A stretch of DNA of 64,000 bases, from positions 288,001 through 352,000 of the forward strand of contig CAVOXA010000001.1 of NCBI GenBank assembly GCA_963700285.1. Direction: 5' to 3'. Made by a program: the position numbers and the translations under genes. Numbering within the stretch: position 1 is the first letter of the stretch; each line of letters opens with the position of its first letter. The DNA comes from an uncultured Chloroflexia bacterium. GTDB lineage: Bacteria > Chloroflexota > Anaerolineae > JAAYZQ01. This document shows, one piece after another, positions 1 through 64,000 of the stretch. The notes under the pieces are model-generated. The model was not told where the DNA came from. It made no database searches and saw nothing but the letters and a program-made list of their open reading frames with translations.

Positions 1-1320
1 CGGCTGCTCTACCCGCGCGGCGCCGTCGCCCCACGGCGCCTGCTACTGGTTGGCCTGGGCAAGCGGGAGAAAGCAAGCGCCGAGGGGATTCGAATGGCGA
101 GTGCGACTGCTGTAAAGCAGGCGCAAGCCCTGCAGGTGCCCGCGGTCACCGTCGGCGTCCACGGCGACCTGCCCCTGGACCCGGAGGTGATGGGCCAGGC
201 ATTCGCCGAGGGGAGCTACCTGGGCGCCTACCGCTTCTGGCGCTATCGCAGCGGACTGACGGCAGAGGAGACCTTTGCCATCGAGCGTGCGACGGTGTTT
301 CCCAGCAAGGGCAACGAGGAAGCGGTCCGCGCCGGAATCGCCACCGGGCAGACCATCGCCCGCGGCGTGGCGTTGGCGCGCGACCTGGTCAACGGCCCCG
401 GCTACGCCATGACGCCCGCCGCCCTCGGTGATGAGGCTGAGTCACTGGGTAAGCGGCTGGGTCTCAAGATCATGGTGCTTGACGAGGCCCAATTGATGGA
501 ACAGGGCTTTGGCGGTATCTTGGCTGTCGGCAAAGGCTCGGCCAACCCTTCCCGCTTCATCGTTATGGAATATGGCCAGGCAAAGGAAGGCACACCTACG
601 ATCTGCCTGGTTGGCAAGGGCCTCACCTTTGACTCGGGTGGTCTCTCGCTCAAGCCAGCCCAAGCGATGGAGACCATGAAATCGGACATGGGCGGCGCGG
701 CGGCTGTCTTTGGCGCCATGCTGGCCGTCGCCGAGCTGGATCTGCCCCTGCACGTGGTGGCGCTCGTGTCCGCCGCCGAGAACATGCCCAGTAGCAATGC
801 CTATCGGCCGGGCGACGTGGTGAAAACGCTTAGCAGCAAGACGATCGAGGTCATCAACACCGACGCCGAGGGCCGCATCATCCTCTCCGATGCGCTCTTT
901 TACGCCCAGCGCTACAAGCCGGCGGCTATCATAGAGTTGTCGACGCTCACCGGCGCGATCATCATCGCCCTCGGCTCCCATGCCATCGGCCTGATGGCGA
1001 CCGACCAGGCGCTGGCCGACCAGATCGGGCGGGCGGGGGATGCCAGTTGGGAGCGGGTGTGGCAGTTGCCCCTTTGGGACGAGTACCACGAAATGATCAA
1101 AAGCGAGATCGCCGATCTCAAGAACCTCGGGGGCCAGCCTGCCGGCTCCATCACGGCCGGGGCCTTCCTGGCCGCCTTTGTGGGCGACTATCCCTTCGCC
1201 CACCTCGACATCGCCGGCACGGCCTGGGTGGACAAGCCGGTCAAGCCGTACGACAGCCATGGGGGCACAGGCGTCGGCGTGCGCCTGCTGGCGCAGTTCT
1301 TGAGGGATTATGCACACTAG
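1..1320 (+). CDS. pepA: Leucyl aminopeptidase (M17 family), 5'-truncated by window edge
   Basis: ORF 94..1320 has the M17 motifs VGKGLTFDSGG, MKSDMGGAA, NTDAEGR and HLDIAGT; the frame is open upstream of 94 to the window start. Confidence 0.93.
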   Translation, partial: RLLYPRGAVAPRRLLLVGLGKREKASAEGIRMASATAVKQAQALQVPAVTVGVHGDLPLDPEVMGQAFAEGSYLGAYRFWRYRSGLTAEETFAIERATVFPSKGNEEAVRAGIATGQTIARGVALARDLVNGPGYAMTPAALGDEAESLGKRLGLKIMVLDEAQLMEQGFGGILAVGKGSANPSRFIVMEYGQAKEGTPTICLVGKGLTFDSGGLSLKPAQAMETMKSDMGGAAAVFGAMLAVAELDLPLHVVALVSAAENMPSSNAYRPGDVVKTLSSKTIEVINTDAEGRIILSDALFYAQRYKPAAIIELSTLTGAIIIALGSHAIGLMATDQALADQIGRAGDASWERVWQLPLWDEYHEMIKSEIADLKNLGGQPAGSITAGAFLAAFVGDYPFAHLDIAGTAWVDKPVKPYDSHGGTGVGVRLLAQFLRDYAH

Positions 1321-1327
1321 GTCCCTA

Positions 1328-1366
1328 TCCCCTTCCCGCAAGGCCGCCCGCTTTGCGGGAAGGGGA
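1328..1366. terminator. GC-rich inverted repeat after pepA (terminator or REP-like hairpin)
   Basis: TCCCCTTCCCGCAAG ... CTTTGCGGGAAGGGGA forms a ~15-bp stem; there is no U-tract. Confidence 0.55.
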
Positions 1367-1401
1367 CCGACCACAGCACCCGAAACAAAGTGGAGGCCAA
1401 A

Positions 1402-3054
1402 ATGACCGAAGAAGCTGCAGAGCAGCCGGGCCGGCGCTCGTTCATGGACAAGCTACTGGACGCCGTTGAGCGGGTGGGCAACAAGGTGCCCCATCCGGTG
1501 CTCATGTTTTCGTATCTCATCATTGGTGTCATCGTCCTGTCGGCCATCTTGTCGTTGTTTGGCATCAGCGTCACCGAGCTAATTGCCGTGCCGGTGCCGG
1601 TGGAGACAATACCCGACTTCTATGAAGATGTCTCCGAATACAGTCTGTCGGGAGTGGGCACGGAGGACGTCGAATTCGAAATCGTGGAACAGACCGTCGC
1701 CATCAAGAGCCTTCTGACTATAGACGGAATCCGGTTCCTCTTCTCGTCCTTTGTCACGAACTTTCAGGGCTTTGGCGCGCTGGCTGTGACGCTCATCGCG
1801 ATGATGGGCGCAGGCGCGGCCGAAGTTGCCGGACTCATTGCCGCCTTGATCCGCAAGCTGGTCAAGGTCGCCCCGCGCGGGCTGATCGCCTATCTCATTG
1901 TCTTTGTCGGCGTGCTGTCGAGCGTCGCCTCGGATGCGGGCTATCTAATCTTGATTCCACTGGGCGCGGCGGCCTTCCTGGCCGTGGGACGGCACCCGAT
2001 CGCCGGCCTGGCCGCCGGCTTTGGCGGCGTCGCGGCCGTGTTCATGGCGAACCTGATCCCCACGCCGACGGACGCCATGCTGTTCGAGATCACCAATGAA
2101 GCGATCGGGATGGCCGGCGGCTCGCCTATCTCCATCACGGCCGACTACTTTTTCCAGGCCGTCTCGGCCCTGCTGATGACTGTGGTCGTTGGGCTTGTCA
2201 CGGTGCGCGTCATCGAACCCCGCCTGGGCAAATACGATCCTGCGGACGCCGGTGACCCCGAACATGCCGCCGCCACCGCCGAAATTGATCCGGTCCTCGA
2301 AGCGCGCGGTCTGCGCCGGGCCGGGCTGGCGGCCCTGGTCGTGCTGGCCGTCGTCCTGCTTGCCACCCTGCCTCCGGGCGCGCCGCTGCGCGATCCTGAA
2401 ACGGGCGCGATCATCGGCCAGACGCCCTTCATGAGCAGCCTGCTGTTCATCATAATGCTGTTCTTCTTTATCCCCGGCGTGGCCTATGGCACGGCGACCG
2501 GCATGTACAAGGGAGCCAACGACGTGATCGCCGCGGTCGTCAAGACGTTCGCCGGCCTGGGCGGCCTGATCTTTATGCTGATGATGATCAGCCAGTTCAT
2601 CGCCTACTTTAACTACTCCAATATGCCGAGCGTGGTCGCTACCGCGCTGGCCGGCTGGCTTGGAAATGCCGGTATTCCCGCGGTCCCGCTGTTGATCGGT
2701 TTCGTCCTGGTCATCGTGCTACTCGACTTTATCATCCCTGGCACGCTGCCCAAGTGGGCGATCTTTGCGCCCATCTTTGTGCCGCTCTTTATCCGGCTGG
2801 GCGTGCCCGCGCAAACCGTGTTCGCAGCTTACCGCGTCGGCGACTCGCCCATCAACACGCTCACGCCGTTGATGGTCTATTTTCCGGTGATCGTTACCTT
2901 TGCGCAGCGCTATCAGAAGAACTCGGGCGTCGGGTCGCTCGTGGCGCTCATGTTACCCTACGCGGCCATCGTTCTGATCGTCTGGCTGGTGCTGCTCATC
3001 CTGTGGTTCGTGGTGGGGATCCCGCTTGGGCCAGGTTACGCGGTGCGGTTCTGA
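1402..3054 (+). CDS. abgT: AbgT-family transporter (p-aminobenzoyl-glutamate transporter-like)
   Basis: VERVGNKVPHP N-terminus, GRHPIAGLAAGFGGV, KWAIFAPIFVP and YRVGDSPINTLTP; ATG 1402 follows a GGAGG RBS. Confidence 0.88.
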   Translation: MTEEAAEQPGRRSFMDKLLDAVERVGNKVPHPVLMFSYLIIGVIVLSAILSLFGISVTELIAVPVPVETIPDFYEDVSEYSLSGVGTEDVEFEIVEQTVAIKSLLTIDGIRFLFSSFVTNFQGFGALAVTLIAMMGAGAAEVAGLIAALIRKLVKVAPRGLIAYLIVFVGVLSSVASDAGYLILIPLGAAAFLAVGRHPIAGLAAGFGGVAAVFMANLIPTPTDAMLFEITNEAIGMAGGSPISITADYFFQAVSALLMTVVVGLVTVRVIEPRLGKYDPADAGDPEHAAATAEIDPVLEARGLRRAGLAALVVLAVVLLATLPPGAPLRDPETGAIIGQTPFMSSLLFIIMLFFFIPGVAYGTATGMYKGANDVIAAVVKTFAGLGGLIFMLMMISQFIAYFNYSNMPSVVATALAGWLGNAGIPAVPLLIGFVLVIVLLDFIIPGTLPKWAIFAPIFVPLFIRLGVPAQTVFAAYRVGDSPINTLTPLMVYFPVIVTFAQRYQKNSGVGSLVALMLPYAAIVLIVWLVLLILWFVVGIPLGPGYAVRF

Positions 3055-3189
3055 TGCCGTCTGTGGTGCTCCACTGCGCCTGCCCCCGATGGTACTCGGG
3101 GGCCTGGCCTGACCGACACTAGCGCCATGGGTGCGCATCGGCTGCGGTCGGCCGATCGAAAAAAAACGAGTAGAAGGAGAAACAAGTTT

Positions 3190-5091
3190 ATGAAAAGTAT
3201 TGGGAAACTCAGCTTGCTGGTCGTGACAGTGCTGCTATTGGCAGCCTGTCAACTGCTACCCGGAAGGGGGGGCGGCGCGGACCTGGTTGACACCAGTTGG
3301 GTACTGAGCTCGCTCGGCGGCGACCTGCCGCTGCCGGGTACCAGTGTGACCCTCCAGTTTGGCGCCGATGGCAGCGCATCCGGCTCGGACGGATGCAACC
3401 GGTTCCGCACCACCTTTTCCCAGCGCGGCGACAGGCTCACCTTCGATCAGCCTGGGGCTTCGACCATGATGGCCTGCGAGGAGCCGATCATGAACCAGGC
3501 CACGGCCTATATGGCCGCGCTCGCCGCGACCACAAAGTTCACCGTCAGCGAGGAGGAACTGATCCTGCGCGACGGCAATGAGAACCTGGCGATCTTGGCG
3601 CCCGTTTCACAGGGCTTGGCCGATTCGGCGTGGGACGTGGTCTCGTACAACAACGGTCGGGAAGCCGTGGTGGGCGTGCACCTTGGCACAGAGATCTCGG
3701 CCAACTTTGGCGCCGACGGCCAGGTGAGCGGCAATGCCGGCTGCAACCAGTACTTTGCCGGCTACTCGGTCGACGGCAAAGCCATCGAGATCGGCCCGGC
3801 GGCCACGACGTTCAAGTTCTGCGAAGAACCCCCGGGCGTGATGGAGCAAGAGAGCGCGTACCTGGCTGCGCTCCAGAGTGCGGCGACCTATCGCATCGAG
3901 GGCGATATGTTGGAGATGCGCAGCGCTGCCGACCAGATTGCTGTCATGATGATCCGCAAGACCGCCGTGGATCTGCCAGAGCCTCCACCACTGCCCACGG
4001 CACCCTGGGCCCGCGTGACTGCGCCGCAGGGCGTCAATCTCCATGCAGGCCCGGGCGTCGACTATCCGGTGATCGGCTTTGCCGGTGATGGCGACGAGGG
4101 CGAGATCGCCGGCCGGGACGCCGACTGGCGTTGGTGGGCGGTCTCTCTGCCTGACGCGCCGGCTGGCATCGGCTGGGTATCGGCGGATCTTGTGCTGGCC
4201 ATGAACGTGGAAAACGTGCCGGTGATCGAGTCGCCGCCACCTCCCGTCGTGCCGACCGACGCGCCGCCAACGCCATTCCCGCCGCCTACGGAAACGCCAC
4301 TCCCGCTGCCTACGGAAACGCCGCTCCCGCCGCCTACGGAAACGCCGCTCCCGCCGCCTACGGAAACGCCGCTCCCGCCAGCCACGGCGACGCCAACACC
4401 GCTCCCGCCGCCTACCTGGACGCCAACGCCCCTACCACCACCCACCGCGACGCCCTCGGCGCAGATCTCGTTCTGGGCCGAGCGGACGACCCTCGAGCAG
4501 GGCCAGTGCACGACGCTCCGTTGGTCGGTGGAACATGTGCAGGCGGTGTGGGTCTATCCCCAGGGTGAGCGATACTATCGTTTCCCCCGCACCGGGCAGG
4601 GCAGCGAGCAGGTCTGCCCAACCAATACGACGACGTACGAGATGCGCATCCTGCTGCGCGACGGTTCAGCGACCTTCCGTGAGGTGACCATCAGCGTGGC
4701 GGGCCCGCCGCCGACCGTAGCGCCATCGCCGGTGCCCGATCCCCTGTCAGGAACGCGCTGGGAGGTAGTTAACTACAACAACGGCCGCGGGGCGTTGGTC
4801 ACGTTGCTCGACGCAAGCCGGATCGCTCTGGATTTTGGCACGGATGGGCAGGCGAGCGGCAACGCCGGCTGCAACAACTTCTTTGCATCCTATCAGGTAA
4901 ACGGCAACAACATCACGGTCGGCCAGCCTGCCAGCACATCCCTGTTCTGCGCGGAACCAGAGGGGGTGATGGAACAGGAGGCCGAGTTCCTGGACGCTTT
5001 GCAGACAGCCGCCACCTTCCGTATCGACGGCGATACACTGGAAATGCGATCTGCCGATCAGATAGCCATCATCGCGACGCGGGCGCCATAA
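3190..5091 (+). CDS. Lipoprotein with three META domains, an SH3-like domain, a Pro/Thr linker and an Ig-like segment
   Basis: Lipobox LLLAAC; three (S/N)xGCN...T...C...MxQ META repeats; VNLHAGPGVDY...GWVSA SH3b-like motif; PTETPLP repeats. Confidence 0.8.
   Translation: MKSIGKLSLLVVTVLLLAACQLLPGRGGGADLVDTSWVLSSLGGDLPLPGTSVTLQFGADGSASGSDGCNRFRTTFSQRGDRLTFDQPGASTMMACEEPIMNQATAYMAALAATTKFTVSEEELILRDGNENLAILAPVSQGLADSAWDVVSYNNGREAVVGVHLGTEISANFGADGQVSGNAGCNQYFAGYSVDGKAIEIGPAATTFKFCEEPPGVMEQESAYLAALQSAATYRIEGDMLEMRSAADQIAVMMIRKTAVDLPEPPPLPTAPWARVTAPQGVNLHAGPGVDYPVIGFAGDGDEGEIAGRDADWRWWAVSLPDAPAGIGWVSADLVLAMNVENVPVIESPPPPVVPTDAPPTPFPPPTETPLPLPTETPLPPPTETPLPPPTETPLPPATATPTPLPPPTWTPTPLPPPTATPSAQISFWAERTTLEQGQCTTLRWSVEHVQAVWVYPQGERYYRFPRTGQGSEQVCPTNTTTYEMRILLRDGSATFREVTISVAGPPPTVAPSPVPDPLSGTRWEVVNYNNGRGALVTLLDASRIALDFGTDGQASGNAGCNNFFASYQVNGNNITVGQPASTSLFCAEPEGVMEQEAEFLDALQTAATFRIDGDTLEMRSADQIAIIATRAP
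4279..4450 (+). repeat. 24-bp coding tandem repeat (PPTETPLP) in the Pro/Thr linker
   Basis: CCGCCTACGGAAACGCCGCTCCCG occurs about four times nearly perfectly, followed by degenerate copies. Confidence 0.85.
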
Positions 5092-5125
5092 GGAGCCCGC
5101 GTCTGCAGGCACTATAAGCTGTCTG

Positions 5126-5179
5126 CTGCCGTCAGTGCCGTCACGTGTCCCATGGCTCGACCGGCTGCGCTGACGGCAG
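5126..5179. terminator. Inverted repeat downstream of the META gene
   Basis: CTGCCGTCAGTGC ... GCGCTGACGGCAG; no clear U-tract. Confidence 0.4.
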
Positions 5180-5336
5180 AGAAGGCATCAAATGCCATTA
5201 GGAATTGTCTTTGCCATTGGTCTCCTGACCCAACACCGGATCCGTTCAGTGCGCGGCCGGTACGTCAACCTCTAACCTGAGATGGCCGCCATGATCCGCC
5301 CTAAGGATCATCTACTAGGGGGGTGGAACTGACTAT

Positions 5337-6515
5337 ATGGGCAGATTCGACAATCATCGCCCGAAGGTGGCGGGCGCTGTAGGGGGCCGTTCGGGTCCGC
5401 GTCCTGGACTGCCCAGGCAGTTCTTGTATGTGGCCCTGCTGGTGGTCGCGGGCAGCCAGGCGTTGGGCCTGGCTGCCGCCAGCGCGCAGACGCCTGCTCC
5501 CCCGCCGGCCGAGAAGCTGCGGGTCGTCACGAAACCGGTGGAGCCGTTTGTGATCGCCGGTGAGGATGGGAGCCTGTCGGGCTTTAGCATCGATCTGTGG
5601 CAAGCCATCGTTGCGCAACTGGGACAGGACTACGAGTGGATCTACCTAGAAACCGTGGCCGAGCAACTCCAGGCCGTGAAGGATGGGCGGGCTGACGTCG
5701 CCGTCGCCGCCATCAGCATGACACCCGAACGCGAGCAACTGGTCGACTTTTCGCACCCCTATTTCGACGCAGGGCTGCGGGTCCTGACTCGCCCCCAGGA
5801 TGGGGATCCATCGGTCCGGAGCCTCATTGCCAGTTTTTTCTCGCCCGCCCTGTTTCGGATTTTGGGCATCAGCCTGTTGGTACTGCTGGCCATGGCCCAC
5901 GTCATCTGGCTGATGGAGAGGGGCCACAACCCGGAGATGCCCAGGTCCTACCTGAGTGGCATTTGGGAAGCGTTCTGGTGGTCGCTGTCCACGATCGCCA
6001 CGCACAAGTATGGGGAGGGTGAGGAGCCGCGCACCTTCTTCCGGCGCCTGCTGGCGATGTTATGGGTTGTGTTGGGCATCATCCTGATCGCTGAATTCAC
6101 CGCGTCCATTACCTCCTCGCTCACGGTGAAGCAGCTCCGTGCAGAGATCGGCGGGCCAGAAGACCTGCCCGGCAAGCGCATCGCCACGGTGGCTGGCAGT
6201 ACTGCCGCCAAGTACCTGGAGGAGAAGAGCCTGAGCTACATCCCCGTAGCACGCATCGAAGAAGCCTACCCACTGCTCATGCGGGGCGCCGTAGATGCCA
6301 TCGTGTACGATTCACCCGTCCTGATCGATTATGCAAACAGGGTAGGGGGAAGACAGGTAGAAGTGACAGGGCCGATCCTTACGGAGGAAGCGTATGCTAT
6401 TGCGCTGCCGGCGGGCAGTCCGTGGCGCAAGCCGATCAACACTGCCATCCTCAGATTGCAGCGCGACGGCACGTACGATACACTGTACGAAAAATGGTTT
6501 GGCAGCCAGCGTTGA
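5337..6515 (+). CDS. GluR0-like prokaryotic ionotropic receptor: amino-acid-binding PBP domain split by a two-TM pore module
   Basis: S1 (GFSIDLW, AISMTPEREQLVDFSHPYFDAGL), TM1, pore helix (WEAFWWSLSTIAT), TM2 (FTASITSSLT), S2 (DAIVYDSPVL, YAIALP, YDTLYEKWFG). The start codon is uncertain. Confidence 0.8.
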   Translation: MGRFDNHRPKVAGAVGGRSGPRPGLPRQFLYVALLVVAGSQALGLAAASAQTPAPPPAEKLRVVTKPVEPFVIAGEDGSLSGFSIDLWQAIVAQLGQDYEWIYLETVAEQLQAVKDGRADVAVAAISMTPEREQLVDFSHPYFDAGLRVLTRPQDGDPSVRSLIASFFSPALFRILGISLLVLLAMAHVIWLMERGHNPEMPRSYLSGIWEAFWWSLSTIATHKYGEGEEPRTFFRRLLAMLWVVLGIILIAEFTASITSSLTVKQLRAEIGGPEDLPGKRIATVAGSTAAKYLEEKSLSYIPVARIEEAYPLLMRGAVDAIVYDSPVLIDYANRVGGRQVEVTGPILTEEAYAIALPAGSPWRKPINTAILRLQRDGTYDTLYEKWFGSQR

Positions 6516-6637
6516 CCCCGCGGCGTACGCGCCGGAACTACCGGGAGACCCGAGTGCAGAAGGGCTGCGCGAAATTCGGATGGCCCTATGCGATTGGGGG
6601 AATAATGAATGAGTGGGACCACCGCTTCTGACGCATC

Positions 6638-8416
6638 TTGATGCCAGTCGCAACCGTGTTAGTATTGGCGGCGTGCTCGTCGCCCCCATTGACGTCGACC
6701 ACATCGCCGCACCCCTCAGAGGGAGCGATGGCGACACCATCGATCGCACCAACTGCGGAGCCGTCAGCGACCATCGTAGTAGGCGATTTGCCGCCCGCTG
6801 TCGAGTACAACCTGGGCGAAGCGATCATCGTCCAGGAGCGATTCCCCGAGGACAGTCGCTTCCGGAATATGCCCGTGCGCGTGAACGGCCTCATTGCTGC
6901 GCCGTCGGAGGGCGGGCCTTACCCTGTGGTCGTCATCCTTCACGGCACCCACCCCGGCTGTCCCGTCGACGAACACGAGGTCGATCGCTGGCCGTGCGAT
7001 CCGGAGCTGGAGCAGCCCAACTATCAGGGGTTCGAATACCTGGTGCGCCACTTGGCTGCGCGGGGCTATGTTACCCTCTCGATCAACATCAATGCCGAGA
7101 ACACCTTCGGCTTCGGCGAGCCCGTGGACGGCGAGCGGCTGCAGCAGTTGGTCGACCTGCACCTGGGAGCCCTGGCCGCAGCCACGACCGGCGGCCCCAA
7201 CGACTTTGGCGTCGAACTGGAGGGCCGTGCCGATGTGGGGCGTCTGGCCCTCTTTGGCCACTCGCGCGGCGGCGACGCCGCCTACTGGCTGGCCCACACT
7301 CCTGGAATGGCTTGGGCAGCCGTCGCCAGCCAGGGCTATGGACCCGTGCACGGTCTGCTGCTGATCGCCCCAGCCGTCGCCTCGTTCGATCCCCCGGCTG
7401 CTTCTAGGGCGCCAATGACCATCATCCTGCCCGCCTGTGACGGTGATGTCGCTTTTCAGGAGGGACAGCACTTCTACGAAGGGGCACGGCTGGCCCCGGG
7501 ACAAACCCAGTGGGTGACATCGGCCTGGCTGGAGCGCGCCAACCACAATTTCTTCAACCAACTCCTGCCGGACGATCGCATGGGGCGCCCGGGGAGACCC
7601 GACTGTGACACACTGCTTGAGCCGGAGACGCAGCGCAGCTTTCTCGTCGACTATGCGGCCGATTTCCTGGTGACGCTCTTTGATGAGGATGCAGTCGCGG
7701 TGTCTGAGGCCATGGCCCGCCTGGGCATGGACGTCCAGGCGCGGGCGCCGGACGAGCTCTACGGGCTACCGGCGCGCGTGGCCACCCTGGCGGCCGCAGA
7801 TGACCGGCAGCCGTTGCTGGTGCCGGCGTCGGCAGAAGAACTGGCGACCAACCTGCAAGGCGGCGGTGTAACAAAACAGGGCATGACGACCCACTTTTGC
7901 CCCGAAGGCTACTACACCCCGGCCATGATGCCCGGCAGCGAGCCGTGCCGCCGGGTCAACCTGACCATACCCGGTAACCCGGCCTTGGCGGTCGTCTCCT
8001 GGGCAGAGCCAGGTGCGGTCTGGCGCTTTGCCTTGCCGGCGGGCAACGGCGACCTGAGCAGCTACACGACACTCAGCCTACGCGCAGCGGTTGACCCGCT
8101 GTCAGGGCTGAATGCCCCTGACAGACATCAGGGCTTCAGCCTGCAACTGACCGACCGCGTGGGCAACATCGCCACGGTGCGAACACGACGCGACGAGCCG
8201 GCGCTGGGATTCCCCGCCGGGTTAGTGGAGGAAGACAACCTCTTCGGCGATTTGTTCACCGGGCGCGTCCCCATGACCACGATCCGGCAGCCGCTTACCG
8301 ATTTCGAGGGGGTCGATCTGGCCACTATCGGCGAGGTCGCGCTGCTGTTTGACCAGACTGCTAGTGGTTCGCTCTTCCTGGCTGACGTAGAATGGGTAAG
8401 GCCGTCCCAACCTTGA
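6638..8416 (+). CDS. Secreted/lipoprotein alpha/beta-hydrolase with a C-terminal beta-sandwich-like domain
   Basis: Lipobox VLAAC, YPVVVILHG, nucleophile motif GHSRGG, CDGDV and ANHNFFN. The true start may be ATG 6605, interrupted by an in-frame TGA at 6629. Confidence 0.72.
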   Translation: MMPVATVLVLAACSSPPLTSTTSPHPSEGAMATPSIAPTAEPSATIVVGDLPPAVEYNLGEAIIVQERFPEDSRFRNMPVRVNGLIAAPSEGGPYPVVVILHGTHPGCPVDEHEVDRWPCDPELEQPNYQGFEYLVRHLAARGYVTLSININAENTFGFGEPVDGERLQQLVDLHLGALAAATTGGPNDFGVELEGRADVGRLALFGHSRGGDAAYWLAHTPGMAWAAVASQGYGPVHGLLLIAPAVASFDPPAASRAPMTIILPACDGDVAFQEGQHFYEGARLAPGQTQWVTSAWLERANHNFFNQLLPDDRMGRPGRPDCDTLLEPETQRSFLVDYAADFLVTLFDEDAVAVSEAMARLGMDVQARAPDELYGLPARVATLAAADDRQPLLVPASAEELATNLQGGGVTKQGMTTHFCPEGYYTPAMMPGSEPCRRVNLTIPGNPALAVVSWAEPGAVWRFALPAGNGDLSSYTTLSLRAAVDPLSGLNAPDRHQGFSLQLTDRVGNIATVRTRRDEPALGFPAGLVEEDNLFGDLFTGRVPMTTIRQPLTDFEGVDLATIGEVALLFDQTASGSLFLADVEWVRPSQP

Positions 8417-8532
8417 TGCCGCTAGAATAGAACGGCATCAAGGTTGGGCAAGTGCTGAAGGTGAGGAGGTTTGCAGATAGACCTCTGCCTTCTGGCAAAA
8501 CGCTTAGCATCCAGTTGATCCCTGCTGCCAAT

Positions 8533-9496
8533 TCAGCTCACGCCGATGGCAGTTGTCCCTTGCCGCTTTTCCCGTGTCCGCCAGCGGTACCACGATAGCA
8601 GCAGCACGCCGGCAACGACCAGCACCGCGCCCAGGATCTGGCTCGGCGTAAGCCGCTCGTCGAGCAGAACGTAGGCATAGACGGCCACGAAGGCGATCTC
8701 GCTCATGGCCAGGATGGAGGCCACGCTGGCCGGCAGCCGCCCCAGGGCAAAGGTGTAGAGGGAAAAGGGTACGATGGTCGACAGGCCGATGAGCGCCGCG
8801 AACCAGAGCAGGGAGGTGGTCCCCACCGGGAAGGGCTGGGGGGTGAAGAACTGGAGGGGAAACAGGATCAGGGCGCCAAATCCAAAAGTGTAGGTCAGGC
8901 TCGTCATGGGGTTGTAGGACTGGCGTACCTTTTTGCCAAAGAGGTTCCAAGTGGCGTACAGGGTCGGCGTGCCAAAGCCCACCAGCAGCCCAACCAGGGA
9001 AAGCTCGGACTGGCCCAGGACGTCCACGCCGGAGACAAGTACCGTGCCGGCGAAGGTCAGCACGATGGCCACGATCTTGCTCCAGCTCAGCGACTCGTGC
9101 CACAGGAGCCAGGCAGCCACGGTGACGATGGCGGGCATGGCTGCCTGCTGCACCGTGGCGATTGCCACCCCGTTGAGGAATACGTTCAGGTTCCAGAAGA
9201 CGTGAAAGATGCCCAGGCTGGCCCCCATGCCCACCAGCCAGGGCAGGTCGGAGCGCTGCACCCGCAGCCAGTCCCGGCGAAAGAGCACGAGGGCGAGGAA
9301 CAGGATGGCAAAGGTGGTGATGTCGCGCCAGAAGGCCAGCGACAATGGCCGAGACGCCGGTGTCGAGCGTGATGAGCTTGACAAAGATGCCCGAGGTGCC
9401 CCAGCAGGCAGCGGCGACGACGACGAGCAGGGAGCCGGTCAGATCTGAGCGAGCAGGTGCCGCCGCTTCCCGGGCTTGGGCTGTGGCGTCGGTCAT
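8533..9496 (-). CDS. EamA/DMT-family transporter (one frameshift near 9345)
   Basis: The N-terminal frame (AAACWGTSGIFVK) joins the frame LAFWRDITT...ASVASILAMSE...LDERLTPSQILG; its ATG overlaps the upstream stop (ATGA). Confidence 0.8.
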
Positions 9497-11139
9497 GCAC
9501 ACGTGCTTTCCGGCAGTTCCATCGATTCGATGTAGCGCATGTTAAAGTCGGCGTCCAGGTCCAGGTCGACCTGCTCCGCCTGGGCGGCGATCCGCTCGCC
9601 GCGGGCGAATTGGTCGTCGTCGAGGAAAAGCGCCGCGCCAAAGCCAGCCCCGTTGGCGGATGGTTCGACGACGCCGATGTCGACGGGCGGGATCATACCC
9701 AGGCCGACGACCGCCTGTACGTTTAGGGCGCTGCCGAAAGAGCCGGTGAGGATCATGCGCTGCAAGTCCTTGGGCTCCAGCCCCAACTGGGTCATAAGGA
9801 TCTCGGTGGCGGCGCGGATGGCGCCCTTGGCCTTTTGCAGCTCGCGGACGTCGTGCTGGGTCAGGTACAGGGAGACCTGCTCCGCGTCCTCCCACGACTC
9901 GGCCCCGCGCAGATCCACGCCCTCATCGGTGATCAAGATGCGCCGGACACCCTGGTGATCGACGCTTATCCGATGGCCAAAGACAGGATGGTCCTTGGCC
10001 ATGCGTCCTGAGCGATCGACCAGGCCAACCCGGCGCATCTCGCAGATCATGTCCAGCAAGCCTGAGCCGGTCAGGCCCACCGGCGGGCGGTCGCCGATGG
10101 TGGTCAGGGTGAAGCTGCCCTCCTCGTCGTTGGCACGGACGTTGATGATCGCCCCGTCGACGGCCCGGGTGCCACAGGAGATGTTCACGCCCTCGAAAGC
10201 TGGGCCAGCGGCGGTGGAGGCAACCAAGATGCGGCCCGATCTCCCGGGGCCGTGGCCATCGGTGACCATGACCTCGCCGTTGGTGCCCAGGTCGATGGCG
10301 GCGATGGGACCGGGGGCGCGGTCAAAGTCATAGTAGGTCAGGCAGGCCAGGGCGTCGGAGCCAACAAAACCGCCGATGAGAGGGGGCAGGGCGATCTTGG
10401 CCCCGGCGGGGAAGGTGTCGCCGAACAGCCCATTGGATTGGTGTACCGCGGCTGTACTGTACGGCTGGAAGGGGATGCCAGACAGGGATTCAACCGGGAG
10501 GCAAAGCAGCAGGTGGTGCATGGTACAGTTGCCCACGATGGTCACCCGCTCAATGCGCTCCTTGATGCTGCGCGAGAGCTTGAGGGCGTCCGTGGCCTGG
10601 ACGATGGAGGACAGGGCCAGCATGGAGAGCCGCTGGGCGGTCTCGGGTCCCTGCAGGGCGGCCGCCATGCGCGAGATCACGTCGGCGCCAAAGGCAGTTT
10701 GCTGGTTGAGGGCGGCCGCGCCGGCGCAGACGCGCCCCGTGTCCAGCGTGGTCACAAAGGCGGCCACTGTGGTGCTGCCCAGGTCGATGGCCAGGCCCAG
10801 GGGCACCCCCTTACGCCGGTGGTCGTCGCAGGCGCGGAACATCTTGTTGGAATAGACGACGATGGGGGCCAGGGTGACGGTGACGTCGCCCTCTACCCGG
10901 GCGCGACAGGCGAGACGGTAGTCGGCTGCCTGCTCTGCTTCGGTGAGCCCCTCCAGTTCCCTGTTGTCCAGGGGACTCAGGGCGCCCTGGGCGATGACCT
11001 TGCATTTTTGGCAGGTTCCCCGGCCGGCACAGGGCTGCTCCAGGGGCAGGCCTGCGGTGATGACCGCTGCGCCCAGCAGGGAATCTTTTTCTACGGTGAC
11101 CGACCGCGTGTCGGTTCCATAACTGACGGTGACTTTCAC
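9493..11139 (-). CDS. Reductive activator of corrinoid proteins (RACo/AcsV-like, ASKHA) with N-terminal [2Fe-2S] domain
   Basis: CAGRGTCQKC...RLAC ferredoxin motif; AIDLGSTT, FGADVISR, GGFVGSD, IDLGTNGE, AAGPAFEG, TQHDVRELQKAKGAI. Confidence 0.88.
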   Translation of the reverse strand: MKVTVSYGTDTRSVTVEKDSLLGAAVITAGLPLEQPCAGRGTCQKCKVIAQGALSPLDNRELEGLTEAEQAADYRLACRARVEGDVTVTLAPIVVYSNKMFRACDDHRRKGVPLGLAIDLGSTTVAAFVTTLDTGRVCAGAAALNQQTAFGADVISRMAAALQGPETAQRLSMLALSSIVQATDALKLSRSIKERIERVTIVGNCTMHHLLLCLPVESLSGIPFQPYSTAAVHQSNGLFGDTFPAGAKIALPPLIGGFVGSDALACLTYYDFDRAPGPIAAIDLGTNGEVMVTDGHGPGRSGRILVASTAAGPAFEGVNISCGTRAVDGAIINVRANDEEGSFTLTTIGDRPPVGLTGSGLLDMICEMRRVGLVDRSGRMAKDHPVFGHRISVDHQGVRRILITDEGVDLRGAESWEDAEQVSLYLTQHDVRELQKAKGAIRAATEILMTQLGLEPKDLQRMILTGSFGSALNVQAVVGLGMIPPVDIGVVEPSANGAGFGAALFLDDDQFARGERIAAQAEQVDLDLDADFNMRYIESMELPESTCA

Positions 11140-11159
11140 GAGACTTTCCCTCTCTCCAG

Positions 11160-11928
11160 TTATTGTACGGCTGACTCAAAGGAACAGGGGCCGATGGTGC
11201 ATTTTCCGCAGACCTGGGCCAAGCCGACCTGTCTGTACTCATTCGCTACGCTGAGGCACCGCTGCCAGCAGCTTTGCTTGTCCAGCGGTTCGTCGGGGTC
11301 GATGGCGCTGGCCGGGCAGCGCATGGCGCATTCCAGGCAGCTGCCATCGTGGTAGAACAGCGCATCGTTCCCGGACTTGCAGTTGGCTGGCGGGCAGCTC
11401 GGCGTCCAGGACGAGGCTGCCAAAGCGGCCCGCGCAGCCGGCATCTGTGATGACCATCTGGTGCAGGCCAAAGCTGCCCAGGCCGGCGATGACGGCCACG
11501 CTCTTGTGCGCCCAGCGGCTGACCAGGGTTTCGCGATCAAAGTTGTGGGTGGCAGGCTCGGCCGCGGCCTGAATGCCGTGCTCTGCCAGGTCCTCGATGA
11601 GTTGGGCGGAGATTTGCCCGATGAGTTCATTGGTTTCGACATAGGCCACGGCCCACTCACGGGCAACCTGCTCTCTGTGCTGGGCGTTGGCCTTGATAAC
11701 CCAGGGGGCAAAAGGCAGAAAGAATGATATCACGGAGTGGGCATCCGGGACCAGATCGTGGGGCAGCATGTGGCTGGGGTGGACGACCTCCCGCAATTGG
11801 AGAAACCGTGGATCATCTGCGCTGGCGAATGCGACCAGTGGCTGGCGGTATTCGGTGACCGTGCGGGCCCCGGCCACTGTGCTGTGAACCGTGGCCGTGA
11901 TCAACGCGGCCAACTCATTCGGATCCAT
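11160..11928 (-). CDS. QueG/reductive-dehalogenase-like Fe-S protein (frameshift near 11370)
   Basis: SVISFFLPF, WAHKSVAVIAGLGSFGLH, GCAGRFGSLV, then the frame CLECAMRCPASA...DKQSCWQRC...CGKCTIGPC. Confidence 0.72.
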
Positions 11929-12605
11929 TACGACTCCTCGGCCAGTATCTTGCGTACCTGATCATAGAACTCCTGGACATGGCTGCGCATGATCTTTTCC
12001 GCCTGACCGGCGTCCTGCGCCCTAATGGCGTCCACCAGCTCCAAGTGTGTCCCCACGGCGGAGGGGAGGAAGGCCAGTTGTGGCAGAGCAAGATACCACA
12101 ATCTCTGCGAAAGTCCAAATAGGCGCTCCAGGCCGTCGGCCAGGTACTTGTTGTGGGCCGCCTGGGCTACGGCCTGATGGAACCTGTGGTCGACGTCAAA
12201 GAGCTGGCGGCTGGAGTCAGCCGTGCTGGCGGCAGCGCGGCCGCTGTCCACCGGTGTCTGGGCCTGTTCCAGGCGCAGGGCCTCCAGGACCACGATGTCG
12301 TCCTCGGTGGCCCGCTGGGCGGCCAGCCTGGCGCTGAGCGATTCCAGCGCCAGGCGCATCTCGCTGAGCTGTTCCAGATCGGGCACGTTGACGTCGGCGA
12401 CATAGAGGCCGTGGCGGGGGGTAATGACGACCAGGTTATCGTGGACCAGCAGCTTGAGCGCTTCCCGCACGGGGACGAGGCCCATGTCCAGCTCGCCGGC
12501 CAGGTGTTGCTCGTTGATGACCGAGCCCGGCTCCAGTTGCAGCGAGATGATCAGCTCGCGGATCAGCTCGTAGGTGCGTTTGGTGTCAACTCGCTCTAAT
12601 TCCAT
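11928..12605 (-). CDS. GntR-family (FCD) transcriptional regulator
   Basis: LEPGSVINEQHLA...VPVREALKLL HTH; DHRFHQAV...HNKYL FCD domain. Confidence 0.9.
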   Translation of the reverse strand: MELERVDTKRTYELIRELIISLQLEPGSVINEQHLAGELDMGLVPVREALKLLVHDNLVVITPRHGLYVADVNVPDLEQLSEMRLALESLSARLAAQRATEDDIVVLEALRLEQAQTPVDSGRAAASTADSSRQLFDVDHRFHQAVAQAAHNKYLADGLERLFGLSQRLWYLALPQLAFLPSAVGTHLELVDAIRAQDAGQAEKIMRSHVQEFYDQVRKILAEES

Positions 12606-12617
12606 GGGCTTCCTCCA

Positions 12618-14648
12618 CTATCTGGCAAGGCGCGGGTTGCCGACAGCCCTGGCCCGGATGCGGTAGGTATCGAGACCGTCGGACAGCTCTTCGATGGTCA
12701 CCTCCGGATTGTCGGCGCCGGAGCGGATGGCAGCGCCCAGTGCCCGTTCCTGGCTGAGGGTCCGGGCGTGGTTCAGGGCATGGGCCAGTTCCTCGAACTC
12801 GCGCCGCTCGTCGCTTGTCTGCACGAAATATCCAAATAGCTCCAGGCCCGACGCGGACAGCTTGGGGTAGATGAGGATCTCCTCCTCGACCATCACGCTG
12901 CCGGCGATGGCGCCCACGGCGTTGGCCACCTGGTGATATTCGGGCAGGACCAGCTCGGTGTGCAGGGCCTGGGCGACGGCGGGCAGAAAGATACCGGCTG
13001 GCGCGCCGATGCCGATGATGGGCTGGCGTAGGTGGATGCTGGTTTGCAGGTGGGGGTGGGACTGGTAAAGGCTGTTGTAGAAGAACCACTGGCCTATGTC
13101 GCCGCCAGCTCTGGCCATGGCCCGCTCCCGGCCAGAAAGATGCAGTGGCCTCTGGCTGAGGAAGGTGAGGATGGCGTGCAGGATCATCTCGCTGGCCAGG
13201 GCCCATACCTGCCCGCGCAGTTCGTTCGGGTCGCGAAACCGAAACTGGCAGAATACTTTCCAGGCCAGCTCCGATGCCGAGGACGATCCGCCGTGGCTCG
13301 TATCCCAGGCGTCATAGCGGCCTTCGATGTGCATCAGGTCGGTGGACGTGAGGCCCGCCTTGCCAATAATCTCCTGGCGGATCAGTTCTGAGACGCCTAC
13401 CTGGGCGACGTGCAGCAGGTTGAGGCGCTTTAGGATCTCTGGCACCGGCTTGGGGCTGTCCCGCAGGAGGTCGACCAGATCCCTTTCCCGGGAGGTGCCG
13501 AGCAGGCTCTCGTGGGGCTCGCGCTGCAAGAACCAATATTCGAGCCAGTCGGGCGTGGCTTGGGCCCAGGGGCGCAGGGATAGGGCCTTGAGCTGCTCGC
13601 CGACAGGGGGATGCTTCCAGGCCAGGTAGGCCAGTGGCGTGACCCGCTCGGGGCCAAGCAGTAGCTCTTTGTCGTGGCCGGTAGTGATGTGGCTGTCCCC
13701 TCCCAGGGCAATAGACAGGAGATTCGCGGCCTTGACCGAGGTCTTGTAGTTGCCGACGGTTGCTCCCGCCTCGCTGACAGTTACCTGGCCGCCTTCGATG
13801 AGGGCAATATCCGTGGTGGTGCCCCCCACGTCGATGATGAGGGCATCGTCCATGTGGGAGAGGAAACGACCTCCGATGGCGCTGGCAGCCGGTCCGGAGT
13901 GGATGGTCTCTACTGGCGTCCGGGCCGCGAACTCGTCGCTCATCAGGGTGCCGTCGCCCCGGACGACCATGAGCGGCGCATCGATCTGCCTGCGCTCCAT
14001 GGCCCGCCGTACGGCAATGACAAAGTCCTGGAGGACGGCCAGCAGGGAGGCGTTGAGGGCCGCGGTGGTCGCCCGTTCCACCGAGCCCAACCTGGTGGAA
14101 AGTTGGTGTCCCAGCACGACGGGCAGGTCGCAGACGCTGGAGATGGCCCTGTAGGTCCGGTTCTCGTGTTCGGGGTTGAGCGGGCTAAAATAGCTGGAGA
14201 CGGCGATGGCGTCCACCTGGCCTTTGATCTGGTTCACCTTAGCCAGGATGGCTGGTAGGTCCAGGGCCGCCTTTTCGCGGCCGTAGAGGTCGTGTCCGCC
14301 AGCAAAAAAGTAATAGTTGGGGGTCGCGAGGCGGCCTTCCAGTCTAAACTTGCTGATGAGTTCGGGATCATAGCCGATGAGCAGCAGGGCGACGCGCTTG
14401 CCTTTACCCTCGGCGATGGCGTTGGTGGCCAGGGTCGTGGAGATAGAAACCATCTTGATGGCTGATGGGTCCTCGATCTGGATGCCGCCTATGACGTTTT
14501 CGATGGCGATGGAGAAATCGCGCTTGGTGGTTAGGCTCTTTTGCGAAGCCAATACCCGCCGGGAGTGATATTCTAGCAGGACACAGTCGGTGTAGGTACC
14601 GCCGGTGTCTATGCCCAGTACCAGGCTCGATTCGAGGCTTGTATCCAA
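12618..14648 (-). CDS. Hydantoinase A/oxoprolinase-family ATP-binding protein (no B subunit in window)
   Basis: LGIDTGGTYTD, STTLATNAI, ERATTAALNASL, SGPAASAIG, DVGGTTTDIA, LGGDSH, VANAVGA. Confidence 0.82.
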   Translation of the reverse strand: MDTSLESSLVLGIDTGGTYTDCVLLEYHSRRVLASQKSLTTKRDFSIAIENVIGGIQIEDPSAIKMVSISTTLATNAIAEGKGKRVALLLIGYDPELISKFRLEGRLATPNYYFFAGGHDLYGREKAALDLPAILAKVNQIKGQVDAIAVSSYFSPLNPEHENRTYRAISSVCDLPVVLGHQLSTRLGSVERATTAALNASLLAVLQDFVIAVRRAMERRQIDAPLMVVRGDGTLMSDEFAARTPVETIHSGPAASAIGGRFLSHMDDALIIDVGGTTTDIALIEGGQVTVSEAGATVGNYKTSVKAANLLSIALGGDSHITTGHDKELLLGPERVTPLAYLAWKHPPVGEQLKALSLRPWAQATPDWLEYWFLQREPHESLLGTSRERDLVDLLRDSPKPVPEILKRLNLLHVAQVGVSELIRQEIIGKAGLTSTDLMHIEGRYDAWDTSHGGSSSASELAWKVFCQFRFRDPNELRGQVWALASEMILHAILTFLSQRPLHLSGRERAMARAGGDIGQWFFYNSLYQSHPHLQTSIHLRQPIIGIGAPAGIFLPAVAQALHTELVLPEYHQVANAVGAIAGSVMVEEEILIYPKLSASGLELFGYFVQTSDERREFEELAHALNHARTLSQERALGAAIRSGADNPEVTIEELSDGLDTYRIRARAVGNPRLAR

Positions 14649-14722
14649 GAGACTACCTCGGACTTTATCGTTGGTTCGGTTTGGCAGGATGGACCTGGCT
14701 CGGGGTTGGTCCGCGCGGCAAT

Positions 14723-14762
14723 GGTCTCCTGGCTGGGTTGCTTACCTCCCAGCCAGGAGACC
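14723..14762. other. Perfect 15-bp intergenic hairpin (terminator or mRNA stabiliser)
   Basis: GGTCTCCTGGCTGGG-N10-CCCAGCCAGGAGACC, between MttB #1 and the hydantoinase-like gene. Confidence 0.6.
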
Positions 14763-14804
14763 TTGCCCCAAGGATGAGCCGGCCGGGCTCAGCCGGAGCC
14801 TGAC

Positions 14805-16307
14805 CTAGCCAAAGATGTCAAAGTCCAGCTCTTCGTCTTTGTGGCGCGCATCGGCCAGCTCGCAGACGCGGCGCAGCTCTTTGTACATGGCCTCGTCCAT
14901 GAGCGGCGCTGTCTCGGTCTCGAGGATCTCGATGACGCGCTCGTGGACGCGCTGGCGATGAGTTTTGCTGCCGGTGGCAGTCCAGTTCTCCCAGTTCTGG
15001 CGGTCGATGAGCTTGGGGCGCCAGATCTCGGTCTTGAAGCGGTCGTAGGTGTGGTCGTGCTCGAGATAGTGACCGCCGGGGCCGACCTGGTCCATGACGT
15101 CTAGTGCCCGGCTGGCATCGGTGACCGGGATGCCGCGCAGGATGCGCTTGACCATGTCGATGATCTCGTCGGAGGCGACCATCATCTCCATGGAGCTGGT
15201 GAGGCCCTGCTCCAGGTAGCCGATGTCGTGGATCATGTTGCCTCCGATGAGGGCGGCGGTGGCGATGTTGATGGTGCCCTCCATCGCCGCCTGTTCATCG
15301 AACATCTTGGCGTCGGAGCAACCGGCCGTCTCGTACTCGGGGACGCCCAGCCACTTGGTGATGTCGGTGTAGGCCGCACTGAGGAGGGCCATCTCGGGCG
15401 AGCCGTAGCAGTAGACCGTGGTCAGCATGTCCATATTGGACATCAGGCCGCCGATGATGAGCGGCGCGCCGGGCTTGCGGATCTGGCTGAGTACGATGCC
15501 AAAGAGGCTTTCAGTGAGGGCCTGCACGGCGGTACCGGCCAGGGTGCAGGGCGCAGTGGCGCCTGCCAGGGGACATGGGGTGTAGACGAAGGGGATCTCG
15601 TTGTCGGTGGCAAAGAGCAGTTTTTGCACCACCTCTTCGGAGTGGCTCAAGGGCGACACCGGTTCGATGTACAGCGTGAATGCAGGACCTTTCCGCCACT
15701 CGTCCTTGCCGCCGACGCGGATGTGGGCCATCTCGAGCTGGTCCTTCAGACCATCGATGTCGACGGCGGTGATGTTGATGGGCTTGTTGGTGCCTTCGAG
15801 CATGGCCAGGTACTGCCAGCGGTCGTAGGTGCCCACCTGCACGTCCTGGACAATGCCCAAAGACATGTGAAAGTCGATGTTGGGCAGGGCCTGGGCAAGT
15901 CGGGCAAAGTTCTTGACGTCGTTGTACGTGGCCCGCCGCCGCTCGCCGGTGTAAGGGTCGATGGTGAAGGGTGTATCGGAGCCAGCGCCAAAGTAGATCG
16001 AGTTCTTGTAGAGTTCCATCTTGTGCTTGCGGTCGGGGCCGACAGCGACTACCTTGCGAGGTAAGGTGGCCAGCGCTTTGTCTACCAGCCAGGGCGGGAT
16101 CTTGACCAGACTGCTGTCCTCGGTGGTATCTTGGACGATGGCGCCGCCCTCATAGGCGACCTGGACCCCTTCCTTGTCGTACACACGAACGCCCGTCTCG
16201 TAGAGCACCGTCAGGGCCGAGAAGTAGATGGCCTCAATCTCGTCTTCGGTGAGTACCTGAAATCTGGGCGTGGCGTTTACTGCATAGTTGGTCTTTTTTA
16301 CCTGCAT
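14805..16307 (-). CDS. mttB: MttB-superfamily corrinoid methyltransferase #1 (non-pyrrolysine)
   Basis: IEPVSPLSH, LAGATAPCTLAG, YGSPE, TAGCSDAKMFDEQAAME, DQVGPGGHYLEHDHT. Symbol is family-level only. Confidence 0.9.
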   Translation of the reverse strand: MQVKKTNYAVNATPRFQVLTEDEIEAIYFSALTVLYETGVRVYDKEGVQVAYEGGAIVQDTTEDSSLVKIPPWLVDKALATLPRKVVAVGPDRKHKMELYKNSIYFGAGSDTPFTIDPYTGERRRATYNDVKNFARLAQALPNIDFHMSLGIVQDVQVGTYDRWQYLAMLEGTNKPINITAVDIDGLKDQLEMAHIRVGGKDEWRKGPAFTLYIEPVSPLSHSEEVVQKLLFATDNEIPFVYTPCPLAGATAPCTLAGTAVQALTESLFGIVLSQIRKPGAPLIIGGLMSNMDMLTTVYCYGSPEMALLSAAYTDITKWLGVPEYETAGCSDAKMFDEQAAMEGTINIATAALIGGNMIHDIGYLEQGLTSSMEMMVASDEIIDMVKRILRGIPVTDASRALDVMDQVGPGGHYLEHDHTYDRFKTEIWRPKLIDRQNWENWTATGSKTHRQRVHERVIEILETETAPLMDEAMYKELRRVCELADARHKDEELDFDIFG

Positions 16308-16404
16308 GTTTGTATTCTCCTCTAGGGTAAAGTCCGAGATCTTGGATTGGGGGCATGATTGATCTATACCCCCTCAGCCTTGACCTTGGTCTTACTCCTC
16401 AACC

Positions 16405-17184
16405 TCAGCGTATGAATTGCTCCTGGCGGATCTCGCCCCCAGGTGAGATGACCAAAAAGTCCGTCGTTGGTCCCAGCGGACCATCGGCACCAGGTTGGAG
16501 CAGAGCCATCGTGCCTCCCTCGGCTGCGCGCAGGATAAGTTCTACCATCTGCCGGACGTATTTGTCGGAGCCGAGGATTTCCTCATAGCGCATGCCCCAT
16601 CGCTCGCAGAAGCGGGCTACCTCCTGCGCCTGCGAGCGGTAGGCCTCAATGTCGGCTTGGTTGTGGGCGACCAATACCAACCGCTCGTAGTGCTGGTACT
16701 GTTGGTCCATGAGCCACATGGCCTCCTCGGAGCCGTACTTGGGCACATACTCTTTGTATTCTTTGAGAGGGTGGCTGCCTGATTCGAGCCAGCCCTTGCT
16801 CAGGTAGTAGGTACCGGGCACGGCCTGGAACTCGCGCATGTACGCCTGGTAGGAACCAAGCAGCAGGGCGATGCAATCGTCCGAGCGGGGCACCAACAGC
16901 GTGTGTTTGCCGGCGCGAATGCCTCGCAGGCCGTTGCCACACAGACCGTAGCCCAATACGACCAGGGCGGGCTCCTCGATGGCGTCAATGGTCTCCTGCA
17001 GCGTGCCCGTCATCTTGTTGGGCACCCTGTGCAGGCCATAGTCCATGAACACAATATCTTGGGTCAGATCTTGCGGCAGTAGATGGGTCAGCAGGTCCTG
17101 CAATACCTGGCAGGCGATGATGACCACGCGATTGGGGACATGCTTGTCGCCCCTCGATGCCGATGTTGTCACCTGGGCCTCCAT
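16405..17184 (-). CDS. DUF1638-like protein
   Basis: IIACQVL, DYGLHRVP, LGYGLCGNGLRG, PRSDDCIALLLGS, GTYYLSKGW. Confidence 0.75.
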   Translation of the reverse strand: MEAQVTTSASRGDKHVPNRVVIIACQVLQDLLTHLLPQDLTQDIVFMDYGLHRVPNKMTGTLQETIDAIEEPALVVLGYGLCGNGLRGIRAGKHTLLVPRSDDCIALLLGSYQAYMREFQAVPGTYYLSKGWLESGSHPLKEYKEYVPKYGSEEAMWLMDQQYQHYERLVLVAHNQADIEAYRSQAQEVARFCERWGMRYEEILGSDKYVRQMVELILRAAEGGTMALLQPGADGPLGPTTDFLVISPGGEIRQEQFIR

Positions 17185-17201
17185 GCGGCGAAGCTGTGGC
17201 G

Positions 17202-17846
17202 CTACGCTTCGCCGACGAACCTTTGGGCCAGATCGACGCCGGCCGGGGCATTGGAGCCATAGCCGTCGGCGCCGATACGCTCGGCAAAGGCGGCGTCCAC
17301 CGGCGCGCCACCGACCATGATCTTGACCTGGTCGCGCAGGCCCGCTTCTTCGATGGCCTTGATGGTGTGGGCCATGGCCCGCATGGTCGTGGTCAGCATG
17401 GCCGACATGCCCACCACGTTGGGCTGGTGCTCCTTGATGCCTTCGACGAACTTTTCCGGGTCGGCGTTGAAGCCAATATCCACTATCTCAAAACCGGCTC
17501 CCTCGCACATCATGTTCACCAGGTTCTTGCCGATGTCGTGCAAGTCGCCCTTGACGGTGCCCATCAAGACCTTGCCGATGAGCTGAACGCCGGCGGCTAT
17601 CAGCTCCGGGCGCAGCACCTCCAGGCCAGCTTGCATCGCGTCGGCGGACATGAGGACCTCGGGTACAAACATGTCACCGGCCCTGAAGCGGACGCCGACT
17701 TCACCCATACCAATCACCATGCCGTTGTCCAGGATCTCTTTGGCGCTCAGGCCCTGTTGCAGGCCCCGTTCCGCCAATTTGGCTGTCGCTTCCGGATCGC
17801 CTTCCATGATGGCTGTAGCAATTCGCTCATATATCCTGCTCATCAT
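17202..17846 (-). CDS. Methyltransferase corrinoid (B12-binding) protein #1
   Basis: Cap domain MFVPEVLMSA; GTVKGDLHDIGKNLV (DxHxxG); SAMLTTT; KIMVGGAPV; IGADGY. Confidence 0.93.
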   Translation of the reverse strand: MMSRIYERIATAIMEGDPEATAKLAERGLQQGLSAKEILDNGMVIGMGEVGVRFRAGDMFVPEVLMSADAMQAGLEVLRPELIAAGVQLIGKVLMGTVKGDLHDIGKNLVNMMCEGAGFEIVDIGFNADPEKFVEGIKEHQPNVVGMSAMLTTTMRAMAHTIKAIEEAGLRDQVKIMVGGAPVDAAFAERIGADGYGSNAPAGVDLAQRFVGEA

Positions 17847-17853
17847 TCGTCTC

Positions 17854-19311
17854 CTATTCTTTCACCCGCTCTTCCGCCTCGGCCAGGACGCGCTGAATCA
17901 CCTCTTCCGTCTCTGGCTTGATGGGCGAGGGCTGGTGGGTGGCCAGAATGTCGCGCACGCGAGCGACAGTCCGTTCTTTGAAGCTCGTCTTACCCATCAT
18001 CTCCCACTCTTCATAGTTGCGGCGGTCGCAGAGTTTGGGATACCAGAACTCGGTCTTGTAGTGACGGCGGGTATGCTCCTCGCGCAGGTAATGGCCGTTG
18101 GGACCCACTCTGTGGATCGCGTCCACGGCCAGCGTGTCCTCGTTAACCTCGATGCCACGGGTGATGCGCCGCGAGTAGCCGATGGACTCGTCCATCGCCG
18201 CCAACTGGAAAACGGAACCGGTCATGGCGCTCTCGGTGTAGCCCACATCGTGGGTCAGATCGCCGCCAGTGAGGGCGGAGAAGAAGGCAGACAGCGAGCC
18301 TTCGATGATGGCCTGTTCGTCAAAGGTCTTTGAGTCGGTGCAGCCACCGGTCTGCCACAGGGGCAGCCCAGCAAAGTGAGCCAACTCGGTGAGCCCGGCC
18401 ATCATCAGCGACAGTTCCGGCGCGCCGTAAGCCAGGATCATGGAACTCATATCCATGACCGAGTAGACGCCGCCCATAAAGAAGGGCAGACCGGGCTGGA
18501 TGGCCTGGGCCAGGGTGAGGCCCATCCACGATTCGGCGGCGCCCTGGGTGATGATGCCGGCCGCGGTGACGGGGGCGGTGCCCCCGGCGATGGGGCAGGG
18601 TGTAAAGATCAAAGGCACCCGGTGCTGGGCGGCAAAGATCAATTTGTCGATGGCCTCAAAGGTGCTGACCAGGGGCGAGAGCGGCTCACAATAGTGGACA
18701 TAAGTGGGCCGCTTTTCGAAGGCTTCCTGTCCCCCGGCCTCGGCAACGGCAATCTCGTGGATGCCGGCCGAGTCAAAGCGGTCGTAGGACCAGGCGACGA
18801 TGGGCTTGCTGGTGTTGGGGAACATGCCAGCGAACTCGTAGAGGGCGCCCAGGGCGTGGTGTACGTCGTTGACGGTGCCCAGGGACTCGCAGAAGTCGAT
18901 GTTGGGTAGGGCATCCACGGTCTTGGCCACGATGGGCACATCGGTCTTGACGTAGGGCCGGCGCTCCAGCGTCTCGACGTCGATAAAGTTGGGGCAGGTG
19001 GGGCCAGGGCCAAAGTGCGCCCGGCCTGGCCCGATGTGGATGTTGTGCGCGGGGTTGCCATCGCGGGCCCAGATGGTGAAGGAGCGCGGTGCTTGGTCCA
19101 ACGAGCGCCTGACCAGGTAGGAGGGCAAGCGAACGCGCAGCCCATCCACCCAGGCACCAGCTTCTTTCAGGATCTCCCGGGCTTCGTCGTGGTATACATC
19201 GAGGCCCGTGTACTCTAACAGATGGAGTACGCCGTCAAAGAGCTCCTGCAGTTGGTCCTGGGAGAGAAGCTCAAAGCGTACCCCGGAATTGATACGATAG
19301 TTCGTCCTCAT
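17854..19311 (-). CDS. mttB: MttB-superfamily corrinoid methyltransferase #2 (non-pyrrolysine)
   Basis: CEPLSPL, AGGTAPVTAAG, YGAPE, TGGCTDSKTFDEQA, HRVGPNGHYLREEHT. Confidence 0.9.
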   Translation of the reverse strand: MRTNYRINSGVRFELLSQDQLQELFDGVLHLLEYTGLDVYHDEAREILKEAGAWVDGLRVRLPSYLVRRSLDQAPRSFTIWARDGNPAHNIHIGPGRAHFGPGPTCPNFIDVETLERRPYVKTDVPIVAKTVDALPNIDFCESLGTVNDVHHALGALYEFAGMFPNTSKPIVAWSYDRFDSAGIHEIAVAEAGGQEAFEKRPTYVHYCEPLSPLVSTFEAIDKLIFAAQHRVPLIFTPCPIAGGTAPVTAAGIITQGAAESWMGLTLAQAIQPGLPFFMGGVYSVMDMSSMILAYGAPELSLMMAGLTELAHFAGLPLWQTGGCTDSKTFDEQAIIEGSLSAFFSALTGGDLTHDVGYTESAMTGSVFQLAAMDESIGYSRRITRGIEVNEDTLAVDAIHRVGPNGHYLREEHTRRHYKTEFWYPKLCDRRNYEEWEMMGKTSFKERTVARVRDILATHQPSPIKPETEEVIQRVLAEAEERVKE

Positions 19312-19403
19312 GGAGAGAACCTCCTCATTTGTTTAGGGCGAAGGCTGAACCTGAGTTTCTTCCGATCAACCTCAGCCATAACCTTAGACTGAATCTTGCT
19401 GAG

Positions 19404-20042
19404 CTAGGCGCCTACTAGCTTTTTGGCCAGTTCAGCGGCGGCCGCCGCGTTCGAAGCGTAGCCATCGGCGCCGATCTGGTCGGCAAAGGCCTGGGTCACA
19501 GGCGCGCCGCCGATCATGACCTTGACCGTGTCGCGTACGCCGGCCTCTTCCAGAACCCTGATAGTGCTTTCCATGGAGCGCATGGTCGTGGTCAGGAGGG
19601 CCGACATGCCCAACACGTCGGGTTCATATTCCTTCACGGCATCAACAAAGGCCTCGGGAGCGATGTCTTTGCCAATGTCCTTGACCTCAAAGCCTGCGCC
19701 TTCACACATCATGCCTACCAAGTTCTTGCCGATGTCGTGCAGGTCGCCCTTCACCGTGCCCAGGAGTACTTTGCCCATCATCTGGACGCCGGCTACGGCC
19801 AGCAGCGGTTTGAGGATGTCCATAGCTACCTGCATGGTCCGGGCCGAGCGCAGGACTTCGGGCACGAACATGTTGCCGGCCTTGAACTCGACGCCGACAT
19901 AATCCATGCCGGGCATCAGCCCCTTGTTGAGGATCTCCTCGGCGCTGATATCGTCGTCCAGGGCATCCTCGGTCAGATCTTGAATTTCGCCCAGGTCGCC
20001 CTCGATGACGACGGTAGAAATCTGTTCAAGAATCTCACTCAT
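19404..20042 (-). CDS. Methyltransferase corrinoid (B12-binding) protein #2
   Basis: MFVPEVLRSA, GTVKGDLHDIGKNLV, SALLTTT, KVMIGGAPVTQAFADQIGADGY. Confidence 0.93.
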   Translation of the reverse strand: MSEILEQISTVVIEGDLGEIQDLTEDALDDDISAEEILNKGLMPGMDYVGVEFKAGNMFVPEVLRSARTMQVAMDILKPLLAVAGVQMMGKVLLGTVKGDLHDIGKNLVGMMCEGAGFEVKDIGKDIAPEAFVDAVKEYEPDVLGMSALLTTTMRSMESTIRVLEEAGVRDTVKVMIGGAPVTQAFADQIGADGYASNAAAAAELAKKLVGA

Positions 20043-20162
20043 GTTACCTTGACCTCCTTGATTTTACCATAATCTCCCGTCGTTCTGCCGCATAGTCTGT
20101 CGTACGATCTATTGTTCTCCCGGCTCATCACCTCCCTCCGACAGCCGGTCGCTGATGGTTAC

Positions 20163-21595
20163 TTATTGCCAATGTTTCTCCATCTTTGCTAGCTCTTGGG
20201 CAACGTCTCCAGGTAGAGGCGCAGGTTGATGATCCATGGCTAGTTCTGTCCGCTCGCGCAGTCGCTCTTCGAACTGCTTCCCGCCCTTTGCCTGCCACTG
20301 GTCATAGATGGAGCGGTCGAACAGCTCCGAGTACCAGACATTCCGGAAGTGCTTGAGCGTGTGGTTCTCCAACAAGTGGTGCCCGCCGGGGCCGACTTTG
20401 TCCATCAGATCCAGGGCCAGAGACTCATCACTGACCGGGACTGCCGCCCATGTACTGCTCCACCATGTGCAGGATCTCGTTGACCAGCACCATGTAGGCG
20501 GGCGAGGCAACCGATCCATGGTCAAGCCAGCCCGAGTCGTGGACCAGGTTGGCGCCACTGAGCGCTGAGCTCAAACAGGAGAAGGCGGCCTCGGCGGCGG
20601 CCTGCGCGTCGGGGAACTTGGCGTCGGAGCAGCCCGCGGTGCCAAAGAAGGGCAGGCGATAGTGCTGGGCCATCTGGGCCATAGCAGCCACCATCAGGCT
20701 CATCTCTGCCGCGCCGTAGGAAAAGATGGTCGTTTTCATGTCCATGATCGTGGCAAAGGCGCCATAGATAAAGGGCGCCCCTGGCCGGACCAGTTGGGAC
20801 AGCACCAGTCCGCTGAGGGATTCGGCGCTGCCCTGCACGATCTCGCCGGCAAAGGTCGCCGGGCGCCGTGCTGCCGCCCTGCGGCGCCGGGTAGTTGATG
20901 AGAGGGATGCCCTTCTCGGCACAGAAGAGGATCTTTTCCACGGCCGGATCGTAGTACAGCAGCGGTGAGATTGGTTCGGAGTAGTGGACGCAGGTAGGCG
21001 CCTGCCGGAACTGATCTTCGCTGCCTGCGACCAGCAGGTACATTTCATAGATGTCGCGGGTGCTGTTGACGTCCTTGCAGCAAAAGACCAGTGGTTTTTC
21101 GCAATAGGTCAGTACCTGCTTGGCAATCACCCGGTCGGCGATGTCGGCTGGGACATCGTCGGCCATGCCAATGGTCATGACCCAGGAAAAGTTGGGCAAG
21201 GCATCGGCGACGATCGAAGTGATGCGGCAGTCGATCGCTGGCAAATCGGCGTCGCTCTCCTGTGCAGGGGCTCCAGATAGTCGACGCAGTCCACGCTGGG
21301 ACCAAACCAGACCTTGTCCCCTTCCAGGAATACGGATCGTGTGCCATCGCGCTGGCCCAGCACGACGCGGGAGGGCGCGGTACGTATGGCATCCTCGACC
21401 ATCCAGGCGGGCAGGTGTGCTCGATCTCCGTGCGACGCGCGCTCCGGCGCCGTGCAGCAGTTCCAGTGCCCGGGGATGGGTGATCTGGATGCCGGTTCGC
21501 TCCAGCAGCTCCAGCGTGGCCCAGTGGATCTGCTCGATCTGTTCCTCATTGAGTACCGACAGTCTGGGTTTGAAATTTAGGTCAGGATAGATCAT
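20163..21595 (-). CDS. mttB: MttB-superfamily methyltransferase #3 (several frameshifts)
   Basis: Fragments in three frames: EQIEQIHWATLELLERTG, SEPISPL, YGAAE, GTAGCSDAKFPDAQAAAE, DKVGPGGHHLLENHT. Confidence 0.82.
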
Positions 21596-21610
21596 CAGGG
21601 TGCCTCCTTC

Positions 21611-22587
21611 TCACAATGGTAGCCAGATGCCGATCCCCTTCTTCACAGCCTGCTTGTAGAGGAGGGGAGCGACGGCCATGTCGTCCAGGGCCAGGCCCAG
21701 GTTGGCGGCAATGGTCCGCTCTGCGGGTGTCTCGCGGCCCGGCTTCTGTCCCGGTCACCAACTCTCCCAGGTCGGCGTGGACGGATGGGATATCCTGAAA
21801 GTAGCCGACGCCTTCATAGTAGTGCAGTTGAGCCAGATCATCGGTGCAGAACTTGTCCGACTTCCCTCATGGCGTCGGGGTGCCAGTAGGAGTCAAAGTC
21901 CACCAGGGAGGCAAAGGCGCCCGCGTCCATCCAGCCGGCCTGGATGGTCCGGTGTGGCACTTTCAGGATCGGGCCGGCGGTGACGATCAGGTCGCAGCCG
22001 GTCACGGCAGCCCGGGGTGTGTCCACTACGACCACCTCCAGGCCAAAGCCGGCTGCCGATCTCTTCTGCGTAGCAGCGGGCCGTCTGCGGTATCCAGATC
22101 ATAGGCCATCACGCGCTCCAGCGGAAAGAGGACGTTCAGCGCCTCGACGTTGGTGCGTCCCTGCACGCCACAACCCGAGAATGCCGACGACCGATGATTC
22201 GGGCCGGGCCAGGTAGCGGGCAGCCACGGCTGTGGCCGCCCCGGTGCGCATGGCCGTGATCCAGACACAGTCCATCACGGCCAGGGGCAGGCCGGTTTCG
22301 ACGTCGTTCAGGATGAGCAGGCCGGTGATGTAGGGCAGCCCCCGGCTGGCGTTCTCGGGAAAGCCGCTGACCCACTTGACCCCAGCCGACTTCATGGCCG
22401 GGATGTAGGCCGGCATGGCGTGGATAAAGTTGTCGCCCTCGCCTGGATGGATGCCCGGCTTGGGCGGCATCTCTACGCGACCCTCCCCCTTTTCACGGAA
22501 AGCGGCTTCCAGGGCATCGATGATCTCGGCCATGGTCAGGCCCACGGCGGCGACATCAGTCTGGGAAAGATAGAGGATCTGGCTCAT
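21611..22587 (-). CDS. Ornithine cyclodeaminase/mu-crystallin family protein (frameshifted)
   Basis: MSQILYLS, EMPPKPGIH, HAMPAY, GVKWVSGFPEN, ITAMRTGAATAVAARYLA, GCGVQG, AANLGLALDDMA; ends KKGIGIWLPL* (stop 21611-21613). Confidence 0.8.
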
Positions 22588-22674
22588 AGATACGGGTGTT
22601 TTCCTTTCGCTCTTCGACCTGCCCTCAAACCTGGGTGCTGGTCCTTCTAGATTTCGTGAAGGTCGCAAGTCCTT

Positions 22675-24089
22675 TTAGGTACTGTGTTCCTCCACAAATG
22701 CCTGCAATTGACGGGCTATCGTTTTGTCCAGGGGCGGATCTTTCGTGTTCGGCCACCAGCCTTCGCCATCGCTGGCGGGCGCGGGCCACGGCATCCTGCC
22801 GTCCGCCCAGCATCCACCCCTCCAGACCTCCACGGTCGCAGAGTGCCGGCTGCCAGAACTCCTTGCGACAGCGTTTGACGGTGTGCGTCTCCATGAGGTA
22901 GTTGCCCCCCGGTCCCACGTTGGCGATGACGTCGTAAGCCAGGGTTTCGGGGGTGACGGCGATCCCTCGGTGCAGGCGGCGTACCATGCCGCACATCTCG
23001 TCGTCCAGGACGAACTTTTCGTAGGAGAAGGCCAGGTAGGAGCTGAGGATGCCGCCCGCGTGCATGACAAAGTCCAGGCCGCAATTCACGGTGGTAAGCA
23101 AGGCCAGCATCGACTCAAAGCCGGCCTGGGCGTCGGGATAGCTGGCATCGGTTAGCGCGCCGCCGCTGCGGGATGGCAGGCCGTAGTAGCGGGCCAATTG
23201 GGCATGGGCGGCGATCATTTGTGACAGTTCTGGGCTGCCGATGGCTAGGGCGCCCGATTTCATGTCGATGTTGGTAGATGTGGAGCCAAAAACGACCGGG
23301 GTGCCAGGGCTGACTATCTGTGTCAGGGCGGTACCGGCCAGCAGTTCGGCCGTCTGTGTGGCCAGCATACCAGCCAAAGTGACAGGTCCGGTGGAGCCAG
23401 CCATCATCAGGGCAGCAATGACCACCGGCTGGCGCGCCCTGGCGTAGGCTACCAGCGCCTCGAGCATCTCCGTGCCGTAGGCCAGTGGGCTGAGGCTGTT
23501 GATCAGGCCCAGGGTCACCGCCCGATCGCCTGCTCCGCCAAAGAGGATGTCTGCCATCGCCAGGGTGTGCTGCGCGCCCCGGCGCCCACGGTGCTGCCGA
23601 TGAAGGGCTTGTCAGAGTGGATCATGTGGGCCTGCAACATATGCAGGTGGGCCGCGGCGGCAGCGATGTCTCCGGGCTCCGCCAGCAGGTGCCCGCTCAG
23701 GTCCTGGTTGGGCAGCGCGTGGGCCAGCTTGACCAGGTTGTGATAATCATCCATGGTCGGCATGCGCTTGCCAACCTCGGCGTCGACCAGGAACGGCGCG
23801 CCATAGCCGGGGGCAAAGACCGGGCGGCGCTTCTCCGTCGCTGCCTCCGATGGATACGCTCCGCTCAGGGTTGCGTGCGTGGATAGTGAACTGCTTCGGC
23901 ACAGTTTCCAGTGCCTTCATAAGCTGTCTTCAACGAGGTAGACGCGGCTGCCATCAGTCCTGACGCCGAATCCTGGAAGGCCAGCAGCGCTTCCTCGCAG
24001 GCAAAATCGACGCCAACCTCGGCCAGCAGCTTCATGCTGGTCTCGTGGATCTGTTCTATGTCTGTGGCAGACAGCAACTCCTGATACAT
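22675..24089 (-). CDS. mttB: MttB-superfamily methyltransferase #4, MtgB-like motif (frameshifted)
   Basis: MYQELLSATDIEQIHETS, INSLSPLAY, MAGSTGPVTLAG, IGSPE, RSGGALTDASYPDAQAGFES, SYEKFVLDDE, VGPGGNYL. Confidence 0.82.
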
Positions 24090-24180
24090 CGCGTCATTCC
24101 TCCTTGTTGACGCGTCCGGTCTTTCATCCCTGCCAAGGTTCAGGCCAAGGCCGGCCTCTGCACCCATTGGCAAAGGCCTC

Positions 24181-25412
24181 TCAGTGACGGCCCCTCAAAA
24201 AGCTGTTGCCCTCATAGGCAATCCCCTCGGCGTAACGGGTCGGGCGCAGAGGGTTGTCCTCCAGGGCCAGTGCCCCTGTGACCAGGTCGGCAATGCGCTT
24301 CCCGGCCCCGGGAGATAGCATCACCCCGGCCCAGTAGCCGCAGTTCAGGTAGAAGCCGGCGTATCTCCGCCACTGGTCCTATGAGGGGTTGGTCGTCCGG
24401 TGTGTAGACGTATTGGCCCGCACTGGGATGCACATCCTCCTGCCTCGAACGTTCGGGCAATCTCCTTCCAAAATGGATTGAGCCGGACGAGCTTGTCCAG
24501 GACCATGGCCGGATAGTCCCAATCCAGGGGTAGCTCTTCGGCTGGTTCGCTAACCGGCTCGTCAGGATCGACCCAGGCGATGTAGGCGCCGCCTGTCTCG
24601 GGCCGCCAGTAGACGTCCTGCACCAGGTCAATGGTCAGCGGTGCGTCCTGAGGGATCTGCGGCTTGGGTGAGATAAAGGCCTTCTGGCGACGGATGGGCT
24701 CCAGGGGCAGGTCGAGGCCGGCCATGCGACCGACGATCCCCGCAAAGGGCCCGGCGGCATTGATCACGGTGCGAGTGCTGATGCTTCCCCGTGTTGTCTC
24801 GACTGCGGAGATACTCAGATCGCCCCCAGGGTGGTTCGTATCCGTCCGGATACCCGTGACTTTGGTACTTAGCAGGTAGCGCGCATCGCTTCCCTTCGCA
24901 AAGCCCTGGGTCACTTCGTGGGTGGACAGCCAGCCATCTTGCTGGCGGAAGGTGGCTGCGACTACATTTTCGGACAGGTACGGGAAGCGGGCCAGTAGAT
25001 CGTCGTGGTCGAGGAATTCGGAATCACCTACGCCCAGACGATGGTGCTGCTCTACGGCTGCTTTCAGGTCGTCCAACAGCTCCTCTTCGTCGGTGACGAA
25101 CAGATAACCTTGGTGCCGGAGCGAGATGTCATAGCCTGGCATGCCGATGACTTCAGCAAAGTTCTCAAAGATCTCGATGCTGGGCAGGGCCAGCTCGGCC
25201 ATGGGCGGCTCGGTAAATTGAGCGCGAAAGCACTCGATGGAATTGGGCGTGGTCAGGGTCGATAGGCCATCGCGCATTTCCACGAGTACCGTGTCCAACC
25301 CGGTTCGCGACAGCCAGAATGCGGTGGACACGCCGATGATGCCACCGCCGATGACGACGGCATCGGCAGTGGTCGGAAAGTCGCCTGCGTTGGGGGTGTA
25401 GATCTTGCCCAC
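24181..25412 (-). CDS. FAD-dependent oxidoreductase, sarcosine oxidase beta/D-amino-acid dehydrogenase family (3' frameshifts)
   Basis: VVIGGGIIGVSTA, VINAAGPFAG, AGQYVYTPDDQPLIG, YLNCGYWAGVMLSPG; ends EGNSFLRGRH* at 24181. Confidence 0.82.
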
Positions 25413-25413
25413 G

Positions 25414-26465
25414 CTACGCCTCGACTTTCTGGGTCCGCGACTTGCGCCCGGCGAGCGCGCTCACCGGCTTGGCTTGGGCCAGTAATAGAGCGGCAAAGCC
25501 GGATGGGTAGTAGATCATGACCACGACCATCAATATACCATAGTGGCCAGGTGAAGCCCGGGGACTCGGCAAAGTTGGAGTGTAGGAATTCGATGAGAAA
25601 AACAAAGGGGAAAGCGATAACCATGCCGCCCCAGAGGCTGCCGCGACCGCCGATATAGACAAGGGCCAGCACCTCTACCGTCTTGGAGGTATGCATCAAG
25701 GTCTGAGGCGTGAGCGCGCCAAAGTAGAAGGCATAGAACCCGCCTAGCCAACCGGCAAAAAAGGCGGAAAGGGTAAAGTTAAAGACCCGGTAGTAGGTTG
25801 GGTTGATGCCCGAAGCGCGGGCCGCGTCAAAGTTCTGGCCGATGGCTTTGAAGGCCAAGCCATAGTGGGAACGGACCACTTGCTTGAGGACGATATAGAC
25901 CACGAGCATCATAACCATGATGACGTAAAAGTAAGGGAGGTTGTCCGTGGTCTCCAGCAGGCTTTCGGGATGCAGTCCCAGCGGTCCTCGGGTCACGGCG
26001 GTCCAGTTGCGTATGATACCCAAGAGGGCAATGCCGACGAACCAGGACATAACCGCAGCAAAGATGCCGCGTAGGCGTAGGGTAAGCACACCCAGCCCGA
26101 AGCCCAACAACGCCGGACACGATGGCCCCGATCCAGATGGCGATCCAGGGTGAGAGGCCCGGTTGTATAGCTAGCACAGGCGAGGTATTGGCCATGATGG
26201 CTGCCGTATAGGCACCTAATACCGAGGATGGCGGCAAAGCCAAAGTTGACCACGTTGATATAGCCGGCGGTAAAGTCAAAGGCGACCGCCTGGGCGGCGA
26301 GAAAGGCGCCCATGATCAACCAGCGCAGCATATGCTCCTGGTTGAAGGGCGGAACAAGGGGCAGCACGAGGAGTACGAGGAGCAGGATCAAGGCCGCAAG
26401 GGCGAGAAGCCCATGGCACCCAATCCGCTGGTGAGGCGATTCCAGAGGCTGTTTTGGTTCTCCAT
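25414..26465 (-). CDS. livM: Branched-chain-amino-acid-type ABC permease, LivM-like (frameshifted)
   Basis: GYINVVNFGFAA, LRLRGIFAA, TRGPLG, SHYGLAFKAIGQNFDAARASGIN, IGGRGSLWG. Confidence 0.78.
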
Positions 26466-26484
26466 CCCAAGTCTCCTTTGCTCC

Positions 26485-27544
26485 CTACTGTTCCTGAACG
26501 CCTTTGACTTCGCTGCCAAAGATTCCCGATGGAACGAGGATGAGGATGATGATCATCACGATGGTAGGTACCACGTCTTCCCAGGCGATGCCGATGAACT
26601 GCTGGGTGGCGGTCTGGAGCAGGGCCACGATAAAGCCGCCAACAATGGCTCCATAGACGTTGCCCAGACCGACCAACATCACGACGTACCAGGAGAGGTA
26701 AAGGGGCTTGAGCCCAACGCGTGGGATAGGCCTGGAACATATAGAGCAGCGCAGCACCGGCCATGGCTGCCGTAGCCGTGGCCAGAGCGAAGGTCAGGGT
26801 ATGGATAAAGTCGAGATCAATGCCCACCAACTGCGCCCCCGTTTCGTCCTGGGCAACTGCCCGGATGGCCCGGCCGGTCCTGGTCCTCTGCATGAAAAAG
26901 TCAGTGCGATGATGGTGATGATCGGACACGACGCAAGGCAAAGATGCCGGTCCGCGGCGATTCGGATCTCGAGGATCTCGATGGGCGGGATGTAATAGTA
27001 GCGCGGGATGCCCCTGAAGTTGGGACCCAGGAGCAAAGTCGTGCCGTTGATCATGATGTAGGCCAGTCCCACCGTGAGCAGGAAGGTATTCATCACCCAG
27101 CCCGTCCCGGGTCCGGTGGCGTAGCGGTGCGAAGATTAGCCTCTCCAACACAGCCCACCAAGAAGGAGGCCTAGAATGGCGGCCGCGACCACGGCGATAA
27201 CCGGAGCAATGGCCGCCAGGAATAGCGTTCCCGTTTTCCTGCGACATAATTGTTGATAGGCGTGAAGACAAAGTAGCCCACGTAGGCGCCTACCATGAAT
27301 GATTCACCGTGGGCAAAGTGAGGGATGTTCATCACGCCGAAAACCAGCGCCAGACCTGCTGCCAGGAGGGCCAGGATGCCGCCGCTGACGATAGAATTGA
27401 CGATTTGGGATGGTCCTCGCTTCAACAGCGATGGCCAGTGCGAGCAGCAGCGTGCAACCAAGCACAACGACTGCGGGCCAGGTTGCTGCGCAGGCTGATG
27501 ATCAGCCTGTCCCAAAACGACGCTTGAGGCATTGCTCGTTCCAT
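26485..27544 (-). CDS. livH: Branched-chain-amino-acid-type ABC permease, LivH-like (frameshifted)
   Basis: GLALVFGVMNIPHFAHGESFMVGAY, RTRTGRAIRAVAQD, VGLGNVYGAIVGG, PSGIFG. Confidence 0.78.
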
Positions 27545-27587
27545 GGCTTTCCTCTCCTATCTTGTCCTGCGACTTTCGCAGGCTGAG

Positions 27588-28315
27588 CTAGAGGCCCAGG
27601 TACGCGTTGCGCACGTGCTCGTTGTGTCTTCATCTCTCGGCTCGGGCCTTCCATCGCGATCCGGCCGTGCTTCGAGGACGTAGGCCCGGTCGGTGATGTC
27701 GAGTGTGGTATTCACATTCTGCTCCACCAACAGGATGGTGACGCCGCGTTTCTTTAGCTCAAGCAGGGCGCGAAAGACGTCGTGGGTCAAGATGGGGCGC
27801 CAGGCCCGAGGGAGGGCTCGTCGACCAAGAGCAGCTCGGGGTTAGACATCATACCCCGGGCGATGGCCAGCATTTTGTCGCTCGCCGCCGCTCATGGTGC
27901 CAGCCAGTTGCTTCTCTCGCTCCTGCAGCCGTCGGAAAGAGGCTGGTAGACAAAGCGCCAGTGTCTCGAGCTCCTTCTCTTTATCGTTGAGCAGCGTAAG
28001 CGCCCAGGAGGAGGTTCTCGCGCACGGACATGTCGGTGAAGAGGTTGAGGCCCTCAGAGATGTAGCTGATGCCCATCCGGCTCACGGTATGGGCCTTCAA
28101 GCCGGCCGATGCGCGTTGTCCTTGAATAGGATCTCTCCGCTCGTAGGGCGTGAGAAGTCCGGCCGATGGTCCGTAGCGTCGTGGTTTTGCCGCGCACCAT
28201 TTGGTCCCACCAGCGCCACGAACTCGCCCTCGTCCACGTAGCAACGAAAGGTCCCAGAGGATCTGGAGAAAGTCGTAACTCGTGTTTACGTTCTTTAGCT
28301 CAAGCAATTCTTCAT
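27588..28315 (-). CDS. livF: ABC ATP-binding subunit, LivF-like (frameshifted)
   Basis: LELKNVNTSY, LFTDMSVRENLLLGAY, QLAGTMSGGE, LLVDEPS, GVTILLVEQN, RNAYLGL*. Confidence 0.75.
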
Positions 28316-28378
28316 CTCCCTCCTGCTGAAGGTTGAGGTCCAGGGTTAGGCGGGGAGCAAAGGTTGAGACCCTTACAC

Positions 28379-29148
28379 TCAACCTTGGCCCTGATCCTGA
28401 TCCTGTATTTCATCCTCAGCAACAATCTCCTCGCCCAGGTAGGCTTCGATGACCTGTGGGTTTCCGCATGACTTCTTGGGCGGGTACCCTCGGCAATCGG
28501 ACGTCCCGTACTGGATGACCAATACCCGCTCGCAGATTCCGGTGATGACCTTCATGATGTGCTCGACGACGATCATGCCGACACCAGTAGTGTCCCGTAT
28601 CCTCAGGATCAGCGCCATCATGGCATCGAGCTCGCCGGGGTAGGCCCGAAGCCAGCTCGTCCAAGAAACAGGAGCTTAGGCCCACAGGCCAAGGCGCGGG
28701 CCAGGTCGAGTCGCTTGAGCTGCACGGCATTCAGGCGCTCGGCCGGGGCGTGGAAGTCCATGGGAAACTCGACAAATTCGCAGCGCTTCTTCTGCCCGCT
28801 GCCGGGCTGGGTTTTCGGCTGTCGTGGTCGGCGCCGAAGCGGGCGCCGACCATGACGTTCTCCAGGGCGGTCAGCTTGGGGAATGGGCGAGGGATCTGAA
28901 AGGTCCTCGAAAGCCCCTTGCGGCACATGACCTCGGCGACGGCGCCGGTGGTATCCTGGCCGATGAAGCTGACGCTGTCCGGAGATGGCTTGTATGTGCC
29001 AGCCACGCAGTTGAGAAAGGTGGTCTTGCCCGCTCCGTTGGGCCCGATGAGGCCGACGATCTCGCCGGCATCGACCTGGAGCGTGACTCGGTTCACGGCA
29101 GTCAAGTCCGCCAAAGTTTTTCACAATGTGTTGTGCGTCCAGTATCAT
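28379..29148 (-). CDS. livG: ABC ATP-binding subunit, LivG-like (frameshifted)
   Basis: GLIGPNGAGKTT, SRTFQIPRPFPKLTALENV, LDLARALA, LDELASGL, VVEHIM, NPQVIEAYLG. Confidence 0.78.
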
Positions 29149-29242
29149 CTGTACTCACCTCCGCTCCCTCGAGCCGGGAGGCGTGATCGGGCCGCCGCGG
29201 ACGAGTTGGCCCCGCCAGCCCATTTGCCAGAGCGAATGATGG

Positions 29243-31792
29243 CTATTGCTTGGGCTGTACCTGCTGTTCGGCCCAGTCGGGTGGATAGATGATTCTTGCC
29301 TTCACCGTCAAAGTACTGGAGGACGGGGAAGATATAGTAGCCCTTGCCCACAACCGGATCGGGAGTTGTCTCGGGCGTGTACTCGTAGCGGCTCATGACG
29401 ATGCCTTCGGTGTAGGCCCAGTCGCCGGTCCAGACGTTGTCCTTGACAAAGTTGTAGATCGACTCGCTGGTCAGCTCGCCCGCCTCGCGGCAGACGGCCT
29501 TGGCCACAGAGATGAAAAAGTTGCTGCCATCGTAGGACAGGCCAGCCGGCCGAGGGCTGGGTGGGAAGCCCTGTTCGGCCTCAAAGCGCTCGGCAAAGGC
29601 CTTGCCTTCGGCGGTCGCCCAGCCGGGGATCTGGTCGACCACATAGTTGGACGCGCTGCCGGTCAGGTCGTACCACTCGCCAACCCAGCCGAGGCCGTCG
29701 GCGATGATGAGGCTCTCCAGCCCGACCTCATCGGCCTGCTTGATAAAGGCGGACATGGAGGGCGCGGCAGTACTGGTGCCGGCGACGAGGGCCGGGTTGA
29801 GGTCGACGAACTTGTTGAGCAGCGGGTAGAACTCGGTCTGGTCGATGGGAAAGTACTGCTCGGCGACCGTCTGTCCAGCCGGCTTCCTCGAGCTGCCCCT
29901 TGATGGCGTTGCCAAAGCTGCGGCCCCAGTCGGTGTCCTCGCCATAGATGGCGACGGTCTTGGCCTCGGGGGCCCAGGCGCCGCTGGCGATCGCATCTTC
30001 CAGGGCCTGGACGTAGGAGATGCTCAGCTTGACCGGCGTGGGCCAGCCCTTGGTCGTCCAGTAGCCATACTTTTCCGGGTCGGAGTCAAACGTCTCGTTG
30101 ACGACCTCGGTAGCGCCAAAGCCAAAGAAGTGAGGCACCTTGTGCTTGGCGGTCACTTCCATGGCCGAGACGGCCACGGAGCTGTGCCAGTTGAGGACGC
30201 CGGCCTGGATGCCGTCCTGGACAACCGCCTGCTCGTAGGCCTGGGCGGCCTTGGCCGGGTCGGACTGGGAATCGACCCAGACCGGTTCGATCTTGTAATC
30301 GCCAGATCTGGCAGTCGATGTCTCCAAAGGCCATGTCTGACGCGAAGCCTTGAACTCGTCGCCGGTGCGGGCGCTGGGGCCGCTAAACGGGCCCAGGATG
30401 CCCAGCTTGAAGGTCTCGGTGGCCTCCATGGCCTCAGCGCTCGGCGCGTGCAGTCCCTTAGGGCGGTCGACCGTTGCTGTTACGGCCCACTCGGGCGGTA
30501 GACGACCTGGCCTTCGCCATCAAAGTACTGGAGGACGGGGAAGATGTAGTAGCCCTTGCCGACAACCGGGTCGGGCACGTCGTCCGACGTAGTCTTGTAT
30601 TCGCTCATGACGATGCCGTCGGTGTAGGTCCAATCACCGGTCCAGACCTTGTCCTTGACAAAGTGTATAGATCCCTTCGCTGGTCAACTCGCCGGTCTGA
30701 CTCGCATACAGCTTCAGCCAAGGCGATGAAGAAGCGGCTACCGTCGTAGGACAGCCCAGCGGCCGAGGGCTGGGCGGGAAGCCCTGTTCGGCTTCAAAGC
30801 GTTCGGCAAAGGCCTTGCCCTCGGCGGTCGCCCAGCCGGGGATCTGGTCGAGGACATAGTTGGAGGCGCTGCCGGTGAGGTCGTACCACTCGCCGAAACC
30901 AGCCCAGGCCGTCGGCGATGATCAGGCTCTCCAGCCCGACCTCGTCAGCCTGCTTGATAAAGGCGGACATGGTAGGCGCGGCGGTGCTGGTGCCGGCGAC
31001 GACGGCGGGGTTGAGGTCGACGAACTTGTTGAGGAGCGGGTAGAACTCGGTCTGGTCGATGCCAAAGTACTCCTCGGCCACCGTCGTCCAGCCGGCTTCC
31101 TCGAGCTGGCTCCTTGATGGCATTGCCAAAGGAGCGGCCCCAGTCGGTGTCCTCGCCATAGATGGCGACGGTCTTGTCCTCGGGCGACCAGGCGCCGCTG
31201 GCGATGGCGTCTTCGAGGGCCTGGACGTAGGAGATGCTCAGCTTCTTGGGCGTAGGCCAGCCCTTGAACATCCAGTAGCCGTACTTTTCGGGGTCAGAAG
31301 CAAATGTCTCGTTGACGACCTCGGTGGCGCCAAAGCCAAAGAAGTGGGGGACCTTGTGCTTGGCGGTCTGCTCCATGGCCGAGACGGCTACGGAGCTGTG
31401 CCAGTTCAGGACGCCGGCCTGGATGCCGTCCTGGACGACGGCCTGCTCGTAGGCCTGGGCGGCCTTGGCCGGGTCGGACTGCGAGTCGATCCAGACCGGC
31501 TCGATCTTGTACTGGCAGATCTGCCAGTCGATGTCGCCAAAGGCCATGTTGACGGAGGCCTTGAACTCGTCGCCGGTGCGGGCGCTGGGGCCGCTAAACG
31601 GTCCCAGGATGCCCAGCTTGAAGGTACCCTCTGCTTCAGGCATGGGCTCTGCCGCTTCCTCCTTGGTGGGTTCCGCTGCTGCCGGCGCGTCGGTTCAGGC
31701 GCAGCTGGTTCGGCTGGCTCCTGGGTCGCCCCGCAGCCAGCGACCGCAAAGACGAGCCCTATGATGATCACCATCGGCAGGAGCTTTTGCAT
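29243..31792 (-). CDS. Liv-type substrate-binding lipoprotein with two tandem near-identical binding domains (frameshifted)
   Basis: Signal MQKLLPMVIIIGLVFAVAGC; two copies of FKLGILGPFSGPSARTGDEF...WHSSVAV...EDTDWGRS...PVLQYFDGEG...YPP(E/D)WA at ~30490-31625 and ~29250-30415. Confidence 0.75.
29250..31625. repeat. Direct duplication of ~1.15 kb (two SBP domains)
   Basis: Long stretches of the two copies are identical at DNA level, with scattered substitutions. Confidence 0.85.
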
Positions 31793-31995
31793 AGACGTGA
31801 CATTGTTTCTTTCCTCCTTATTGATCTGAGTTTAGGATAACTGTGCCAGTTACTGTGGGCCTGGAACCAAGCCACCGGAAACGTCAGAAGAAAAACGGCA
31901 GCAGCCACCTCCTTTCTAACAAGAGCTGAGGTCAGGGTTGAAGTCACTTGCTCTTCAGCTCTCTGCCTACCCTCAACTTTGGTCACTGAACGAAC

Positions 31996-33159
31996 CTATT
32001 CGAAGCAACTCTGATAGATCTTTTCGTATCCTGCCAGGTTGATGTCCCGCGGATTGCCAACGGTTTGGGGATCATCGTAGGCCAGTTGGGCCAGCATGGG
32101 GATATCTTCCTGTGGGATGTTCATCTCGGACAGCGTGGGAATGTCCAGGTCCGCAGAAAGTCGCGCCACGGCATCTACGGCCAGTTCCGCCGCATCCCAC
32201 ACAGGCAGCCCCCAGGTATACTCACCCAGAGCCTGGGCGATGCGCGCGTACTTTTGGGGCTCACCCATATAGTTGTAGGCCATCACCGGCGCCAGAAGAG
32301 ATGCGGTCAGCGCCCCGTGGGGCAAATTGTAGTAGCCGCCTGCTGTCTGGCTCATGGCGTGCACTGCGCCGGCGCTCTCCGTGCCGTAGCTCATGCCGGC
32401 CAGCATGGAGGCCATGGACATTTTATAGCGCGCTTCCTCGTTGTGTCCCTGGGCGTAGGCCAGACGCAGCCACTGCCCGATGGTCTCAATGGCCCACAGA
32501 GCCACCGCATCGGGCCAGGGCTGGGCATAGCCGCAGGTGTAGCATTCGATGGCGTGGGTCAGTGCATCCATCCCTGTGCCCGCAGTGATGTGTGGTGGAA
32601 GCCCCAGGGTCAGGCGTGGATCGATGAGGGCCACGTGGGCCGCGATCAAGCCGGTGCCGCCGACGTTGTACTTGATCTTGCGCTTGGGGTCGGTAATGAC
32701 AGCCCACAGCGTCACCTCGCTGCCGGTGCCTGATGTTGTGGGCACACAGACGAGGGGCGGAATGCGCTTGACAATGGGCTGCGGATCTGCCCACTCAAAG
32801 TCAAGGATGGAGCCGCCGTGTACGGCTACGACTCCGATTGACTTGGCGGTATCCATCGGGCTGCCGCCGCCAAAACCGATGAGGCCATCACAGCCCTCGG
32901 CCCGGTAGAGTCCGGCGGCATCGTCGACCAGCTTGATCTCCGGATTGGGGACTACGCCGTCAAAGAGAACATAGTCCAGGTTGCCGGCCTTAAGGCTCTT
33001 GACCGCTTCGTCGACCAGGCCCGCGGCTACCAGTCCATCGTCTGTTACCAGCATGGGGCGTTTGCTGCCCAGCGCCTTGATCTCGTCGGCCAGACAGGTG
33101 ATGGCCCCTGGGGCGTGCTTGACCACGGTCGGCACCTCAAAAGAACGCAGATTAATCAT
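31996..33159 (-). CDS. Iron-containing (type III) alcohol dehydrogenase
   Basis: GFGGGSPMDTAK, VPTTSGTGSEVT, GMDALTHAIE, VHAMSQ...PHG; ATG 33159 with a GGAGG RBS. Confidence 0.9.
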   Translation of the reverse strand: MINLRSFEVPTVVKHAPGAITCLADEIKALGSKRPMLVTDDGLVAAGLVDEAVKSLKAGNLDYVLFDGVVPNPEIKLVDDAAGLYRAEGCDGLIGFGGGSPMDTAKSIGVVAVHGGSILDFEWADPQPIVKRIPPLVCVPTTSGTGSEVTLWAVITDPKRKIKYNVGGTGLIAAHVALIDPRLTLGLPPHITAGTGMDALTHAIECYTCGYAQPWPDAVALWAIETIGQWLRLAYAQGHNEEARYKMSMASMLAGMSYGTESAGAVHAMSQTAGGYYNLPHGALTASLLAPVMAYNYMGEPQKYARIAQALGEYTWGLPVWDAAELAVDAVARLSADLDIPTLSEMNIPQEDIPMLAQLAYDDPQTVGNPRDINLAGYEKIYQSCFE

Positions 33160-33259
33160 GATCCCAAATCCTCCATATTGAGCAGGTTTGACTATCGTAC
33201 CGGCATGATGCTTGCCGTCCACCCTAGGTGACAATGATGGCAAAAAAGAACAGACGATA

Positions 33260-34018
33260 TCAGGTCCTTTGTACTTCTTCTACTTCCTCGTACCAGCGCA
33301 TGCGGGTACCGACCCTGGCTCGCATCTTCCAGGCCATAGTTTTCGGGGCCTCATCCATGGCCATTTGCAGGGCGATCAGGCGTCTCTTGATGGTCTGCAC
33401 GTCCTCGTCGTCCAGGTCGATCTGGTCCTCATCCAAAAAGTCGCGCAACTTCTGGATGGTCATGGACACAGTGGTATAGAGCCCCCAGTCTTTGCTGCAG
33501 AGTTTGGAAATCAGGTCTGAATTGATGGTCTCCTCATCCACGGGGCCCACCCTGTGATCCAAGAGCAGGGCCAGCAGGTCGAGTATGTCCTTACGGTTTA
33601 ACTCGACGATCTGGGCCTTGGAGAGAAAGAGCTCGGCTAGAGGAATGGTCAGTGGCTCGACTTCCAACCGGTCAGCGAGGGGCAGGGTGTGGCACATGGT
33701 AAAGTCGCCGATAAAGACGTCTATCTGCCGTCCCTGTGCTTCGTCATACCAGAGCTGCCGCCTGTCGCCGCTGAGCGTGTTAAAAGTTTTGTTTGGGGTG
33801 TAGCCCATGTCCGGCAAAAAGCTGATGAGTTTCTTGGCCCCTGCTTTGTTGGTGACAAAGTCGATGTCGGGGTATTTGCGTTCTAGAGAGCGATGGCTGG
33901 CGTTGGTAGAGTGGACCTTGATGGCCAGGCCCCCGATGACGCGCAGGAAGATGACCTCTTGCTGGGCCGCGGTAATGAGACGATACATCTCGTCTTCAAG
34001 ATTGGCTAGTGTAGTCAT
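33260..34018 (-). CDS. Uncharacterised protein with nucleotidyltransferase-fold motifs
   Basis: LRVIGGLAI...YPDIDFV (hG[GS]...DxD), IDVF (third Asp), helical C-terminus LSKAQ...KDILD. Confidence 0.6.
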   Translation of the reverse strand: MTTLANLEDEMYRLITAAQQEVIFLRVIGGLAIKVHSTNASHRSLERKYPDIDFVTNKAGAKKLISFLPDMGYTPNKTFNTLSGDRRQLWYDEAQGRQIDVFIGDFTMCHTLPLADRLEVEPLTIPLAELFLSKAQIVELNRKDILDLLALLLDHRVGPVDEETINSDLISKLCSKDWGLYTTVSMTIQKLRDFLDEDQIDLDDEDVQTIKRRLIALQMAMDEAPKTMAWKMRARVGTRMRWYEEVEEVQRT

Positions 34019-34047
34019 GGGCTCCCCTCTGTTGCCTGGCATTACCT

Positions 34048-34077
34048 TGGGGCAGGGAGTCAGCTCCCTGCCCCCAA
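34048..34077. other. GC-rich hairpin downstream of the APC permease gene
   Basis: GGGGCAGGGAG-TCAG-CTCCCTGCCCC. Confidence 0.55.
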
Positions 34078-34095
34078 CAATCGTTTCTCGGATTC

Positions 34096-35745
34096 CTATT
34101 CGACGGGAATCTCCTTATAGATCTTGTCGATGTCAATCCCCTCGCGCCTGCGGTACCACTTGAAGCCCAGGTAGAGGCCGAGGGCCAGCAGGTACATGGC
34201 CAGCATGTAGATGACCGAACTGGTATTGGACAGGCCGATGCCATACAGGCCATTCGGGTCTATGAGCCACTGGTACAAGAGGTAGCCCAGGAAGGCGCCA
34301 AAGATGACGCCTGCGATGCTGATGAGGGGGACGCCCAAGATCTTGTACTTGGCGATGGGCGATGCGTTGTACAGGTCCTTCTTGATCCAGGGCAGGAGGA
34401 TAGCGGCAATAGTAGAACCTAAATAGGTAACGGCGATGACCAGCGTGGAGCACAGGGTCAATGTCTGGAAGTTAAAGATGTTCCAGGCAAAGAGGGCGGC
34501 CACGATGAGGGATGGAACCACCATCAGCACCAGCGCTATGATCGGCGTCCGTGTACGGGGGTCCACCTCGGCCACTTTTTCTGGCAGCAGGCGGTCAAAA
34601 GCGGCGGCAAAGATGACGCGGGTGGAACTGAGAAAGACCGTACCCGACCAGCCGAACCACCAGGCGCTCATGGCCAGGATGACGATGAACTGGAGTATGC
34701 GGCTGGGGGTCATAAAGACGGCCAGCAGCGCGGGGTAGGGCCAGATGGGCAGCGGAGGTACCTGCTCGGTATAACCCCAGCGATAGTTCCACCAGGCCCC
34801 ATTGGCGTTCATATACCAGTCCCAAGTGATCGTCTTCGAGATCAGCAGGAAAAAGACGGCGCCCAGGATGGTGGTACCGATCAGCGCCCAGCCCATTCCC
34901 CAGAAGTTGCGCTTGAAATCGGTCGCGCCGCGTACCTCGCCATACAGCGTCGCCCCCCAGTTGGGCCACAGGTTAAAAAAGACGATGTAGGGGATTGCCA
35001 GAAAGATGACGCCCAGCGTGCCGCCAAAGAGGGGGGCGATGGCGCCGGCTTCCTGTCCGGCAGCGACGGTCTTGTCGTAGACGTTTTCGGCGGCGTCAAA
35101 CATCTCTGGCGCCTGGGCATTCAGGCCAGCCTGGAAGGACGCGTTGTTGCCCAAGAGCAGGAAAAGCAAGACGATGGCCAACGCGACGATGCTGATCCAG
35201 AAACACCATTTCTGGATGCGGGAATACCACTTCATGCCGATGGCAATATAGATGCCGACAATGATGCACACGATCACGGCCGTGACGAACAGGCCGATGG
35301 GCGTGTTGCTGAACCAAAGCGCCGCTCCGGTGGCGCCCAGGATGCCCAACAGCGGGGTGAAAAACAACTGGCGGAGCATGTCGGCATAGAGCGGCACCCA
35401 CAGCCAGAGGATAAACCACCAGCCGGTGACGGCCAGCACAAAGCCAATGCCGCCACCTAAAATGCGGCTCTGCCAGACATAGTCCCCTCCAGCGCGGGGC
35501 ATCACGGCGATCAAGGCGGCATAGACCACCACCTCGAAGATGATGAATATCCCGCTGACGATGAGGGTAGGCATCAGCCCACCCTCAAAATAGTACATCT
35601 GGCTGAAACTGTATAGGCCCAAGGTGATGAGGTTGATGGAAAAGAAGGCGTAGATGAAGGCGTCAAAGACCGACCACGACCGCACCAGTCCCGTCGCCTT
35701 GCGCAAAAACAGACTTGTCTCCTGGCTCTTGGCTTCTTCGGACAT
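34096..35745 (-). CDS. APC-superfamily amino acid/amine permease
   Basis: FLRKATGLVR N-terminus, MPRAGGDYVWQSR, YGEVR, TRVIFAAAFDRLLP, ~12 TM helices, IYKEIPVE C-terminus. Confidence 0.88.
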   Translation of the reverse strand: MSEEAKSQETSLFLRKATGLVRSWSVFDAFIYAFFSINLITLGLYSFSQMYYFEGGLMPTLIVSGIFIIFEVVVYAALIAVMPRAGGDYVWQSRILGGGIGFVLAVTGWWFILWLWVPLYADMLRQLFFTPLLGILGATGAALWFSNTPIGLFVTAVIVCIIVGIYIAIGMKWYSRIQKWCFWISIVALAIVLLFLLLGNNASFQAGLNAQAPEMFDAAENVYDKTVAAGQEAGAIAPLFGGTLGVIFLAIPYIVFFNLWPNWGATLYGEVRGATDFKRNFWGMGWALIGTTILGAVFFLLISKTITWDWYMNANGAWWNYRWGYTEQVPPLPIWPYPALLAVFMTPSRILQFIVILAMSAWWFGWSGTVFLSSTRVIFAAAFDRLLPEKVAEVDPRTRTPIIALVLMVVPSLIVAALFAWNIFNFQTLTLCSTLVIAVTYLGSTIAAILLPWIKKDLYNASPIAKYKILGVPLISIAGVIFGAFLGYLLYQWLIDPNGLYGIGLSNTSSVIYMLAMYLLALGLYLGFKWYRRREGIDIDKIYKEIPVE

Positions 35746-35986
35746 TGGAACCGCTCCTTTCTACACAAGAAATGGCTAGCTGATGTAGCAACGTTGCCCG
35801 CAGGTCACGGCTGCAAACTGCGGCTGCATTCCGCATCATGGGAATGCCTCCAATCCGCTAGACAGGTCTTTTGCTGATAGGCGCCTCCTTGTCTTCTAAC
35901 CCGCTCACCGAGTTTCCCCGGCGACGTGTTGGCCTGCCCTCCCGGACAAGAACCCCCCGCAGCCCATTTTACCTTCAGGCTGAGGA

Positions 35987-36928
35987 CTAGCCAGTGGTCA
36001 AGATGTAGCTCTTGACCTTGTTGCGGGCCAGTGTGACCACTGCGCCAAGCAAGCGGCCCTGCTCGTACATGCTGCCGGGGTTGATACACAGCGTCTGACC
36101 GACCCGGATAGCCCCTTTGCCCTCGTGGATGTGCCCGTGCAAGCCCAGTATCGGCCTGTATTCCTGAATGATGTCACGAACAGCGCGACTCCCGACAGGA
36201 ACCAGGGATCTTCCCCCAAGTTTTGGCGTCAGTTCCTCATCCAACTCGGGCACGTCGTCGAGCGTCGTTCCGTACGGCGGTACGTGTAGGTTGAATACGC
36301 TGGTCCTGGGGTTCTTGAGCTGGGAGAGCATGGCATCGTAGCGGATCCTCAGCGCTTCGTCGTCCTCCTCGCGGTAGGTGTGCCAGGGAGTGATGTTGCT
36401 CCAGCCGGAACTGATCATCTCGTGGTCCCGGTCTAGTTCCATGACCTCGCCCTCGACCAATTGCACGTGCTTTGAGGTCCGGATTAGATCGTCCAGCTCA
36501 AACATATCGTCATTACCGGGCGCGACGTAGCAGCGTAGGCCGGAGCCCTCCAGCTTTTCATCGGCGTAGGCCAACCACTGCTCAGCCGTCTTGAGTACCT
36601 GGGTGTGAAAGATCTTGTCCACACTCTCAGGTTGTTCGCTGAGTTCAGCGATCTCCTCAGAGGTGGTACGGTAGGGATAGTAGCCCCGACTTTTGATGTG
36701 CTTTTCCATCTCCAGCACCTGATCTTCGCCCCTCAGGATCGACTCCTGCTCCAGTAGGACCGCTTTGTAGGTGTCACCTTTTTGATGGATGATGGGCACA
36801 ATGGCTTTGCCGGTCATGTCGCCGCCCAGGATGATGATATCTGCCCCATAGAATTTGCCGGCGCTGATGAACTTTTTCCAGCAGATATCAGAGCCGTGTA
36901 CATCGGTGGCGAAGAACAGTGTGGTCAT
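35987..36928 (-). CDS. Calcineurin-like metallophosphoesterase
   Basis: Motifs FATDVHGS, LGGDMTGK, PGNDD, NLHVPP, LHGHIHE, INPGS. Confidence 0.85.
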   Translation of the reverse strand: MTTLFFATDVHGSDICWKKFISAGKFYGADIIILGGDMTGKAIVPIIHQKGDTYKAVLLEQESILRGEDQVLEMEKHIKSRGYYPYRTTSEEIAELSEQPESVDKIFHTQVLKTAEQWLAYADEKLEGSGLRCYVAPGNDDMFELDDLIRTSKHVQLVEGEVMELDRDHEMISSGWSNITPWHTYREEDDEALRIRYDAMLSQLKNPRTSVFNLHVPPYGTTLDDVPELDEELTPKLGGRSLVPVGSRAVRDIIQEYRPILGLHGHIHEGKGAIRVGQTLCINPGSMYEQGRLLGAVVTLARNKVKSYILTTG

Positions 36929-37024
36929 GATCCTCCCTCCAGTTGCAGGACAGCGCCGAATTCTTGTCAAAGTTGAGGTTAAAGATTGAGCCTGAGCCTG
37001 AGGCGTACGCCCTTAACCTTGACT

Positions 37025-37888
37025 CTACCCGGCCTTCTGTCTCTTGCGATAAGCCTTGAGATAGCGCATGGCATAATCATCGCGGCCCAGCGCCAGATCG
37101 GCGGCCAGGATATAAGACCCAACTTTGGCGGCATCGACGATGGGGCAATTCAGGCCGCGGGCAATGGCCATGGCCAGGAACACGCCGTTGATGGTCTCTC
37201 GGTCAGGAAGGCCAAAGGAGACATTGCTGGCGCCCAAGGCCAAGTTGACCCCCAATTCCTCCTTGACCATACGGATGGCTTCCAGCGTGACCCAGCCGGC
37301 CTGGGAATCAGCCCCAACTGTAAGAGCCAGGCAGTCGATGAGGATATCTTCGCGGCCGATGCCATGGGCTGCGGCCCTGTCGACGATCTTTGTGGCGACA
37401 GCCAGCCGTGCCTGCGGCGTTGGTGGAATGCCATCATCGTCCATGGCCAGGCCGATCACGGCCGTACCATACTCTGCCACCAGTGGCAGCACCCTGGCCA
37501 GGCTTGCCTCCTCACCGTTGACCGAGTTGATCAATACCTTACCGTCAGGGTTTATCTCCTTGTGTGCCGCCAGTGCGGCTGCCATCGCCACACCATCCGC
37601 CGTGTCGATGGCGATAGGCACATCTACCGTCTCTAGCACCAGTCTGACAGCTTTGGGCAGCAGGTCCGCTTCGTCGACGCCAGCGGCGCCAACATTGACA
37701 TCTAGAATGTGGGCGCCTGCCTCGACCTGGGCCAATGCCTCTTGGCGGACGATCTCCAGATCTCCGGCTGCCAGTGCGGCGGCCAGTTTCTTCTTGCCGG
37801 TAGGATTGATCCGCTCGCCGAGCATAGCGGTTGGCCGGCCGGTGCCAATGACTACCTGTTTTGCCATACCTTTGAGAATTGTATCCAT
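37025..37888 (-). CDS. Methylcorrinoid:tetrahydrofolate methyltransferase (pterin-binding; AcsE/MtgA/MetH-folate-domain-like)
   Basis: LGERINPTGKK, GAHILDVNVG, PIAIDT, LINSVNGE, IDCL, GASNVSFGLPDR. Confidence 0.88.
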   Translation of the reverse strand: MDTILKGMAKQVVIGTGRPTAMLGERINPTGKKKLAAALAAGDLEIVRQEALAQVEAGAHILDVNVGAAGVDEADLLPKAVRLVLETVDVPIAIDTADGVAMAAALAAHKEINPDGKVLINSVNGEEASLARVLPLVAEYGTAVIGLAMDDDGIPPTPQARLAVATKIVDRAAAHGIGREDILIDCLALTVGADSQAGWVTLEAIRMVKEELGVNLALGASNVSFGLPDRETINGVFLAMAIARGLNCPIVDAAKVGSYILAADLALGRDDYAMRYLKAYRKRQKAG

Positions 37889-37955
37889 GAATCGACTCCT
37901 CTCAGTCAGAATGATTGATTTTGGACAGAGCCAAAGCTGATAGCTGCTGTGATGC

Positions 37956-38600
37956 TTACAAGACAGCCTTGATCTCTCGCTGAAAGTCGGCGACATGCCT
38001 TTGCAGTAGAGTCTCGGCGCGGGCTCCGTCGCAATCCAGCAAGGCGGCGGTGATGGCTGTATGCTGCTCCATGGCCCCCCTGACGTCGCCGATGCGGTCG
38101 AGGGTTAGATGCCAGATGCGATGGCTCAAGGCGTGGAGGTGGGCAAGGGTATCGGCGAGAAACTCGTTGTCGGCGGCCTGATATATCAGCTCGTGGAAGC
38201 GTTCGTCGATATCCATCAGGGCCCGATTGTCGCCGTTGGGGATCTGCTCGAGTTCGGCGATCACGGCCCGCATCTGAGCCAACTGGTGCGGAGTGGCGCG
38301 CTCGGCAGCAAGACGGGCGCAAAAGCCTTCCAGCACCATGCGCATCTCAAAGATCTTTTGCAGGTCAGTGATGCCAATATCGGCGACGAACATGCCTCGC
38401 CTGGGGGCGGAAAGGAGGAGGCCCTCCGATGCGAGCCGCTGCAGGGCTTCACGGATGGGCGTACGCCCCAGGTGGAGGTTCTCCATCAGTGCTTGTTCAT
38501 CGATGGTGGACAGGGGGGGGAGCTCCAGAGTGATGATCTTGTGCCTGATCAGTTGATAGGCTTTGTCGCTGAGCCGCACAGGTTTCTCCTCTCTGAGCAA
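37956..38600 (-). CDS. GntR-family (FCD) regulator heading the methyltransferase cluster
   Basis: GRTPIREALQRL HTH, PRRGMFV, DERFHELIYQAADNEFL; paralogous to 11928..12605. Confidence 0.88.
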   Translation of the reverse strand: MLREEKPVRLSDKAYQLIRHKIITLELPPLSTIDEQALMENLHLGRTPIREALQRLASEGLLLSAPRRGMFVADIGITDLQKIFEMRMVLEGFCARLAAERATPHQLAQMRAVIAELEQIPNGDNRALMDIDERFHELIYQAADNEFLADTLAHLHALSHRIWHLTLDRIGDVRGAMEQHTAITAALLDCDGARAETLLQRHVADFQREIKAVL

Positions 38601-38732
38601 GTCCCCCTACAGCAGGCTTCACTGCCCCGACTGGATCCCAGTTCTGCAAAAAGAGACGTTGTGCCAGCGAACCCAGTCAAGCACTGGGGTGAAGCGCTTG
38701 GAATACTCTAAATATATTCACAATACATTCCT

Positions 38733-38761
38733 AGTATACCATACATTGCTGAGGTTGTCAA
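38733..38761 (-). promoter_or_regulatory. Consensus sigma70 promoter driving the minus-strand cluster
   Basis: On the minus strand TTGACA-17 nt-TATACT with an extended TG; flanked by ATACATT direct repeats (38723, 38741) and an AATATATT palindrome (38711). Confidence 0.8.
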
Positions 38762-38882
38762 GTACAAATGACGGAAGAATCCAAGGCTGAACCGGTCTGA
38801 GAAGCAGGTCCAGACTGGTCATGGCCACGAAATGGCGAACTGGGTCGGGCCCGGGGAAGTCGGGCAAGGTTGACGAACCAGG

Positions 38883-39560
38883 TTAGGTGGCGCCATACAC
38901 TTTGAGCAGATCGACCCTGGCCTGTGGCGTAACCAGCAGGACGTTGTCCCGGATGTTCTCCAAGTGGTTCTGTACCTTCCCTTGCCCGATTCCAGGTGGC
39001 GCATAGGCCGTAAAAAGAACACTGTGGGTCTCAAGAGTGATCTGGGTCCGCAGGTCGGGTCCGTAGAGTACACTGGAAAGGATACCCTGCGCATCGGCGA
39101 TCATCATGTCACCCGCCTTGAGCTGTTGTTCCTGGCCATTGATCCGGACGAATCGTTCGCTGCCGTCCGCCACGTCGATGCCTGCCGGCAGTTGGACCGC
39201 TGCCAGATCGTGTCCCGCTGTCAACAGCAAATCCTGCAGCTCAGCCATGAACATGGCTTCTACCAGAGCTGCGACGCGGGGGATCGATTTCCCCTTGAGG
39301 ACGACCGACTCGAGCTGTAATTGGAGGTGGTAGGTCTTTTTGAACTGTCTGTAGAAGGCATGGTAGGCCTGTAACACGGGCAGACTTTTCAGCTCCGCTC
39401 TGTCATAGCCGGCATAGCGGGCTCGCAGTTGTTCCTCCAGATCTGCCTTCTTCCGTTCGAGGCCAGGATGCTGGCTGGGGTTGGCAACGTCGCCTATGGC
39501 CAACACACCGACTGCAGCTCCCGGGTAAGTTGTCTTCCACTTTTCCGAAACTGTGAACAT
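38883..39560 (-). CDS. Stand-alone B3/4-domain protein (PheRS-beta editing-domain-like)
   Basis: LQAYHAFYRQFK, IPRVAALVEA, AGHDL, MMIADAQGILSS, RTQIT...VLFTAYAP; ATG 39560 with a GGAGG RBS. Confidence 0.75.
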   Translation of the reverse strand: MFTVSEKWKTTYPGAAVGVLAIGDVANPSQHPGLERKKADLEEQLRARYAGYDRAELKSLPVLQAYHAFYRQFKKTYHLQLQLESVVLKGKSIPRVAALVEAMFMAELQDLLLTAGHDLAAVQLPAGIDVADGSERFVRINGQEQQLKAGDMMIADAQGILSSVLYGPDLRTQITLETHSVLFTAYAPPGIGQGKVQNHLENIRDNVLLVTPQARVDLLKVYGAT

Positions 39561-39609
39561 CGCACACCTCCAGTGCTCCATCCAGTAGTTGGTATTGGGA
39601 TGGAGTCGG

Positions 39610-40239
39610 TTACGCTTCTTCCCGCTGGGCCAAGATCTGCAGCCACTTTGGATAGCCGTAGGAATCCTGGAACGGCAGTGGAGGTGGGCCGGTTGCCCCA
39701 AGGAGTTGTTCCGCCGCAAGTGAAAGGTGCCCTTGTAGATTGGCCTCGCCGCCAAAGGCCTCGAAGCCGAGAGTCCACCATTCGCTCCCTGATACACGGA
39801 TGCTTGTCAGCTCCAGGTCACACCCCTGGTCTGGGTACTCAAGGGCAGGCATGGCAATCAGTTTCCTGTCAGCAGTGATGCGGTATCTCGACAGCTGACG
39901 CTCCTTGCGGACGCCAACCCAACCCGACGCTGGCACTGTCATGCCGGCAAGATCGCTGGCCTCGCTGGCGAGAGCAAAGCTCCACTTGCGCCAGTGTTCT
40001 ACCATGCCAATCACCCGTTCCTGGAGGCGTACGGCTCCCAACTGGCGTTGGCGTTGTTTGACTTCAATCCGCCCCTCGCGCAGCTTGATGCCGAGCGAGT
40101 CGCCCTCGGAAATTCGGAGGTAATGGTCCACCCTTGGCAATGGTTCCGCAGGCTCGCCTCCGCTCCCATAGAGCCACGACAGGACATCCGGGGGCACTGC
40201 ACCTTTGAAGAACCACCTCACCTCCAGCGTCGCGATCAT
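39610..40239 (-). CDS. CYTH/triphosphate-tunnel-like hypothetical protein
   Basis: N-terminal LEVRWF (ExE/R-like), RVDHYL, GIKLREGRIEVK, VRKERQ, CDLELT, LGFEAFG. Confidence 0.55.
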   Translation of the reverse strand: MIATLEVRWFFKGAVPPDVLSWLYGSGGEPAEPLPRVDHYLRISEGDSLGIKLREGRIEVKQRQRQLGAVRLQERVIGMVEHWRKWSFALASEASDLAGMTVPASGWVGVRKERQLSRYRITADRKLIAMPALEYPDQGCDLELTSIRVSGSEWWTLGFEAFGGEANLQGHLSLAAEQLLGATGPPPLPFQDSYGYPKWLQILAQREEA

Positions 40240-40351
40240 GCAGTCTCGATCCAGTTTCGAGTCGGGTTGTTCCTGCAGGACGGCGGCAAAACTCTCCACC
40301 GCACGAGCCAGCGAACTGTGGACGGCTGGCGGCTGGGCCACGATCTGCCTC

Positions 40352-41410
40352 CTAGAAGCGCGGGGTACCGGATTGCGCCTCGACAGCAATCTCTCGCACG
40401 ATGGCCAGGGTTTCCCCAATCTGAGCTGACGAAACATCCAGATGTGTCACGGCGCGCGCCTGCGAACCGCCTATGACTGAGACGCGCGCTCCGCGGGCTA
40501 TCAGCAACTCGTTGAATTGCTCTGCCGTCAGGCCCAGCCCACCCACGTCAAAGAAAACCAGGTTCGTGTCAACCGGTTGAACTTTGATCCCCTCTACTTC
40601 GTCTAGGCCCAGGGCCAACGTCTTGGCGTTGGCATTGTCCTCAGCGAGACGCTCGACATGGTGCTGCAGGGCATAGACGGCACCCGCAGCGATGATGCCG
40701 GACTGGCGCATTGCTCCCCCGAATAGGTGTTTCCAACGCCAAGCTTCTTGGATGAAACTCTGGGAGCCTGCCAGCGCGGCCCCAACGGGAGCCCCCAACC
40801 CCTTGCTAAAGTCGATCCAGACCGAGTCAAAGGGGGCGGCATATTCCCTGGCCGGGATGCCGGTAGCCACCACGGCGTTGAACAGGCGCGCCCCATCCAT
40901 GTGTCGCCCCAGGCCGTGTTCCTCAGCCACGGCGCAGACCTCCTGGATCGTCTCCAGCGGCCAGATGGAGCCGCCGCCTAAGTTGGATGTCTGTTCAACC
41001 ACAATCAGTCTGGAGCGAGGATGGTAGTTGCTGGGTGGGCGGATTGCCGTCCTGAGCTGCGCCGCGGAGAACACGCCTCGCTCTCCGGGGAGGGGATAGG
41101 CCAGAGCCCCGCAGAGCGCCGCCGGGCCGCCTGTCTCAAAGTGCCTGGTGTGCCCTGTCTCGTCCATGATGATTTCGTCACTGGGCTGACAATGGACGCG
41201 CAGCGCGATCGCGTTGCACATCGTACCGGACGGCAGGTATACAGCGTCTTCTTTGCCCAACAAGTCGCAGACCATTTCGACGAGCTGGTTTACGGTCGGG
41301 TCTTCCCGCTTTTGCTCGTCACCCACTTTTGCTGTGGCCATATAGTCCCGCATGGCCGGTGTCGGGCGCGTGGCAGTGTCGCTTGAAAGATCGATGCGGA
41401 TTTCGGGCAT
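40352..41410 (-). CDS. ltaE: Low-specificity L-threonine aldolase
   Basis: IDLSSDTAT, EDPTVN, PSGTMCN, HMDGARLFNA, DFSKGLGAPVG, GGAMRQSG. Confidence 0.9.
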   Translation of the reverse strand: MPEIRIDLSSDTATRPTPAMRDYMATAKVGDEQKREDPTVNQLVEMVCDLLGKEDAVYLPSGTMCNAIALRVHCQPSDEIIMDETGHTRHFETGGPAALCGALAYPLPGERGVFSAAQLRTAIRPPSNYHPRSRLIVVEQTSNLGGGSIWPLETIQEVCAVAEEHGLGRHMDGARLFNAVVATGIPAREYAAPFDSVWIDFSKGLGAPVGAALAGSQSFIQEAWRWKHLFGGAMRQSGIIAAGAVYALQHHVERLAEDNANAKTLALGLDEVEGIKVQPVDTNLVFFDVGGLGLTAEQFNELLIARGARVSVIGGSQARAVTHLDVSSAQIGETLAIVREIAVEAQSGTPRF

Positions 41411-41439
41411 TAAAAGTCCACCTCCCTGGCAGCAATGGC

Positions 41440-41898
41440 TCAGGTGGTCATCACAAAGACCGCGCCCGCCGCCTTTGGTTCAAAATCGACGGACCATCTT
41501 GTGTACTTGTCGAACCGGGCTCCATGCAGATCGGCTTCGTTCAAGTCTGCTTGCTGAAAATTGGCCCCCACGAGGTGGGCATCCTGCAGGTCAGCGCCGC
41601 GTAGGTCGGCCTGGACGAAATTGGCCTTGGCCAAGTTGGCCAGCCGCAGCTTGGCCCCCCTCAAACAGGCCCTGGACAGTTCGGCCTCCATGAGGGTAGC
41701 CCCCGAAAGATCCACGCCAGCAAGATCAGCAGCCGCCACGTTGGTATTGGTCAGATCCGCATCGCGCAGGTCGGCCCCGCTCAGATCTGCCTTGTAGAGA
41801 CCCAAACCAGACAGGTCTTGGCCATGCAAGTCCAGGCGCTCACCCCGCGCGCGAGCCAGCGCAGCCAGGTCCCTAACATCTGCTACCGTCAATTTCAT
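41440..41898 (-). CDS. Pentapeptide-repeat protein
   Basis: Repeated A(D/N)Lxx units (ADLSG ADLRD ADLTN ... ANFQQ ADLNE ADLHG); ATG 41898 after GGGGAGG. Confidence 0.85.
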   Translation of the reverse strand: MKLTVADVRDLAALARARGERLDLHGQDLSGLGLYKADLSGADLRDADLTNTNVAAADLAGVDLSGATLMEAELSRACLRGAKLRLANLAKANFVQADLRGADLQDAHLVGANFQQADLNEADLHGARFDKYTRWSVDFEPKAAGAVFVMTT

Positions 41899-41973
41899 CT
41901 TTCTTCGGACCTCCCCTTTTTGAGCCTGCCCTACCTGTGCATCAGTGAAACCGTGGGCAGTCGTTGGAAATCT

Positions 41974-42003
41974 ATTGTACCACAGAAGCCCCGGCGTGCA
42001 CAA
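41974..42003 (-). promoter_or_regulatory. Putative divergent promoter for the pentapeptide/ltaE genes
   Basis: On the minus strand TTGTGC-18 nt-TACAAT with TG at the extended -10. Confidence 0.45.
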
Positions 42004-42064
42004 TCCATCTGGAGCGTTCTGCGCGGGGGCGAATCTCTGCTCCCCAGAGGTCGGGTCGCGGCAT

Positions 42065-42093
42065 TTGACAGGATCTTGCATCTGTGTTATGAT
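42065..42093 (+). promoter_or_regulatory. sigma70 promoter of the aro operon
   Basis: TTGACA-17 nt-TATGAT with an extended TG. Confidence 0.8.
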
Positions 42094-42186
42094 TGTGCAA
42101 CTTCTGGTAGGGATGGAAGGATGGTTCATCGAGCGCTGGACAGAAACCGGATAGATGATTCGTCACTGGCTGTTGGCTGGGGCGAG

Positions 42187-42303
42187 ATGCAGGGTCTTTC
42201 CAAGAGCCTTGGGGTTTGTGACTGGTATTTTGGCTACTTTTATTTTACCGGTGTGTACGCACCGGTCGGTTGCCCTGCGCCAGGGGGGTCTTGCCAGGAG
42301 TAG
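42187..42303 (+). CDS. Putative aromatic-amino-acid leader peptide (MQGLSKSLGVCDWYFGYFYFTGVYAPVGCPAPGGSCQE)
   Basis: Codon run TGG TAT TTT GGC TAC TTT TAT TTT at 42223-42246, between the promoter and the terminator; alternative in-frame ATG at 42121. Confidence 0.75.
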   Translation: MQGLSKSLGVCDWYFGYFYFTGVYAPVGCPAPGGSCQE

Positions 42304-42325
42304 ATTCGAAGCAAGAAGAACCTTA

Positions 42326-42365
42326 AACGAGCGTGGTGTAACCGGCACCACGCTCGTTCTTTATT
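42326..42365 (+). terminator. Attenuator terminator of the aro leader
   Basis: AACGAGCGTGGTG-TAACCGG-CACCACGCTCGTT followed by CTTTATT, ending 15 nt before aroH. Confidence 0.8.
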
Positions 42366-42380
42366 GCCTGGGAGTATGCC

Positions 42381-42773
42381 ATGTCCCATGATGGAAGGTG
42401 TGCAGTACAATGTCGAGGCATACGTGGCGCGATCACGGTCGAGCATGATTCAGCCACGGCGATCCTGGAGGCAACGCGCGAACTACTGGGCCGTATCGTC
42501 GACGCAAACGGGGTAGTTGTCGAGGATCTGGCCAGCGCCATCTTTACTGTCACACCAGACCTGACCGCTGCGTACCCGGCAGCGGCGGCCCGAGATCTGG
42601 GCTGGCAGCACGTGGCACTGCTGGATGCTCAGGAGATCCCGGTACCGGGCAGCCTACCTCGTTGTGTTCGTGTACTGCTTCATTGGAATACCGGCACACC
42701 GCAGGCAGAGATCTGCCACGTGTACCTCCGGGGTGCGGCCTCACTACGGCCAGACCTAACGAGCAGGAAGTGA
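42381..42773 (+). CDS. aroH: Chorismate mutase, AroH class
   Basis: [58 protein letters not shown]. Confidence 0.93.
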
Positions 42774-42819
42774 GTGGCCTGGACTGAGAACCATCAGAAT
42801 TGAAGGGAGGAAAAGAACC

Positions 42820-43659
42820 ATGACCACAGTCGCATTCCAAGGGGTACGAGGGGCCTATTCCGAGGAAGCAACCTTTCAGTTCTTTGGCCCGGACGTCGAA
42901 ACGCTGCCATGCCAGAGTTTCGAGGGCATCTTTGAGGCGGTCGAGTCTCGGGCGGCCGACTATGGCGTGCAGCCGGTAGAGAACTCGACGGCCGGATCGA
43001 TCAATCGTGCCTATGATCTGTTGCAGTCTCACGATCTCCGGGTCTGGGGGGAGGTCATTCTTAGGATCCAGCATGCATTATTGGCGCCGAAGGGGATGGC
43101 GTTGGGTGATGTCGTTCGGGTACGTTCTCAGCCCGAGGCCCTGGCCCAGTGCAAGCGCTACCTGAGCAATCACGGCTGGACCCCCGAAGCCACCTACGAT
43201 ACAGCGGGCAGCGCCCGAGACCTGGCTGCCAAGGCTGAGCCCGGGGTGGCGGCCATTGCCAGCCGGCTGGCGGGCCAGCTCTATGGCCTCGAGGAGCTGG
43301 ACTATGGCATCGAGGACTCGCCAAACAACTACACGCGCTTTTTCGTCCTCAGCATCAACGATGCACCGCGGGCACAGCGCAGCAAGACCTCGCTGGTCTT
43401 TGCCTCACGCCATCAACCCGGTGCTCTGTACGAGTGTATCGGTGAATTCTCCAAGCGACACGTTAACTTGAGCAAGCTCGAGTCGCGTCCGCGGCCGAAT
43501 CGGCCGTGGCAATACAGCTACTACCTGGACTTTGATGGCCACTGTCAGGATCCAGAGTGCGAAGCCGCGCTAATGGGGCTGCTGCGTCGCTCTTCGTTCG
43601 TCAAGTTGCTGGGTTCGTATCCTGCGGCGACGACCCCTACGCTTGACGAGACGGACTGA
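42820..43659 (+). CDS. pheA: Prephenate dehydratase with ACT domain
   Basis: [33 protein letters not shown]. Confidence 0.93.
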
Positions 43660-43691
43660 TGCCCGGAGCAGCGATAGTTGGAGGGAAGGCT

Positions 43692-44705
43692 ATGATCGTC
43701 ATTATGAAGCAAGGAGCAACCCGGGCTCAGGTGGTCAATGTCACGGCCCGTATTGAGCAGCTTGGCTGTACGGCGCACATCTCGGAGGGAGAGGAGCGCA
43801 CCATCATTGGCATCATCGGCAATGGGCGCCCGATAGACCGGGGAGCCGTTGAGCGGATGGACGGGGTCGAACAAACGGTACAGGTGCTGCGACCTTTCAA
43901 ACTGGCCAGCCGGGATTTTCACCCGCAGGACACTGTTGTTCCCATCAACGGAGTATCCGTCGGCGCCAAGAACTTGGTGGTCATAGCTGGCCCGTGTGCG
44001 GTCGAGGGGCGCTCGGAACTGATGGAGGCCGCGCAACTGGTCAAGGACGCCGGTGCCCAAATGCTGCGCGGTGGCGCCTTCAAGCCACGTACTTCGCCCT
44101 ATAGCTTTCAGGGAATGGGGGAAGAGGGACTGCGCATTCTAGCCGATGCTCGCCGGGAGACAGGGCTGCCCATCGTGACCGAGGTCATGGCCCCGGAGCA
44201 GGTGCCTTTGGTGACGACCTATGCCGATGTCCTGCAGATCGGGGCCCGAAACATGCAGAACTATGCCCTGTTGCACGCTGTAGGCGAGGCGCAGCGGCCT
44301 GTTCTGCTGAAGCGGGGAATGATGTCTACCATCGAAGAACTGCTGATGTCGGCTGAATACATCCTGTCCCATGGCAACAACCGGGTGATGCTGTGCGAGC
44401 GTGGGATCCGTACTTTTGAACAATACACGCGGAACACGCTTGACATCAATGCCATCCCGCTGCTCAAGCAGCTCAGCCATCTACCCGTCATCGTAGATCC
44501 AAGCCACGGAACCGGCAAGTGGGAACTGGTGGAGGCTGTCTCCAAGGCAGCCGTGGCAGCCGGGGCGGATGGGCTGATCATCGAGGTCCACCCACACCCC
44601 AGCCAGGCCATGTCCGATGGAGCCCAGTCCCTCAAGCCAGAGACCTTTGCCCGGCTGATGGACGATCTTGGCGCCATCGCTCGCGCTGTGGGTCGGGAGT
44701 TTTGA
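43692..44705 (+). CDS. aroF: DAHP synthase (type I-beta, N-terminal regulatory domain)
   Basis: [51 protein letters not shown]; ATG 43692. Confidence 0.95.
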
Positions 44706-45619
44706 TGATGGCGCAACTGGAACAGGAACGTTCCCCAGTCGACCAGTATCCGCTGACTGAAGGCCGGCTACAGCATGCCCAGGTCACCATCGTGGGTTTG
44801 GGTCTGATGGGCGGCTCACTGGCTGGCGCGCTACGGGGCAAATGCCGGGCTGTTGTCGGGATGGCCCGTCGCGCCGAGGTGCTTGAAACTGCGCTGGCCC
44901 AGAACCTCATCGATTGGGGCACGGCCGACTTGGCGGAGGGTTTGCGCCAGGCGGACGTTGTTGTTCTGGCAACACCGGTGCGCGTCATTCTTCGTCAGTT
45001 GGCCGAGCTTTCACCTCTCTTGCCCCGGGGCTGCCTGTTGTTGGATCTGGGCAGCACAAAGGCCGAGATCGTCGCCGAGATGGCGAGACTACCGGAGCAT
45101 ATCCAGCCCTTGGGTGGACACCCGATGTGCGGTAAGGAGGTGTCAGGGATCGAGGTGGCCGATCCGGCTCTCTATCAGGGCACTACCTTTATCCTGTGTC
45201 CGTTGCCGCGCACCTCCGGTTGGGCGCTGAACCTGGGCTGCCAACTGGTCGAGGCCGTCGGTGCCCAGGCACTGGTGCTAGAAGCGGAGCGCCAAGACTC
45301 CCTCGTCGCCACTCTGAGCCACCTGCCCTACATGTTGGCCTGCGCGCTGGTTGGCACCGCAGATACCCTGACCTCTCCTGATCCGGCAGCTTGGGAGATC
45401 GTAGCTGGAGGCTATCGCGATACGTCGCGTGTGGCGGGCAGCGACGTGAAGATGATGGTCGATATCCTGATGACCAACCGAGAAGAAGTCGTGCGTTCGG
45501 TAGAAGCCTGCCAGGCCCAGCTCGGCCGCCTGGCGACTCTTGTACAAGCGGGCGCAGAGGATGAACTGCAAGCTACGCTGAGCGCCATTCGTGAAGAGAG
45601 GAGGCGAATGTACCCGTGA
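44705..45619 (+). CDS. tyrA: Prephenate/arogenate dehydrogenase
   Basis: IVGLGLMGGSLA, DLGSTK, GGHPMCGKE, SHLPY, GGYRDTSRVA. Confidence 0.9.
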   Translation: MMAQLEQERSPVDQYPLTEGRLQHAQVTIVGLGLMGGSLAGALRGKCRAVVGMARRAEVLETALAQNLIDWGTADLAEGLRQADVVVLATPVRVILRQLAELSPLLPRGCLLLDLGSTKAEIVAEMARLPEHIQPLGGHPMCGKEVSGIEVADPALYQGTTFILCPLPRTSGWALNLGCQLVEAVGAQALVLEAERQDSLVATLSHLPYMLACALVGTADTLTSPDPAAWEIVAGGYRDTSRVAGSDVKMMVDILMTNREEVVRSVEACQAQLGRLATLVQAGAEDELQATLSAIREERRRMYP

Positions 45620-46959
45620 GCCGGCTCTGCGTGCAAGGCGCCGCGCCTCTGTGTGGGCGCATCCAGGTCCCAGGCGACAAGTCAGTCTCGCATCGCTCAC
45701 TGTTGTTGGGTTCCCTTGCAGAGGGGAAAAGCCGCGTGGAACGTTTTTTACCTGCTGCCGATTGCCGCGCTACGCTGAGTGCCGTGCGCGCGTTGGGTGT
45801 GGAGGTCGAGGAGCTGGGTCCATCGACGCTGATTCTCAGGGGCCGGGGACTGCGAGGCTTGCAGGAACCGGATGATGTCGTAGATTGCAGCCGCTCGGGT
45901 ACGACGATGCGGCTGCTGGCTGGAATCCTCGCCGGCCAGCCCTTCTTAACTGTTCTCTCAGGTGATGTCCAACTGAGGCGGCGGCCCATGGGGCGCATTG
46001 CAGAACCGTTGCGGCGCATGGGTGCGACGGTCCTGGGCCGGGACGGTGACCGCCTGCCGCCCCTGGCCATTCAGGGAGGTTCCCTTCAGGGCCTGGACTA
46101 TACGCTTCCAGTGGCCAGTGCTCAAGTCAAGAGTGCTCTATTGCTGGCCGGCCTGTACGCCGGAGGGCCCACGAGCCTGTGCGTGCCCGGGCCTGCGCGG
46201 GATCACACGGAACGGATGCTGGTGGCGATGGGAGCCAGGTTGGAGACTGAAGACTGGGGGTTGGCTGCTGGTGGACAGCGTTTACGGCTTGAGCCTGGCC
46301 ATTTCTTGCAAGCACTGGACCTTGCTGTGCCAGGGGATTTTTCGTCGGCGGCCTATTTCCTGGTAGCAGCAAGTCTTGTGCCCGGCTCGGAGGTCCTGAT
46401 CGAGGGCGTGGGTGTGAATCCCACCCGTACCGGACTGCTGGATGTGCTGCAGGCCATGGGCGCCGACGTCGTGCTGGAAGACACACGGATGGTGGGCGGC
46501 GAGCCTGTGGCGGATCTGGCGGTGCGCGCTTCGGACCTGGTCGCCACGGAGGTGAGCGGTCAGCTGGTGGTGCGGGCCATCGACGAGTTTCCTGTCCTGG
46601 CCGTAGCTGCCACCCAGGCCCGGGGAGAAACGGTGGTGCGTGACGCGGCCGAGCTGCGAGTGAAAGAGACCGACCGGATTGCTACCACGGTGCAGGAATT
46701 GCGCCGGCTGGGAGCCGAGATCGAGGCTCAGCCAGATGGTTTTGTCGTTCATGGTCCAACACCTCTGCGGAGCTCTGATCTCGCCGAAGGACAAGGATCC
46801 ATGGTTTGCAGCCATGGTGACCATCGTCTGGCGATGGCCCTGACCGTGGCCGGGTTGATTGCCAGGGGTGAGACCTGCGTACAGGACACGGACTGTATTG
46901 CCGACTCTTTCCCCGGCTTTGCGGCAGCGTTGGCAAGGCTGGGGGGAAACTTGCGATGA
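45616..46959 (+). CDS. aroA: EPSP synthase (class II)
   Basis: PGDKSVSHR, SGTTMRL, RRRPMGRI, SAQVKSA, RDHTERML, ELRVKETDRI, GDHRLAM. Confidence 0.96.
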   Translation: MSRLCVQGAAPLCGRIQVPGDKSVSHRSLLLGSLAEGKSRVERFLPAADCRATLSAVRALGVEVEELGPSTLILRGRGLRGLQEPDDVVDCSRSGTTMRLLAGILAGQPFLTVLSGDVQLRRRPMGRIAEPLRRMGATVLGRDGDRLPPLAIQGGSLQGLDYTLPVASAQVKSALLLAGLYAGGPTSLCVPGPARDHTERMLVAMGARLETEDWGLAAGGQRLRLEPGHFLQALDLAVPGDFSSAAYFLVAASLVPGSEVLIEGVGVNPTRTGLLDVLQAMGADVVLEDTRMVGGEPVADLAVRASDLVATEVSGQLVVRAIDEFPVLAVAATQARGETVVRDAAELRVKETDRIATTVQELRRLGAEIEAQPDGFVVHGPTPLRSSDLAEGQGSMVCSHGDHRLAMALTVAGLIARGETCVQDTDCIADSFPGFAAALARLGGNLR

Positions 46960-47906
46960 CCGCCACTCCCGCGCAGCTTGTGACCGGCCCAGCCCCAGGG
47001 GTTGAGGACTCAATCTTTCGGGTTGGACTGGTGGGCTGGCCGGTAGAACACAGCGTTTCGCCGGCCATGCACAACGCTGCCTTTGATGCGCTGGATCTCA
47101 ACTGGCGCTATTTTCCTCTACCAACACCTCCCGACAAGGTGGAAGTTACCCTGGCCCAACTTCGTGAGCATGGGTACCGGGGAGCCAACGTCACCCTGCC
47201 CCACAAGCGGACCGTCATGCCCTACTTGGACGAACTCACGGATGCGGCGCGTGCCATTGGCGCAGTGAATACCATCCTTGCTGATGGCGCGCTGTTGGTC
47301 GGTCACAACACGGACGGGGATGGCTTCTTGATCGCGCTGAGGGCGGCGGGTTTTGATCCTGCTGGCCAGCGGGCACTGGTGTTGGGCGCTGGCGGTGGGG
47401 CACGGTCCGTGATCTATGCCCTGGCTCAAGCTGGTTGTTCGGTCACCCTCCACAACCGGACAGTGCAGCGGGCTACAAGTCTTGTGCAGGACATGCAGGC
47501 CGCGTGCCTCCAGCCAGCAGGCTCCTGGCTAACGCAGGCGACTAGCTTACAGGATCTGGATCTGGATGCCTACAGCCTATTGGTCAATACAACCTCGGTG
47601 GGGATGTGGCCCAACGTGGACGCCTCTCCGTGGCCGGAGGCTCCGGCAATGCCGTCGCATTGGACGGTCTTTGACCTGGTTTATAACCCTGAGGAAACCT
47701 GCCTTCTATCCGGGGCGCGCGCTGCTGGAGCCATGCCGGTCAGGGGCCTGGGCATGCTCGTACACCAGGGCGCCCTGGCCTTTGAGTTGTGGACAGGGCA
47801 AACGGCGCCGGTGGAAGTCATGTATACTGCTGCCAGGGAGGCACTGGGGCCAACGGGCAGGCGACCGGCAGTGGGCAGCCCTTGGGTGTTGGCTAGCGAA
47901 CACTGA
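46956..47906 (+). CDS. aroE: Shikimate dehydrogenase
   Basis: GWPVEHSVSP, GANVTLPHK, IGAVNT, NTDGDG, GAGGGARS, DLVYNP, GMLVHQG. Confidence 0.94.
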   Translation: MTATPAQLVTGPAPGVEDSIFRVGLVGWPVEHSVSPAMHNAAFDALDLNWRYFPLPTPPDKVEVTLAQLREHGYRGANVTLPHKRTVMPYLDELTDAARAIGAVNTILADGALLVGHNTDGDGFLIALRAAGFDPAGQRALVLGAGGGARSVIYALAQAGCSVTLHNRTVQRATSLVQDMQAACLQPAGSWLTQATSLQDLDLDAYSLLVNTTSVGMWPNVDASPWPEAPAMPSHWTVFDLVYNPEETCLLSGARAAGAMPVRGLGMLVHQGALAFELWTGQTAPVEVMYTAAREALGPTGRRPAVGSPWVLASEH

Positions 47907-47958
47907 ATGTCCAAGGCAGGAAATCGAGTATCGAATATTGACCTCGCGGAGGCTTGAG

Positions 47959-49125
47959 ATGTTGCGCTTTTTGACTGCTGGCGAGTCCCATGGCCCGGGT
48001 CTGACGGCAATCCTGGAAGGCTTGCCCGCGGGCATATGCCTGCGAGAAGATGACATAAACGTCCAGTTGGGCAAGAGACAGAAGGGATTTGGCAGCGGTG
48101 GCCGGATGCGGATCGAGCAGGATCAGATCCGTTTCACCGGCGGCTTGTTGGGCGGCAAGACCACGGGGGCCCCGCTGGCCATGCAATTCGAGAACAAAGA
48201 CTGGGCCAACTGGCGCGAACGCGATATCTCACCCATGACCATCCCCCGGCCGGGTCACGCCGACCTGACGGGGGCGATCAAGTATGGCTATCGGGACCTG
48301 CGGCTGGCATTGGAGCGGGCCAGCGCCCGGGAGACGGCTGCCCGCGTGGCGGTCGGCGCGGTCTGCCAGCAACTGCTGGCAGAGGTCGGCATCATCGTCG
48401 GCAGTTATGTCGTGCGGATTGGCAGCGCCTCGGCGGCGCTTCCTGAGGAACTGAGCTACACCGAGCGGTTCGCCCAGGCTGAGGAAAGCAACGTGCGTTG
48501 TCCGGATCCGGTTGCCGGGGAGGCCATGTACGCCTGCATCCGCGAGGCAATGGCCGCCAAAGATACCCTGGGCGGTGTATTTGAGGTCGTCGCACTTGGG
48601 CTGCCACCCGGGTTGGGCAGCCACGTCCACTGGGACCGACGGCTCGATGCCCGCTTGATGGGGGCTGTGGGTTCCATCCAGGCCGTCAAGGGCGTGGAGA
48701 TCGGCCCCGCGTTTGAGAATGCGGCCAAACGTGGTACAGAGGTGCACGACGAGATCCTGGAGGAAGAGGAACTGCTTGTCCGGCCGACCAACCGCGCCGG
48801 CGGTTTTGAAGGCGGTATCACTACCGGGCAGCCGGTGGTCGTGCGGGCGGCGATGAAACCTATCTCAACGACGCTGACTCCTCTGCGGTCGGTCGATCTG
48901 GCCACCGGCCAGCCGGCTGCGACACGCTATGAACGGTCGGATACCTGTGCCGTGCCTCGCGCAGCCGTCGTGGGTGAGGCGATGGTCGCGTTTGTCCTGG
49001 CCGATGCCCTTCTGGACAAATTGGGGGGAGACAGCCTGGCTGAGATGCGACCCCGTTTCACCGCTCTCCGGCGCGGTACCCTCCGAGATCTGGAGATGGA
49101 CAATGTATCCTGGCGATTCTCCTAG
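47959..49125 (+). CDS. aroC: Chorismate synthase
   Basis: MLRFLTAGESHG, PRPGHADL, ERASARETA, NRAGGFEGG, AMKPIST, RSDTCAVP. Confidence 0.96.
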   Translation: MLRFLTAGESHGPGLTAILEGLPAGICLREDDINVQLGKRQKGFGSGGRMRIEQDQIRFTGGLLGGKTTGAPLAMQFENKDWANWRERDISPMTIPRPGHADLTGAIKYGYRDLRLALERASARETAARVAVGAVCQQLLAEVGIIVGSYVVRIGSASAALPEELSYTERFAQAEESNVRCPDPVAGEAMYACIREAMAAKDTLGGVFEVVALGLPPGLGSHVHWDRRLDARLMGAVGSIQAVKGVEIGPAFENAAKRGTEVHDEILEEEELLVRPTNRAGGFEGGITTGQPVVVRAAMKPISTTLTPLRSVDLATGQPAATRYERSDTCAVPRAAVVGEAMVAFVLADALLDKLGGDSLAEMRPRFTALRRGTLRDLEMDNVSWRFS

Positions 49126-50704
49126 ACTGGGAACCAAGAACCTGATCCTCACCGGTTTCATGGGCACCGGCAAGACGGCTGTGGGACAGGATTTGGCCCG
49201 CCGCCTGGGCAGAGAGTTCCTGGATATGGATGCCCTCATCGCAGATCGAGAGGGCATGAGCGTGGCCGAAATCTTTGGCCGAAGGGGCGAGGAGCGCTTC
49301 CGCCTCCTGGAGGTCGAGCTCTGCCGGGAGCTGGCTGCCAAACAGAATCTCGTGATCGCCAGCGGGGGTGGAGCACTGTTACCGGAGGCTAACGCGGAAA
49401 TCTTGAGCGCCAGCGGTCCGATTGTGTGCCTCAGCGCCTCGCCAGACGAGATCCTGCGCAGGCTGGAGGGCGTCCGGGACCGGCCCCTGCTCGAAGCTCC
49501 TGACCGGGAGGCCCGCATCGCCGCACTGCTGATGCAGCGGGAGGAGGCCTACGAGCGTATCCCGTTGCAGATTGATACCACGGGACGGACAGTCGCCCAG
49601 GTTGCCGATCAGGTCTTGGCCCTGGCGGGTACCGCTTCGTTCCAGCGCATACCTGTGAGCCATCCAGGCGGCGAATATCCGATCTATCTGGGTGGAGGCC
49701 TGCTGGCCCAGGCTGGAGACCTATTACGAACACGGGACGTAGGCGACCAGATTGTGCTGGTTTCCACGCCCCCTGTGGGCGAGCGCTACGCTGCGACGGT
49801 CACCGGTAGTTTGGAGCGCGCAGGTTACCGCGTGGCCACCAGTACCGTGCCAGATGGTGAGGTTCACAAGACGCTGGAAACGGTGCGGGTGCTCTACGAT
49901 ACTTTTATCGAGGCCGGGCTGGACCGGCGCGGGGCGTTGCTGGCCCTGGGTGGGGGAGTCGTAGGCGACATGGCGGGTTTTGCTGCGGCCACCTACCTTC
50001 GGGGCGTAGCCTTGGTTCAGTGCCCCACCAGCTTGTTGTCGATGGTGGACAGTAGTATCGGTGGCAAGGTGGCTGTGGATCACCCGCGGGGTAAGAACCT
50101 GATCGGTGCCTTCAAACAGCCCGAGTTGGTGATTATTGATCCCGAGACGCTGTCCACCCTTCCTGCCAGAGAGGTTGCCAGTGGCCTGGCCGAGGTTGTG
50201 AAGACGGGCCTAATTGGTGATCCTGATTTGTTTGAACAGATTGAGCGATACGGACCGGCCCCGATACGCTGGATCATCGAGCGGGCACTGCGGGTCAAGG
50301 CCGGTGTTGTTCAAGAGGATCCCTACGAGCGTGGCCGCCGGGCGGTGCTCAACTTGGGACACACCTTTGGTCACGCGTTGGAGCTGTTGAGCGACTACAG
50401 GCTGTCCCACGGCGAGGGGGTCAGTATTGGGCTGGTGGCGGCGTCGCGGCTGTCAGCCAGGCTGGGGCTTTGCAGCCCGGCTCTTGCCAGACGTGTTGAG
50501 CAAGTACTGGCGCGTCTGGACCTGCCAACGCGGTATCGGGGCCATGCACCAGAGCAGATCTGGCAGGCCATGGCCACGGACAAGAAGCGCAGGGGAAAGA
50601 CATTGCGCTTTATCCTGCTTCGAGCTGTAGGTGAGGTCCTGACGACTGACCAGGTGAGACAGGAGGACGTGTTGGCTGTTTTGGAGATGTTGAGCGAAGG
50701 CTGA
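49103..50704 (+). CDS. aroKB: Bifunctional shikimate kinase / 3-dehydroquinate synthase
   Basis: N-terminal LTGFMGTGKT...RPLL kinase; C-terminal LGGGVVGDMAGF, PTSLLSMVDSSIGGK, KNLIGAF, LNLGHTFGHA. Confidence 0.92.
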   Translation: MYPGDSPRLGTKNLILTGFMGTGKTAVGQDLARRLGREFLDMDALIADREGMSVAEIFGRRGEERFRLLEVELCRELAAKQNLVIASGGGALLPEANAEILSASGPIVCLSASPDEILRRLEGVRDRPLLEAPDREARIAALLMQREEAYERIPLQIDTTGRTVAQVADQVLALAGTASFQRIPVSHPGGEYPIYLGGGLLAQAGDLLRTRDVGDQIVLVSTPPVGERYAATVTGSLERAGYRVATSTVPDGEVHKTLETVRVLYDTFIEAGLDRRGALLALGGGVVGDMAGFAAATYLRGVALVQCPTSLLSMVDSSIGGKVAVDHPRGKNLIGAFKQPELVIIDPETLSTLPAREVASGLAEVVKTGLIGDPDLFEQIERYGPAPIRWIIERALRVKAGVVQEDPYERGRRAVLNLGHTFGHALELLSDYRLSHGEGVSIGLVAASRLSARLGLCSPALARRVEQVLARLDLPTRYRGHAPEQIWQAMATDKKRRGKTLRFILLRAVGEVLTTDQVRQEDVLAVLEMLSEG

Positions 50705-50756
50705 GGCGTGGGGCGTGACAGGCGATGCGTACATTGCGCAATAGGGGAGAAAAACG

Positions 50757-51224
50757 ATGTGGCAGATACAGGTGATCCACGGACCCAATCTGAATCTCTT
50801 TGGGAGGCGCGAGCCTGCTATCTATGGCCGAGTGACACTGGCTGAGATCGATGAGCGATTGCAGGCCCAGGCTGCTGAGGCCGGGGTAGCGTTGCGGACT
50901 TTTCAATCCAACCATGAGGGAGCCATCGTCGATGTCGTGCAGCAAGCGGCCGGATGGGCTCATGGCCTGGTGATCAATCCCGGCGCCCATACCCACTACT
51001 CCTATGCCATTCGGGACGCCATCGCGGGTGTTGCTCTGCCGGCTGTGGAGGTGCACCTGTCCAACGTCCACGCCCGCGAACCCTTCCGGCGCACGTCGGT
51101 CATCGCGCCGGTGTGCGTGGGACAGATCTGCGGCTTTGGCTGGCGGAGCTATGGGCTGGGACTGGAAGCACTGCTAGACCACCTTCAAGATGCAATGGCC
51201 AGCGGCAAAGCAGAATCTCGGTGA
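50757..51224 (+). CDS. aroQ: Type II 3-dehydroquinate dehydratase
   Basis: [48 protein letters not shown]. Confidence 0.95.
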
Positions 51225-51273
51225 AGGGTGCTGCTCTTTGGGCAGTTGGACCGCGCTCGATAGGAGGGGAACG

Positions 51274-52692
51274 GTGGGAACACTGATCGTCAAGTTTGGC
51301 GGTACCTCGGTCGGTAGCGCCGAGGCCCTTACTCAGGCATCTGGTATTGTGCAGGCACAGGCCAGGGACTGGGATCGCCTGGTGGTGGTCGTCTCGGCCA
51401 TGAGAGGGGTGACAGATTCCTTGATCCGTGGCGCGCGTACGGCTGCTTCCGGCGACGATCAAGTCTATCGATCTACGGTCACGGATCTGCGCGTACTCCA
51501 CTATCGGGCCGTGGATGCCCTGCTCCTTTCTGACAGCGAACGCACCCAATTGCTGGCGAGGGTAGACGAGTACCTGGACGAGTTCTCCGCTTTTTGCCAC
51601 AGTGTCTACATTTTGGGCGAGGCCACGTCGCGGGCCATGGATGCAGTCACCTCGTTGGGTGAGCGGATTAACGCACGCCTCATGGCTGCTCTGCTGCGCC
51701 AGGGTGGCCTGCGCAGTGAGGCTGTGGATGCCACCGCGGTGATCGTCACCGACGATACCTTTCAAAACGCCGTCCCGCTGATGGAGGCCAGCCGAACTCA
51801 GGCTTCCGCACGTCTGGGCCCGTTGTTAGACGAGGGCGTGGTGCCGGTCGTGACCGGTTTTATCGGAGCCACGGAGAAGGGTATCACGACGACCTTGGGG
51901 CGGGGCGGCAGTGACTATAGCGCGGCGATTCTGGGGGCTTGCCTGGACGCCGATGAAGTCTGGACCTGGACAGACGTGGACGGTGTGATGACGGCTGACC
52001 CGAATATGGTAGCGGAGGCGCGGGTGATCCCTACGCTTTCGTACAGCGAGGTAGGCGAGCTTGCCTACTTTGGGGCCAAGGTGCTGCATCCGCGGACCAT
52101 CCGTCCCGTCGTGGAGCGTGGCATTCCACTCCGGGTCAAGAATACCTTCAATCCGGCCTCTCCTGGTACCCGCATTGTCCGCGAGCCGGAAAGCACGCCT
52201 GGGACCGTCAAGGCGGTGACTGCCATCAAAGGCCTGAGCCTGGTGACGGTGGAGGGTCGAGGTATGATGGGGGTACCGGGCATCGCTGCACGTACTTTTT
52301 CGGCGGTCGCCAGTCAGGGCACCAGCGTGTTGATGATCTCCCAGTCCTCGTCGGAGCAGTCTATCTCATTTGTCATCCCTATGGATGCGGTCGTACCAGT
52401 GGTCAAGGCCATTGAGCGAGAGATGGCCTTGGAGCTGGCCCGACGGGACATAGATCGTGTCTGGTCGCTGGACGATGTGGTGATCGTGAGCGCGGTGGGA
52501 ACGGGCATGCGTGGTACTCCAGGTGTTGCTCAGCGCATCTTTGGCGCACTGGGTGAGGGGGATATCAATGTGATCGCGATTGCCCAGGGTTCATCAGAAT
52601 GCAGCATATCGCTCGTGGTCAAAGCCGAGGCTGCGGTCGACGCCGTGCGAAGGATTCACGATCAGGTGCTGCTTATCAATGGAGTATCTTGA
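51274..52692 (+). CDS. lysC: Aspartate kinase (two ACT domains)
   Basis: KFGGTSVG, VVVVSAM, TTLGRGGSDYSA, TDVDGVMTADP, FGAKVLHP; GTG 51274 after AGGAGGGG. Confidence 0.93.
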   Translation: MGTLIVKFGGTSVGSAEALTQASGIVQAQARDWDRLVVVVSAMRGVTDSLIRGARTAASGDDQVYRSTVTDLRVLHYRAVDALLLSDSERTQLLARVDEYLDEFSAFCHSVYILGEATSRAMDAVTSLGERINARLMAALLRQGGLRSEAVDATAVIVTDDTFQNAVPLMEASRTQASARLGPLLDEGVVPVVTGFIGATEKGITTTLGRGGSDYSAAILGACLDADEVWTWTDVDGVMTADPNMVAEARVIPTLSYSEVGELAYFGAKVLHPRTIRPVVERGIPLRVKNTFNPASPGTRIVREPESTPGTVKAVTAIKGLSLVTVEGRGMMGVPGIAARTFSAVASQGTSVLMISQSSSEQSISFVIPMDAVVPVVKAIEREMALELARRDIDRVWSLDDVVIVSAVGTGMRGTPGVAQRIFGALGEGDINVIAIAQGSSECSISLVVKAEAAVDAVRRIHDQVLLINGVS

Positions 52693-52715
52693 CTGATTCC
52701 GGGAGGTTACACTGG

Positions 52716-53849
52716 ATGAAGAACTATGGCTACGCATCCGTCCAGGAATTCCTCGACGATCGTATTGTCTATCGAAACCTGGTACCCTCTGATCCCCGGT
52801 TGCCACCGGTGTCAGAGGTGCGCCGGAAGATAGGGTTGCCACCTGGCCTGGTCCCGCGCAAAACTGCACCAGAGTACGCCCAGGTCATCGTCCATCTGCT
52901 CCAGCAGGCGCGGGCTCTCGATATGCCTGGCATCCCTATCCAGCGCCTGGTCTACGTAGGCGACACACCCATGAACGATGGAACGGCATTCACAAATATC
53001 AGTGATGCGGGAAACTGGCCGGGTCTGGCCTTTATTGGTTCTGATCGCGATGAACCGGCTCGCGTGGAACTGGTCGAACGTGAGAGGGGGATGCTCTACG
53101 TGGCGAACCGCTGGGGGGCGCTCTCGGACTTTCGGCAGTTCTGTCGCGACCGGAGCTTTCCGGTGGACGAGGGGACGGCCGTCATTGTTGACCTGGACAA
53201 GACGGCCGTGGGGGCGCGAGGACGCAACGATCATGTCATCGATCAAGCCCGTGTTGAGGCTGTGCGCCGGACGGTTGGCGATCTGTTGGGCGATGAGTTT
53301 GACCCGGAGAGCTTTCAGACAGCCTATGACTGCCTGAACCAACTCGAGTTCCACCCGTTCACCGCCGACAATCAAGACTATTTGGCCTACATCTGCCTGA
53401 TCTTGGGCAGTGGCCTGTATTCATTGGACGGCCTGGTGGCCGACGTGCGGGCGGATCGGGTGGCAGCCTTTCAACAGTTTATCGCTAAAGTGGACGATCA
53501 GGCTGGCGAGTTGCCTGCCAGTCTGCGGCAGATACACAGCGACATCCATGACCGTGTGTTGCAAGGCGATCCGACCCCTTTCAAGGCGTTTCGTTACACA
53601 GAGTATCTGGTCACAGTGGAAAAGATGGGTTGGTTGGCGGAAAGTGCAACGATTGATGCGTTGCTTGCGGACGAGCTTGTCATCACACAGGAGGTGCGAG
53701 AGACGGCACTGACCTGGCTTGGCCAAGGGGCATTGCTCTTTGGTCTCTCGGACAAACCTGATGAGGCATCCATCCCGACCAGTGACCTTGCCGCTCAAGG
53801 ATACCGGCCGATCCACCGAATGGATACTCGCGCTGTAGGAACTGTATGA
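52716..53849 (+). CDS. Uncharacterised HAD-like protein with permuted motif order
   Basis: RKTAPEY...[11 protein letters not shown] near the N-terminus, IVDLDKT in the middle, LFGLSDKP near the C-terminus; ATG 52716 after GGGAGG. Confidence 0.6.
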
Positions 53850-53934
53850 TGACCCAGGATGGGTGAAGAAGAGCAGGGCATGGCTTGCACCTCGGGAGGC
53901 CTGGCTTTCTTTGCCCGGTTTGGAGGTGGCGTTC

Positions 53935-55257
53935 ATGGGCTACAATAGCTGGCTCGAATGTGTCCGCGGCTGCGGCCGTCGATACTCCATCTATGATGTG
54001 GTCTATCGCTGCGAGGATTGCGGTGGCTTGTTGGATGTGGAGCACGATCTGGACGCACTCAAGGATCGCAGCGCCGCTGACTGGCGACAGCTTTTTGACC
54101 GCCGGATACGGACCAATGAGTGGCCCTACGGGAGTGGTGTATGGGGCAAGAAGGAGTGGGTCTGCCCCGAGGTGGCCAACGACAACGTCGTCTCGATGTA
54201 TGAGGGGCACACCAACTGTTTCTGGGCAGAGCGCCTTGGGAAGGAGATCGGCGTGTCCGACCTTTGGGTCAAGCTGTCGGGGAATAGCCACACCGGTTCC
54301 TTCAAAGACCTGGGGATGACGGTGTTGATCTCTGTAGTACGGCAGATGATGGCTGATGGAAAACCGATTCGCGCCGTCGCCTGTGCATCCACCGGTGATA
54401 CCTCGGCAGCGCTGGCAGCCTACGGCGCTGCTGCTGGCATCCCTACGATCGTGTTTCTGCCCCGTGGCAGAGTCTCTACCGCCCAGTTGGTACAGCCCAT
54501 CGCGCACGGCGCGCTGGTACTGGCGTTGGATACCGACTTTGATGGTTGCATGCGCATTGTGCGCGAGGTCACCGCAGATCAGACCATCTACCTGGCAAAC
54601 TCGATGAACTCGCTGCGGATGGAGGGACAAAAGACAGTCGGCATTGAGATAGCTCAGCAATTCGATTGGCAGGCTCCGGACTGGCTCATCATCCCAGCGG
54701 GCAATCTGGGCAACGTTAGCGCCCTGGGCAAGGGACTGCTGATGATGCGGGAATTGGGTCTGATAGATAGGCTGCCGCGCATTGCCTGCGCCCAGGCGGC
54801 CCACGCCAACCCCCTCTACCTCAGCTATCTCACGGGCTTTGAAGAGTACATGTCTGTGTCCGCGGCCGAGACCCTGGCCACCGCCATCCAGATCGGTGAG
54901 CCGGTGAGCTATGAGCGAGCTGTCAAGGTGCTGCAGGCCTTTGACGGCGTGGTCGAGCAGGCTACCGAAGATGAACTGGCCAATGCTGCTGCTGCTGCCG
55001 ACCGTGCGGGCCTGTATAGTTGTCCTCAAACCGGTGTGGCTCTGGCGGTACTGGATAAATTGATTGCTCGTGGAGAGATTCTGCCTGAACATCGCGTGGT
55101 TGTCATCTCTACTGCCCATGGCCTCAAGTTCACTCGCTTCAAGGTCGGATATCACGAACAAGCACAGGTGGAAGTCGTGGCCCAGCACGCCAATCCGCCG
55201 GTGGAGCTGCCGGCTGACACCAGATCTGTGCTCCGGGCCATCGAGCAGGCTCTTTGA
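53935..55257 (+). CDS. thrC: Threonine synthase
   Basis: [57 protein letters not shown]. Confidence 0.93.
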
Positions 55258-55402
55258 ACGAACTTCTGACAGATTGCCTGGAACCGAAAGGTTTGTGTCA
55301 GGCTCGCATTCACTTTCGTGAGGACGACGCACAGTTCTGGTGATAACCGGTCAATTCTGGCCATGCCAGGCATGCCCGAAAGCCCTCAGCCAAAATGCTG
55401 AC

Positions 55403-55431
55403 TTGACAAATACCGCGGACTGTGGTATAAG
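55403..55431 (+). promoter_or_regulatory. sigma70 promoter of the ilv-leu operon
   Basis: TTGACA-17 nt-TATAAG with an extended TG. Confidence 0.75.
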
Positions 55432-55493
55432 AGCGCGATGTGAAGGTGACTGAGTCATGGCTCCAGTGGGCCGTGGCCGAAAGTGAGAGTGCA

Positions 55494-55598
55494 GTGCTCC
55501 AAGCCTTATACCTTGCCCAACTGGTCATCGTTATTCTGTTGTTGGTTGAGCTCCTTGGGATTAAGGAGCAATTGGCCGTTGGGAGGGTTTCTGCATAG
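55494..55598 (+). CDS. Putative ilv/leu leader peptide (MLQALYLAQLVIVILLLVELLGIKEQLAVGRVSA)
   Basis: Run CTG GTC ATC GTT ATT CTG TTG TTG GTT at 55521-55547; stop TAG 55596; in-frame GTG starts at 55440, 55446, 55473 and 55494. Confidence 0.75.
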   Translation: MLQALYLAQLVIVILLLVELLGIKEQLAVGRVSA

Positions 55599-55621
55599 CA
55601 GATACACACAGCAAACAGGCG

Positions 55622-55650
55622 AGGGCCTCCCACAAGGGAGGCCTTTTTTT
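55622..55650 (+). terminator. Attenuator terminator of the ilv leader
   Basis: AGGGCCTCCC-ACAA-GGGAGGCC-TTTTTTT, upstream of ilvD. Confidence 0.88.
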
Positions 55651-55717
55651 GCGCTAGACCTGTTTCCGTCGGCCGCCGATGGGCAGGGGTAGAAAGACAG
55701 AGCCAGAGAGGAGAAAA

Positions 55718-57382
55718 ATGAGAAGCGACGCTGTCAAGCGCGGGGTGGAGCGGGCACCCCACCGGTCGTTGTTGAGGGCATTGGGCTGCACCGACCGGGA
55801 GATGGATCAACCATTCATTGGTGTCATCAATTCCTATAACGAGGCGATCCCTGGCCATATGGGGCTGCGGCCGATCGCAGATGCTGTCAAAGCGGGAGTT
55901 CGTATGGCTGGCGGCACTCCCTTTGAGAGCAACACCATTGGCGTGTGCGATGGACTGGCCATGAACCACATGGGTATGAAGTACTCGCTGCCCAGCCGCG
56001 AACTGATCGCCGATTCTGTCGAGGTCGTTGCGCAGGCGCATGCTTTTGACGCGCTGGTCTTGATTCCAAATTGTGACAAGATCATCCCCGGCATGCTGAT
56101 GGCTGCTGCCCGGCTCAACTTGCCGGCGATCGTCGTCAGTGGCGGGCCGATGCTCGCCGGCCGCCTGGATGGCCGGCAGGTTGATCTGGCCGACGTTTTT
56201 ATGGCCGTGGGGGCCGTAGCCCGTGGCGAGATGGACGAAGAGGAATTGAGTCGCCTGGAGCAAGCGGCTTGTCCCGGCTGTGGCTCCTGTTCAGGGATGT
56301 TTACGGCCAATACCATGAACTGTCTGACCGAGTCGTTGGGTCTGGGACTGCCTGGCAATGGGACGATCCCGGCGATTCACGCTGCCCGGTTGGCACTGGC
56401 CAAGCAGGCAGGCATGCAGGTCATGGAGCTGCTGGCTCGCGACATCAAGCCCCTGGACATCCTTACCCCCGCTGCCTTTCGCAATGCTTTTGCTGCCGAC
56501 ATGGCCCTTGGCGGTTCGACCAACTCGGTGCTGCACTTGATGGCTATCGCCCATGAGGCCGGAGTCCACATTCCGCTGCACGAACTCAATGACTACAGTG
56601 ACCGCACCCCGCATCTCTGCAAGATGAGCCCAGCGGCGGGAGGCCACCATATCGAGGATCTGAACGACGCTGGCGGCATCCCGGCGGTGATGCGGCGGCT
56701 TCTGGATGGTGATCTGCTAGAGGGCGATGCCCTCACGGTCACAGGACGAAGTGTGGCTGGCAATCTGGCCAGGGTCAAGGTTCGTGACGAACGTGTGATT
56801 CGCCCCCTCGATGCGCCCTATGCTGCTACCGGCGGCTTGGCCATCCTCTTTGGCAACCTCGCGCCGGATGGTGCTGTAGTCAAGCAGGCGGTGGTCGCGC
56901 CCGAGATGCGCCAGCACAGGGGCCCGGCACGTGTCTTTGAATCGGAAGAATCAGCTACAGCGGCCATCATGGCCAGGGAGTTTTCCGAAGGAGACGTGCT
57001 GGTCATCCGGTACGAAGGACCCAAGGGCGGCCCGGGCATGCGCGAGATGCTTACGGCAACCTCGCTACTTTCAGGCATGGGCTTGGATGACAAGGTGGCC
57101 CTGTTGACCGACGGGCGCTTTTCAGGCGCGACCCGAGGGGCGGCGATTGGTCACATCTCGCCCGAAGCGGCCGAGCGCGGACCGCTGGCGGTGGTTCGCG
57201 ATGGCGATCCCATCCGCATTGACATCCCCAACCGGACGCTTGACCTGGATCTGCCTGTGGCCGAGATCGACCAGCGCTTGGCAGATCTGCCGGTCTGGGA
57301 ACCGCCGATCCGGTCCGGCTACCTGCGTCGCTACGCCCAGGCTGTCACCTCGGCCTGCACTGGGGCGGTCTTTCAGGAGTGA
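55718..57382 (+). CDS. ilvD: Dihydroxy-acid dehydratase
   Basis: [60 protein letters not shown]. Confidence 0.96.
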
Positions 57383-57424
57383 CCGTCCTGTGCCACATAA
57401 TCTGAAACACGAGGAGAGGATATT

Positions 57425-59129
57425 ATGAGACTGACAGGAGCACAAGCGGTCTGGGAGAGCGTTGTGCGTGAAGGTGTCGACCTGATCTTTGGGATCTCGG
57501 GTGGAGCCGTGATCCACCTGTATCACGCCTTGCCCGAATTCCCCATCCGTCACGTGCTTACGCGTCATGAGCAGGGTGCGGCTCACGCTGCTGATGGTTA
57601 CGCTCGGGCCACGGGCAAGGTTGGTGTCTGCATTGCCACCTCTGGCCCTGGGGCTACCAACCTGGTCACCGGTCTAGCGACAGCACAGATGGACTCTTCG
57701 CCCATGGTGGCCATCACCGGGCAGGTCGTGACGCCTCTCATTGGCACTGATGCCTTTCAAGAGACGGACATCACGGGCATCACCATGCCTATCACCAAGC
57801 ACAGCTACCTGGTCACCGACGTCGAGGACATACCGACCGTGATGAAAGAAGCCTTCCACATTGCCAGGAGCGGCCGGCCAGGCCCGGTGCTCGTCGATAT
57901 CGCCAAGGATGCCCAAGCTGCCGAACTGGACTATGTATACCCCGACGACGTGTATCTCCCGGGGTATCAGGCTGCCCGATTCGGACCTGTCCGCCGAAAT
58001 CGAGGAGATGGCGCGGATGATCGACGAAGCGAGTAGACCGCTGATCATCGCTGGGCATGGTGTGATCCTGGCAGGGGCCGAGGATGCGCTGCTCCAATTG
58101 GTTGAGCGGGGTAAGGTACCGGTGATCACCACGTTGTTGGGCATCGGGTCCATGCCGGAGATGCATCCGCTTTGCCTGGGCATGGCCGGGATGCATGGCG
58201 AGGCGTACACCAATCTGGCGATATCGGAGGCAGATTTGCTGATCTCCTTGGGCAGCCGCTTCGACGATCGCCTCACCGGACCCGTCAGCCAGTTCGGAGA
58301 GCATGCGCGCATCGTCCACGTGGATATCGACCCCGTCGAGATCGGCAAGACGGTCTGGCCGGATCTGGCGCTGGTGGGCGACCTGAAAGATGTTTTGCCA
58401 GCGCTTGTTCCGCTGGTTGGGAATGGCGGAGACGTGGACGCGCGCCGGCAGGGGCGGGAGGAGTGGCTGGCTCGCATCCAGGAATGGCGTGGAGAGTCGG
58501 CCAAGCGGGACATCGTGGAGCAGGAAACCGACGAAATGGTGCCCCAATACGTCATACGCCAACTGTGGGAAGCGACCCGCGGCGAGGCGCTGGTAGTCTC
58601 GGATGTTGGGCAGAACCAGATGTGGGAGGCGCAGTACTTTATCCATCATCGCAGGCGGGGGCTGCTTTCCTCCGGCGGTCTGGGTACGATGGGTTTTGCC
58701 CTTCCAGCGGCCATCGGCGCCCAAATGGGACGCCCTGATGAGCTGGTGTGGGTTACCGTGGGCGATGGCGGGTTTCAGATGAATATCCAGGAACTGGCGA
58801 CTGTTGCCCAGGAAAAGCTGCCCATCAAGATCGCTATTCTGAACAATGGCTACCTGGGGATGGTGCGCCAGTGGCAGCAGTTGTTCTTTGAAGGGCGCTA
58901 TTCCGGAACACCGCTGTTGGGACCGGATTTTGCCAAGGTTGCCGAGGCCTATGGCATAGCCGGTATCACAGTCCGGAATAAAACCGAGGTCGTGTCGGCC
59001 ATTAACGAGGCCAACTCTATTGAGGGACCTGTGTTGTTGGATTTTCTCGTTGAGCAGGAAGAGAACGTCTATCCCATGGTTGCCCCCGGTGGTCCTGTTC
59101 ACGATATGATCCGCCGACCGAGACCTTAG
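57425..59129 (+). CDS. ilvB: Acetolactate synthase large subunit (single frameshift near 57970)
   Basis: [15 protein letters not shown] and TSGPGATN in frame 1; [18 protein letters not shown] and GDGGFQMN in frame 2. Confidence 0.92.
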
Positions 59130-59140
59130 GAGGAGTGAGA

Positions 59141-59662
59141 ATGGAGGATAAGAAGATGATGCAACACACGCTGATCGCCCACATGGAGAACAAGCCAGGC
59201 GTGCTCAACAGGGTTTCCGGTCTGTTCCGGCGACGCAACTATAACATTGAGGCCCTGAGCGTCGGCCATAGTGAGACACCCGGCATCTCGCGTATGACGA
59301 TTGTTGTCAACGGCGATAACCGTATCGTCGAGCAGGTGGTCAAACAACTGTACAAACTGGTGAACGTGACAGAGGTTGCGGACGTCAGCGATCAGCCTTC
59401 GGTGATCCGTGAACTGGCGCTGATCAAGGTGCAGGCCAGGCCGGGTACCCGTATGGAGATCATCGAACTGGCCAAGGTTTTTCGGGGGCGGGTAGTGGAT
59501 GTTGGCTCGGAAGCGATGACCATCGAGATCTCTGGGCCGGAGGAACGGGTGAATTCCCTGGTGCGGCTGCTGCAACCCTATGGCATCAAAGAGCTGGCGC
59601 GCACGGGCCGGATGGCAATGGTGCGCAGCGACGATGGAAGAGAGCCGCTCCTGGAGACATGA
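59141..59662 (+). CDS. ilvN: Acetolactate synthase small subunit
   Basis: ENKPGVLNRVSGLFRRRNYNIEALSVG, RELALIKV, IKELARTG. The start could be 59141 or 59156. Confidence 0.95.
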   Translation: MEDKKMMQHTLIAHMENKPGVLNRVSGLFRRRNYNIEALSVGHSETPGISRMTIVVNGDNRIVEQVVKQLYKLVNVTEVADVSDQPSVIRELALIKVQARPGTRMEIIELAKVFRGRVVDVGSEAMTIEISGPEERVNSLVRLLQPYGIKELARTGRMAMVRSDDGREPLLET

Positions 59663-59779
59663 TGGGGTATTAGAACCAGGTACTCGGATCTTGCATCCGT
59701 GAGCGATTGGTTGCCACTCGATGGCGGATCTAACTGCAGCACAAATACAAAAGCATACATAACTGGGAGGAAATCAAGC

Positions 59780-60787
59780 ATGGCGAACATTTACTACGAC
59801 AAGGACGCAGACCTCGGGCTGCTTGCCGAGAAAAAGATCGCTGTCATCGGCTATGGCAGCCAGGGGCACGCCCACGCCCTCAACCTACAGGACAGCGGTT
59901 GCCAGGTGGCAGTCGGTCTGTACGCGGGGAGTCGCTCTTGGGAGGCAGCTCAAAAGGCGGGATTGACCGTTATGCCGGTCGCGGAGGCGTCGGCCTGGGC
60001 GGACGTTGTTATGATCCTGGTACCCGAACCGGTCCAGCCAGTACTCTACGAAGAAGCCATTGCCCCCGGGCTCAAAGATGGTGACACACTCATGTTTGCC
60101 CACGGCTTCAACATCCGCTACTATCAGGTTGTGCCCCCGCCCAATGTGGACGTAAGCATGATCGCTCCCAAGTCGCCAGGGCACCGTGTGCGTGAGTTGT
60201 ACCAGGAAGGACAGGGCACACCGGCTCTGCTGGCCGTCTATCAGGACGTCACCGGAAAGGCCAAAGAGATGGCCTTGGCCTATGCCAAGGGGATCGGCTG
60301 CGCCCGGGCTGGGGTTCTTGAGACCACCTTCTCCGAAGAGACCGAAACAGACCTGTTTGGTGAGCAGGCGGTGCTTTGCGGTGGTGTCACGGAATTGATC
60401 AAGGCCGGGTTTGAGACCTTGGTCGAAGCCGGATACCAGCCCGAAATCGCCTACTTTGAGTGCCTGCACGAGCTCAAGCTCATCGTGGATTTGATCCAGC
60501 AGGGTGGCTTGACATACATGCGCTACTCGGTCAGTGACACTGCCGAGCATGGTGACTATACGGGCGGCCGGCGTGTTGTCAACGACGATACCCGAGCCGA
60601 AATGCGCCGTATGCTAGCAGAGGTCCAGGATGGAACGTACGCCCGGTCCTGGATTCTGGAGAACCAGGCTGGCCGGCCCTTCTTCAATACCATGCGCTTG
60701 CGCGAACAGGAGCATCTCATCGAAAAGGTTGGACGGAAATTGCGGGCCATGATGCCTTGGATGGATCCCAAAGAAGTGACCTGGTAG
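59780..60787 (+). CDS. ilvC: Ketol-acid reductoisomerase
   Basis: [58 protein letters not shown]. Confidence 0.96.
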
Positions 60788-60880
60788 ACCGGTGAATTGG
60801 TGGATTGGGTGATGGGTTGCCCAACGTGGTGTTGTCTGGTGCACCCATCTACCAATGTCCAATCCACCAATCGACCGGTC
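60786..60880. repeat. Degenerate 8-nt-periodic inverted repeat between ilvC and leuA
   Basis: GACCGGTGAATTGGTGGATTGG ... CCAATCCACCAATCGACCGGTC. Confidence 0.6.
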
Positions 60881-60909
60881 ACACCGCTTGATCAGGAAAG
60901 GTACATATC

Positions 60910-62499
60910 ATGTCAGCAGGAACGGATCGCGTATATGTCTTTGACACAACACTGCGCGATGGCGAGCAGTCGCCGGGAGCGGCGCTGACCGTCAATGAGA
61001 AGCTTGAAATCGCCCATGTACTCGAGGACCTCGGGGTCGACGTCATCGAAGCGGGTTTCCCCATTTCTTCGCCGGGTGACTTTCGGGCGGTACAGCGCAT
61101 CTCCCAAGAGATACGCAATTGTACTATCTGTGGCCTAACCCGAGCTAACAAGAAGGACATCGATGTCGCGGCCGAGGCGCTGCAAGATGCTGCATACCCC
61201 CGCATCCATACCGGGCTGGGCGTTTCCGACGTACACATTGAGTACAAGCTGCGCACCACGCGAGAAAAGGCGCTGGAGCTGGGCGTTGAAGCCGTTCGAC
61301 ACGCCAAGAGCTATGTCGAGGACGTACAATACTACCCCGAGGACGCTGGACGCGCGGATCCGGAGTATCTCTACCGGGTGGTAGAAGCAGTGATAGACGC
61401 CGGCGCTACGGTAGTCAATATCCCGGACACCACTGGTTATTCCACGCCTGACGAGTTTGGCGCCCTGATCCGGGGCATTGTTGAGAACGTACCCAACGTC
61501 CACCGGGCAATCATCGCGGTACACTGTCACGACGACTTGGGCATGGCTACGGCTAACACACTGGCCGGCGTACGCAACGGCGCCCGGCAGGTGGAGGTTA
61601 CGGTCAACGGTATCGGCGAGCGGGCGGGCAACACCTCGTTGGAGGAGGTGGTCATGGCTCTCCAGACGCGACGGCATGTTTTTGAGCTTGAGACCCGCAT
61701 CATCCCCCGGCACCTTTATCCTGTCAGCCGCCTCGTCAGCCAGTTGACGGGTATCCCGGTGCAGCCAAACAAGGCGGTCGTCGGAGCCAATGCCTTTGCC
61801 CACTCGTCGGGCATCCACCAGGACGGTGTGCTCAAGGAACGTACGACCTACGAGATCATCAATCCCAGGGACGTCGGCGTGCCTGACTCGGAGATTGTGC
61901 TTTCGGCGCGATCGGGCCGGGCTGGGTTGCGGCACCGGCTTGTTGAGTTGGGCTATGCATTAGAGGAAGAGCAGTTTGAGAAGGTCTACGAGCGTTTTCT
62001 GACCGTGGCCGACAAAAAAAAGACAGTGGCCACGCGCGATCTGGAAGCAATTGTGGCCGACGAAGTGCAGATGTTCTTCGAGGAAACCTATCATCTGGAG
62101 CACGTCCAGATATCGTGCGGCGATCACAGTATCCCCACGGCTACGGTCTCAATCCGGGGGCCAGAGGATGAGATGTACTGTGATGCTGACCACGGTACCG
62201 GTCCCGTGGACGCCGTCTACCGGGCTATCAACCGCGTCATCCGCGAGCCCAATGAACTCATCGAGTTCTCCATCCAGGCCGTGACAGAAGGTATCAATGC
62301 TGTGGGCCGGGTGACTGTGCGCATCCAGGCCGACGAACCGGTGACGGACAATGGGTACGAACGACGGGTGTTCAGTGGGCGCAGCTCTGACACGGACATC
62401 GTGGTGGCTGCTGCCAAGGCCTACATGTTCGCTCTCAACCGGCTGATCGCTGCCCGGCGTGAGGGAGAAGAGCGCACGGAAACGGCTGTGACAGGCTAA
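60910..62499 (+). CDS. leuA: 2-isopropylmalate synthase
   Basis: FDTTLRDGEQSPG, IEAGFP, NIPDTTG, HCHDDLG, NGIGERAGN, HSSGIHQDG, C-terminal regulatory domain. Confidence 0.95.
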   Translation: MSAGTDRVYVFDTTLRDGEQSPGAALTVNEKLEIAHVLEDLGVDVIEAGFPISSPGDFRAVQRISQEIRNCTICGLTRANKKDIDVAAEALQDAAYPRIHTGLGVSDVHIEYKLRTTREKALELGVEAVRHAKSYVEDVQYYPEDAGRADPEYLYRVVEAVIDAGATVVNIPDTTGYSTPDEFGALIRGIVENVPNVHRAIIAVHCHDDLGMATANTLAGVRNGARQVEVTVNGIGERAGNTSLEEVVMALQTRRHVFELETRIIPRHLYPVSRLVSQLTGIPVQPNKAVVGANAFAHSSGIHQDGVLKERTTYEIINPRDVGVPDSEIVLSARSGRAGLRHRLVELGYALEEEQFEKVYERFLTVADKKKTVATRDLEAIVADEVQMFFEETYHLEHVQISCGDHSIPTATVSIRGPEDEMYCDADHGTGPVDAVYRAINRVIREPNELIEFSIQAVTEGINAVGRVTVRIQADEPVTDNGYERRVFSGRSSDTDIVVAAAKAYMFALNRLIAARREGEERTETAVTG

Positions 62500-62540
62500 A
62501 CCATGGGAAAAATCAGAATAGAAAACGGGGATTCAATCCA

Positions 62541-63806
62541 ATGAGATATACAATGGCAGAAAAGATTCTGGCGGCGCACGCCGAGGAAGAATATGTGCGC
62601 GCTGGCCAGTTCGTCGAGGTGGATGTAGACATCGTGCTCAGCAACGATATCACTGCGCCCATCTCGATCCGCGAGTTTGAGAAGCTGGGAGTTGATCAAG
62701 TCTTTGATCCGGATCGGGTGGTGCTGGTGGCCGACCACTTTGCACCCAACAAAGACATTAAATCCGCCGAACAATGTCTTGCTATGCGCAGGTTTGCCCG
62801 AGCCCAGGAGCTACCGCACCATTTTGAGGGTGGTCGTATGGGGATCGAACACGTGCTACTGCCCGAGCAGGGATTGGTATTGCCTGGCGACATTGTGGTG
62901 GGTGCTGACTCACATACCTGCACCTACGGCGCCTTGGGTTCCTTTGCTACCGGCATGGGCAGTACCGACATTGCCGTGACCATGGCCACGGGACGCACCT
63001 GGATGCGCGTGCCGGAGACCATCCGCATCCTGTATCATGGTGAGCTAAGGCCGTGGGTTGGTGGCAAGGACCTCATTTTGTACACCATTGGACTGCTTGG
63101 TGTTGGCGGGGCGCGATACCAAGCCATCGAGTTCGCCGGACCGGCCATGGACTCCCTGTCTATGGATGGACGGTTGACCATGGCAAACATGGCTATCGAG
63201 GCCGGTGCCAAGACGGGGCTTTTTGCTGTGGATGACACGACCCTGGACTATGTTGAGGGCCGCGCTACGCGACCCTATCACGTCTATCATGCTGACCAGG
63301 ACGCAGCCTATGTCGCGAGCCTTGAAATTGATGTGAGTACCATCGAGCCGCAGGTTGCCTTTCCGCATTTGCCAGAGAACGCCCGACCTGTGAGCCAGGC
63401 AGGTGATGTCAAGATCGATCAAGCAGTCATCGGTTCCTGTACGAACGGCCGCATGGAGGACCTGGAGGCTGCAGCCGCGGTGCTGCGTGGCCGCCAAGTA
63501 CATCCCGACGTACGTTGTATTGTCATACCCGGCAGCCAGCAGGTCTACATGGACGCTCTGCGTGCAGGTCTTGTTGAGGTCTTTCTTGCGGCGGGTGCAG
63601 TATTTAGCACGCCGACCTGTGGCCCATGCCTGGGCGGCCACATGGGGGTTTTGGCCGGTGGAGAGCGAGCGGTGAGTACCACTAACCGCAACTTTCGCGG
63701 GCGAATGGGGCATCGTGACAGTGAGGTCTACCTGGCCGGGCCCGCTGTAGCTGCGGCTTCGGCGGTGGCAGGACGTGTCGCTGGTCCAGAGGAGGTGCTG
63801 GCGTGA
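62541..63806 (+). CDS. leuC: 3-isopropylmalate dehydratase large subunit
   Basis: [44 protein letters not shown]. Confidence 0.93.
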
Positions 63807-64000
63807 AACTGAGGGGACAGGTCTGGAAGTACGGCGACAATGTTGATACGGATGTCATCATTCCGGCGCGCTACCTGAATCTACACACGGCTGAGGAACT
63901 GGCGCCACATTGCATGGAGGACATTGACGCTGGTTTTGCCAAAGCGGTGCAGCCAGGGGACATGATCGTCGCCGGTGAGAACTTTGGCAGTGGTTCGTCG
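63803..64000 (+). CDS. leuD: 3-isopropylmalate dehydratase small subunit, 3'-truncated by window edge
   Basis: GTG at 63803 overlaps the leuC stop and reads [25 protein letters not shown]...[10 protein letters not shown]. Confidence 0.9.

Follow-up and report, generated by a model that had tools for sequence, protein, structure and literature searches.

Organization of the cluster

The window, the whole 64,000-nucleotide stretch of DNA that was analysed, carries 25 co-oriented minus-strand genes in 8533..38761, a doubled binding protein being counted as one. Pfam and NCBIfam scans identified four MttB-family methyltransferases (MT1s, designated MTa to MTd), two corrinoid proteins, one pterin-binding MT2, RACo, Liv-type ABC, APC and EamA transport genes, an Fe-ADH, a DAO-type flavoprotein, an OCD-family enzyme and two GntR regulators, so that every family named in an earlier note on this DNA was found on the minus strand of this interval. 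Five genes extend that list: a metallophosphoesterase, a nucleotidyltransferase (NTase), DUF1638, a HydA-like ATPase and a small 4Fe-4S protein. Intergenic gaps outside the ABC block range from -1 to about 240 bp. The features are as follows.

38733..38761, minus: sigma70-type promoter with extended -10 (TTGACA-17-TG-TATACT, 11/12 matches)
38702..38728, minus: AT-rich motif directly after the -10 box
37956..38600, minus: GntR1 (GntR and FCD; family scan)
37025..37888, minus: MT2, methylcorrinoid:THF methyltransferase, MtgA/AcsE-like (NF005719, 261 bits, cut-off 259)
35987..36928, minus: calcineurin-like metallophosphoesterase (PF14582 weak; PDB 2yvt, E=2.5e-4)
34096..35745, minus: APC permease (family scan)
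33260..34018, minus: Pol-beta-like NTase
31996..33183, minus: Fe-ADH, GbsB-type choline dehydrogenase (NF053866)
29200..31792 (limits approximate), minus: Liv-type binding protein, two tandem copies, frameshifted (family scan)
25450..29148 (limits approximate), minus: LivG, LivF, LivH and LivM, all frameshifted (family scan, relatives)
24181..25420, minus: DAO-family flavoprotein resembling SoxB, proline dehydrogenase beta and the DMGDH FAD domain, frameshifted (family scan)
22680..24090 (limits approximate), minus: MTa, MtgB-type MT1, frameshifted
21600..22587 (limits approximate), minus: OCD/mu-crystallin imine reductase, frameshifted (closest to archaeal AlaDH and Pyr2C reductase)
20163..21595, minus: MTb, non-MtgB MT1, frameshifted (orthologs, context)
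19404..20042, minus: corrinoid protein 1 (family scans)
17854..19311, minus: MTc, non-MtgB MT1 (E209, C324, H354-D355)
17202..17846, minus: corrinoid protein 2 (family scans)
16405..17139, minus: DUF1638, sole copy found in the genome
14805..16307, minus: MTd, non-MtgB MT1 (E215, C330, H360-D361)
12618..14648, minus: HydA-like ASKHA ATPase (Pfam, homolog fusions)
11928..12605, minus: GntR2 (family scan)
11160..11928, minus: small Cys-rich 4Fe-4S-type protein, frameshifted (CxxCxxxC motifs; no match in family scans)
9493..11139, minus: RACo reductive activator (family scan)
8533..9470 (limits approximate), minus: EamA exporter, frameshifted near its start (family scan)

The arrangement of about 25 co-oriented genes behind a consensus promoter was thus confirmed, as was synteny, the gene order being kept among the loci of relatives across Anaerolineae. 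The same promoter lies 5' of GntR1 in three of the four relatives checked (G047, G032, G022), while the fourth, G001, has no GntR1. The AT-rich motif, present in all four genomes with GntR1 at this place, is likely to be a GntR operator. A tRNA scan of the window found none. The highest share of matching words in any sequencing run searched was 0.19. In one RNA run, two short zero-mismatch pieces fell on MTd and MTc, a weak signal that gives no evidence of an operon transcript.

Frameshifts

One-base indels break about ten genes: MTa, MTb, the OCD and DAO genes, five Liv genes, the 4Fe-4S gene and EamA. Comparison with G001 shows 24 frame-breaking indels in 20164-25533; most involve a single base, and a few are intergenic or may lie on the G001 side. 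Because short-read contigs of close strains carry the compensating base at several of these sites and intact orthologs of the broken genes exist in relatives, the frameshifts are most likely long-read assembly errors. Decay to pseudogenes was rejected, the indels being mostly single-base, patchy and missing from short-read contigs at several sites, as was pyrrolysine read-through, since the breaks are changes of frame and not TAG stops.

Active site residues of the four MT1s

The residues that bind betaine in MtgB are Y97, R312, H348 and F356, a motif described as a minimum set in which F356Y is tolerated (PMC13080624). MTa keeps Y97 and the carboxylate ligands R312 and H348, and its cation-pi pair Y97/F356 is Tyr and Tyr in the window pieces as well as in all nine intact close orthologs. 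MTa is therefore likely to be a glycine betaine MT1. The corresponding residues are P/W/H/A in MTc, S/Y/H/G in MTd and V/F/H/G in the G001 ortholog of MTb, so the earlier statement that three of the four MT1s lie outside the MtgB motif was correct. MTb, MTc and MTd have a Cys at the pyrrolysine position. TIGR02369, the pyrrolysine MttB (TMA) family, scored 362 and 399, below its cut-off of 525, and the Cys aligns with Pyl.

MTc and MTd are adjacent in 13 of the 14 loci of relatives. Sister forms, 44-50% identical, share an operon with a sarcosine/dimethylglycine methyltransferase (SDMT)-like gene in 15 of 80 loci; the SDMT-like proteins score below the curated cut-off, and at the position of R312 these sisters have another residue than MTc/MTd. 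No GSMT was seen in the SDMT-linked loci, and the weak SAM-methyltransferase matches inspected from the SDMT-linked genomes were not GSMT-like by eye. The SDMT-linked operons and those of Sporomusa have two MT1s and one corrinoid protein, whereas here there is one corrinoid protein for each of MTc and MTd. The Sporomusa MT1 pair is only 37-39% identical to MTc. In MttB trees (FastTree, midpoint root, frameshifted genes left out and G001 orthologs standing in for MTa and MTb), the Sporomusa pair fell in the same larger clade as MTc and MTd (support 0.997, 0.982), nested in one tree and sister in the other. Because MTc and MTd are paired, accompany choline genes here and an SDMT-like gene elsewhere, they probably act on the N-methylglycines dimethylglycine and sarcosine, each enzyme being a candidate for either substrate. 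Ca. Formimonas warabiya DCMF also has such an MT1 pair but fails to degrade sarcosine in the absence of H2 (PMC8163858), a point against the presence of a sarcosine demethylase in the DCMF pair.

Among 12 close MTb orthologs with context, five adjoin an OCD gene, three adjoin a proline-racemase-family gene and two more lie in HypD loci; of the remaining two, one is near a LarA-type racemase only and one is near none of these. Five more distant homologs (59-62%) have no proline-type neighbour, and the proline-racemase-like proteins score below the curated cut-off. The source genome, G000, has a HypD ortholog (78%). Given the association of MTb with proline-racemase, OCD and HypD genes, we would lean slightly towards a methylated proline, N-methyl(hydroxy)proline, as its substrate.

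Choline oxidation and uptake

The Fe-ADH scored 571.8 bits against the NF053866 (GbsB) equivalog cut-off of 550, the runner-up family scoring 321, and 6 of 6 Fe-ADH orthologs first tested also passed. Among 11 GbsB loci, an aldehyde oxidoreductase (AOR) gene adjoins in four, a choline-sulfatase fragment adjoins in one and a ProV/ChoXWV transporter is nearby in one; in G690 and G713 a single run holds MTc, MTd, HydA, GbsB, AOR and ProV. GbsB occurs in 15 of 25 genomes with MTc versus 7 of 276 without (301 class genomes sampled), counts in which kin are not independent and the overlap covers four families; the 10 MTc genomes with no GbsB match include G001, of the same genus. In G013 and L281, MTa comes directly after GbsB. 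Two genomes of another class have the order phosphoesterase, APC, GcvT flavoprotein, choline-kinase-like, GbsB, MttB, GcvT flavoprotein, NTase, in which the flavoproteins occupy the places held here by MTc and MTd.

The cluster has no betaine aldehyde dehydrogenase, thus no GbsA partner, and the whole genome (89% complete) gave one Aldedh match, on another contig. A phosphocholine route is unlikely because the cluster has no kinase gene; a single choline-kinase-like query from G368 had no match in G000 at 1e-15. The APC permease, which has a 46% ortholog in the choline-kinase-like/GbsB/MttB cluster of another class, likely takes up choline or a related amine. The Liv-type binding protein is a tandem form in one ORF in G006 and a single copy in other relatives, and no solved relative was found at E<=1e-8. 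In 25 of 29 loci the NTase has an APC or phosphoesterase homolog as its neighbour; a choline-specific phosphoesterase-APC-NTase set was not supported, since the NTase occurs in a wide range of contexts in 85 of 401 genomes of the phylum. Taken overall, choline/betaine is very probably a substrate of the cluster.

Corrinoid activation and methyl flow

The scheme of MT1, corrinoid protein, MT2 and activator proposed earlier holds, all four component types having been found. The only other RACo match in the genome adjoins ACS genes. DUF1638 is fused to a HydA-like ATPase in 13 of 14 long homologs (among 150), which makes the ATPase a likely corrinoid-maintenance partner of DUF1638; a corrinoid link would apply to only part of the wider HydA family, because 49 of 80 loci have no corrinoid gene nearby. 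By Pfam the ATPase has the A-subunit ASKHA fold of N-methylhydantoinase/oxoprolinase, and a model made for the homolog P0128 rather than for the window protein resembles acetone carboxylase and NMHase. Hydantoinase activity is unlikely, no B subunit being present in the cluster or seen in the intact copy L281.

MTd homologs 87-88% identical carry the name Anaerolineae, in agreement with the Chloroflexota host that had been supposed. Genes for ACS, Fhs and MetF are grouped on contig C22, which bears out the expected flow of methyl groups to THF and the Wood-Ljungdahl pathway. GcvP is present in G000, and four Sporomusa queries found no Grd reductase there. Two full-length GcvT-type flavoproteins in G000, 35-37% identical to those of G368 and G465, mean that another dimethylglycine/sarcosine route may exist. 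The genome has about 43 MttB genes of many pocket types.

Comparison with known systems

The intact G001 ortholog of MTa aligns over its full length with MtgB of Desulfitobacterium hafniense (PDB 2QNE, 9YCE; E about 1e-132), and like the MtgB/MtgC/MtgA system the cluster has a corrinoid protein, an MT2 and an activator. Unlike that system, it has three further MT1s, two corrinoid proteins, a choline dehydrogenase and proline-type enzymes, no BCCT transporter and an Anaerolineae host. The order CoP-MT1-CoP-MT1-HydA recurs in the betaine-induced DCMF block Ga0180325_114734-114742 and in syntenic Sporomusa and Ca. Frackibacter blocks (PMC9768040); the DCMF comparison rests on gene order and protein lengths, 485/488/668 aa versus 485/500/676 aa here, with a third MT1 and an MT2 in addition. 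The organisms with these blocks cleave sarcosine by a Grd reductase, for which G000 gave no match. The cluster here additionally contains DUF1638, GbsB, MTb and proline-type genes. Unlike Bacillus GbsB, the enzyme here has no GbsA partner, relatives pairing it with aldehyde:ferredoxin oxidoreductase, and it would serve catabolism rather than osmoprotection.

MtpB, MtcB, MtyB and MthB/MthK of Eubacterium limosum, whose genome likewise has about 40 MttB paralogs, are also non-pyrrolysine MttB enzymes that share an MT2 and activator. They keep R312 according to a published residue statement (PMC13080624), which sets apart MTb, MTc and MTd with Phe, Trp and Tyr. The aerobic proline betaine pathway, HpbD, HpbBC and HpbA (PMC3950512), similarly involves two demethylations via N-methylproline and a stereo-inversion, but with Rieske and flavin demethylases in place of the corrinoid MT1s proposed here. 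In the Phaeobacter split methionine synthase (bioRxiv 10.1101/192971), too, corrinoid proteins are accompanied by DUF1638 and an activator of the RACo/RamA type; here DUF1638 comes with a HydA-like ATPase.

Proposed pathway and alternatives

Gene content, family membership, active site residues and synteny were read from the sequence, and substrates are assigned from gene context, which points to two backbones, glycine (choline/betaine) and proline/hydroxyproline. The reading that we consider reasonably probable is a two-branch anaerobic betaine catabolic cluster that feeds methyl-THF to the Wood-Ljungdahl pathway of the genome. Choline would be oxidised by the GbsB-type Fe-ADH toward glycine betaine, MTa would remove the first methyl, and MTc/MTd would act on dimethylglycine and sarcosine. 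In the (hydroxy)proline betaine branch, MTb would strip N-methyl(hydroxy)proline. D. hafniense MtgB barely uses proline betaine (PMC13080624), so an enzyme can be assigned to the first step of this branch only if MTa has a broader range. The methyl groups would pass via the corrinoid proteins and MT2 to methyl-THF.

The earlier note had envisaged one unknown multiply N-methylated compound, such as a methyl-lysine or polyamine, demethylated stepwise by all four MT1s. The uncharacterised pocket of three MT1s, the binding protein with no solved relative at the E value given above and the many MttB pocket types of the genome are compatible with this idea, which is nevertheless improbable: MTb, OCD, DAO, Liv and GbsB vary independently in relatives, a poor fit to an obligate series; all neighbours to which a name can be given are enzymes of choline, betaine, sarcosine or proline; and the GbsB score and the MtgB motif of MTa point to a known compound class. 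The novelty lies in which three MT1s would serve the later steps, not in the class of substrate. Equally improbable is that the four MT1s serve mainly proline/hydroxyproline betaines, the choline genes being a later insert that shares only MT2 and the activator. In its favour are Liv-DAO-MTa(-MTb) blocks that lie away from MTc/MTd in HypD loci (G580, G747, G784), a proline-racemase gene adjoining a c/d-type block in L277, and the widespread occurrence of the phosphoesterase-APC-NTase triad in unrelated contexts; the GbsB-MTa adjacency, the tracking of MTc by GbsB across the class and the SDMT link, which indicates glycine derivatives, speak against it.

An unlikely alternative, although one with more in its favour, keeps the choline/betaine substrate and makes MTc and MTd a single two-subunit, single-step enzyme, or has them take betaine through dimethylglycine to sarcosine, which a DAO or GcvT flavoprotein would finish. 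It would explain their constant pairing, the single corrinoid protein of the Sporomusa and SDMT-linked operons, the end of DCMF demethylation at sarcosine (PMC8163858) and the lack of an MtgB-type gene in the G690 and G713 loci; on the other hand, MTc and MTd each have their own corrinoid protein here, betaine is covered already by MTa, and without Grd sarcosine needs a further step.

Implications

The characterised non-pyrrolysine MttB enzymes in the literature found all remove the first methyl of a quaternary amine. An anaerobic dimethylglycine demethylase was left open in PMC9768040, and our literature search found no characterised example. Under the two-branch reading, MTc and MTd, which are intact and highly conserved, and MTb for N-methylproline are candidates testable by the existing cob(I)alamin assay. 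A bolder and rather doubtful proposal is that MTc/MTd, with MTb, form a separate MttB class that activates non-quaternary N-methyl amino acids and is marked by Cys in the place of Pyl together with invariant Glu and His-Asp residues; that MTc/MTd are the missing anaerobic dimethylglycine/sarcosine methyltransferases; and that in other bacteria the pair works in the opposite direction, using methyl-THF to methylate glycine, so that a SAM-dependent SDMT is needed for the final step alone. If so, the reversed pair would represent a SAM-sparing way of making glycine betaine not described before. If the two-branch reading is true, Anaerolineae in considerable number (25 of the 301 genomes sampled carry MTc) would consume choline and betaines with no trimethylamine released, and would compete with the route that supplies methylotrophic methanogens.

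Organization and conservation of the cluster

ORF listing, translation and family scans defined a minus-strand run of 25 genes, bearing out the co-oriented cluster of about 25 genes claimed in the earlier note, and the promoter that the note placed ahead of it was likewise upheld. The cluster encodes four MttB-family methyltransferases (MT1s), designated MTa to MTd, two corrinoid proteins (CoP1 and CoP2) and a THF methyltransferase (MT2).

Features of the cluster, in gene order
38761-38733: promoter, with an AT-rich motif downstream
38600 to 8533 run, minus strand, first part: GntR1, MT2, metallophosphoesterase, APC, nucleotidyltransferase (NTase), Fe-ADH, doubled Liv binding protein, LivG/F/H/M
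Minus strand, second part, after LivM: DAO, MTa, OCD, MTb, CoP1, MTc, CoP2, DUF1638, MTd
Minus strand, last part, after MTd and ending at 8533: HydA-like, GntR2, 4Fe-4S protein, RACo, EamA

The promoter and motif were kept in three of the four relatives checked, the fourth being without GntR1. One-base indels, positioned by alignment to the same-genus genome G001, break about ten cluster genes. These were treated as probable assembly errors, because short-read contigs of close strains carry a compensating base at 23827, 23830, 23926, 24362 and other positions, and because a near-copy of the cluster (L281), which lacks the ABC block, DAO and MTb, carries no such breaks. Upstream on the same strand (38883-41410) are a threonine-aldolase-family gene, a 275-aa protein that gave no family match and a B3/4-domain gene, retained in G001; the aldolase gene is a possible glycine link to the cluster.

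Orthologs of MTd (at least 80%) were present in 15 of 60 relatives, and MTc in 25 of the 301 genomes of the class. The synteny check proposed for Anaerolineae relatives showed that MTc adjoins MTd in 13 of the 14 loci fetched, the contig ending in the fourteenth, and the remaining parts are modular. G001 retains all four MT1s, yet its locus (L021-L022, G001:C8:124000-139000) is missing GntR1 and the promoter, both corrinoid proteins, DUF1638 and HydA, and also the ABC block and the choline genes. Several relatives have a CBS-domain protein, absent from the window, between MTa and CoP1 (L023:13402-14067 and others), and in L063, L066, L067, L076, L307 and L317 the cluster lies between two distinct HydA-like paralogs.

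Choline and betaines as probable substrates

The earlier note regarded the substrate as unknown, a view that was not supported. The Fe-ADH scored 571.8 against a cut-off of 550 for GbsB choline dehydrogenase, and all six orthologs first tested also passed. GbsB occurred in 11 of 60 relatives, all 11 with MTd. Among 11 GbsB loci, four had an adjacent AOR, one a choline-sulfatase fragment and one a ProV/ChoXWV transporter. In the class sample, 15 of the 25 genomes that have MTc also had GbsB, vs 7 of the 276 that lack MTc, counts in which related genomes are not independent. Two genomes, G690 and G713, have the gene run MT2-CoP1-MTc-CoP2-DUF1638-MTd-HydA-EamA-GbsB-AOR-ProV, and one AOR of the source genome, G000, is 61% identical to that adjoining GbsB in another genome (G005). 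Two genomes of another class have the phosphoesterase (48%), APC (46%) and GbsB (61%) as in the window, together with a choline-kinase-like gene, an MttB with Y97/R312/H348 and two GcvT-type flavoproteins; judged from its genes, this locus is probably a choline-to-glycine route with the flavoproteins in place of MTc and MTd. The cluster itself is real and conserved and belongs to a known kind. Its most likely substrate class is choline and amino-acid betaines, ahead of an unknown compound, a verdict that is somewhat favored overall.

Active site residues of the methyltransferases

The available part of PMC13080624 defines Y97, R312, H348 and F356 as site residues of Desulfitobacterium hafniense MtgB, F356Y being tolerated, and describes R312 as shared by MtcB, MtpB, MthB and MtyB. 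In MTa the four positions read Y/R/H/Y. The claim that three of the four MT1s lie outside the MtgB motif was confirmed, since an aromatic residue takes the place of R312 in MTb, MTc and MTd; in all three a Cys, Cys324 in MTc and Cys330 in MTd, aligns with the MttB pyrrolysine. This Cys was found in 81/81 c-type, 55/59 d-type and 6/6 b-type sequences, a conserved Glu in 81/81 c-type and 59/59 d-type sequences, and a His-Asp in 81/81 c-type and most d-type sequences. Non-quaternary amines require activation ahead of methyl transfer, so the distinct pocket would fit such substrates. Eight further full-length paralogs in G000 have the Cys plus His-Asp or close variants and, therefore, the pocket alone names no substrate.

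MTb, the candidate methyltransferase of a proposed proline branch, occurred in 11 of 301 genomes, all with MTc, a count that misses G000 itself owing to the frameshifts. Among 12 close orthologs with context (window included), five adjoin OCD, three adjoin a proline-racemase-family gene whose product scored under the cut-off, two are in HypD loci, where both HypD proteins tested passed the HypD cut-off, one has a LarA-type racemase only and one has none of these. The alternation of racemase, OCD and LarA genes around the same block suggests a substrate with a chiral backbone, unlike glycine. Proline-type neighbors were absent around five more distant MTb homologs. The OCD is nearest to archaeal alanine dehydrogenase and Pyr2C reductase, and the DAO to 1Y56 chain B and the FAD domains of DMG dehydrogenase. 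The aerobic proline betaine pathway, in the portion of PMC3950512 available, runs via N-methylproline. A second DAO-OCD pair in G000 (C1:855491-857830), which shares 34% and 39% identity with the DAO and OCD of the cluster, suggests that the two act as a unit.

MTc, MTd and the dimethylglycine/sarcosine reading

The CoP-MT-CoP-MT-HydA order of the window is that of the betaine-induced block of Ca. Formimonas warabiya (DCMF) and its Sporomusa counterparts (PMC9768040, available part). In Sporomusa silvacetica (L092:1088-21074), CoP-MT-MT-HydA lies inside a Grd reductase/selB/thioredoxin reductase cluster whose Grd genes best match sarcosine GrdF/G, under cut-off. The MT1s there are 37-39% identical to MTc, and none of the MttB matches of this locus (which has four) that were placed in the tree has the MtgB motif. 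In a first MttB tree, no full-length G000 MttBs other than MTc and MTd grouped with these pairs (clade support 0.997); in a second, the Firmicute pairs formed a sister clade.

Among 80 metagenome loci fetched with the c-type alignment, 15 have sister forms of MTd and MTc in an operon with CoP, HydA and a sarcosine/dimethylglycine methyltransferase (SDMT)-like protein (360-425 bits vs a cut-off of 550; PDB 2O57, E=1.6e-68), usually with DUF1638 and MT2. Several have metH and metF before the SDMT-like gene and ahcY and metK after it; others have a GcvR-like ACT protein alongside. Whether these operons serve betaine synthesis or methyl salvage, their metabolites would be glycine, sarcosine and dimethylglycine. 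Corrinoid-assisted betaine synthesis is possible; GSMT was not seen within these loci. The layout is CoP-MTd-like-MTc-like-HydA-DUF1638-MT2 plus the SDMT-like gene, with a ribokinase-family gene in several (L241-L268, e.g. L254:6075-17057 and L260:2192-20206; L071:4819-16029). Three observations count against dimethylglycine and sarcosine as substrates of MTc and MTd, 1) DCMF without H2 does not degrade sarcosine, according to the part of PMC8163858 available, 2) G000 itself has two GcvT-type flavoproteins and 3) the R312-position residue differs between the sister groups.

Accessory genes and host genome

Of 150 DUF1638 homologs, 14 are long, and 13 of these are fusions with a HydA-like ATPase. 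The accessible portions of two reports indicate that the split methionine synthase of Phaeobacter requires DUF1638 and a RamA-like protein (bioRxiv 10.1101/192971) and that DUF1638 increases on betaine in Ruegeria (PMC12478193). The NTase, whose fold is Pol-beta-like, accompanies the phosphoesterase or APC at 25 of 29 loci of varied context. Across 401 Chloroflexota genomes it was present in 85, usually adjoining one or the other, again in varied metabolic contexts. The phosphoesterase-APC-NTase triad (33260-36928) might attach a nucleotide to the transporter or its substrate and take it off again.

MTd homologs with 87-88% identity carry Anaerolineae names. G000 (7.05 Mb, 89% complete) gave 59 MttB matches, which by covered length amount to about 43 genes. 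The recommended search for Wood-Ljungdahl and MetF genes located ACS, Fhs and MetF grouped on contig C22. GcvP was found, as were 21 AOR matches and one Aldedh match; four Sporomusa queries found no Grd reductase in this 89% complete genome. Since the cluster has the only DUF1638 found in G000 and the only RACo besides that adjoining the ACS genes, MttB genes outside the cluster are probably served by it as well. About 13 MttB genes lie in C14:389000-431000, a stretch that also has two corrinoid proteins, a further OCD and a proline-racemase-family gene, and other MttB-family genes occur at C6:169000-191000 and several places on C10.

The literature covered, mostly non-subscription papers, yielded no characterized corrinoid dimethylglycine, sarcosine or N-methylproline methyltransferase and no Anaerolineae choline cluster. 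The value of the cluster lies in three uncharacterized MT1s, MTb, MTc and MTd, with context-based substrate predictions that can be tested by assay.

Follow-up and report, generated by a model that had tools for sequence, protein, structure and literature searches.

The transcription attenuators of Escherichia coli follow a four-segment scheme, and mixed-codon leaders such as thrL (Thr/Ile) and ilvL (Ile/Leu/Val) sum several end products of a branched pathway, so that multi-input sensing as such is not new. For the aromatic amino acids, the E. coli pheL-pheA, pheM-pheST, and trpL attenuators are described, in the available part of one source, as sensing one amino acid each (PMC11802643). Corynebacterium glutamicum carries the leader aroR, with Phe-Tyr-Phe codons, before aroF (available part of PMC4046766); limitation of Phe reportedly acts on this FYF attenuator and Tyr is without effect (Neshat et al. 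2014, as summarised in the available part of PMC11802643), which indicates that a codon in such a run need not be sensed. The Shewanella aroF leader RNA is tabulated as a Tyr-tRNA-sensing attenuator, citing E. coli work, in the available part of PMC2659441, and the element considered here is not described in the available parts of PMC2965389, PMC3223726, and PMC4833913. The first-pass annotation of the present locus knew of no described example of a single ribosome-stalling sensor for the common aromatic pathway, a claim that is too strong given the precedent of C. glutamicum aroR in the accessible text of two sources (PMC4046766 and PMC11802643). In a literature search limited to main texts, no description of a Chloroflexota aro leader was found. 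Lopatovskaya et al. (2010; Mol Biol 44:128) reportedly predicted attenuators in Chloroflexi, which could pre-empt part of the finding.

In the window (the whole stretch of 64,000 nucleotides analysed here), the region before aroH very probably contains a classical leader-peptide transcription attenuator ahead of the aromatic operon. The best explanation overall, held with moderate confidence, is a Tyr/Phe leader-peptide attenuator in which Trp contributes little if anything in this genome; that the device works through Tyr and Phe, the Trp codon being idle or of minor effect, is likewise somewhat favoured. The features are as follows.

42065..42093, plus strand: predicted sigma-70-type promoter, TTGACA-17-TATGAT with an extended −10 TG (11 of 12 consensus matches)
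42109..42116, plus strand: likely ribosome-binding site AGGGATGG of the leader ORF (from the sequence and the Shine-Dalgarno motifs of relatives)
42121..42303, plus strand: leader ORF of 60 codons, unannotated (ORF scan and comparison with relatives)
42201..42224, plus strand: segment 1, predicted 5' strand of the anti-antiterminator, covering part of the Trp codon
42223..42246, plus strand: control codons W-Y-F-G-Y-F-Y-F, with Tyr/Phe as the conserved core and Trp variable
42265..42283, plus strand: segment 2, antiterminator strand, complementary to the left arm and loop of the terminator
42326..42365, plus strand: intrinsic terminator (stem 42326–42358) with a U-rich tail
42381..42773, plus strand: aroH, AroH-type chorismate mutase (TIGR01796 above cut-off)
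42820..43659, plus strand: pheA, prephenate dehydratase (NF008865 above cut-off)
43689..44705, plus strand: aroF, DAHP synthase (NF006421 and TIGR01361 above cut-off)
44705..45619, plus strand: tyrA, prephenate dehydrogenase, start approximate (several TyrA models, all below cut-offs)
45616..51224, plus strand: aroA, aroE, aroC, an aroK-aroB fusion, and aroQ (remaining shikimate pathway)

Both the promoter and an aromatic run in an ORF ending with TAG 42303 had been proposed in the first-pass annotation, and both were borne out, the former by its consensus bases and extended −10, the latter by reading of the sequence. A promoter scan gave 2 sites against 0.4 in shuffles, and the transcription start would lie near 42100. 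No start had been given for the leader ORF; the likely one is ATG 42121, which has AGGGA 7 nt upstream and is retained by the same-genus genome, and ATG 42187 was rejected as a start because it is absent from that genome. The ORF closes with TAG 42301–42303, and its run at 42223–42246 reads TGG TAT TTT GGC TAC TTT TAT TTT (WYFGYFYF), with seven of the eight codons aromatic. The leader peptide has no match in Pfam, and its exact sequence is absent from the protein collection. Overlapping the leader start is an out-of-frame short ORF (42113–42154, plus strand), which might influence leader initiation; its aromatic codons are retained only in part in the sister genome, and as a candidate upstream ORF with W and F codons it was set aside, its first W and F being C and I there. 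Upstream of the promoter lies a divergent pentapeptide-repeat gene (41440–41898, minus strand); at that place the same-genus genome has different DNA.

The operon order aroH-pheA-aroF-tyrA-aroA-aroE-aroC-aroKB-aroQ was verified by profile search, and no trp genes were found from aroH to aroQ. On the 3' side of aroQ follow genes for an aspartokinase, an unknown ORF, and thrC (51224–55257, plus strand), with short gaps after aroQ and no strong terminator in the scan; the aromatic leader may therefore also control these genes. The ORF between aspartokinase and thrC (52716–53849, plus strand, 377 aa) has no NCBIfam or Pfam match and, judged by its position, may be a candidate for a missing step of the threonine pathway, e.g. 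homoserine kinase. A second likely attenuator is located upstream of ilvD (55403–55655 of the window, plus strand). There, a promoter-like TTGACA-17-TATAAG is accompanied by a short ORF, running from GTG 55440 or 55473 to TAG 55598 and containing LVIVILLLVELLGI at 55521–55562, and then by a terminator with a 7-U tail; the fold of this candidate has a z-score of −3.5. In another part of the window, Rfam reports PYLIS_3 (mttB pyrrolysine insertion sequence) at 20532–20631 on the minus strand, barely above cut-off.

The terminator before aroH, earlier credited with 13 base pairs, is present with 14 (stem 42326–42358; −25.3 kcal/mol; z-score, −6.8; 0 of 200 shuffles), and its tail, UUCUUUAUU, is a modest U-tract. 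The pairing of 42265–42280 with 42331–42346 at 15 of 16 positions was confirmed by a hand count (4 G-U pairs and one C/U mismatch), and the region 42260–42350 folds into the antiterminator at a z-score of −1.95 (7 of 200 shuffles). GACTGGT (42220–42226) and ACCGGTC (42261–42267), previously suggested as the anti-antiterminator, can pair with each other but share only 3 nt with the antiterminator strand, and were rejected in this role on that ground. A better anti-antiterminator would be formed by about 42201–42224 with 42265–42293 (duplex, −25.6; 1 of 60 shuffles); folded alone in the window, this region is weak (z-score, −0.86; 39 of 200 shuffles).

The arrangement was compared across the same class (Chloroflexota, likely Anaerolineae), in which aroH was detected in 212 of 301 genomes. 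In all, 137 aroH loci, mostly the best-scoring ones, were taken on the basis of the aroH score and not of the leader; nine were dropped (4 duplicates and 5 with too little upstream DNA), leaving 128. At 113 of the 128 loci, the 400 nt preceding aroH hold a stretch of 10 codons with at least five F/Y, as opposed to 2 of 128 antisense controls and 9 of 640 shuffled sequences. Of the 113, 110 also have a terminator with an energy of −8 kcal/mol or lower. Several of the 15 loci failing the run criterion have shorter runs, e.g. FTYYY and FTFYYW. Two loci (L006 and L028) are seemingly without a leader upstream of aroH, L028 retaining a hairpin and U-tract right after the promoter. Inside the 110 runs there are 409 Tyr, 303 Phe, and 7 Trp residues, and both synonymous codons are used for each of Tyr and Phe (TAT 221, TAC 188, TTT 239, and TTC 64). 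A start with a Shine-Dalgarno motif is found in frame in 84 of the 110 leaders, as opposed to 17 and 4 in the other frames, and 99 of the 110 have a similar promoter ahead of the run (13 of 110 in the antisense control).

These features bear on the proposal that the ORF is not a sensor at all, the U-rich stretch being an RNA element (a protein-binding site or pause) or the terminator a fixed attenuating leak. It would accord with the equilibrium folding of the window, which depends little on ribosome position, and translation of the leader is a prediction. The run, however, retains codon periodicity, its third positions varying freely among synonyms (T 487 and C 383), lies in the sole frame with a start and Shine-Dalgarno motif, and has codons that fit the end products of the operon, and we consider this proposal highly improbable; selection appears to act on the translated codon run. 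An attenuator answering to one amino acid only (Phe, or Tyr), with the remaining codons acting as a U-rich region of generally slow translation, has a precedent in C. glutamicum aroR, which responds to Phe limitation and not to Tyr (available part of PMC11802643), and in the class Tyr-only leaders do occur (6 of 110), Phe-only leaders being absent. Against it, 104 of the 110 leaders have both residues in the run and keep F and Y interleaved, with a mean of at least three of each where pheA follows. The F share is also higher with pheA in the operon (0.48 versus 0.39, p 0.03), although by family the difference is not significant (p 0.2). A single-amino-acid device is judged very unlikely, if slightly less so than a non-sensing ORF, and joint reading of Tyr and Phe is retained here.

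The pairing segments are conserved along with the run. Segment 2 starts 10–24 nt past the run in 94 of 110 leaders, clear of a stalled ribosome, and pairs more strongly with its own terminator arm (−21.2 kcal/mol) than with the arms of other loci (−17.3 kcal/mol), doing so in 90% of loci and beating all 60 shuffles in 53 of 110. Segment 1 behaves similarly with segment 2 (−23.1 versus −18.9), with 52 of 110 loci at no more than 3 of 60 shuffles. Covariation was evaluated in an alignment made from 39 leaders, hand-picked from the 110 for alignability, a choice that favours the following pair counts: the antiterminator (2:3) is 83.8% paired with 37 two-sided compensatory changes, the terminator (3:4) 89.7% with 34, and the anti-antiterminator (1:2) 73.2% with 59, each at 0 of 500 shuffles. 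Two-sided changes in helix 1:2 occur at 12 of 12 pairs, and in slid registers the pairing drops to 25–62%. The compensatory counts are inflated by relatedness, kin not being independent, yet loop-complementary pairs covary across families. With compensatory changes in three helices, the four-segment layout of classical attenuators is present; at the level of sequence comparison, the locus combines a promoter, an in-frame leader ORF, a Tyr/Phe run, and predicted mutually exclusive helices 1:2, 2:3, and 3:4. A conserved codon run and covarying stems in relatives had been named as the check on the idea that a ribosome-responsive attenuator precedes the common-pathway genes and pheA/tyrA; both were found, in support of that idea.

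Based on this layout, a shortage of charged tRNA-Tyr or tRNA-Phe would stall the ribosome at the Tyr/Phe run, whereupon the antiterminator would form and the operon be transcribed. If it halts where the run begins, the ribosome would cover segment 1 and leave segment 2 free to capture the emerging left arm and loop of the terminator; a ribosome running on would sweep segment 2, and helix 1:2 could re-form behind it, allowing the terminator to fold. The choice must be kinetic, because the full-length RNA at equilibrium always ends in the terminator. When a ribosome is modelled on the first codon of the run, the mean cost of freeing segment 2 drops to 8.2 kcal/mol, from 11.2 kcal/mol, over the 90 of 110 loci whose segment 2 lies beyond the run but within the ORF, and the drop exceeds 2 kcal/mol in 52 loci. 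In the window the cost hardly drops, being 14.1 without a ribosome and 10.8–15.3 across the run. Equilibrium ribosome-walk folding gives no clean switch. Over the 110 loci, the terminator arm is held at equilibrium at 0.69 with the ribosome stalled, 0.63 with it at the stop codon, and 0.61 with none; the corresponding values for the window are 0.67 without a ribosome, 0.61–0.68 for a ribosome at the first codons, 0.25 for one at the last Phe codon, 0.68 for one at the stop codon, and 0.14–0.33 for one passing over segment 2 (42256–42280). The stop codon lies mostly 10–25 nt past segment 2, so that a terminating ribosome barely covers it.

The first-pass annotation read the run as sensing Trp, Tyr, and Phe together. 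Conservation of the Tyr/Phe core and an enrichment of Trp near the run uphold part of this reading; Trp as an equal third input at this locus is not upheld. If the device truly read all three amino acids, a ribosome halted at the lone Trp codon (42223) would also give read-through, and the pathway would answer to three end products, an option we regard as possible but doubtful. In its favour, among residues other than F and Y, W shows the strongest enrichment in the run and up to 4 codons away from it (49 of 1074 codons versus 42 of 3437 elsewhere in the leaders, 3.7-fold; with one leader for each of 42 families, about 25 of 410 versus 17 of 1310), and TGG just after the run stands in frame 15 times, with 3 occurrences in each of the other two frames. 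Leaders with W near the run are also commoner where trpC was found (28 of 64 versus 11 of 43, p 0.07; by family, 17 of 29 versus 3 of 13, p 0.05). The Trp codon is retained in the same-genus genome, which carries a trp operon, and the modelled effect of the ribosome is greatest at the first run codon and 3 codons before the run. However, W stands inside the F/Y run of only 7 of the 110 class leaders, and, with the run extended across gaps of up to 2 codons, is present in 38 and absent from 72. One codon gives a weak stall. Upstream of the run, the share of TGG among NGG is equal in and out of frame (29 of 79, 19 of 55, and 20 of 61), as expected if RNA pairing drives TGG there. The alignment column under the U of the Trp codon holds C-G 7, U-A 7, and U-G 4 times; as this first-base column alternates with a matching partner, the codon alternates between W, R, and G as the RNA pairing allows.

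The distribution of trp genes also weighs against Trp as a full input here. Besides the operon having none, trpE, trpA, and trpC were not found in this genome, which is 89% complete, so that trp genes may be unassembled. The same-genus genome has all three, and 12 of 15 other genomes of the same family yielded no trpC, a pattern pointing to a patchily lost Trp pathway or to gaps in assembly; the leader is present in genomes where trpC was not found (43 of 107). In the same-genus genome and one other, a T-box above the Rfam cut-off, with its specifier read as UGG, precedes trpE; with such a Trp T-box before its trp operon, the same-genus genome would have a separate sensor for Trp. Reading of Tyr and Phe explains the Trp enrichment beside the run only in part.

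Outside the class, 79 aroF or aroH loci were collected, of which 4 lacked an anchor, and a leader with a terminator was found at 22 of the 75 scanned, compared with 0 of 75 on the antisense strand. W is in the core of 10 of these 22 leaders (6 of 14 families). When the operons of 12 W-leaders and 8 leaders without W were traced, those of the W-leaders up to 10 kb, trpE was found behind the aro genes in 7 of 12 and 0 of 8, respectively. The seven come from only two families (f75 and f65), and their leaders are of a different, shorter subtype. Seven leaders (L172, L173, L183, L190, L196, L197, and L219) are short and of the YYWF/WYW type with strong terminators, and most of their aro operons run on into trpEG; no significant overlapping antiterminator was found in these short leaders, which argues for a different subtype. 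Rather speculatively, the leaders may form a phylum-wide set with codons tuned to the operon, Tyr and Phe being the base and Trp added, in which WYFGYFYF would be a single sensor of three aminoacyl-tRNAs. If so, Trp enters the run fully (YYWF, WYW, and YWYW) where trpEG joined the operon, and the Trp codon of the window doubles as part of the anti-antiterminator helix. The three-way idea thus stays alive for the leader family, being plausible elsewhere in the phylum and doubtful at this site, where the reading as a Tyr/Phe attenuator is preferred.

T-boxes had been named as the usual expectation in this lineage. They are indeed present in it, but before tRNA synthetase genes and the trp operon and not before aroH, where no T-box (RF00230) was found. 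Six T-box-like leaders below the Rfam cut-off were located in the genome (C1:796571, C15:143765, C10:762913, C1:1611066, C1:12858, and C1:631562); as judged from translations, the genes behind them are pheS, thrS, trpS, serS, valS, and an ORF upstream of ileS-like genes, the identity of trpS being confirmed by a further analysis. No Rfam family matched the aroH leader at the gathering score, nor at E up to 10 on 41900–42500, and no amino-acid leader family matched the leaders of four relatives. A scan of the whole genome for other leaders was too noisy for Trp, with 933 candidates, and that part was dropped. In its F/Y part, a second Tyr run with a terminator (C1:1776535) proved to be a C-terminal Tyr cluster of a long ORF, presumably a bacterial tyrosine kinase, and not a leader.

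Transcription of the leader is weakly indicated by one public sediment metatranscriptome containing a 190-nt contig identical to 42123–42312 at depth 6, from a single run whose contigs lack strand and ends, may include DNA, and are possibly not independent of the assembly. Three near-identical 151-nt contigs from the same run lie in ilvD (20 kb compared). No identical contig was found over aroH-aroQ in that run; given the sparse coverage and the lack of contig ends and strand, this is not taken as evidence of termination.

If this reading holds, a large, mostly uncultured phylum gains a defined control device for the whole aromatic pathway, in which leader peptides and T-boxes split the work within one genome. 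The more than 100 natural variants make it possible to study the number of inputs that one leader can combine and the effect, if any, of a lone Trp codon, and the unannotated RNA/peptide family is ready for model building; for specialists, the finding should be welcome and not startling. Compared with known systems, the locus has the same order of leader ORF with a cognate run, anti-antiterminator, antiterminator, and intrinsic terminator as E. coli pheL, pheM, and trpL, which differ in sensing a single amino acid and in controlling genes of a terminal branch or of a synthetase; none of the Rfam leader models fits the present locus. With thrL and ilvL it shares the principle of one leader with several inputs, the amino acids being different. 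T-boxes (RF00230) likewise read tRNA charging and control a terminator, and are used in this lineage before pheS, thrS, trpS, serS, valS, and trpE. The closest counterpart, as far as the available descriptions go, is C. glutamicum aroR, also a mixed Phe/Tyr leader peptide before a DAHP synthase gene, through which the common pathway is controlled via ribosome stalling. That leader has only Phe-Tyr-Phe in its available description, as opposed to 5–8 F/Y codons here, and the present one is longer (60 codons), carries an optional Trp codon, and stands before a nine-gene operon with pheA and tyrA in another phylum, the two being likened by description and not by homology. The mechanism is thus a textbook one, and a Phe/Tyr leader before aroF is already known from Corynebacterium.

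What the first reader, a model, noticed from the sequence alone, without database searches (positions are those of the whole stretch)
52716..53849. Circularly permuted HAD protein between lysC and thrC: candidate new homoserine kinase replacement
Seen: HAD-like motifs occur in the order III (RKTAPEY, ~52860), IV ([11 protein letters not shown], ~52950-52980), I (IVDLDKT, ~53190), helical cap, II (FGLSDKP, ~53750), instead of the canonical I-II-III-IV. The gene sits between aspartate kinase and threonine synthase, where thrB normally lies, and no thrB is in the window. Established: ThrC needs O-phosphohomoserine, and Pseudomonas ThrH is a HAD phosphoserine:homoserine phosphotransferase that bypasses ThrB. 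Inference: this is an unrecognised, permuted HAD phosphotransferase that makes or removes phosphohomoserine. The permutation would explain why it may escape annotation.
Basis: partly seen in the sequence, partly recalled or inferred. Interest (0 to 1): 0.8.

Follow-up and report, generated by a model that had tools for sequence, protein, structure and literature searches.

The report
Rearranged enzyme replacing homoserine kinase
An unnamed, highly conserved bacterial protein carries the catalytic motifs of a common phosphatase family in rearranged order, sits in aspartate-pathway operons and is found almost only in genomes lacking the usual homoserine kinase, so it likely supplies that missing step of threonine and methionine synthesis.

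Summary
The ORF is real (377 aa). All four HAD motifs are near-invariant in 279 relatives, in the order III-IV-I-cap-II. Profile and structure comparisons map its C-terminal part onto the N-terminal half of ordinary HADs, and its N-terminal part onto their motif III-IV region, though scores are low. It has no Pfam/NCBIfam model; named homologues are mostly hypothetical Anaerolineae proteins. In 301 same-class genomes, 137 have only this gene, 100 only thrB, 2 both (47 expected) and 62 neither. It is also fused to LysC, and clusters with two plant-type consumers of O-phosphohomoserine: threonine synthase and cystathionine gamma-synthase. Best reading: a ThrH-like but unrelated phospho-aspartyl phosphotransferase that makes O-phosphohomoserine (about 0.75). 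The donor is probably phosphoserine, possibly aspartyl phosphate. No activity was tested, and active-site geometry was not measured. The scan already found this family twice on other DNA (e1-6674330, e1-9702765).

The parts
52716..53849 (+). Gene X: 377-aa circularly permuted HAD-superfamily protein, candidate homoserine phosphotransferase (ThrB replacement)
52854..52862 (+). Motif III, P47-R48-K49; K49 aligns with the KP lysine of HAD-IA proteins
   Evidence: (K 277/279)
52959..52979 (+). Motif IV, G82-D83-x4-D88, at the end of strand 77-82 (predicted Mg2+ ligands)
53190..53204 (+). Motif I, D159-x-D161-x-T163 (D159 predicted nucleophile, D161 predicted acid/base), at the end of strand 154-159
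53208..53675 (+). All-helical cap (about residues 165-320) inserted between motifs I and II (C1 position), with near-invariant T216, D218, N219, D221, T287, R293, E296: predicted substrate-specificity site
53748..53759 (+). Motif II, S345 of S-D-K-P, at the end of strand 340-344
51271..52692 (+). lysC, aspartate kinase with two ACT domains; fused to X in 7 protein clusters elsewhere
53935..55257 (+). thrC, plant-type threonine synthase, the consumer of O-phosphohomoserine

Best explanation
Gene X encodes a circularly permuted HAD-fold enzyme that likely makes O-phosphohomoserine, and so would stand in for homoserine kinase (ThrB) in about half of this bacterial class. Shown: motif order and conservation, gene context, near-exclusion with thrB. 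Inferred from HAD chemistry: Mg2+ held by D159 and D83/D88; D159 takes a phosphoryl group from a small donor; S345 and K49 bind the phosphate; the helical cap closes over an amino acid; the phospho-aspartyl enzyme passes the group to the hydroxyl of homoserine instead of water. The donor is most likely O-phosphoserine, as in ThrH (about 0.5 overall; weakest step). The product would feed threonine synthase and, in some lineages, a plant-type cystathionine gamma-synthase for methionine.
For: (1) Profile: of 301 same-class genomes (at least 85% complete), X only 137, thrB only 100, both 2, neither 62; 47 doubles expected. Four of the six families that hold both genes have them only in different genomes (f10, f15, f20, f52). 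Outside the class, family f71 has X in 11 of 11 and thrB in 0 of 5 tested, 99-100% complete. (2) The steps on either side are present: hom 272 of 301, thrC-like 291 of 301. (3) Context, one locus per genus: asd 58, lysC 50, hom 24, thrC 12, any of them 68 of 81; asd-X in 7 of 7 phylum-level loci. (4) Seven 841-896-aa LysC-X fusion clusters. (5) In 8 of 81 loci X lies in an operon with a Cys/Met PLP enzyme; the L144 protein's best PDB match is cystathionine gamma-synthase 1i41/1qgn (423 bits versus 333 for the next; that this is the tobacco enzyme is recalled). Of the carriers tested, 4 of 4 lack metX and 5 of 5 lack metA. SAM-I riboswitches lie upstream in 4 of 10 loci scanned. In plants, Thr and Met share O-phosphohomoserine (PMC3878949, passage). 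(6) Thr-rich short ORFs upstream of lysC in 5 of 41 close loci versus 39 of 3000 random windows. (7) For phosphoserine as donor: serA-like genes in 38 of 40 X genomes; DUF1015/SerBK, a proposed serine kinase (GapMind 2026), directly behind X in 11 of 81 loci and in 0 of 20 thrB loci; a serC-like/serA/DUF1015 operon in the own genome; ThrH precedent (PMC1079889, passage).
Against: No biochemical or genetic test. No sequence similarity to ThrH was found (TIGR02137: no match in the own genome; no NCBIfam hit for X). Structure scores are low: no Foldseek hit at E<=0.001, best VIA Z 7.1 and 6.9. A block-order test against shallow HAD profiles did not favour the canonical order consistently. Kin are not independent, and no species tree was built. 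62 of 301 genomes have neither gene. Two have both (G193, G286). Two more have X plus HomK (G152, G248), with X far from aspartate genes, beside YkuD and glycosyltransferase genes. 13 of 81 loci show no aspartate-pathway neighbour (some contigs are short). One locus has an APH-family phosphotransferase between asd and X (L172; no NCBIfam match at 1e-25). The own genome has an iPGM-like gene (183 bits against the HomK model, cut-off 446), and diverged HomK enzymes can score as PGM. DUF1015 is missing from 18 of 40 X genomes.
Confidence: 0.75

Rival explanations
1. Same product, different donor: X takes its phosphoryl group from beta-aspartyl phosphate, the product of the neighbouring aspartate kinase. 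LysC plus X would act as a two-part homoserine kinase (aspartyl phosphate + homoserine gives aspartate + O-phosphohomoserine).
For: The tightest links are to the two enzymes that make and use aspartyl phosphate: asd 58 and lysC 50 of 81 loci, and LysC-X fusions. thrB in the same class shows no such link (0 of 20). Aspartate and homoserine share the C4 amino-acid skeleton, which suits a ping-pong single-site enzyme, and an acyl phosphate gives a favourable transfer (own knowledge).
Against: Pathway clustering alone explains the linkage. The fusions may stem from one lineage (all 54-55% identical to the query; one is named Levilinea sp.). I know of no precedent. SerBK adjacency points to phosphoserine.
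Confidence: 0.17
2. X is only a phosphatase: a phosphoserine phosphatase (SerB substitute) or a clean-up enzyme for phosphohomoserine or aspartyl phosphate. Another gene supplies the ThrB step.
For: Most HADs are hydrolases (own knowledge). Canonical serB is over cut-off in only 1 of 40 X genomes. DUF1015 adjacency ties X to serine metabolism.
Against: serB is equally missing from thrB genomes (0 of 40), which lack X, so X tracks loss of thrB and not loss of serB. A phosphohomoserine phosphatase should co-occur with thrB, not exclude it. A side phosphatase activity, as in ThrH, stays compatible with the best explanation.
Confidence: 0.1
3. X is a true kinase-like HAD that uses ATP, pyrophosphate, polyphosphate, PEP or acetyl phosphate to phosphorylate homoserine.
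For: The cap is large (about 155 residues) and holds several near-invariant basic and acidic residues (R168, R170, R179, K290, R293), room for a larger donor.
Against: No nucleotide-binding family or fold stood out. ThrH, once thought a kinase, has no ATP-dependent activity.
Confidence: 0.1
4. The thrB exclusion is a lineage artefact and X has an unrelated role.
For: Presence is largely family-wide (31 X-only, 17 thrB-only families of 61), and some copies lie in unrelated contexts.
Against: Exclusion also holds inside four mixed families and in family f71. Operon linkage, fusion and the links to two O-phosphohomoserine consumers do not depend on lineage.
Confidence: 0.05

Closest known systems
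ThrH of Pseudomonas aeruginosa (HAD phosphoserine:homoserine phosphotransferase / phosphoserine phosphatase; TIGR02137)
   Same: HAD catalytic motifs, cap between motifs I and II, and the proposed role: ATP-independent formation of O-phosphohomoserine through a phosphoenzyme (PMC1079889 passage).
   Different: No detectable sequence similarity. X is 377 aa against a 203-position model, has its motifs in the order III-IV-I-II and a much larger cap. Its activity is untested.
HomK / ThrB2 (TIGR02535, BT2402)
   Same: Non-orthologous ThrB replacement first proposed from gene context and complementary distribution, later confirmed by thrB complementation; donor unknown, phosphoserine suggested.
   Different: [quoted passage not shown] Found in only 3 of 301 genomes of this class.
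C1-capped HAD phosphatases (HAD-IA/IB: beta-phosphoglucomutase, phosphoglycolate phosphatase, SerB)
   Same: Residues 148-374 superpose on the N-terminal 55-70% of such chains. Residues 44-96 align with their motif III-IV region.
   Different: Permuted chain order; identities of 6-22%; a cap without a clear match; no Pfam HAD hit for this protein, and PF00702 in only 2 of 84 members.
ThrB (GHMP kinase, TIGR00191) and APH-type ThrB (TIGR00938)
   Same: Proposed product and pathway position.
   Different: Unrelated ATP-dependent folds; TIGR00191 is nearly mutually exclusive with X.

Membership tests
HAD superfamily | Motif I DxDxT at the end of a core strand | tested here: met
   D159 278/279, D161 278/279, T163 274/279; strand 154-159; aligns to HAD motif I, E 7e-4
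HAD superfamily | Motif II Ser/Thr at the end of the next core strand | tested here: met
   S 268, T 11 of 279; strand 340-344; coevolving pair V156-A339 among the top five; weak profile match to the motif II region, E 0.03-0.05
HAD superfamily | Motif III Lys and motif IV GDxxx(x)D | tested here: met
   K49 277, D83 277, D88 278 of 279; residues 44-96 align K to K and GD to GD with a 17-row HAD-IA profile, E 2.4e-4
HAD superfamily | Rossmannoid core fold | tested here: inconclusive
   Model pLDDT 97.3, pTM 0.93. For fragment 148-374, 17 of the top 50 VIA rows are HAD-type enzymes (by title or my recall), best 6iah Z 6.9, rmsd 4.3, 151 aligned; all Z under 8. Foldseek: no hit at E<=0.001
HAD superfamily | The four motifs meet in one Mg2+ site | not testable with these tools
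   No coordinates available. Indirect only: single compact model; noisy coevolution pairs Q76-G153, V79-V150, V156-A339
HAD superfamily (canonical topology) | Motif order I-II-III-IV | tested here: not met
   Order III-IV-I-II in all aligned members: a permuted variant
ThrH (TIGR02137) | Score over the family cut-off or detectable homology | tested here: not met
   No NCBIfam hit at E<=1; no TIGR02137 match in the own genome
ThrH-like function | Phosphoserine:homoserine phosphotransfer; rescue of thrB mutants | not testable with these tools
   Needs an assay
ThrH-like function | Occurs where thrB is missing while hom and thrC are present | tested here: met
   137 of 139 X genomes lack thrB; hom 272 and thrC-like 291 of 301
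HomK (TIGR02535) | iPGM-related sequence over cut-off | tested here: not met
   No hit for X in NCBIfam or Pfam
SerB (TIGR00338) | Score over cut-off; distribution complementary to serB | tested here: not met
   No hit; serB over cut-off in 1 of 40 X and 0 of 40 thrB genomes

The most novel reading that the evidence does not exclude
X is a naturally permuted HAD enzyme that uses beta-aspartyl phosphate from its partner (sometimes fused) aspartate kinase as phosphoryl donor. LysC would then double as the ATP-consuming half of a homoserine kinase: an undescribed reaction, feeding a plant-like O-phosphohomoserine branch point for threonine and methionine in Chloroflexota.
Probability: 0.17. Interest if true: 0.85.

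Novelty: new variant of a known kind. Interest (0 to 1): 0.62.

Why it matters
ThrB is one of four steps that make up 65% of the remaining amino-acid biosynthesis gaps in prototrophs; it is missing in 16 of 208 genomes (GapMind 2026, passage). This family (at least 3,452 proteins at 90% clustering, 139 of 301 sampled genomes of its class) would be a further ThrB substitute beside ThrH and HomK. It would remove false threonine-auxotrophy calls for a widespread, mostly uncultured group, and it would correct LysC-X fusions now labelled aspartokinase/homoserine dehydrogenase. It is also a natural circular permutant of the HAD fold that profile and sequential structure searches miss. One complementation experiment tests it.

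Tried and rejected
Pfam, NCBIfam and PDB sequence searches gave nothing for X itself; retroviral capsid rows at E 0.09-1 are chance. Foldseek found nothing at E<=0.001 for the whole model or the fragment. VIA on the whole model gave generic alpha/beta domains at Z 6-7, with one phosphatase (6iah, model 154-374 on chain 1-166). ESM Atlas: own clusters 0.98, HAD-named clusters 0.76-0.77, a lead only; nothing for the fragment. All 24 orders of the four motif blocks against three shallow HAD profiles: the canonical order was best for one template and near-worst for two in global mode, so inconclusive. The coevolution analysis (279 rows, reduced alphabet) is noisy and used only as a hint. Long homologues with unknown N-terminal parts (607-816 aa) have no Pfam domain and show one matching stretch each, so they are not evident duplication intermediates. 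The thrC family search did not discriminate, because paralogues are everywhere. No Rfam element in window 42000-64000. The second-look VIA search on Foldseek's top chains never ran. No complex prediction or read mapping was done. Literature: no paper held Anaerolineae + homoserine kinase + threonine, circularly permuted + haloacid dehalogenase + CheY, or Chloroflexota + thrB + HAD + permuted; circular permutation + HAD superfamily + haloacid dehalogenase gave one review on glucan enzymes, seen as a listing only. The library lacks most subscription papers, and the GapMind 2026 supplements were not seen; they could list this family.

Full report
1. Observation. The ORF at 52716-53849 (+) encodes 377 aa behind a GGAGG. 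It lies between an aspartate kinase (51271-52692) and a threonine synthase (53935-55257; TIGR00260 206 bits, cut-off 167) whose best solved relative is the chloroplast enzyme 1e5x. X itself has no Pfam, NCBIfam or PDB sequence match.

2. The family. 3,452 of 7,998 scored candidates are homologues at E<=0.001; those with a name among the 120 listed are 'hypothetical protein', several from Anaerolineae or Chloroflexota. The 50%-identity library gave 351 hits. Of the 80 best loci in named genomes, most are titled Anaerolineae or Chloroflexota, with single Gemmatimonadota, Thermotogae and Bipolaricaulota bins; I infer that the class searched below is Anaerolineae. In 279 de-duplicated relatives the catalytic positions are near-invariant: K49 277, D83 277, D88 278, D159 278, D161 278, T163 274, S/T345 279. 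So is a set of cap residues (T216, D218, N219, D221, T287, R293, E296).

3. Is it a permuted HAD? The AlphaFold2 model is confident (pLDDT 97.3, pTM 0.93) and puts motifs IV, I and II at the ends of strands 77-82, 154-159 and 340-344, with a helical cap at about 165-320. Sequential structure searches of the whole model fail or give generic alpha/beta domains. Folded alone, residues 148-374 match HAD-type enzymes in 17 of the top 50 VIA rows (assignment by title or my recall). In 16 of the 17 the match starts within the chain's first 10 residues and stops at residue 119-166 of 208-276. The best is 6iah, Z 6.9, rmsd 4.3, 151 aligned; all Z are under 8. The N-terminal part supplies the rest: residues 44-96 align with the motif III-IV region of a 17-row HAD-IA profile built from fetched DNA, K49 on the KP lysine and G82-D83 on GD (E 2.4e-4); the same region touches residues 157-193 of HAD 2hcf (E 0.21). 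Against HAD-IB profiles, 150-166 maps to template 7-23, 313-345 to 85-119 and 73-95 to 175-196 (E 7e-4, 0.05, 0.3). Coevolution hints at strand pairing (V156-A339, Q76-G153) and at N- and C-terminal ends lying together (L13-G343, Y6-D370), as expected of a permutant, but is noisy. A block-order test was inconclusive. Each line is weak; together with the invariant motifs they make the permutation very likely. The inferred sheet order would be 2-1-3-4-5, like receiver domains; that comparison is recalled, and a search found no paper for it.

4. Distribution. The own genome (89% complete) has no thrB, thrB_alt, thrH or HomK over cut-off, but has a homoserine dehydrogenase in two pieces. In 301 same-class genomes, X was found in 139 and thrB in 102: 137 X only, 100 thrB only, 2 both, 62 neither, against 47 doubles expected. 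Kin are not independent. By family, 31 are X-only, 17 thrB-only, 7 have neither and 6 are mixed; in four mixed families no genome has both. hom (272 of 301) and thrC-like genes (291 of 301) are common. HomK occurs in 3 of 301, two of which also have X. In a phylum sample X is in 15 of 151, including 11 of 11 of family f71, where thrB is absent from 5 of 5 tested.

5. Context. Among the 80 closest loci, 55 have a plant-type thrC downstream (my count), usually as lysC-asd-X-thrC. With one locus per genus (81 loci, up to 6-7 kb each side, some contigs short) the same-strand neighbours are asd 58, lysC 50, hom 24 and thrC 12; 68 have at least one. As control, 20 thrB loci had thrC in 11 and lysC/asd/hom in none. 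Seven protein clusters fuse a full LysC to X. Eight of 81 loci carry a Cys/Met PLP enzyme ahead of lysC-(asd)-X; the one searched is closest to cystathionine gamma-synthase 1i41/1qgn by 90 bits (plant origin recalled). The carriers tested lack metX (4 of 4) and metA (5 of 5). SAM-I riboswitches precede 4 of 10 loci scanned, three of this type and one headed by metX. Other copies sit by metK, metX-metW or B12/pterin methyltransferase genes. After reading earlier finding e1-6674330 I looked for Thr-rich leader ORFs: 5 of 41 close loci versus 1.3% of random windows, and 6 of 47 genus-level loci at a looser threshold. The window itself has no such leader; lysC follows aroQ directly.

6. Mechanism. 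Shown: motifs, context, distribution. Inferred: a Mg2+-dependent phospho-Asp159 intermediate, and transfer to homoserine. X is tied to the trunk that makes homoserine and to two different consumers of O-phosphohomoserine, under both Thr-type and SAM-type control, and it replaces thrB genome by genome. The simplest account is that it makes O-phosphohomoserine (0.75). It does not track serB, which is missing from both groups (1 of 40, 0 of 40; the 40 + 40 genomes were hand-picked for completeness and family spread). The donor is open. For phosphoserine: the ThrH precedent, serA-like genes in 38 of 40 X genomes, and DUF1015/SerBK directly downstream in 11 of 81 loci and present in 22 of 40 X versus 10 of 40 thrB genomes. 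For aspartyl phosphate: the lysC/asd linkage and the fusion.

7. Against. No experiment; low structure scores; two X + thrB and two X + HomK genomes, the latter with X in an unrelated context; 62 genomes with neither gene; an APH-family gene inside one operon; a possible diverged HomK cannot be excluded in X genomes, since the class search used E<=1e-75.

8. Comparison and novelty. It would work like ThrH but is not a member of that family, nor of HomK. It meets the HAD motif tests but not the canonical order. Papers seen as passages only: PMC9026213, bioRxiv 10.1101/741918, bioRxiv 10.1101/2024.10.14.618325 ('Chloroflex' and 'Anaerolin' occur 0 times in its main text; supplements not seen), PMC1079889, PMC3878949. 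The ThrH primary papers were not read. Searches found no description of this family. Two earlier AI findings of this scan reached the same reading on other genomes; they are not independent evidence, and my reading was recorded before. New here, as far as their short notes show: the link to plant-type cystathionine gamma-synthase, SAM riboswitches and SerBK, and the fragment-level structural mapping.

9. Verdict. Real, conserved, unannotated, very likely a permuted HAD, and probably the missing homoserine kinase step of about half of its class. New variant of a known kind; interest 0.62.

Noticed in passing
window 43659-63806: X lies inside one long same-strand run of amino-acid biosynthesis genes. 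By translation these look like DAHP synthase, prephenate dehydrogenase, aroA, aroE, aroC, aroK-aroB, aroQ, lysC, X, thrC, ilvD, ilvB (in two frames), ilvN, ilvC, leuA, leuC; only aroQ, lysC, thrC and ilvD were scanned. asd is missing here, unlike in most relatives.
   Followed up: partly
window 57425-59129; G000:C4:85887-88286; G000:C9:346583-347789: Several housekeeping genes of the own genome are split by frameshifts (ilvB-like in the window; a second lysC with asd on C4; hom on C9). Probably assembly indels, so absence calls in this genome need care.
   Followed up: partly
L139:3839-4735, L145, L188, L196, L204: In family f43 a proC-like reductase (PF03807 + PF14748) sits between lysC and asd, where hom lies in other lineages.
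   Followed up: partly
L144:5633-7124, L146, L148, L282, L283: Bacterial cystathionine gamma-synthase closest to the 1i41/1qgn enzyme, behind a SAM-I riboswitch in three loci, in genomes without metX/metA: a candidate plant-like methionine route from O-phosphohomoserine.
   Followed up: partly
L031:5730-6197 and other loci among L007-L086: A conserved 155-aa ORF with no Pfam hit at 1e-12 occurs in 29 of the 80 closest loci by clustering (which may include overlapping spurious ORFs); in L031 it lies between X and thrC.
   Followed up: no
P0255, P0256, P0258, P0260, P0233: Distant homologues (about 30% identity) carry an extra 230-430-aa N-terminal region with no Pfam match; the start of P0233 looks like a nucleotide-cyclase-type motif (recalled, untested).
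   Followed up: no
L078:6001-8316; G017, G063, G249: Some genomes hold two copies of X; in L078 they are tandem between asd and thrC.
   Followed up: no
G000:C10:1877862-1881353: Aminotransferase (serC-like), short serA-like gene and DUF1015 in one operon in the own genome, which has no serB over cut-off.
   Followed up: partly
families f23, f24, f25, f26, f50, f53, f56: Seven families (18 genomes) have neither X, thrB nor HomK: auxotrophs, or carriers of yet another substitute.
   Followed up: no
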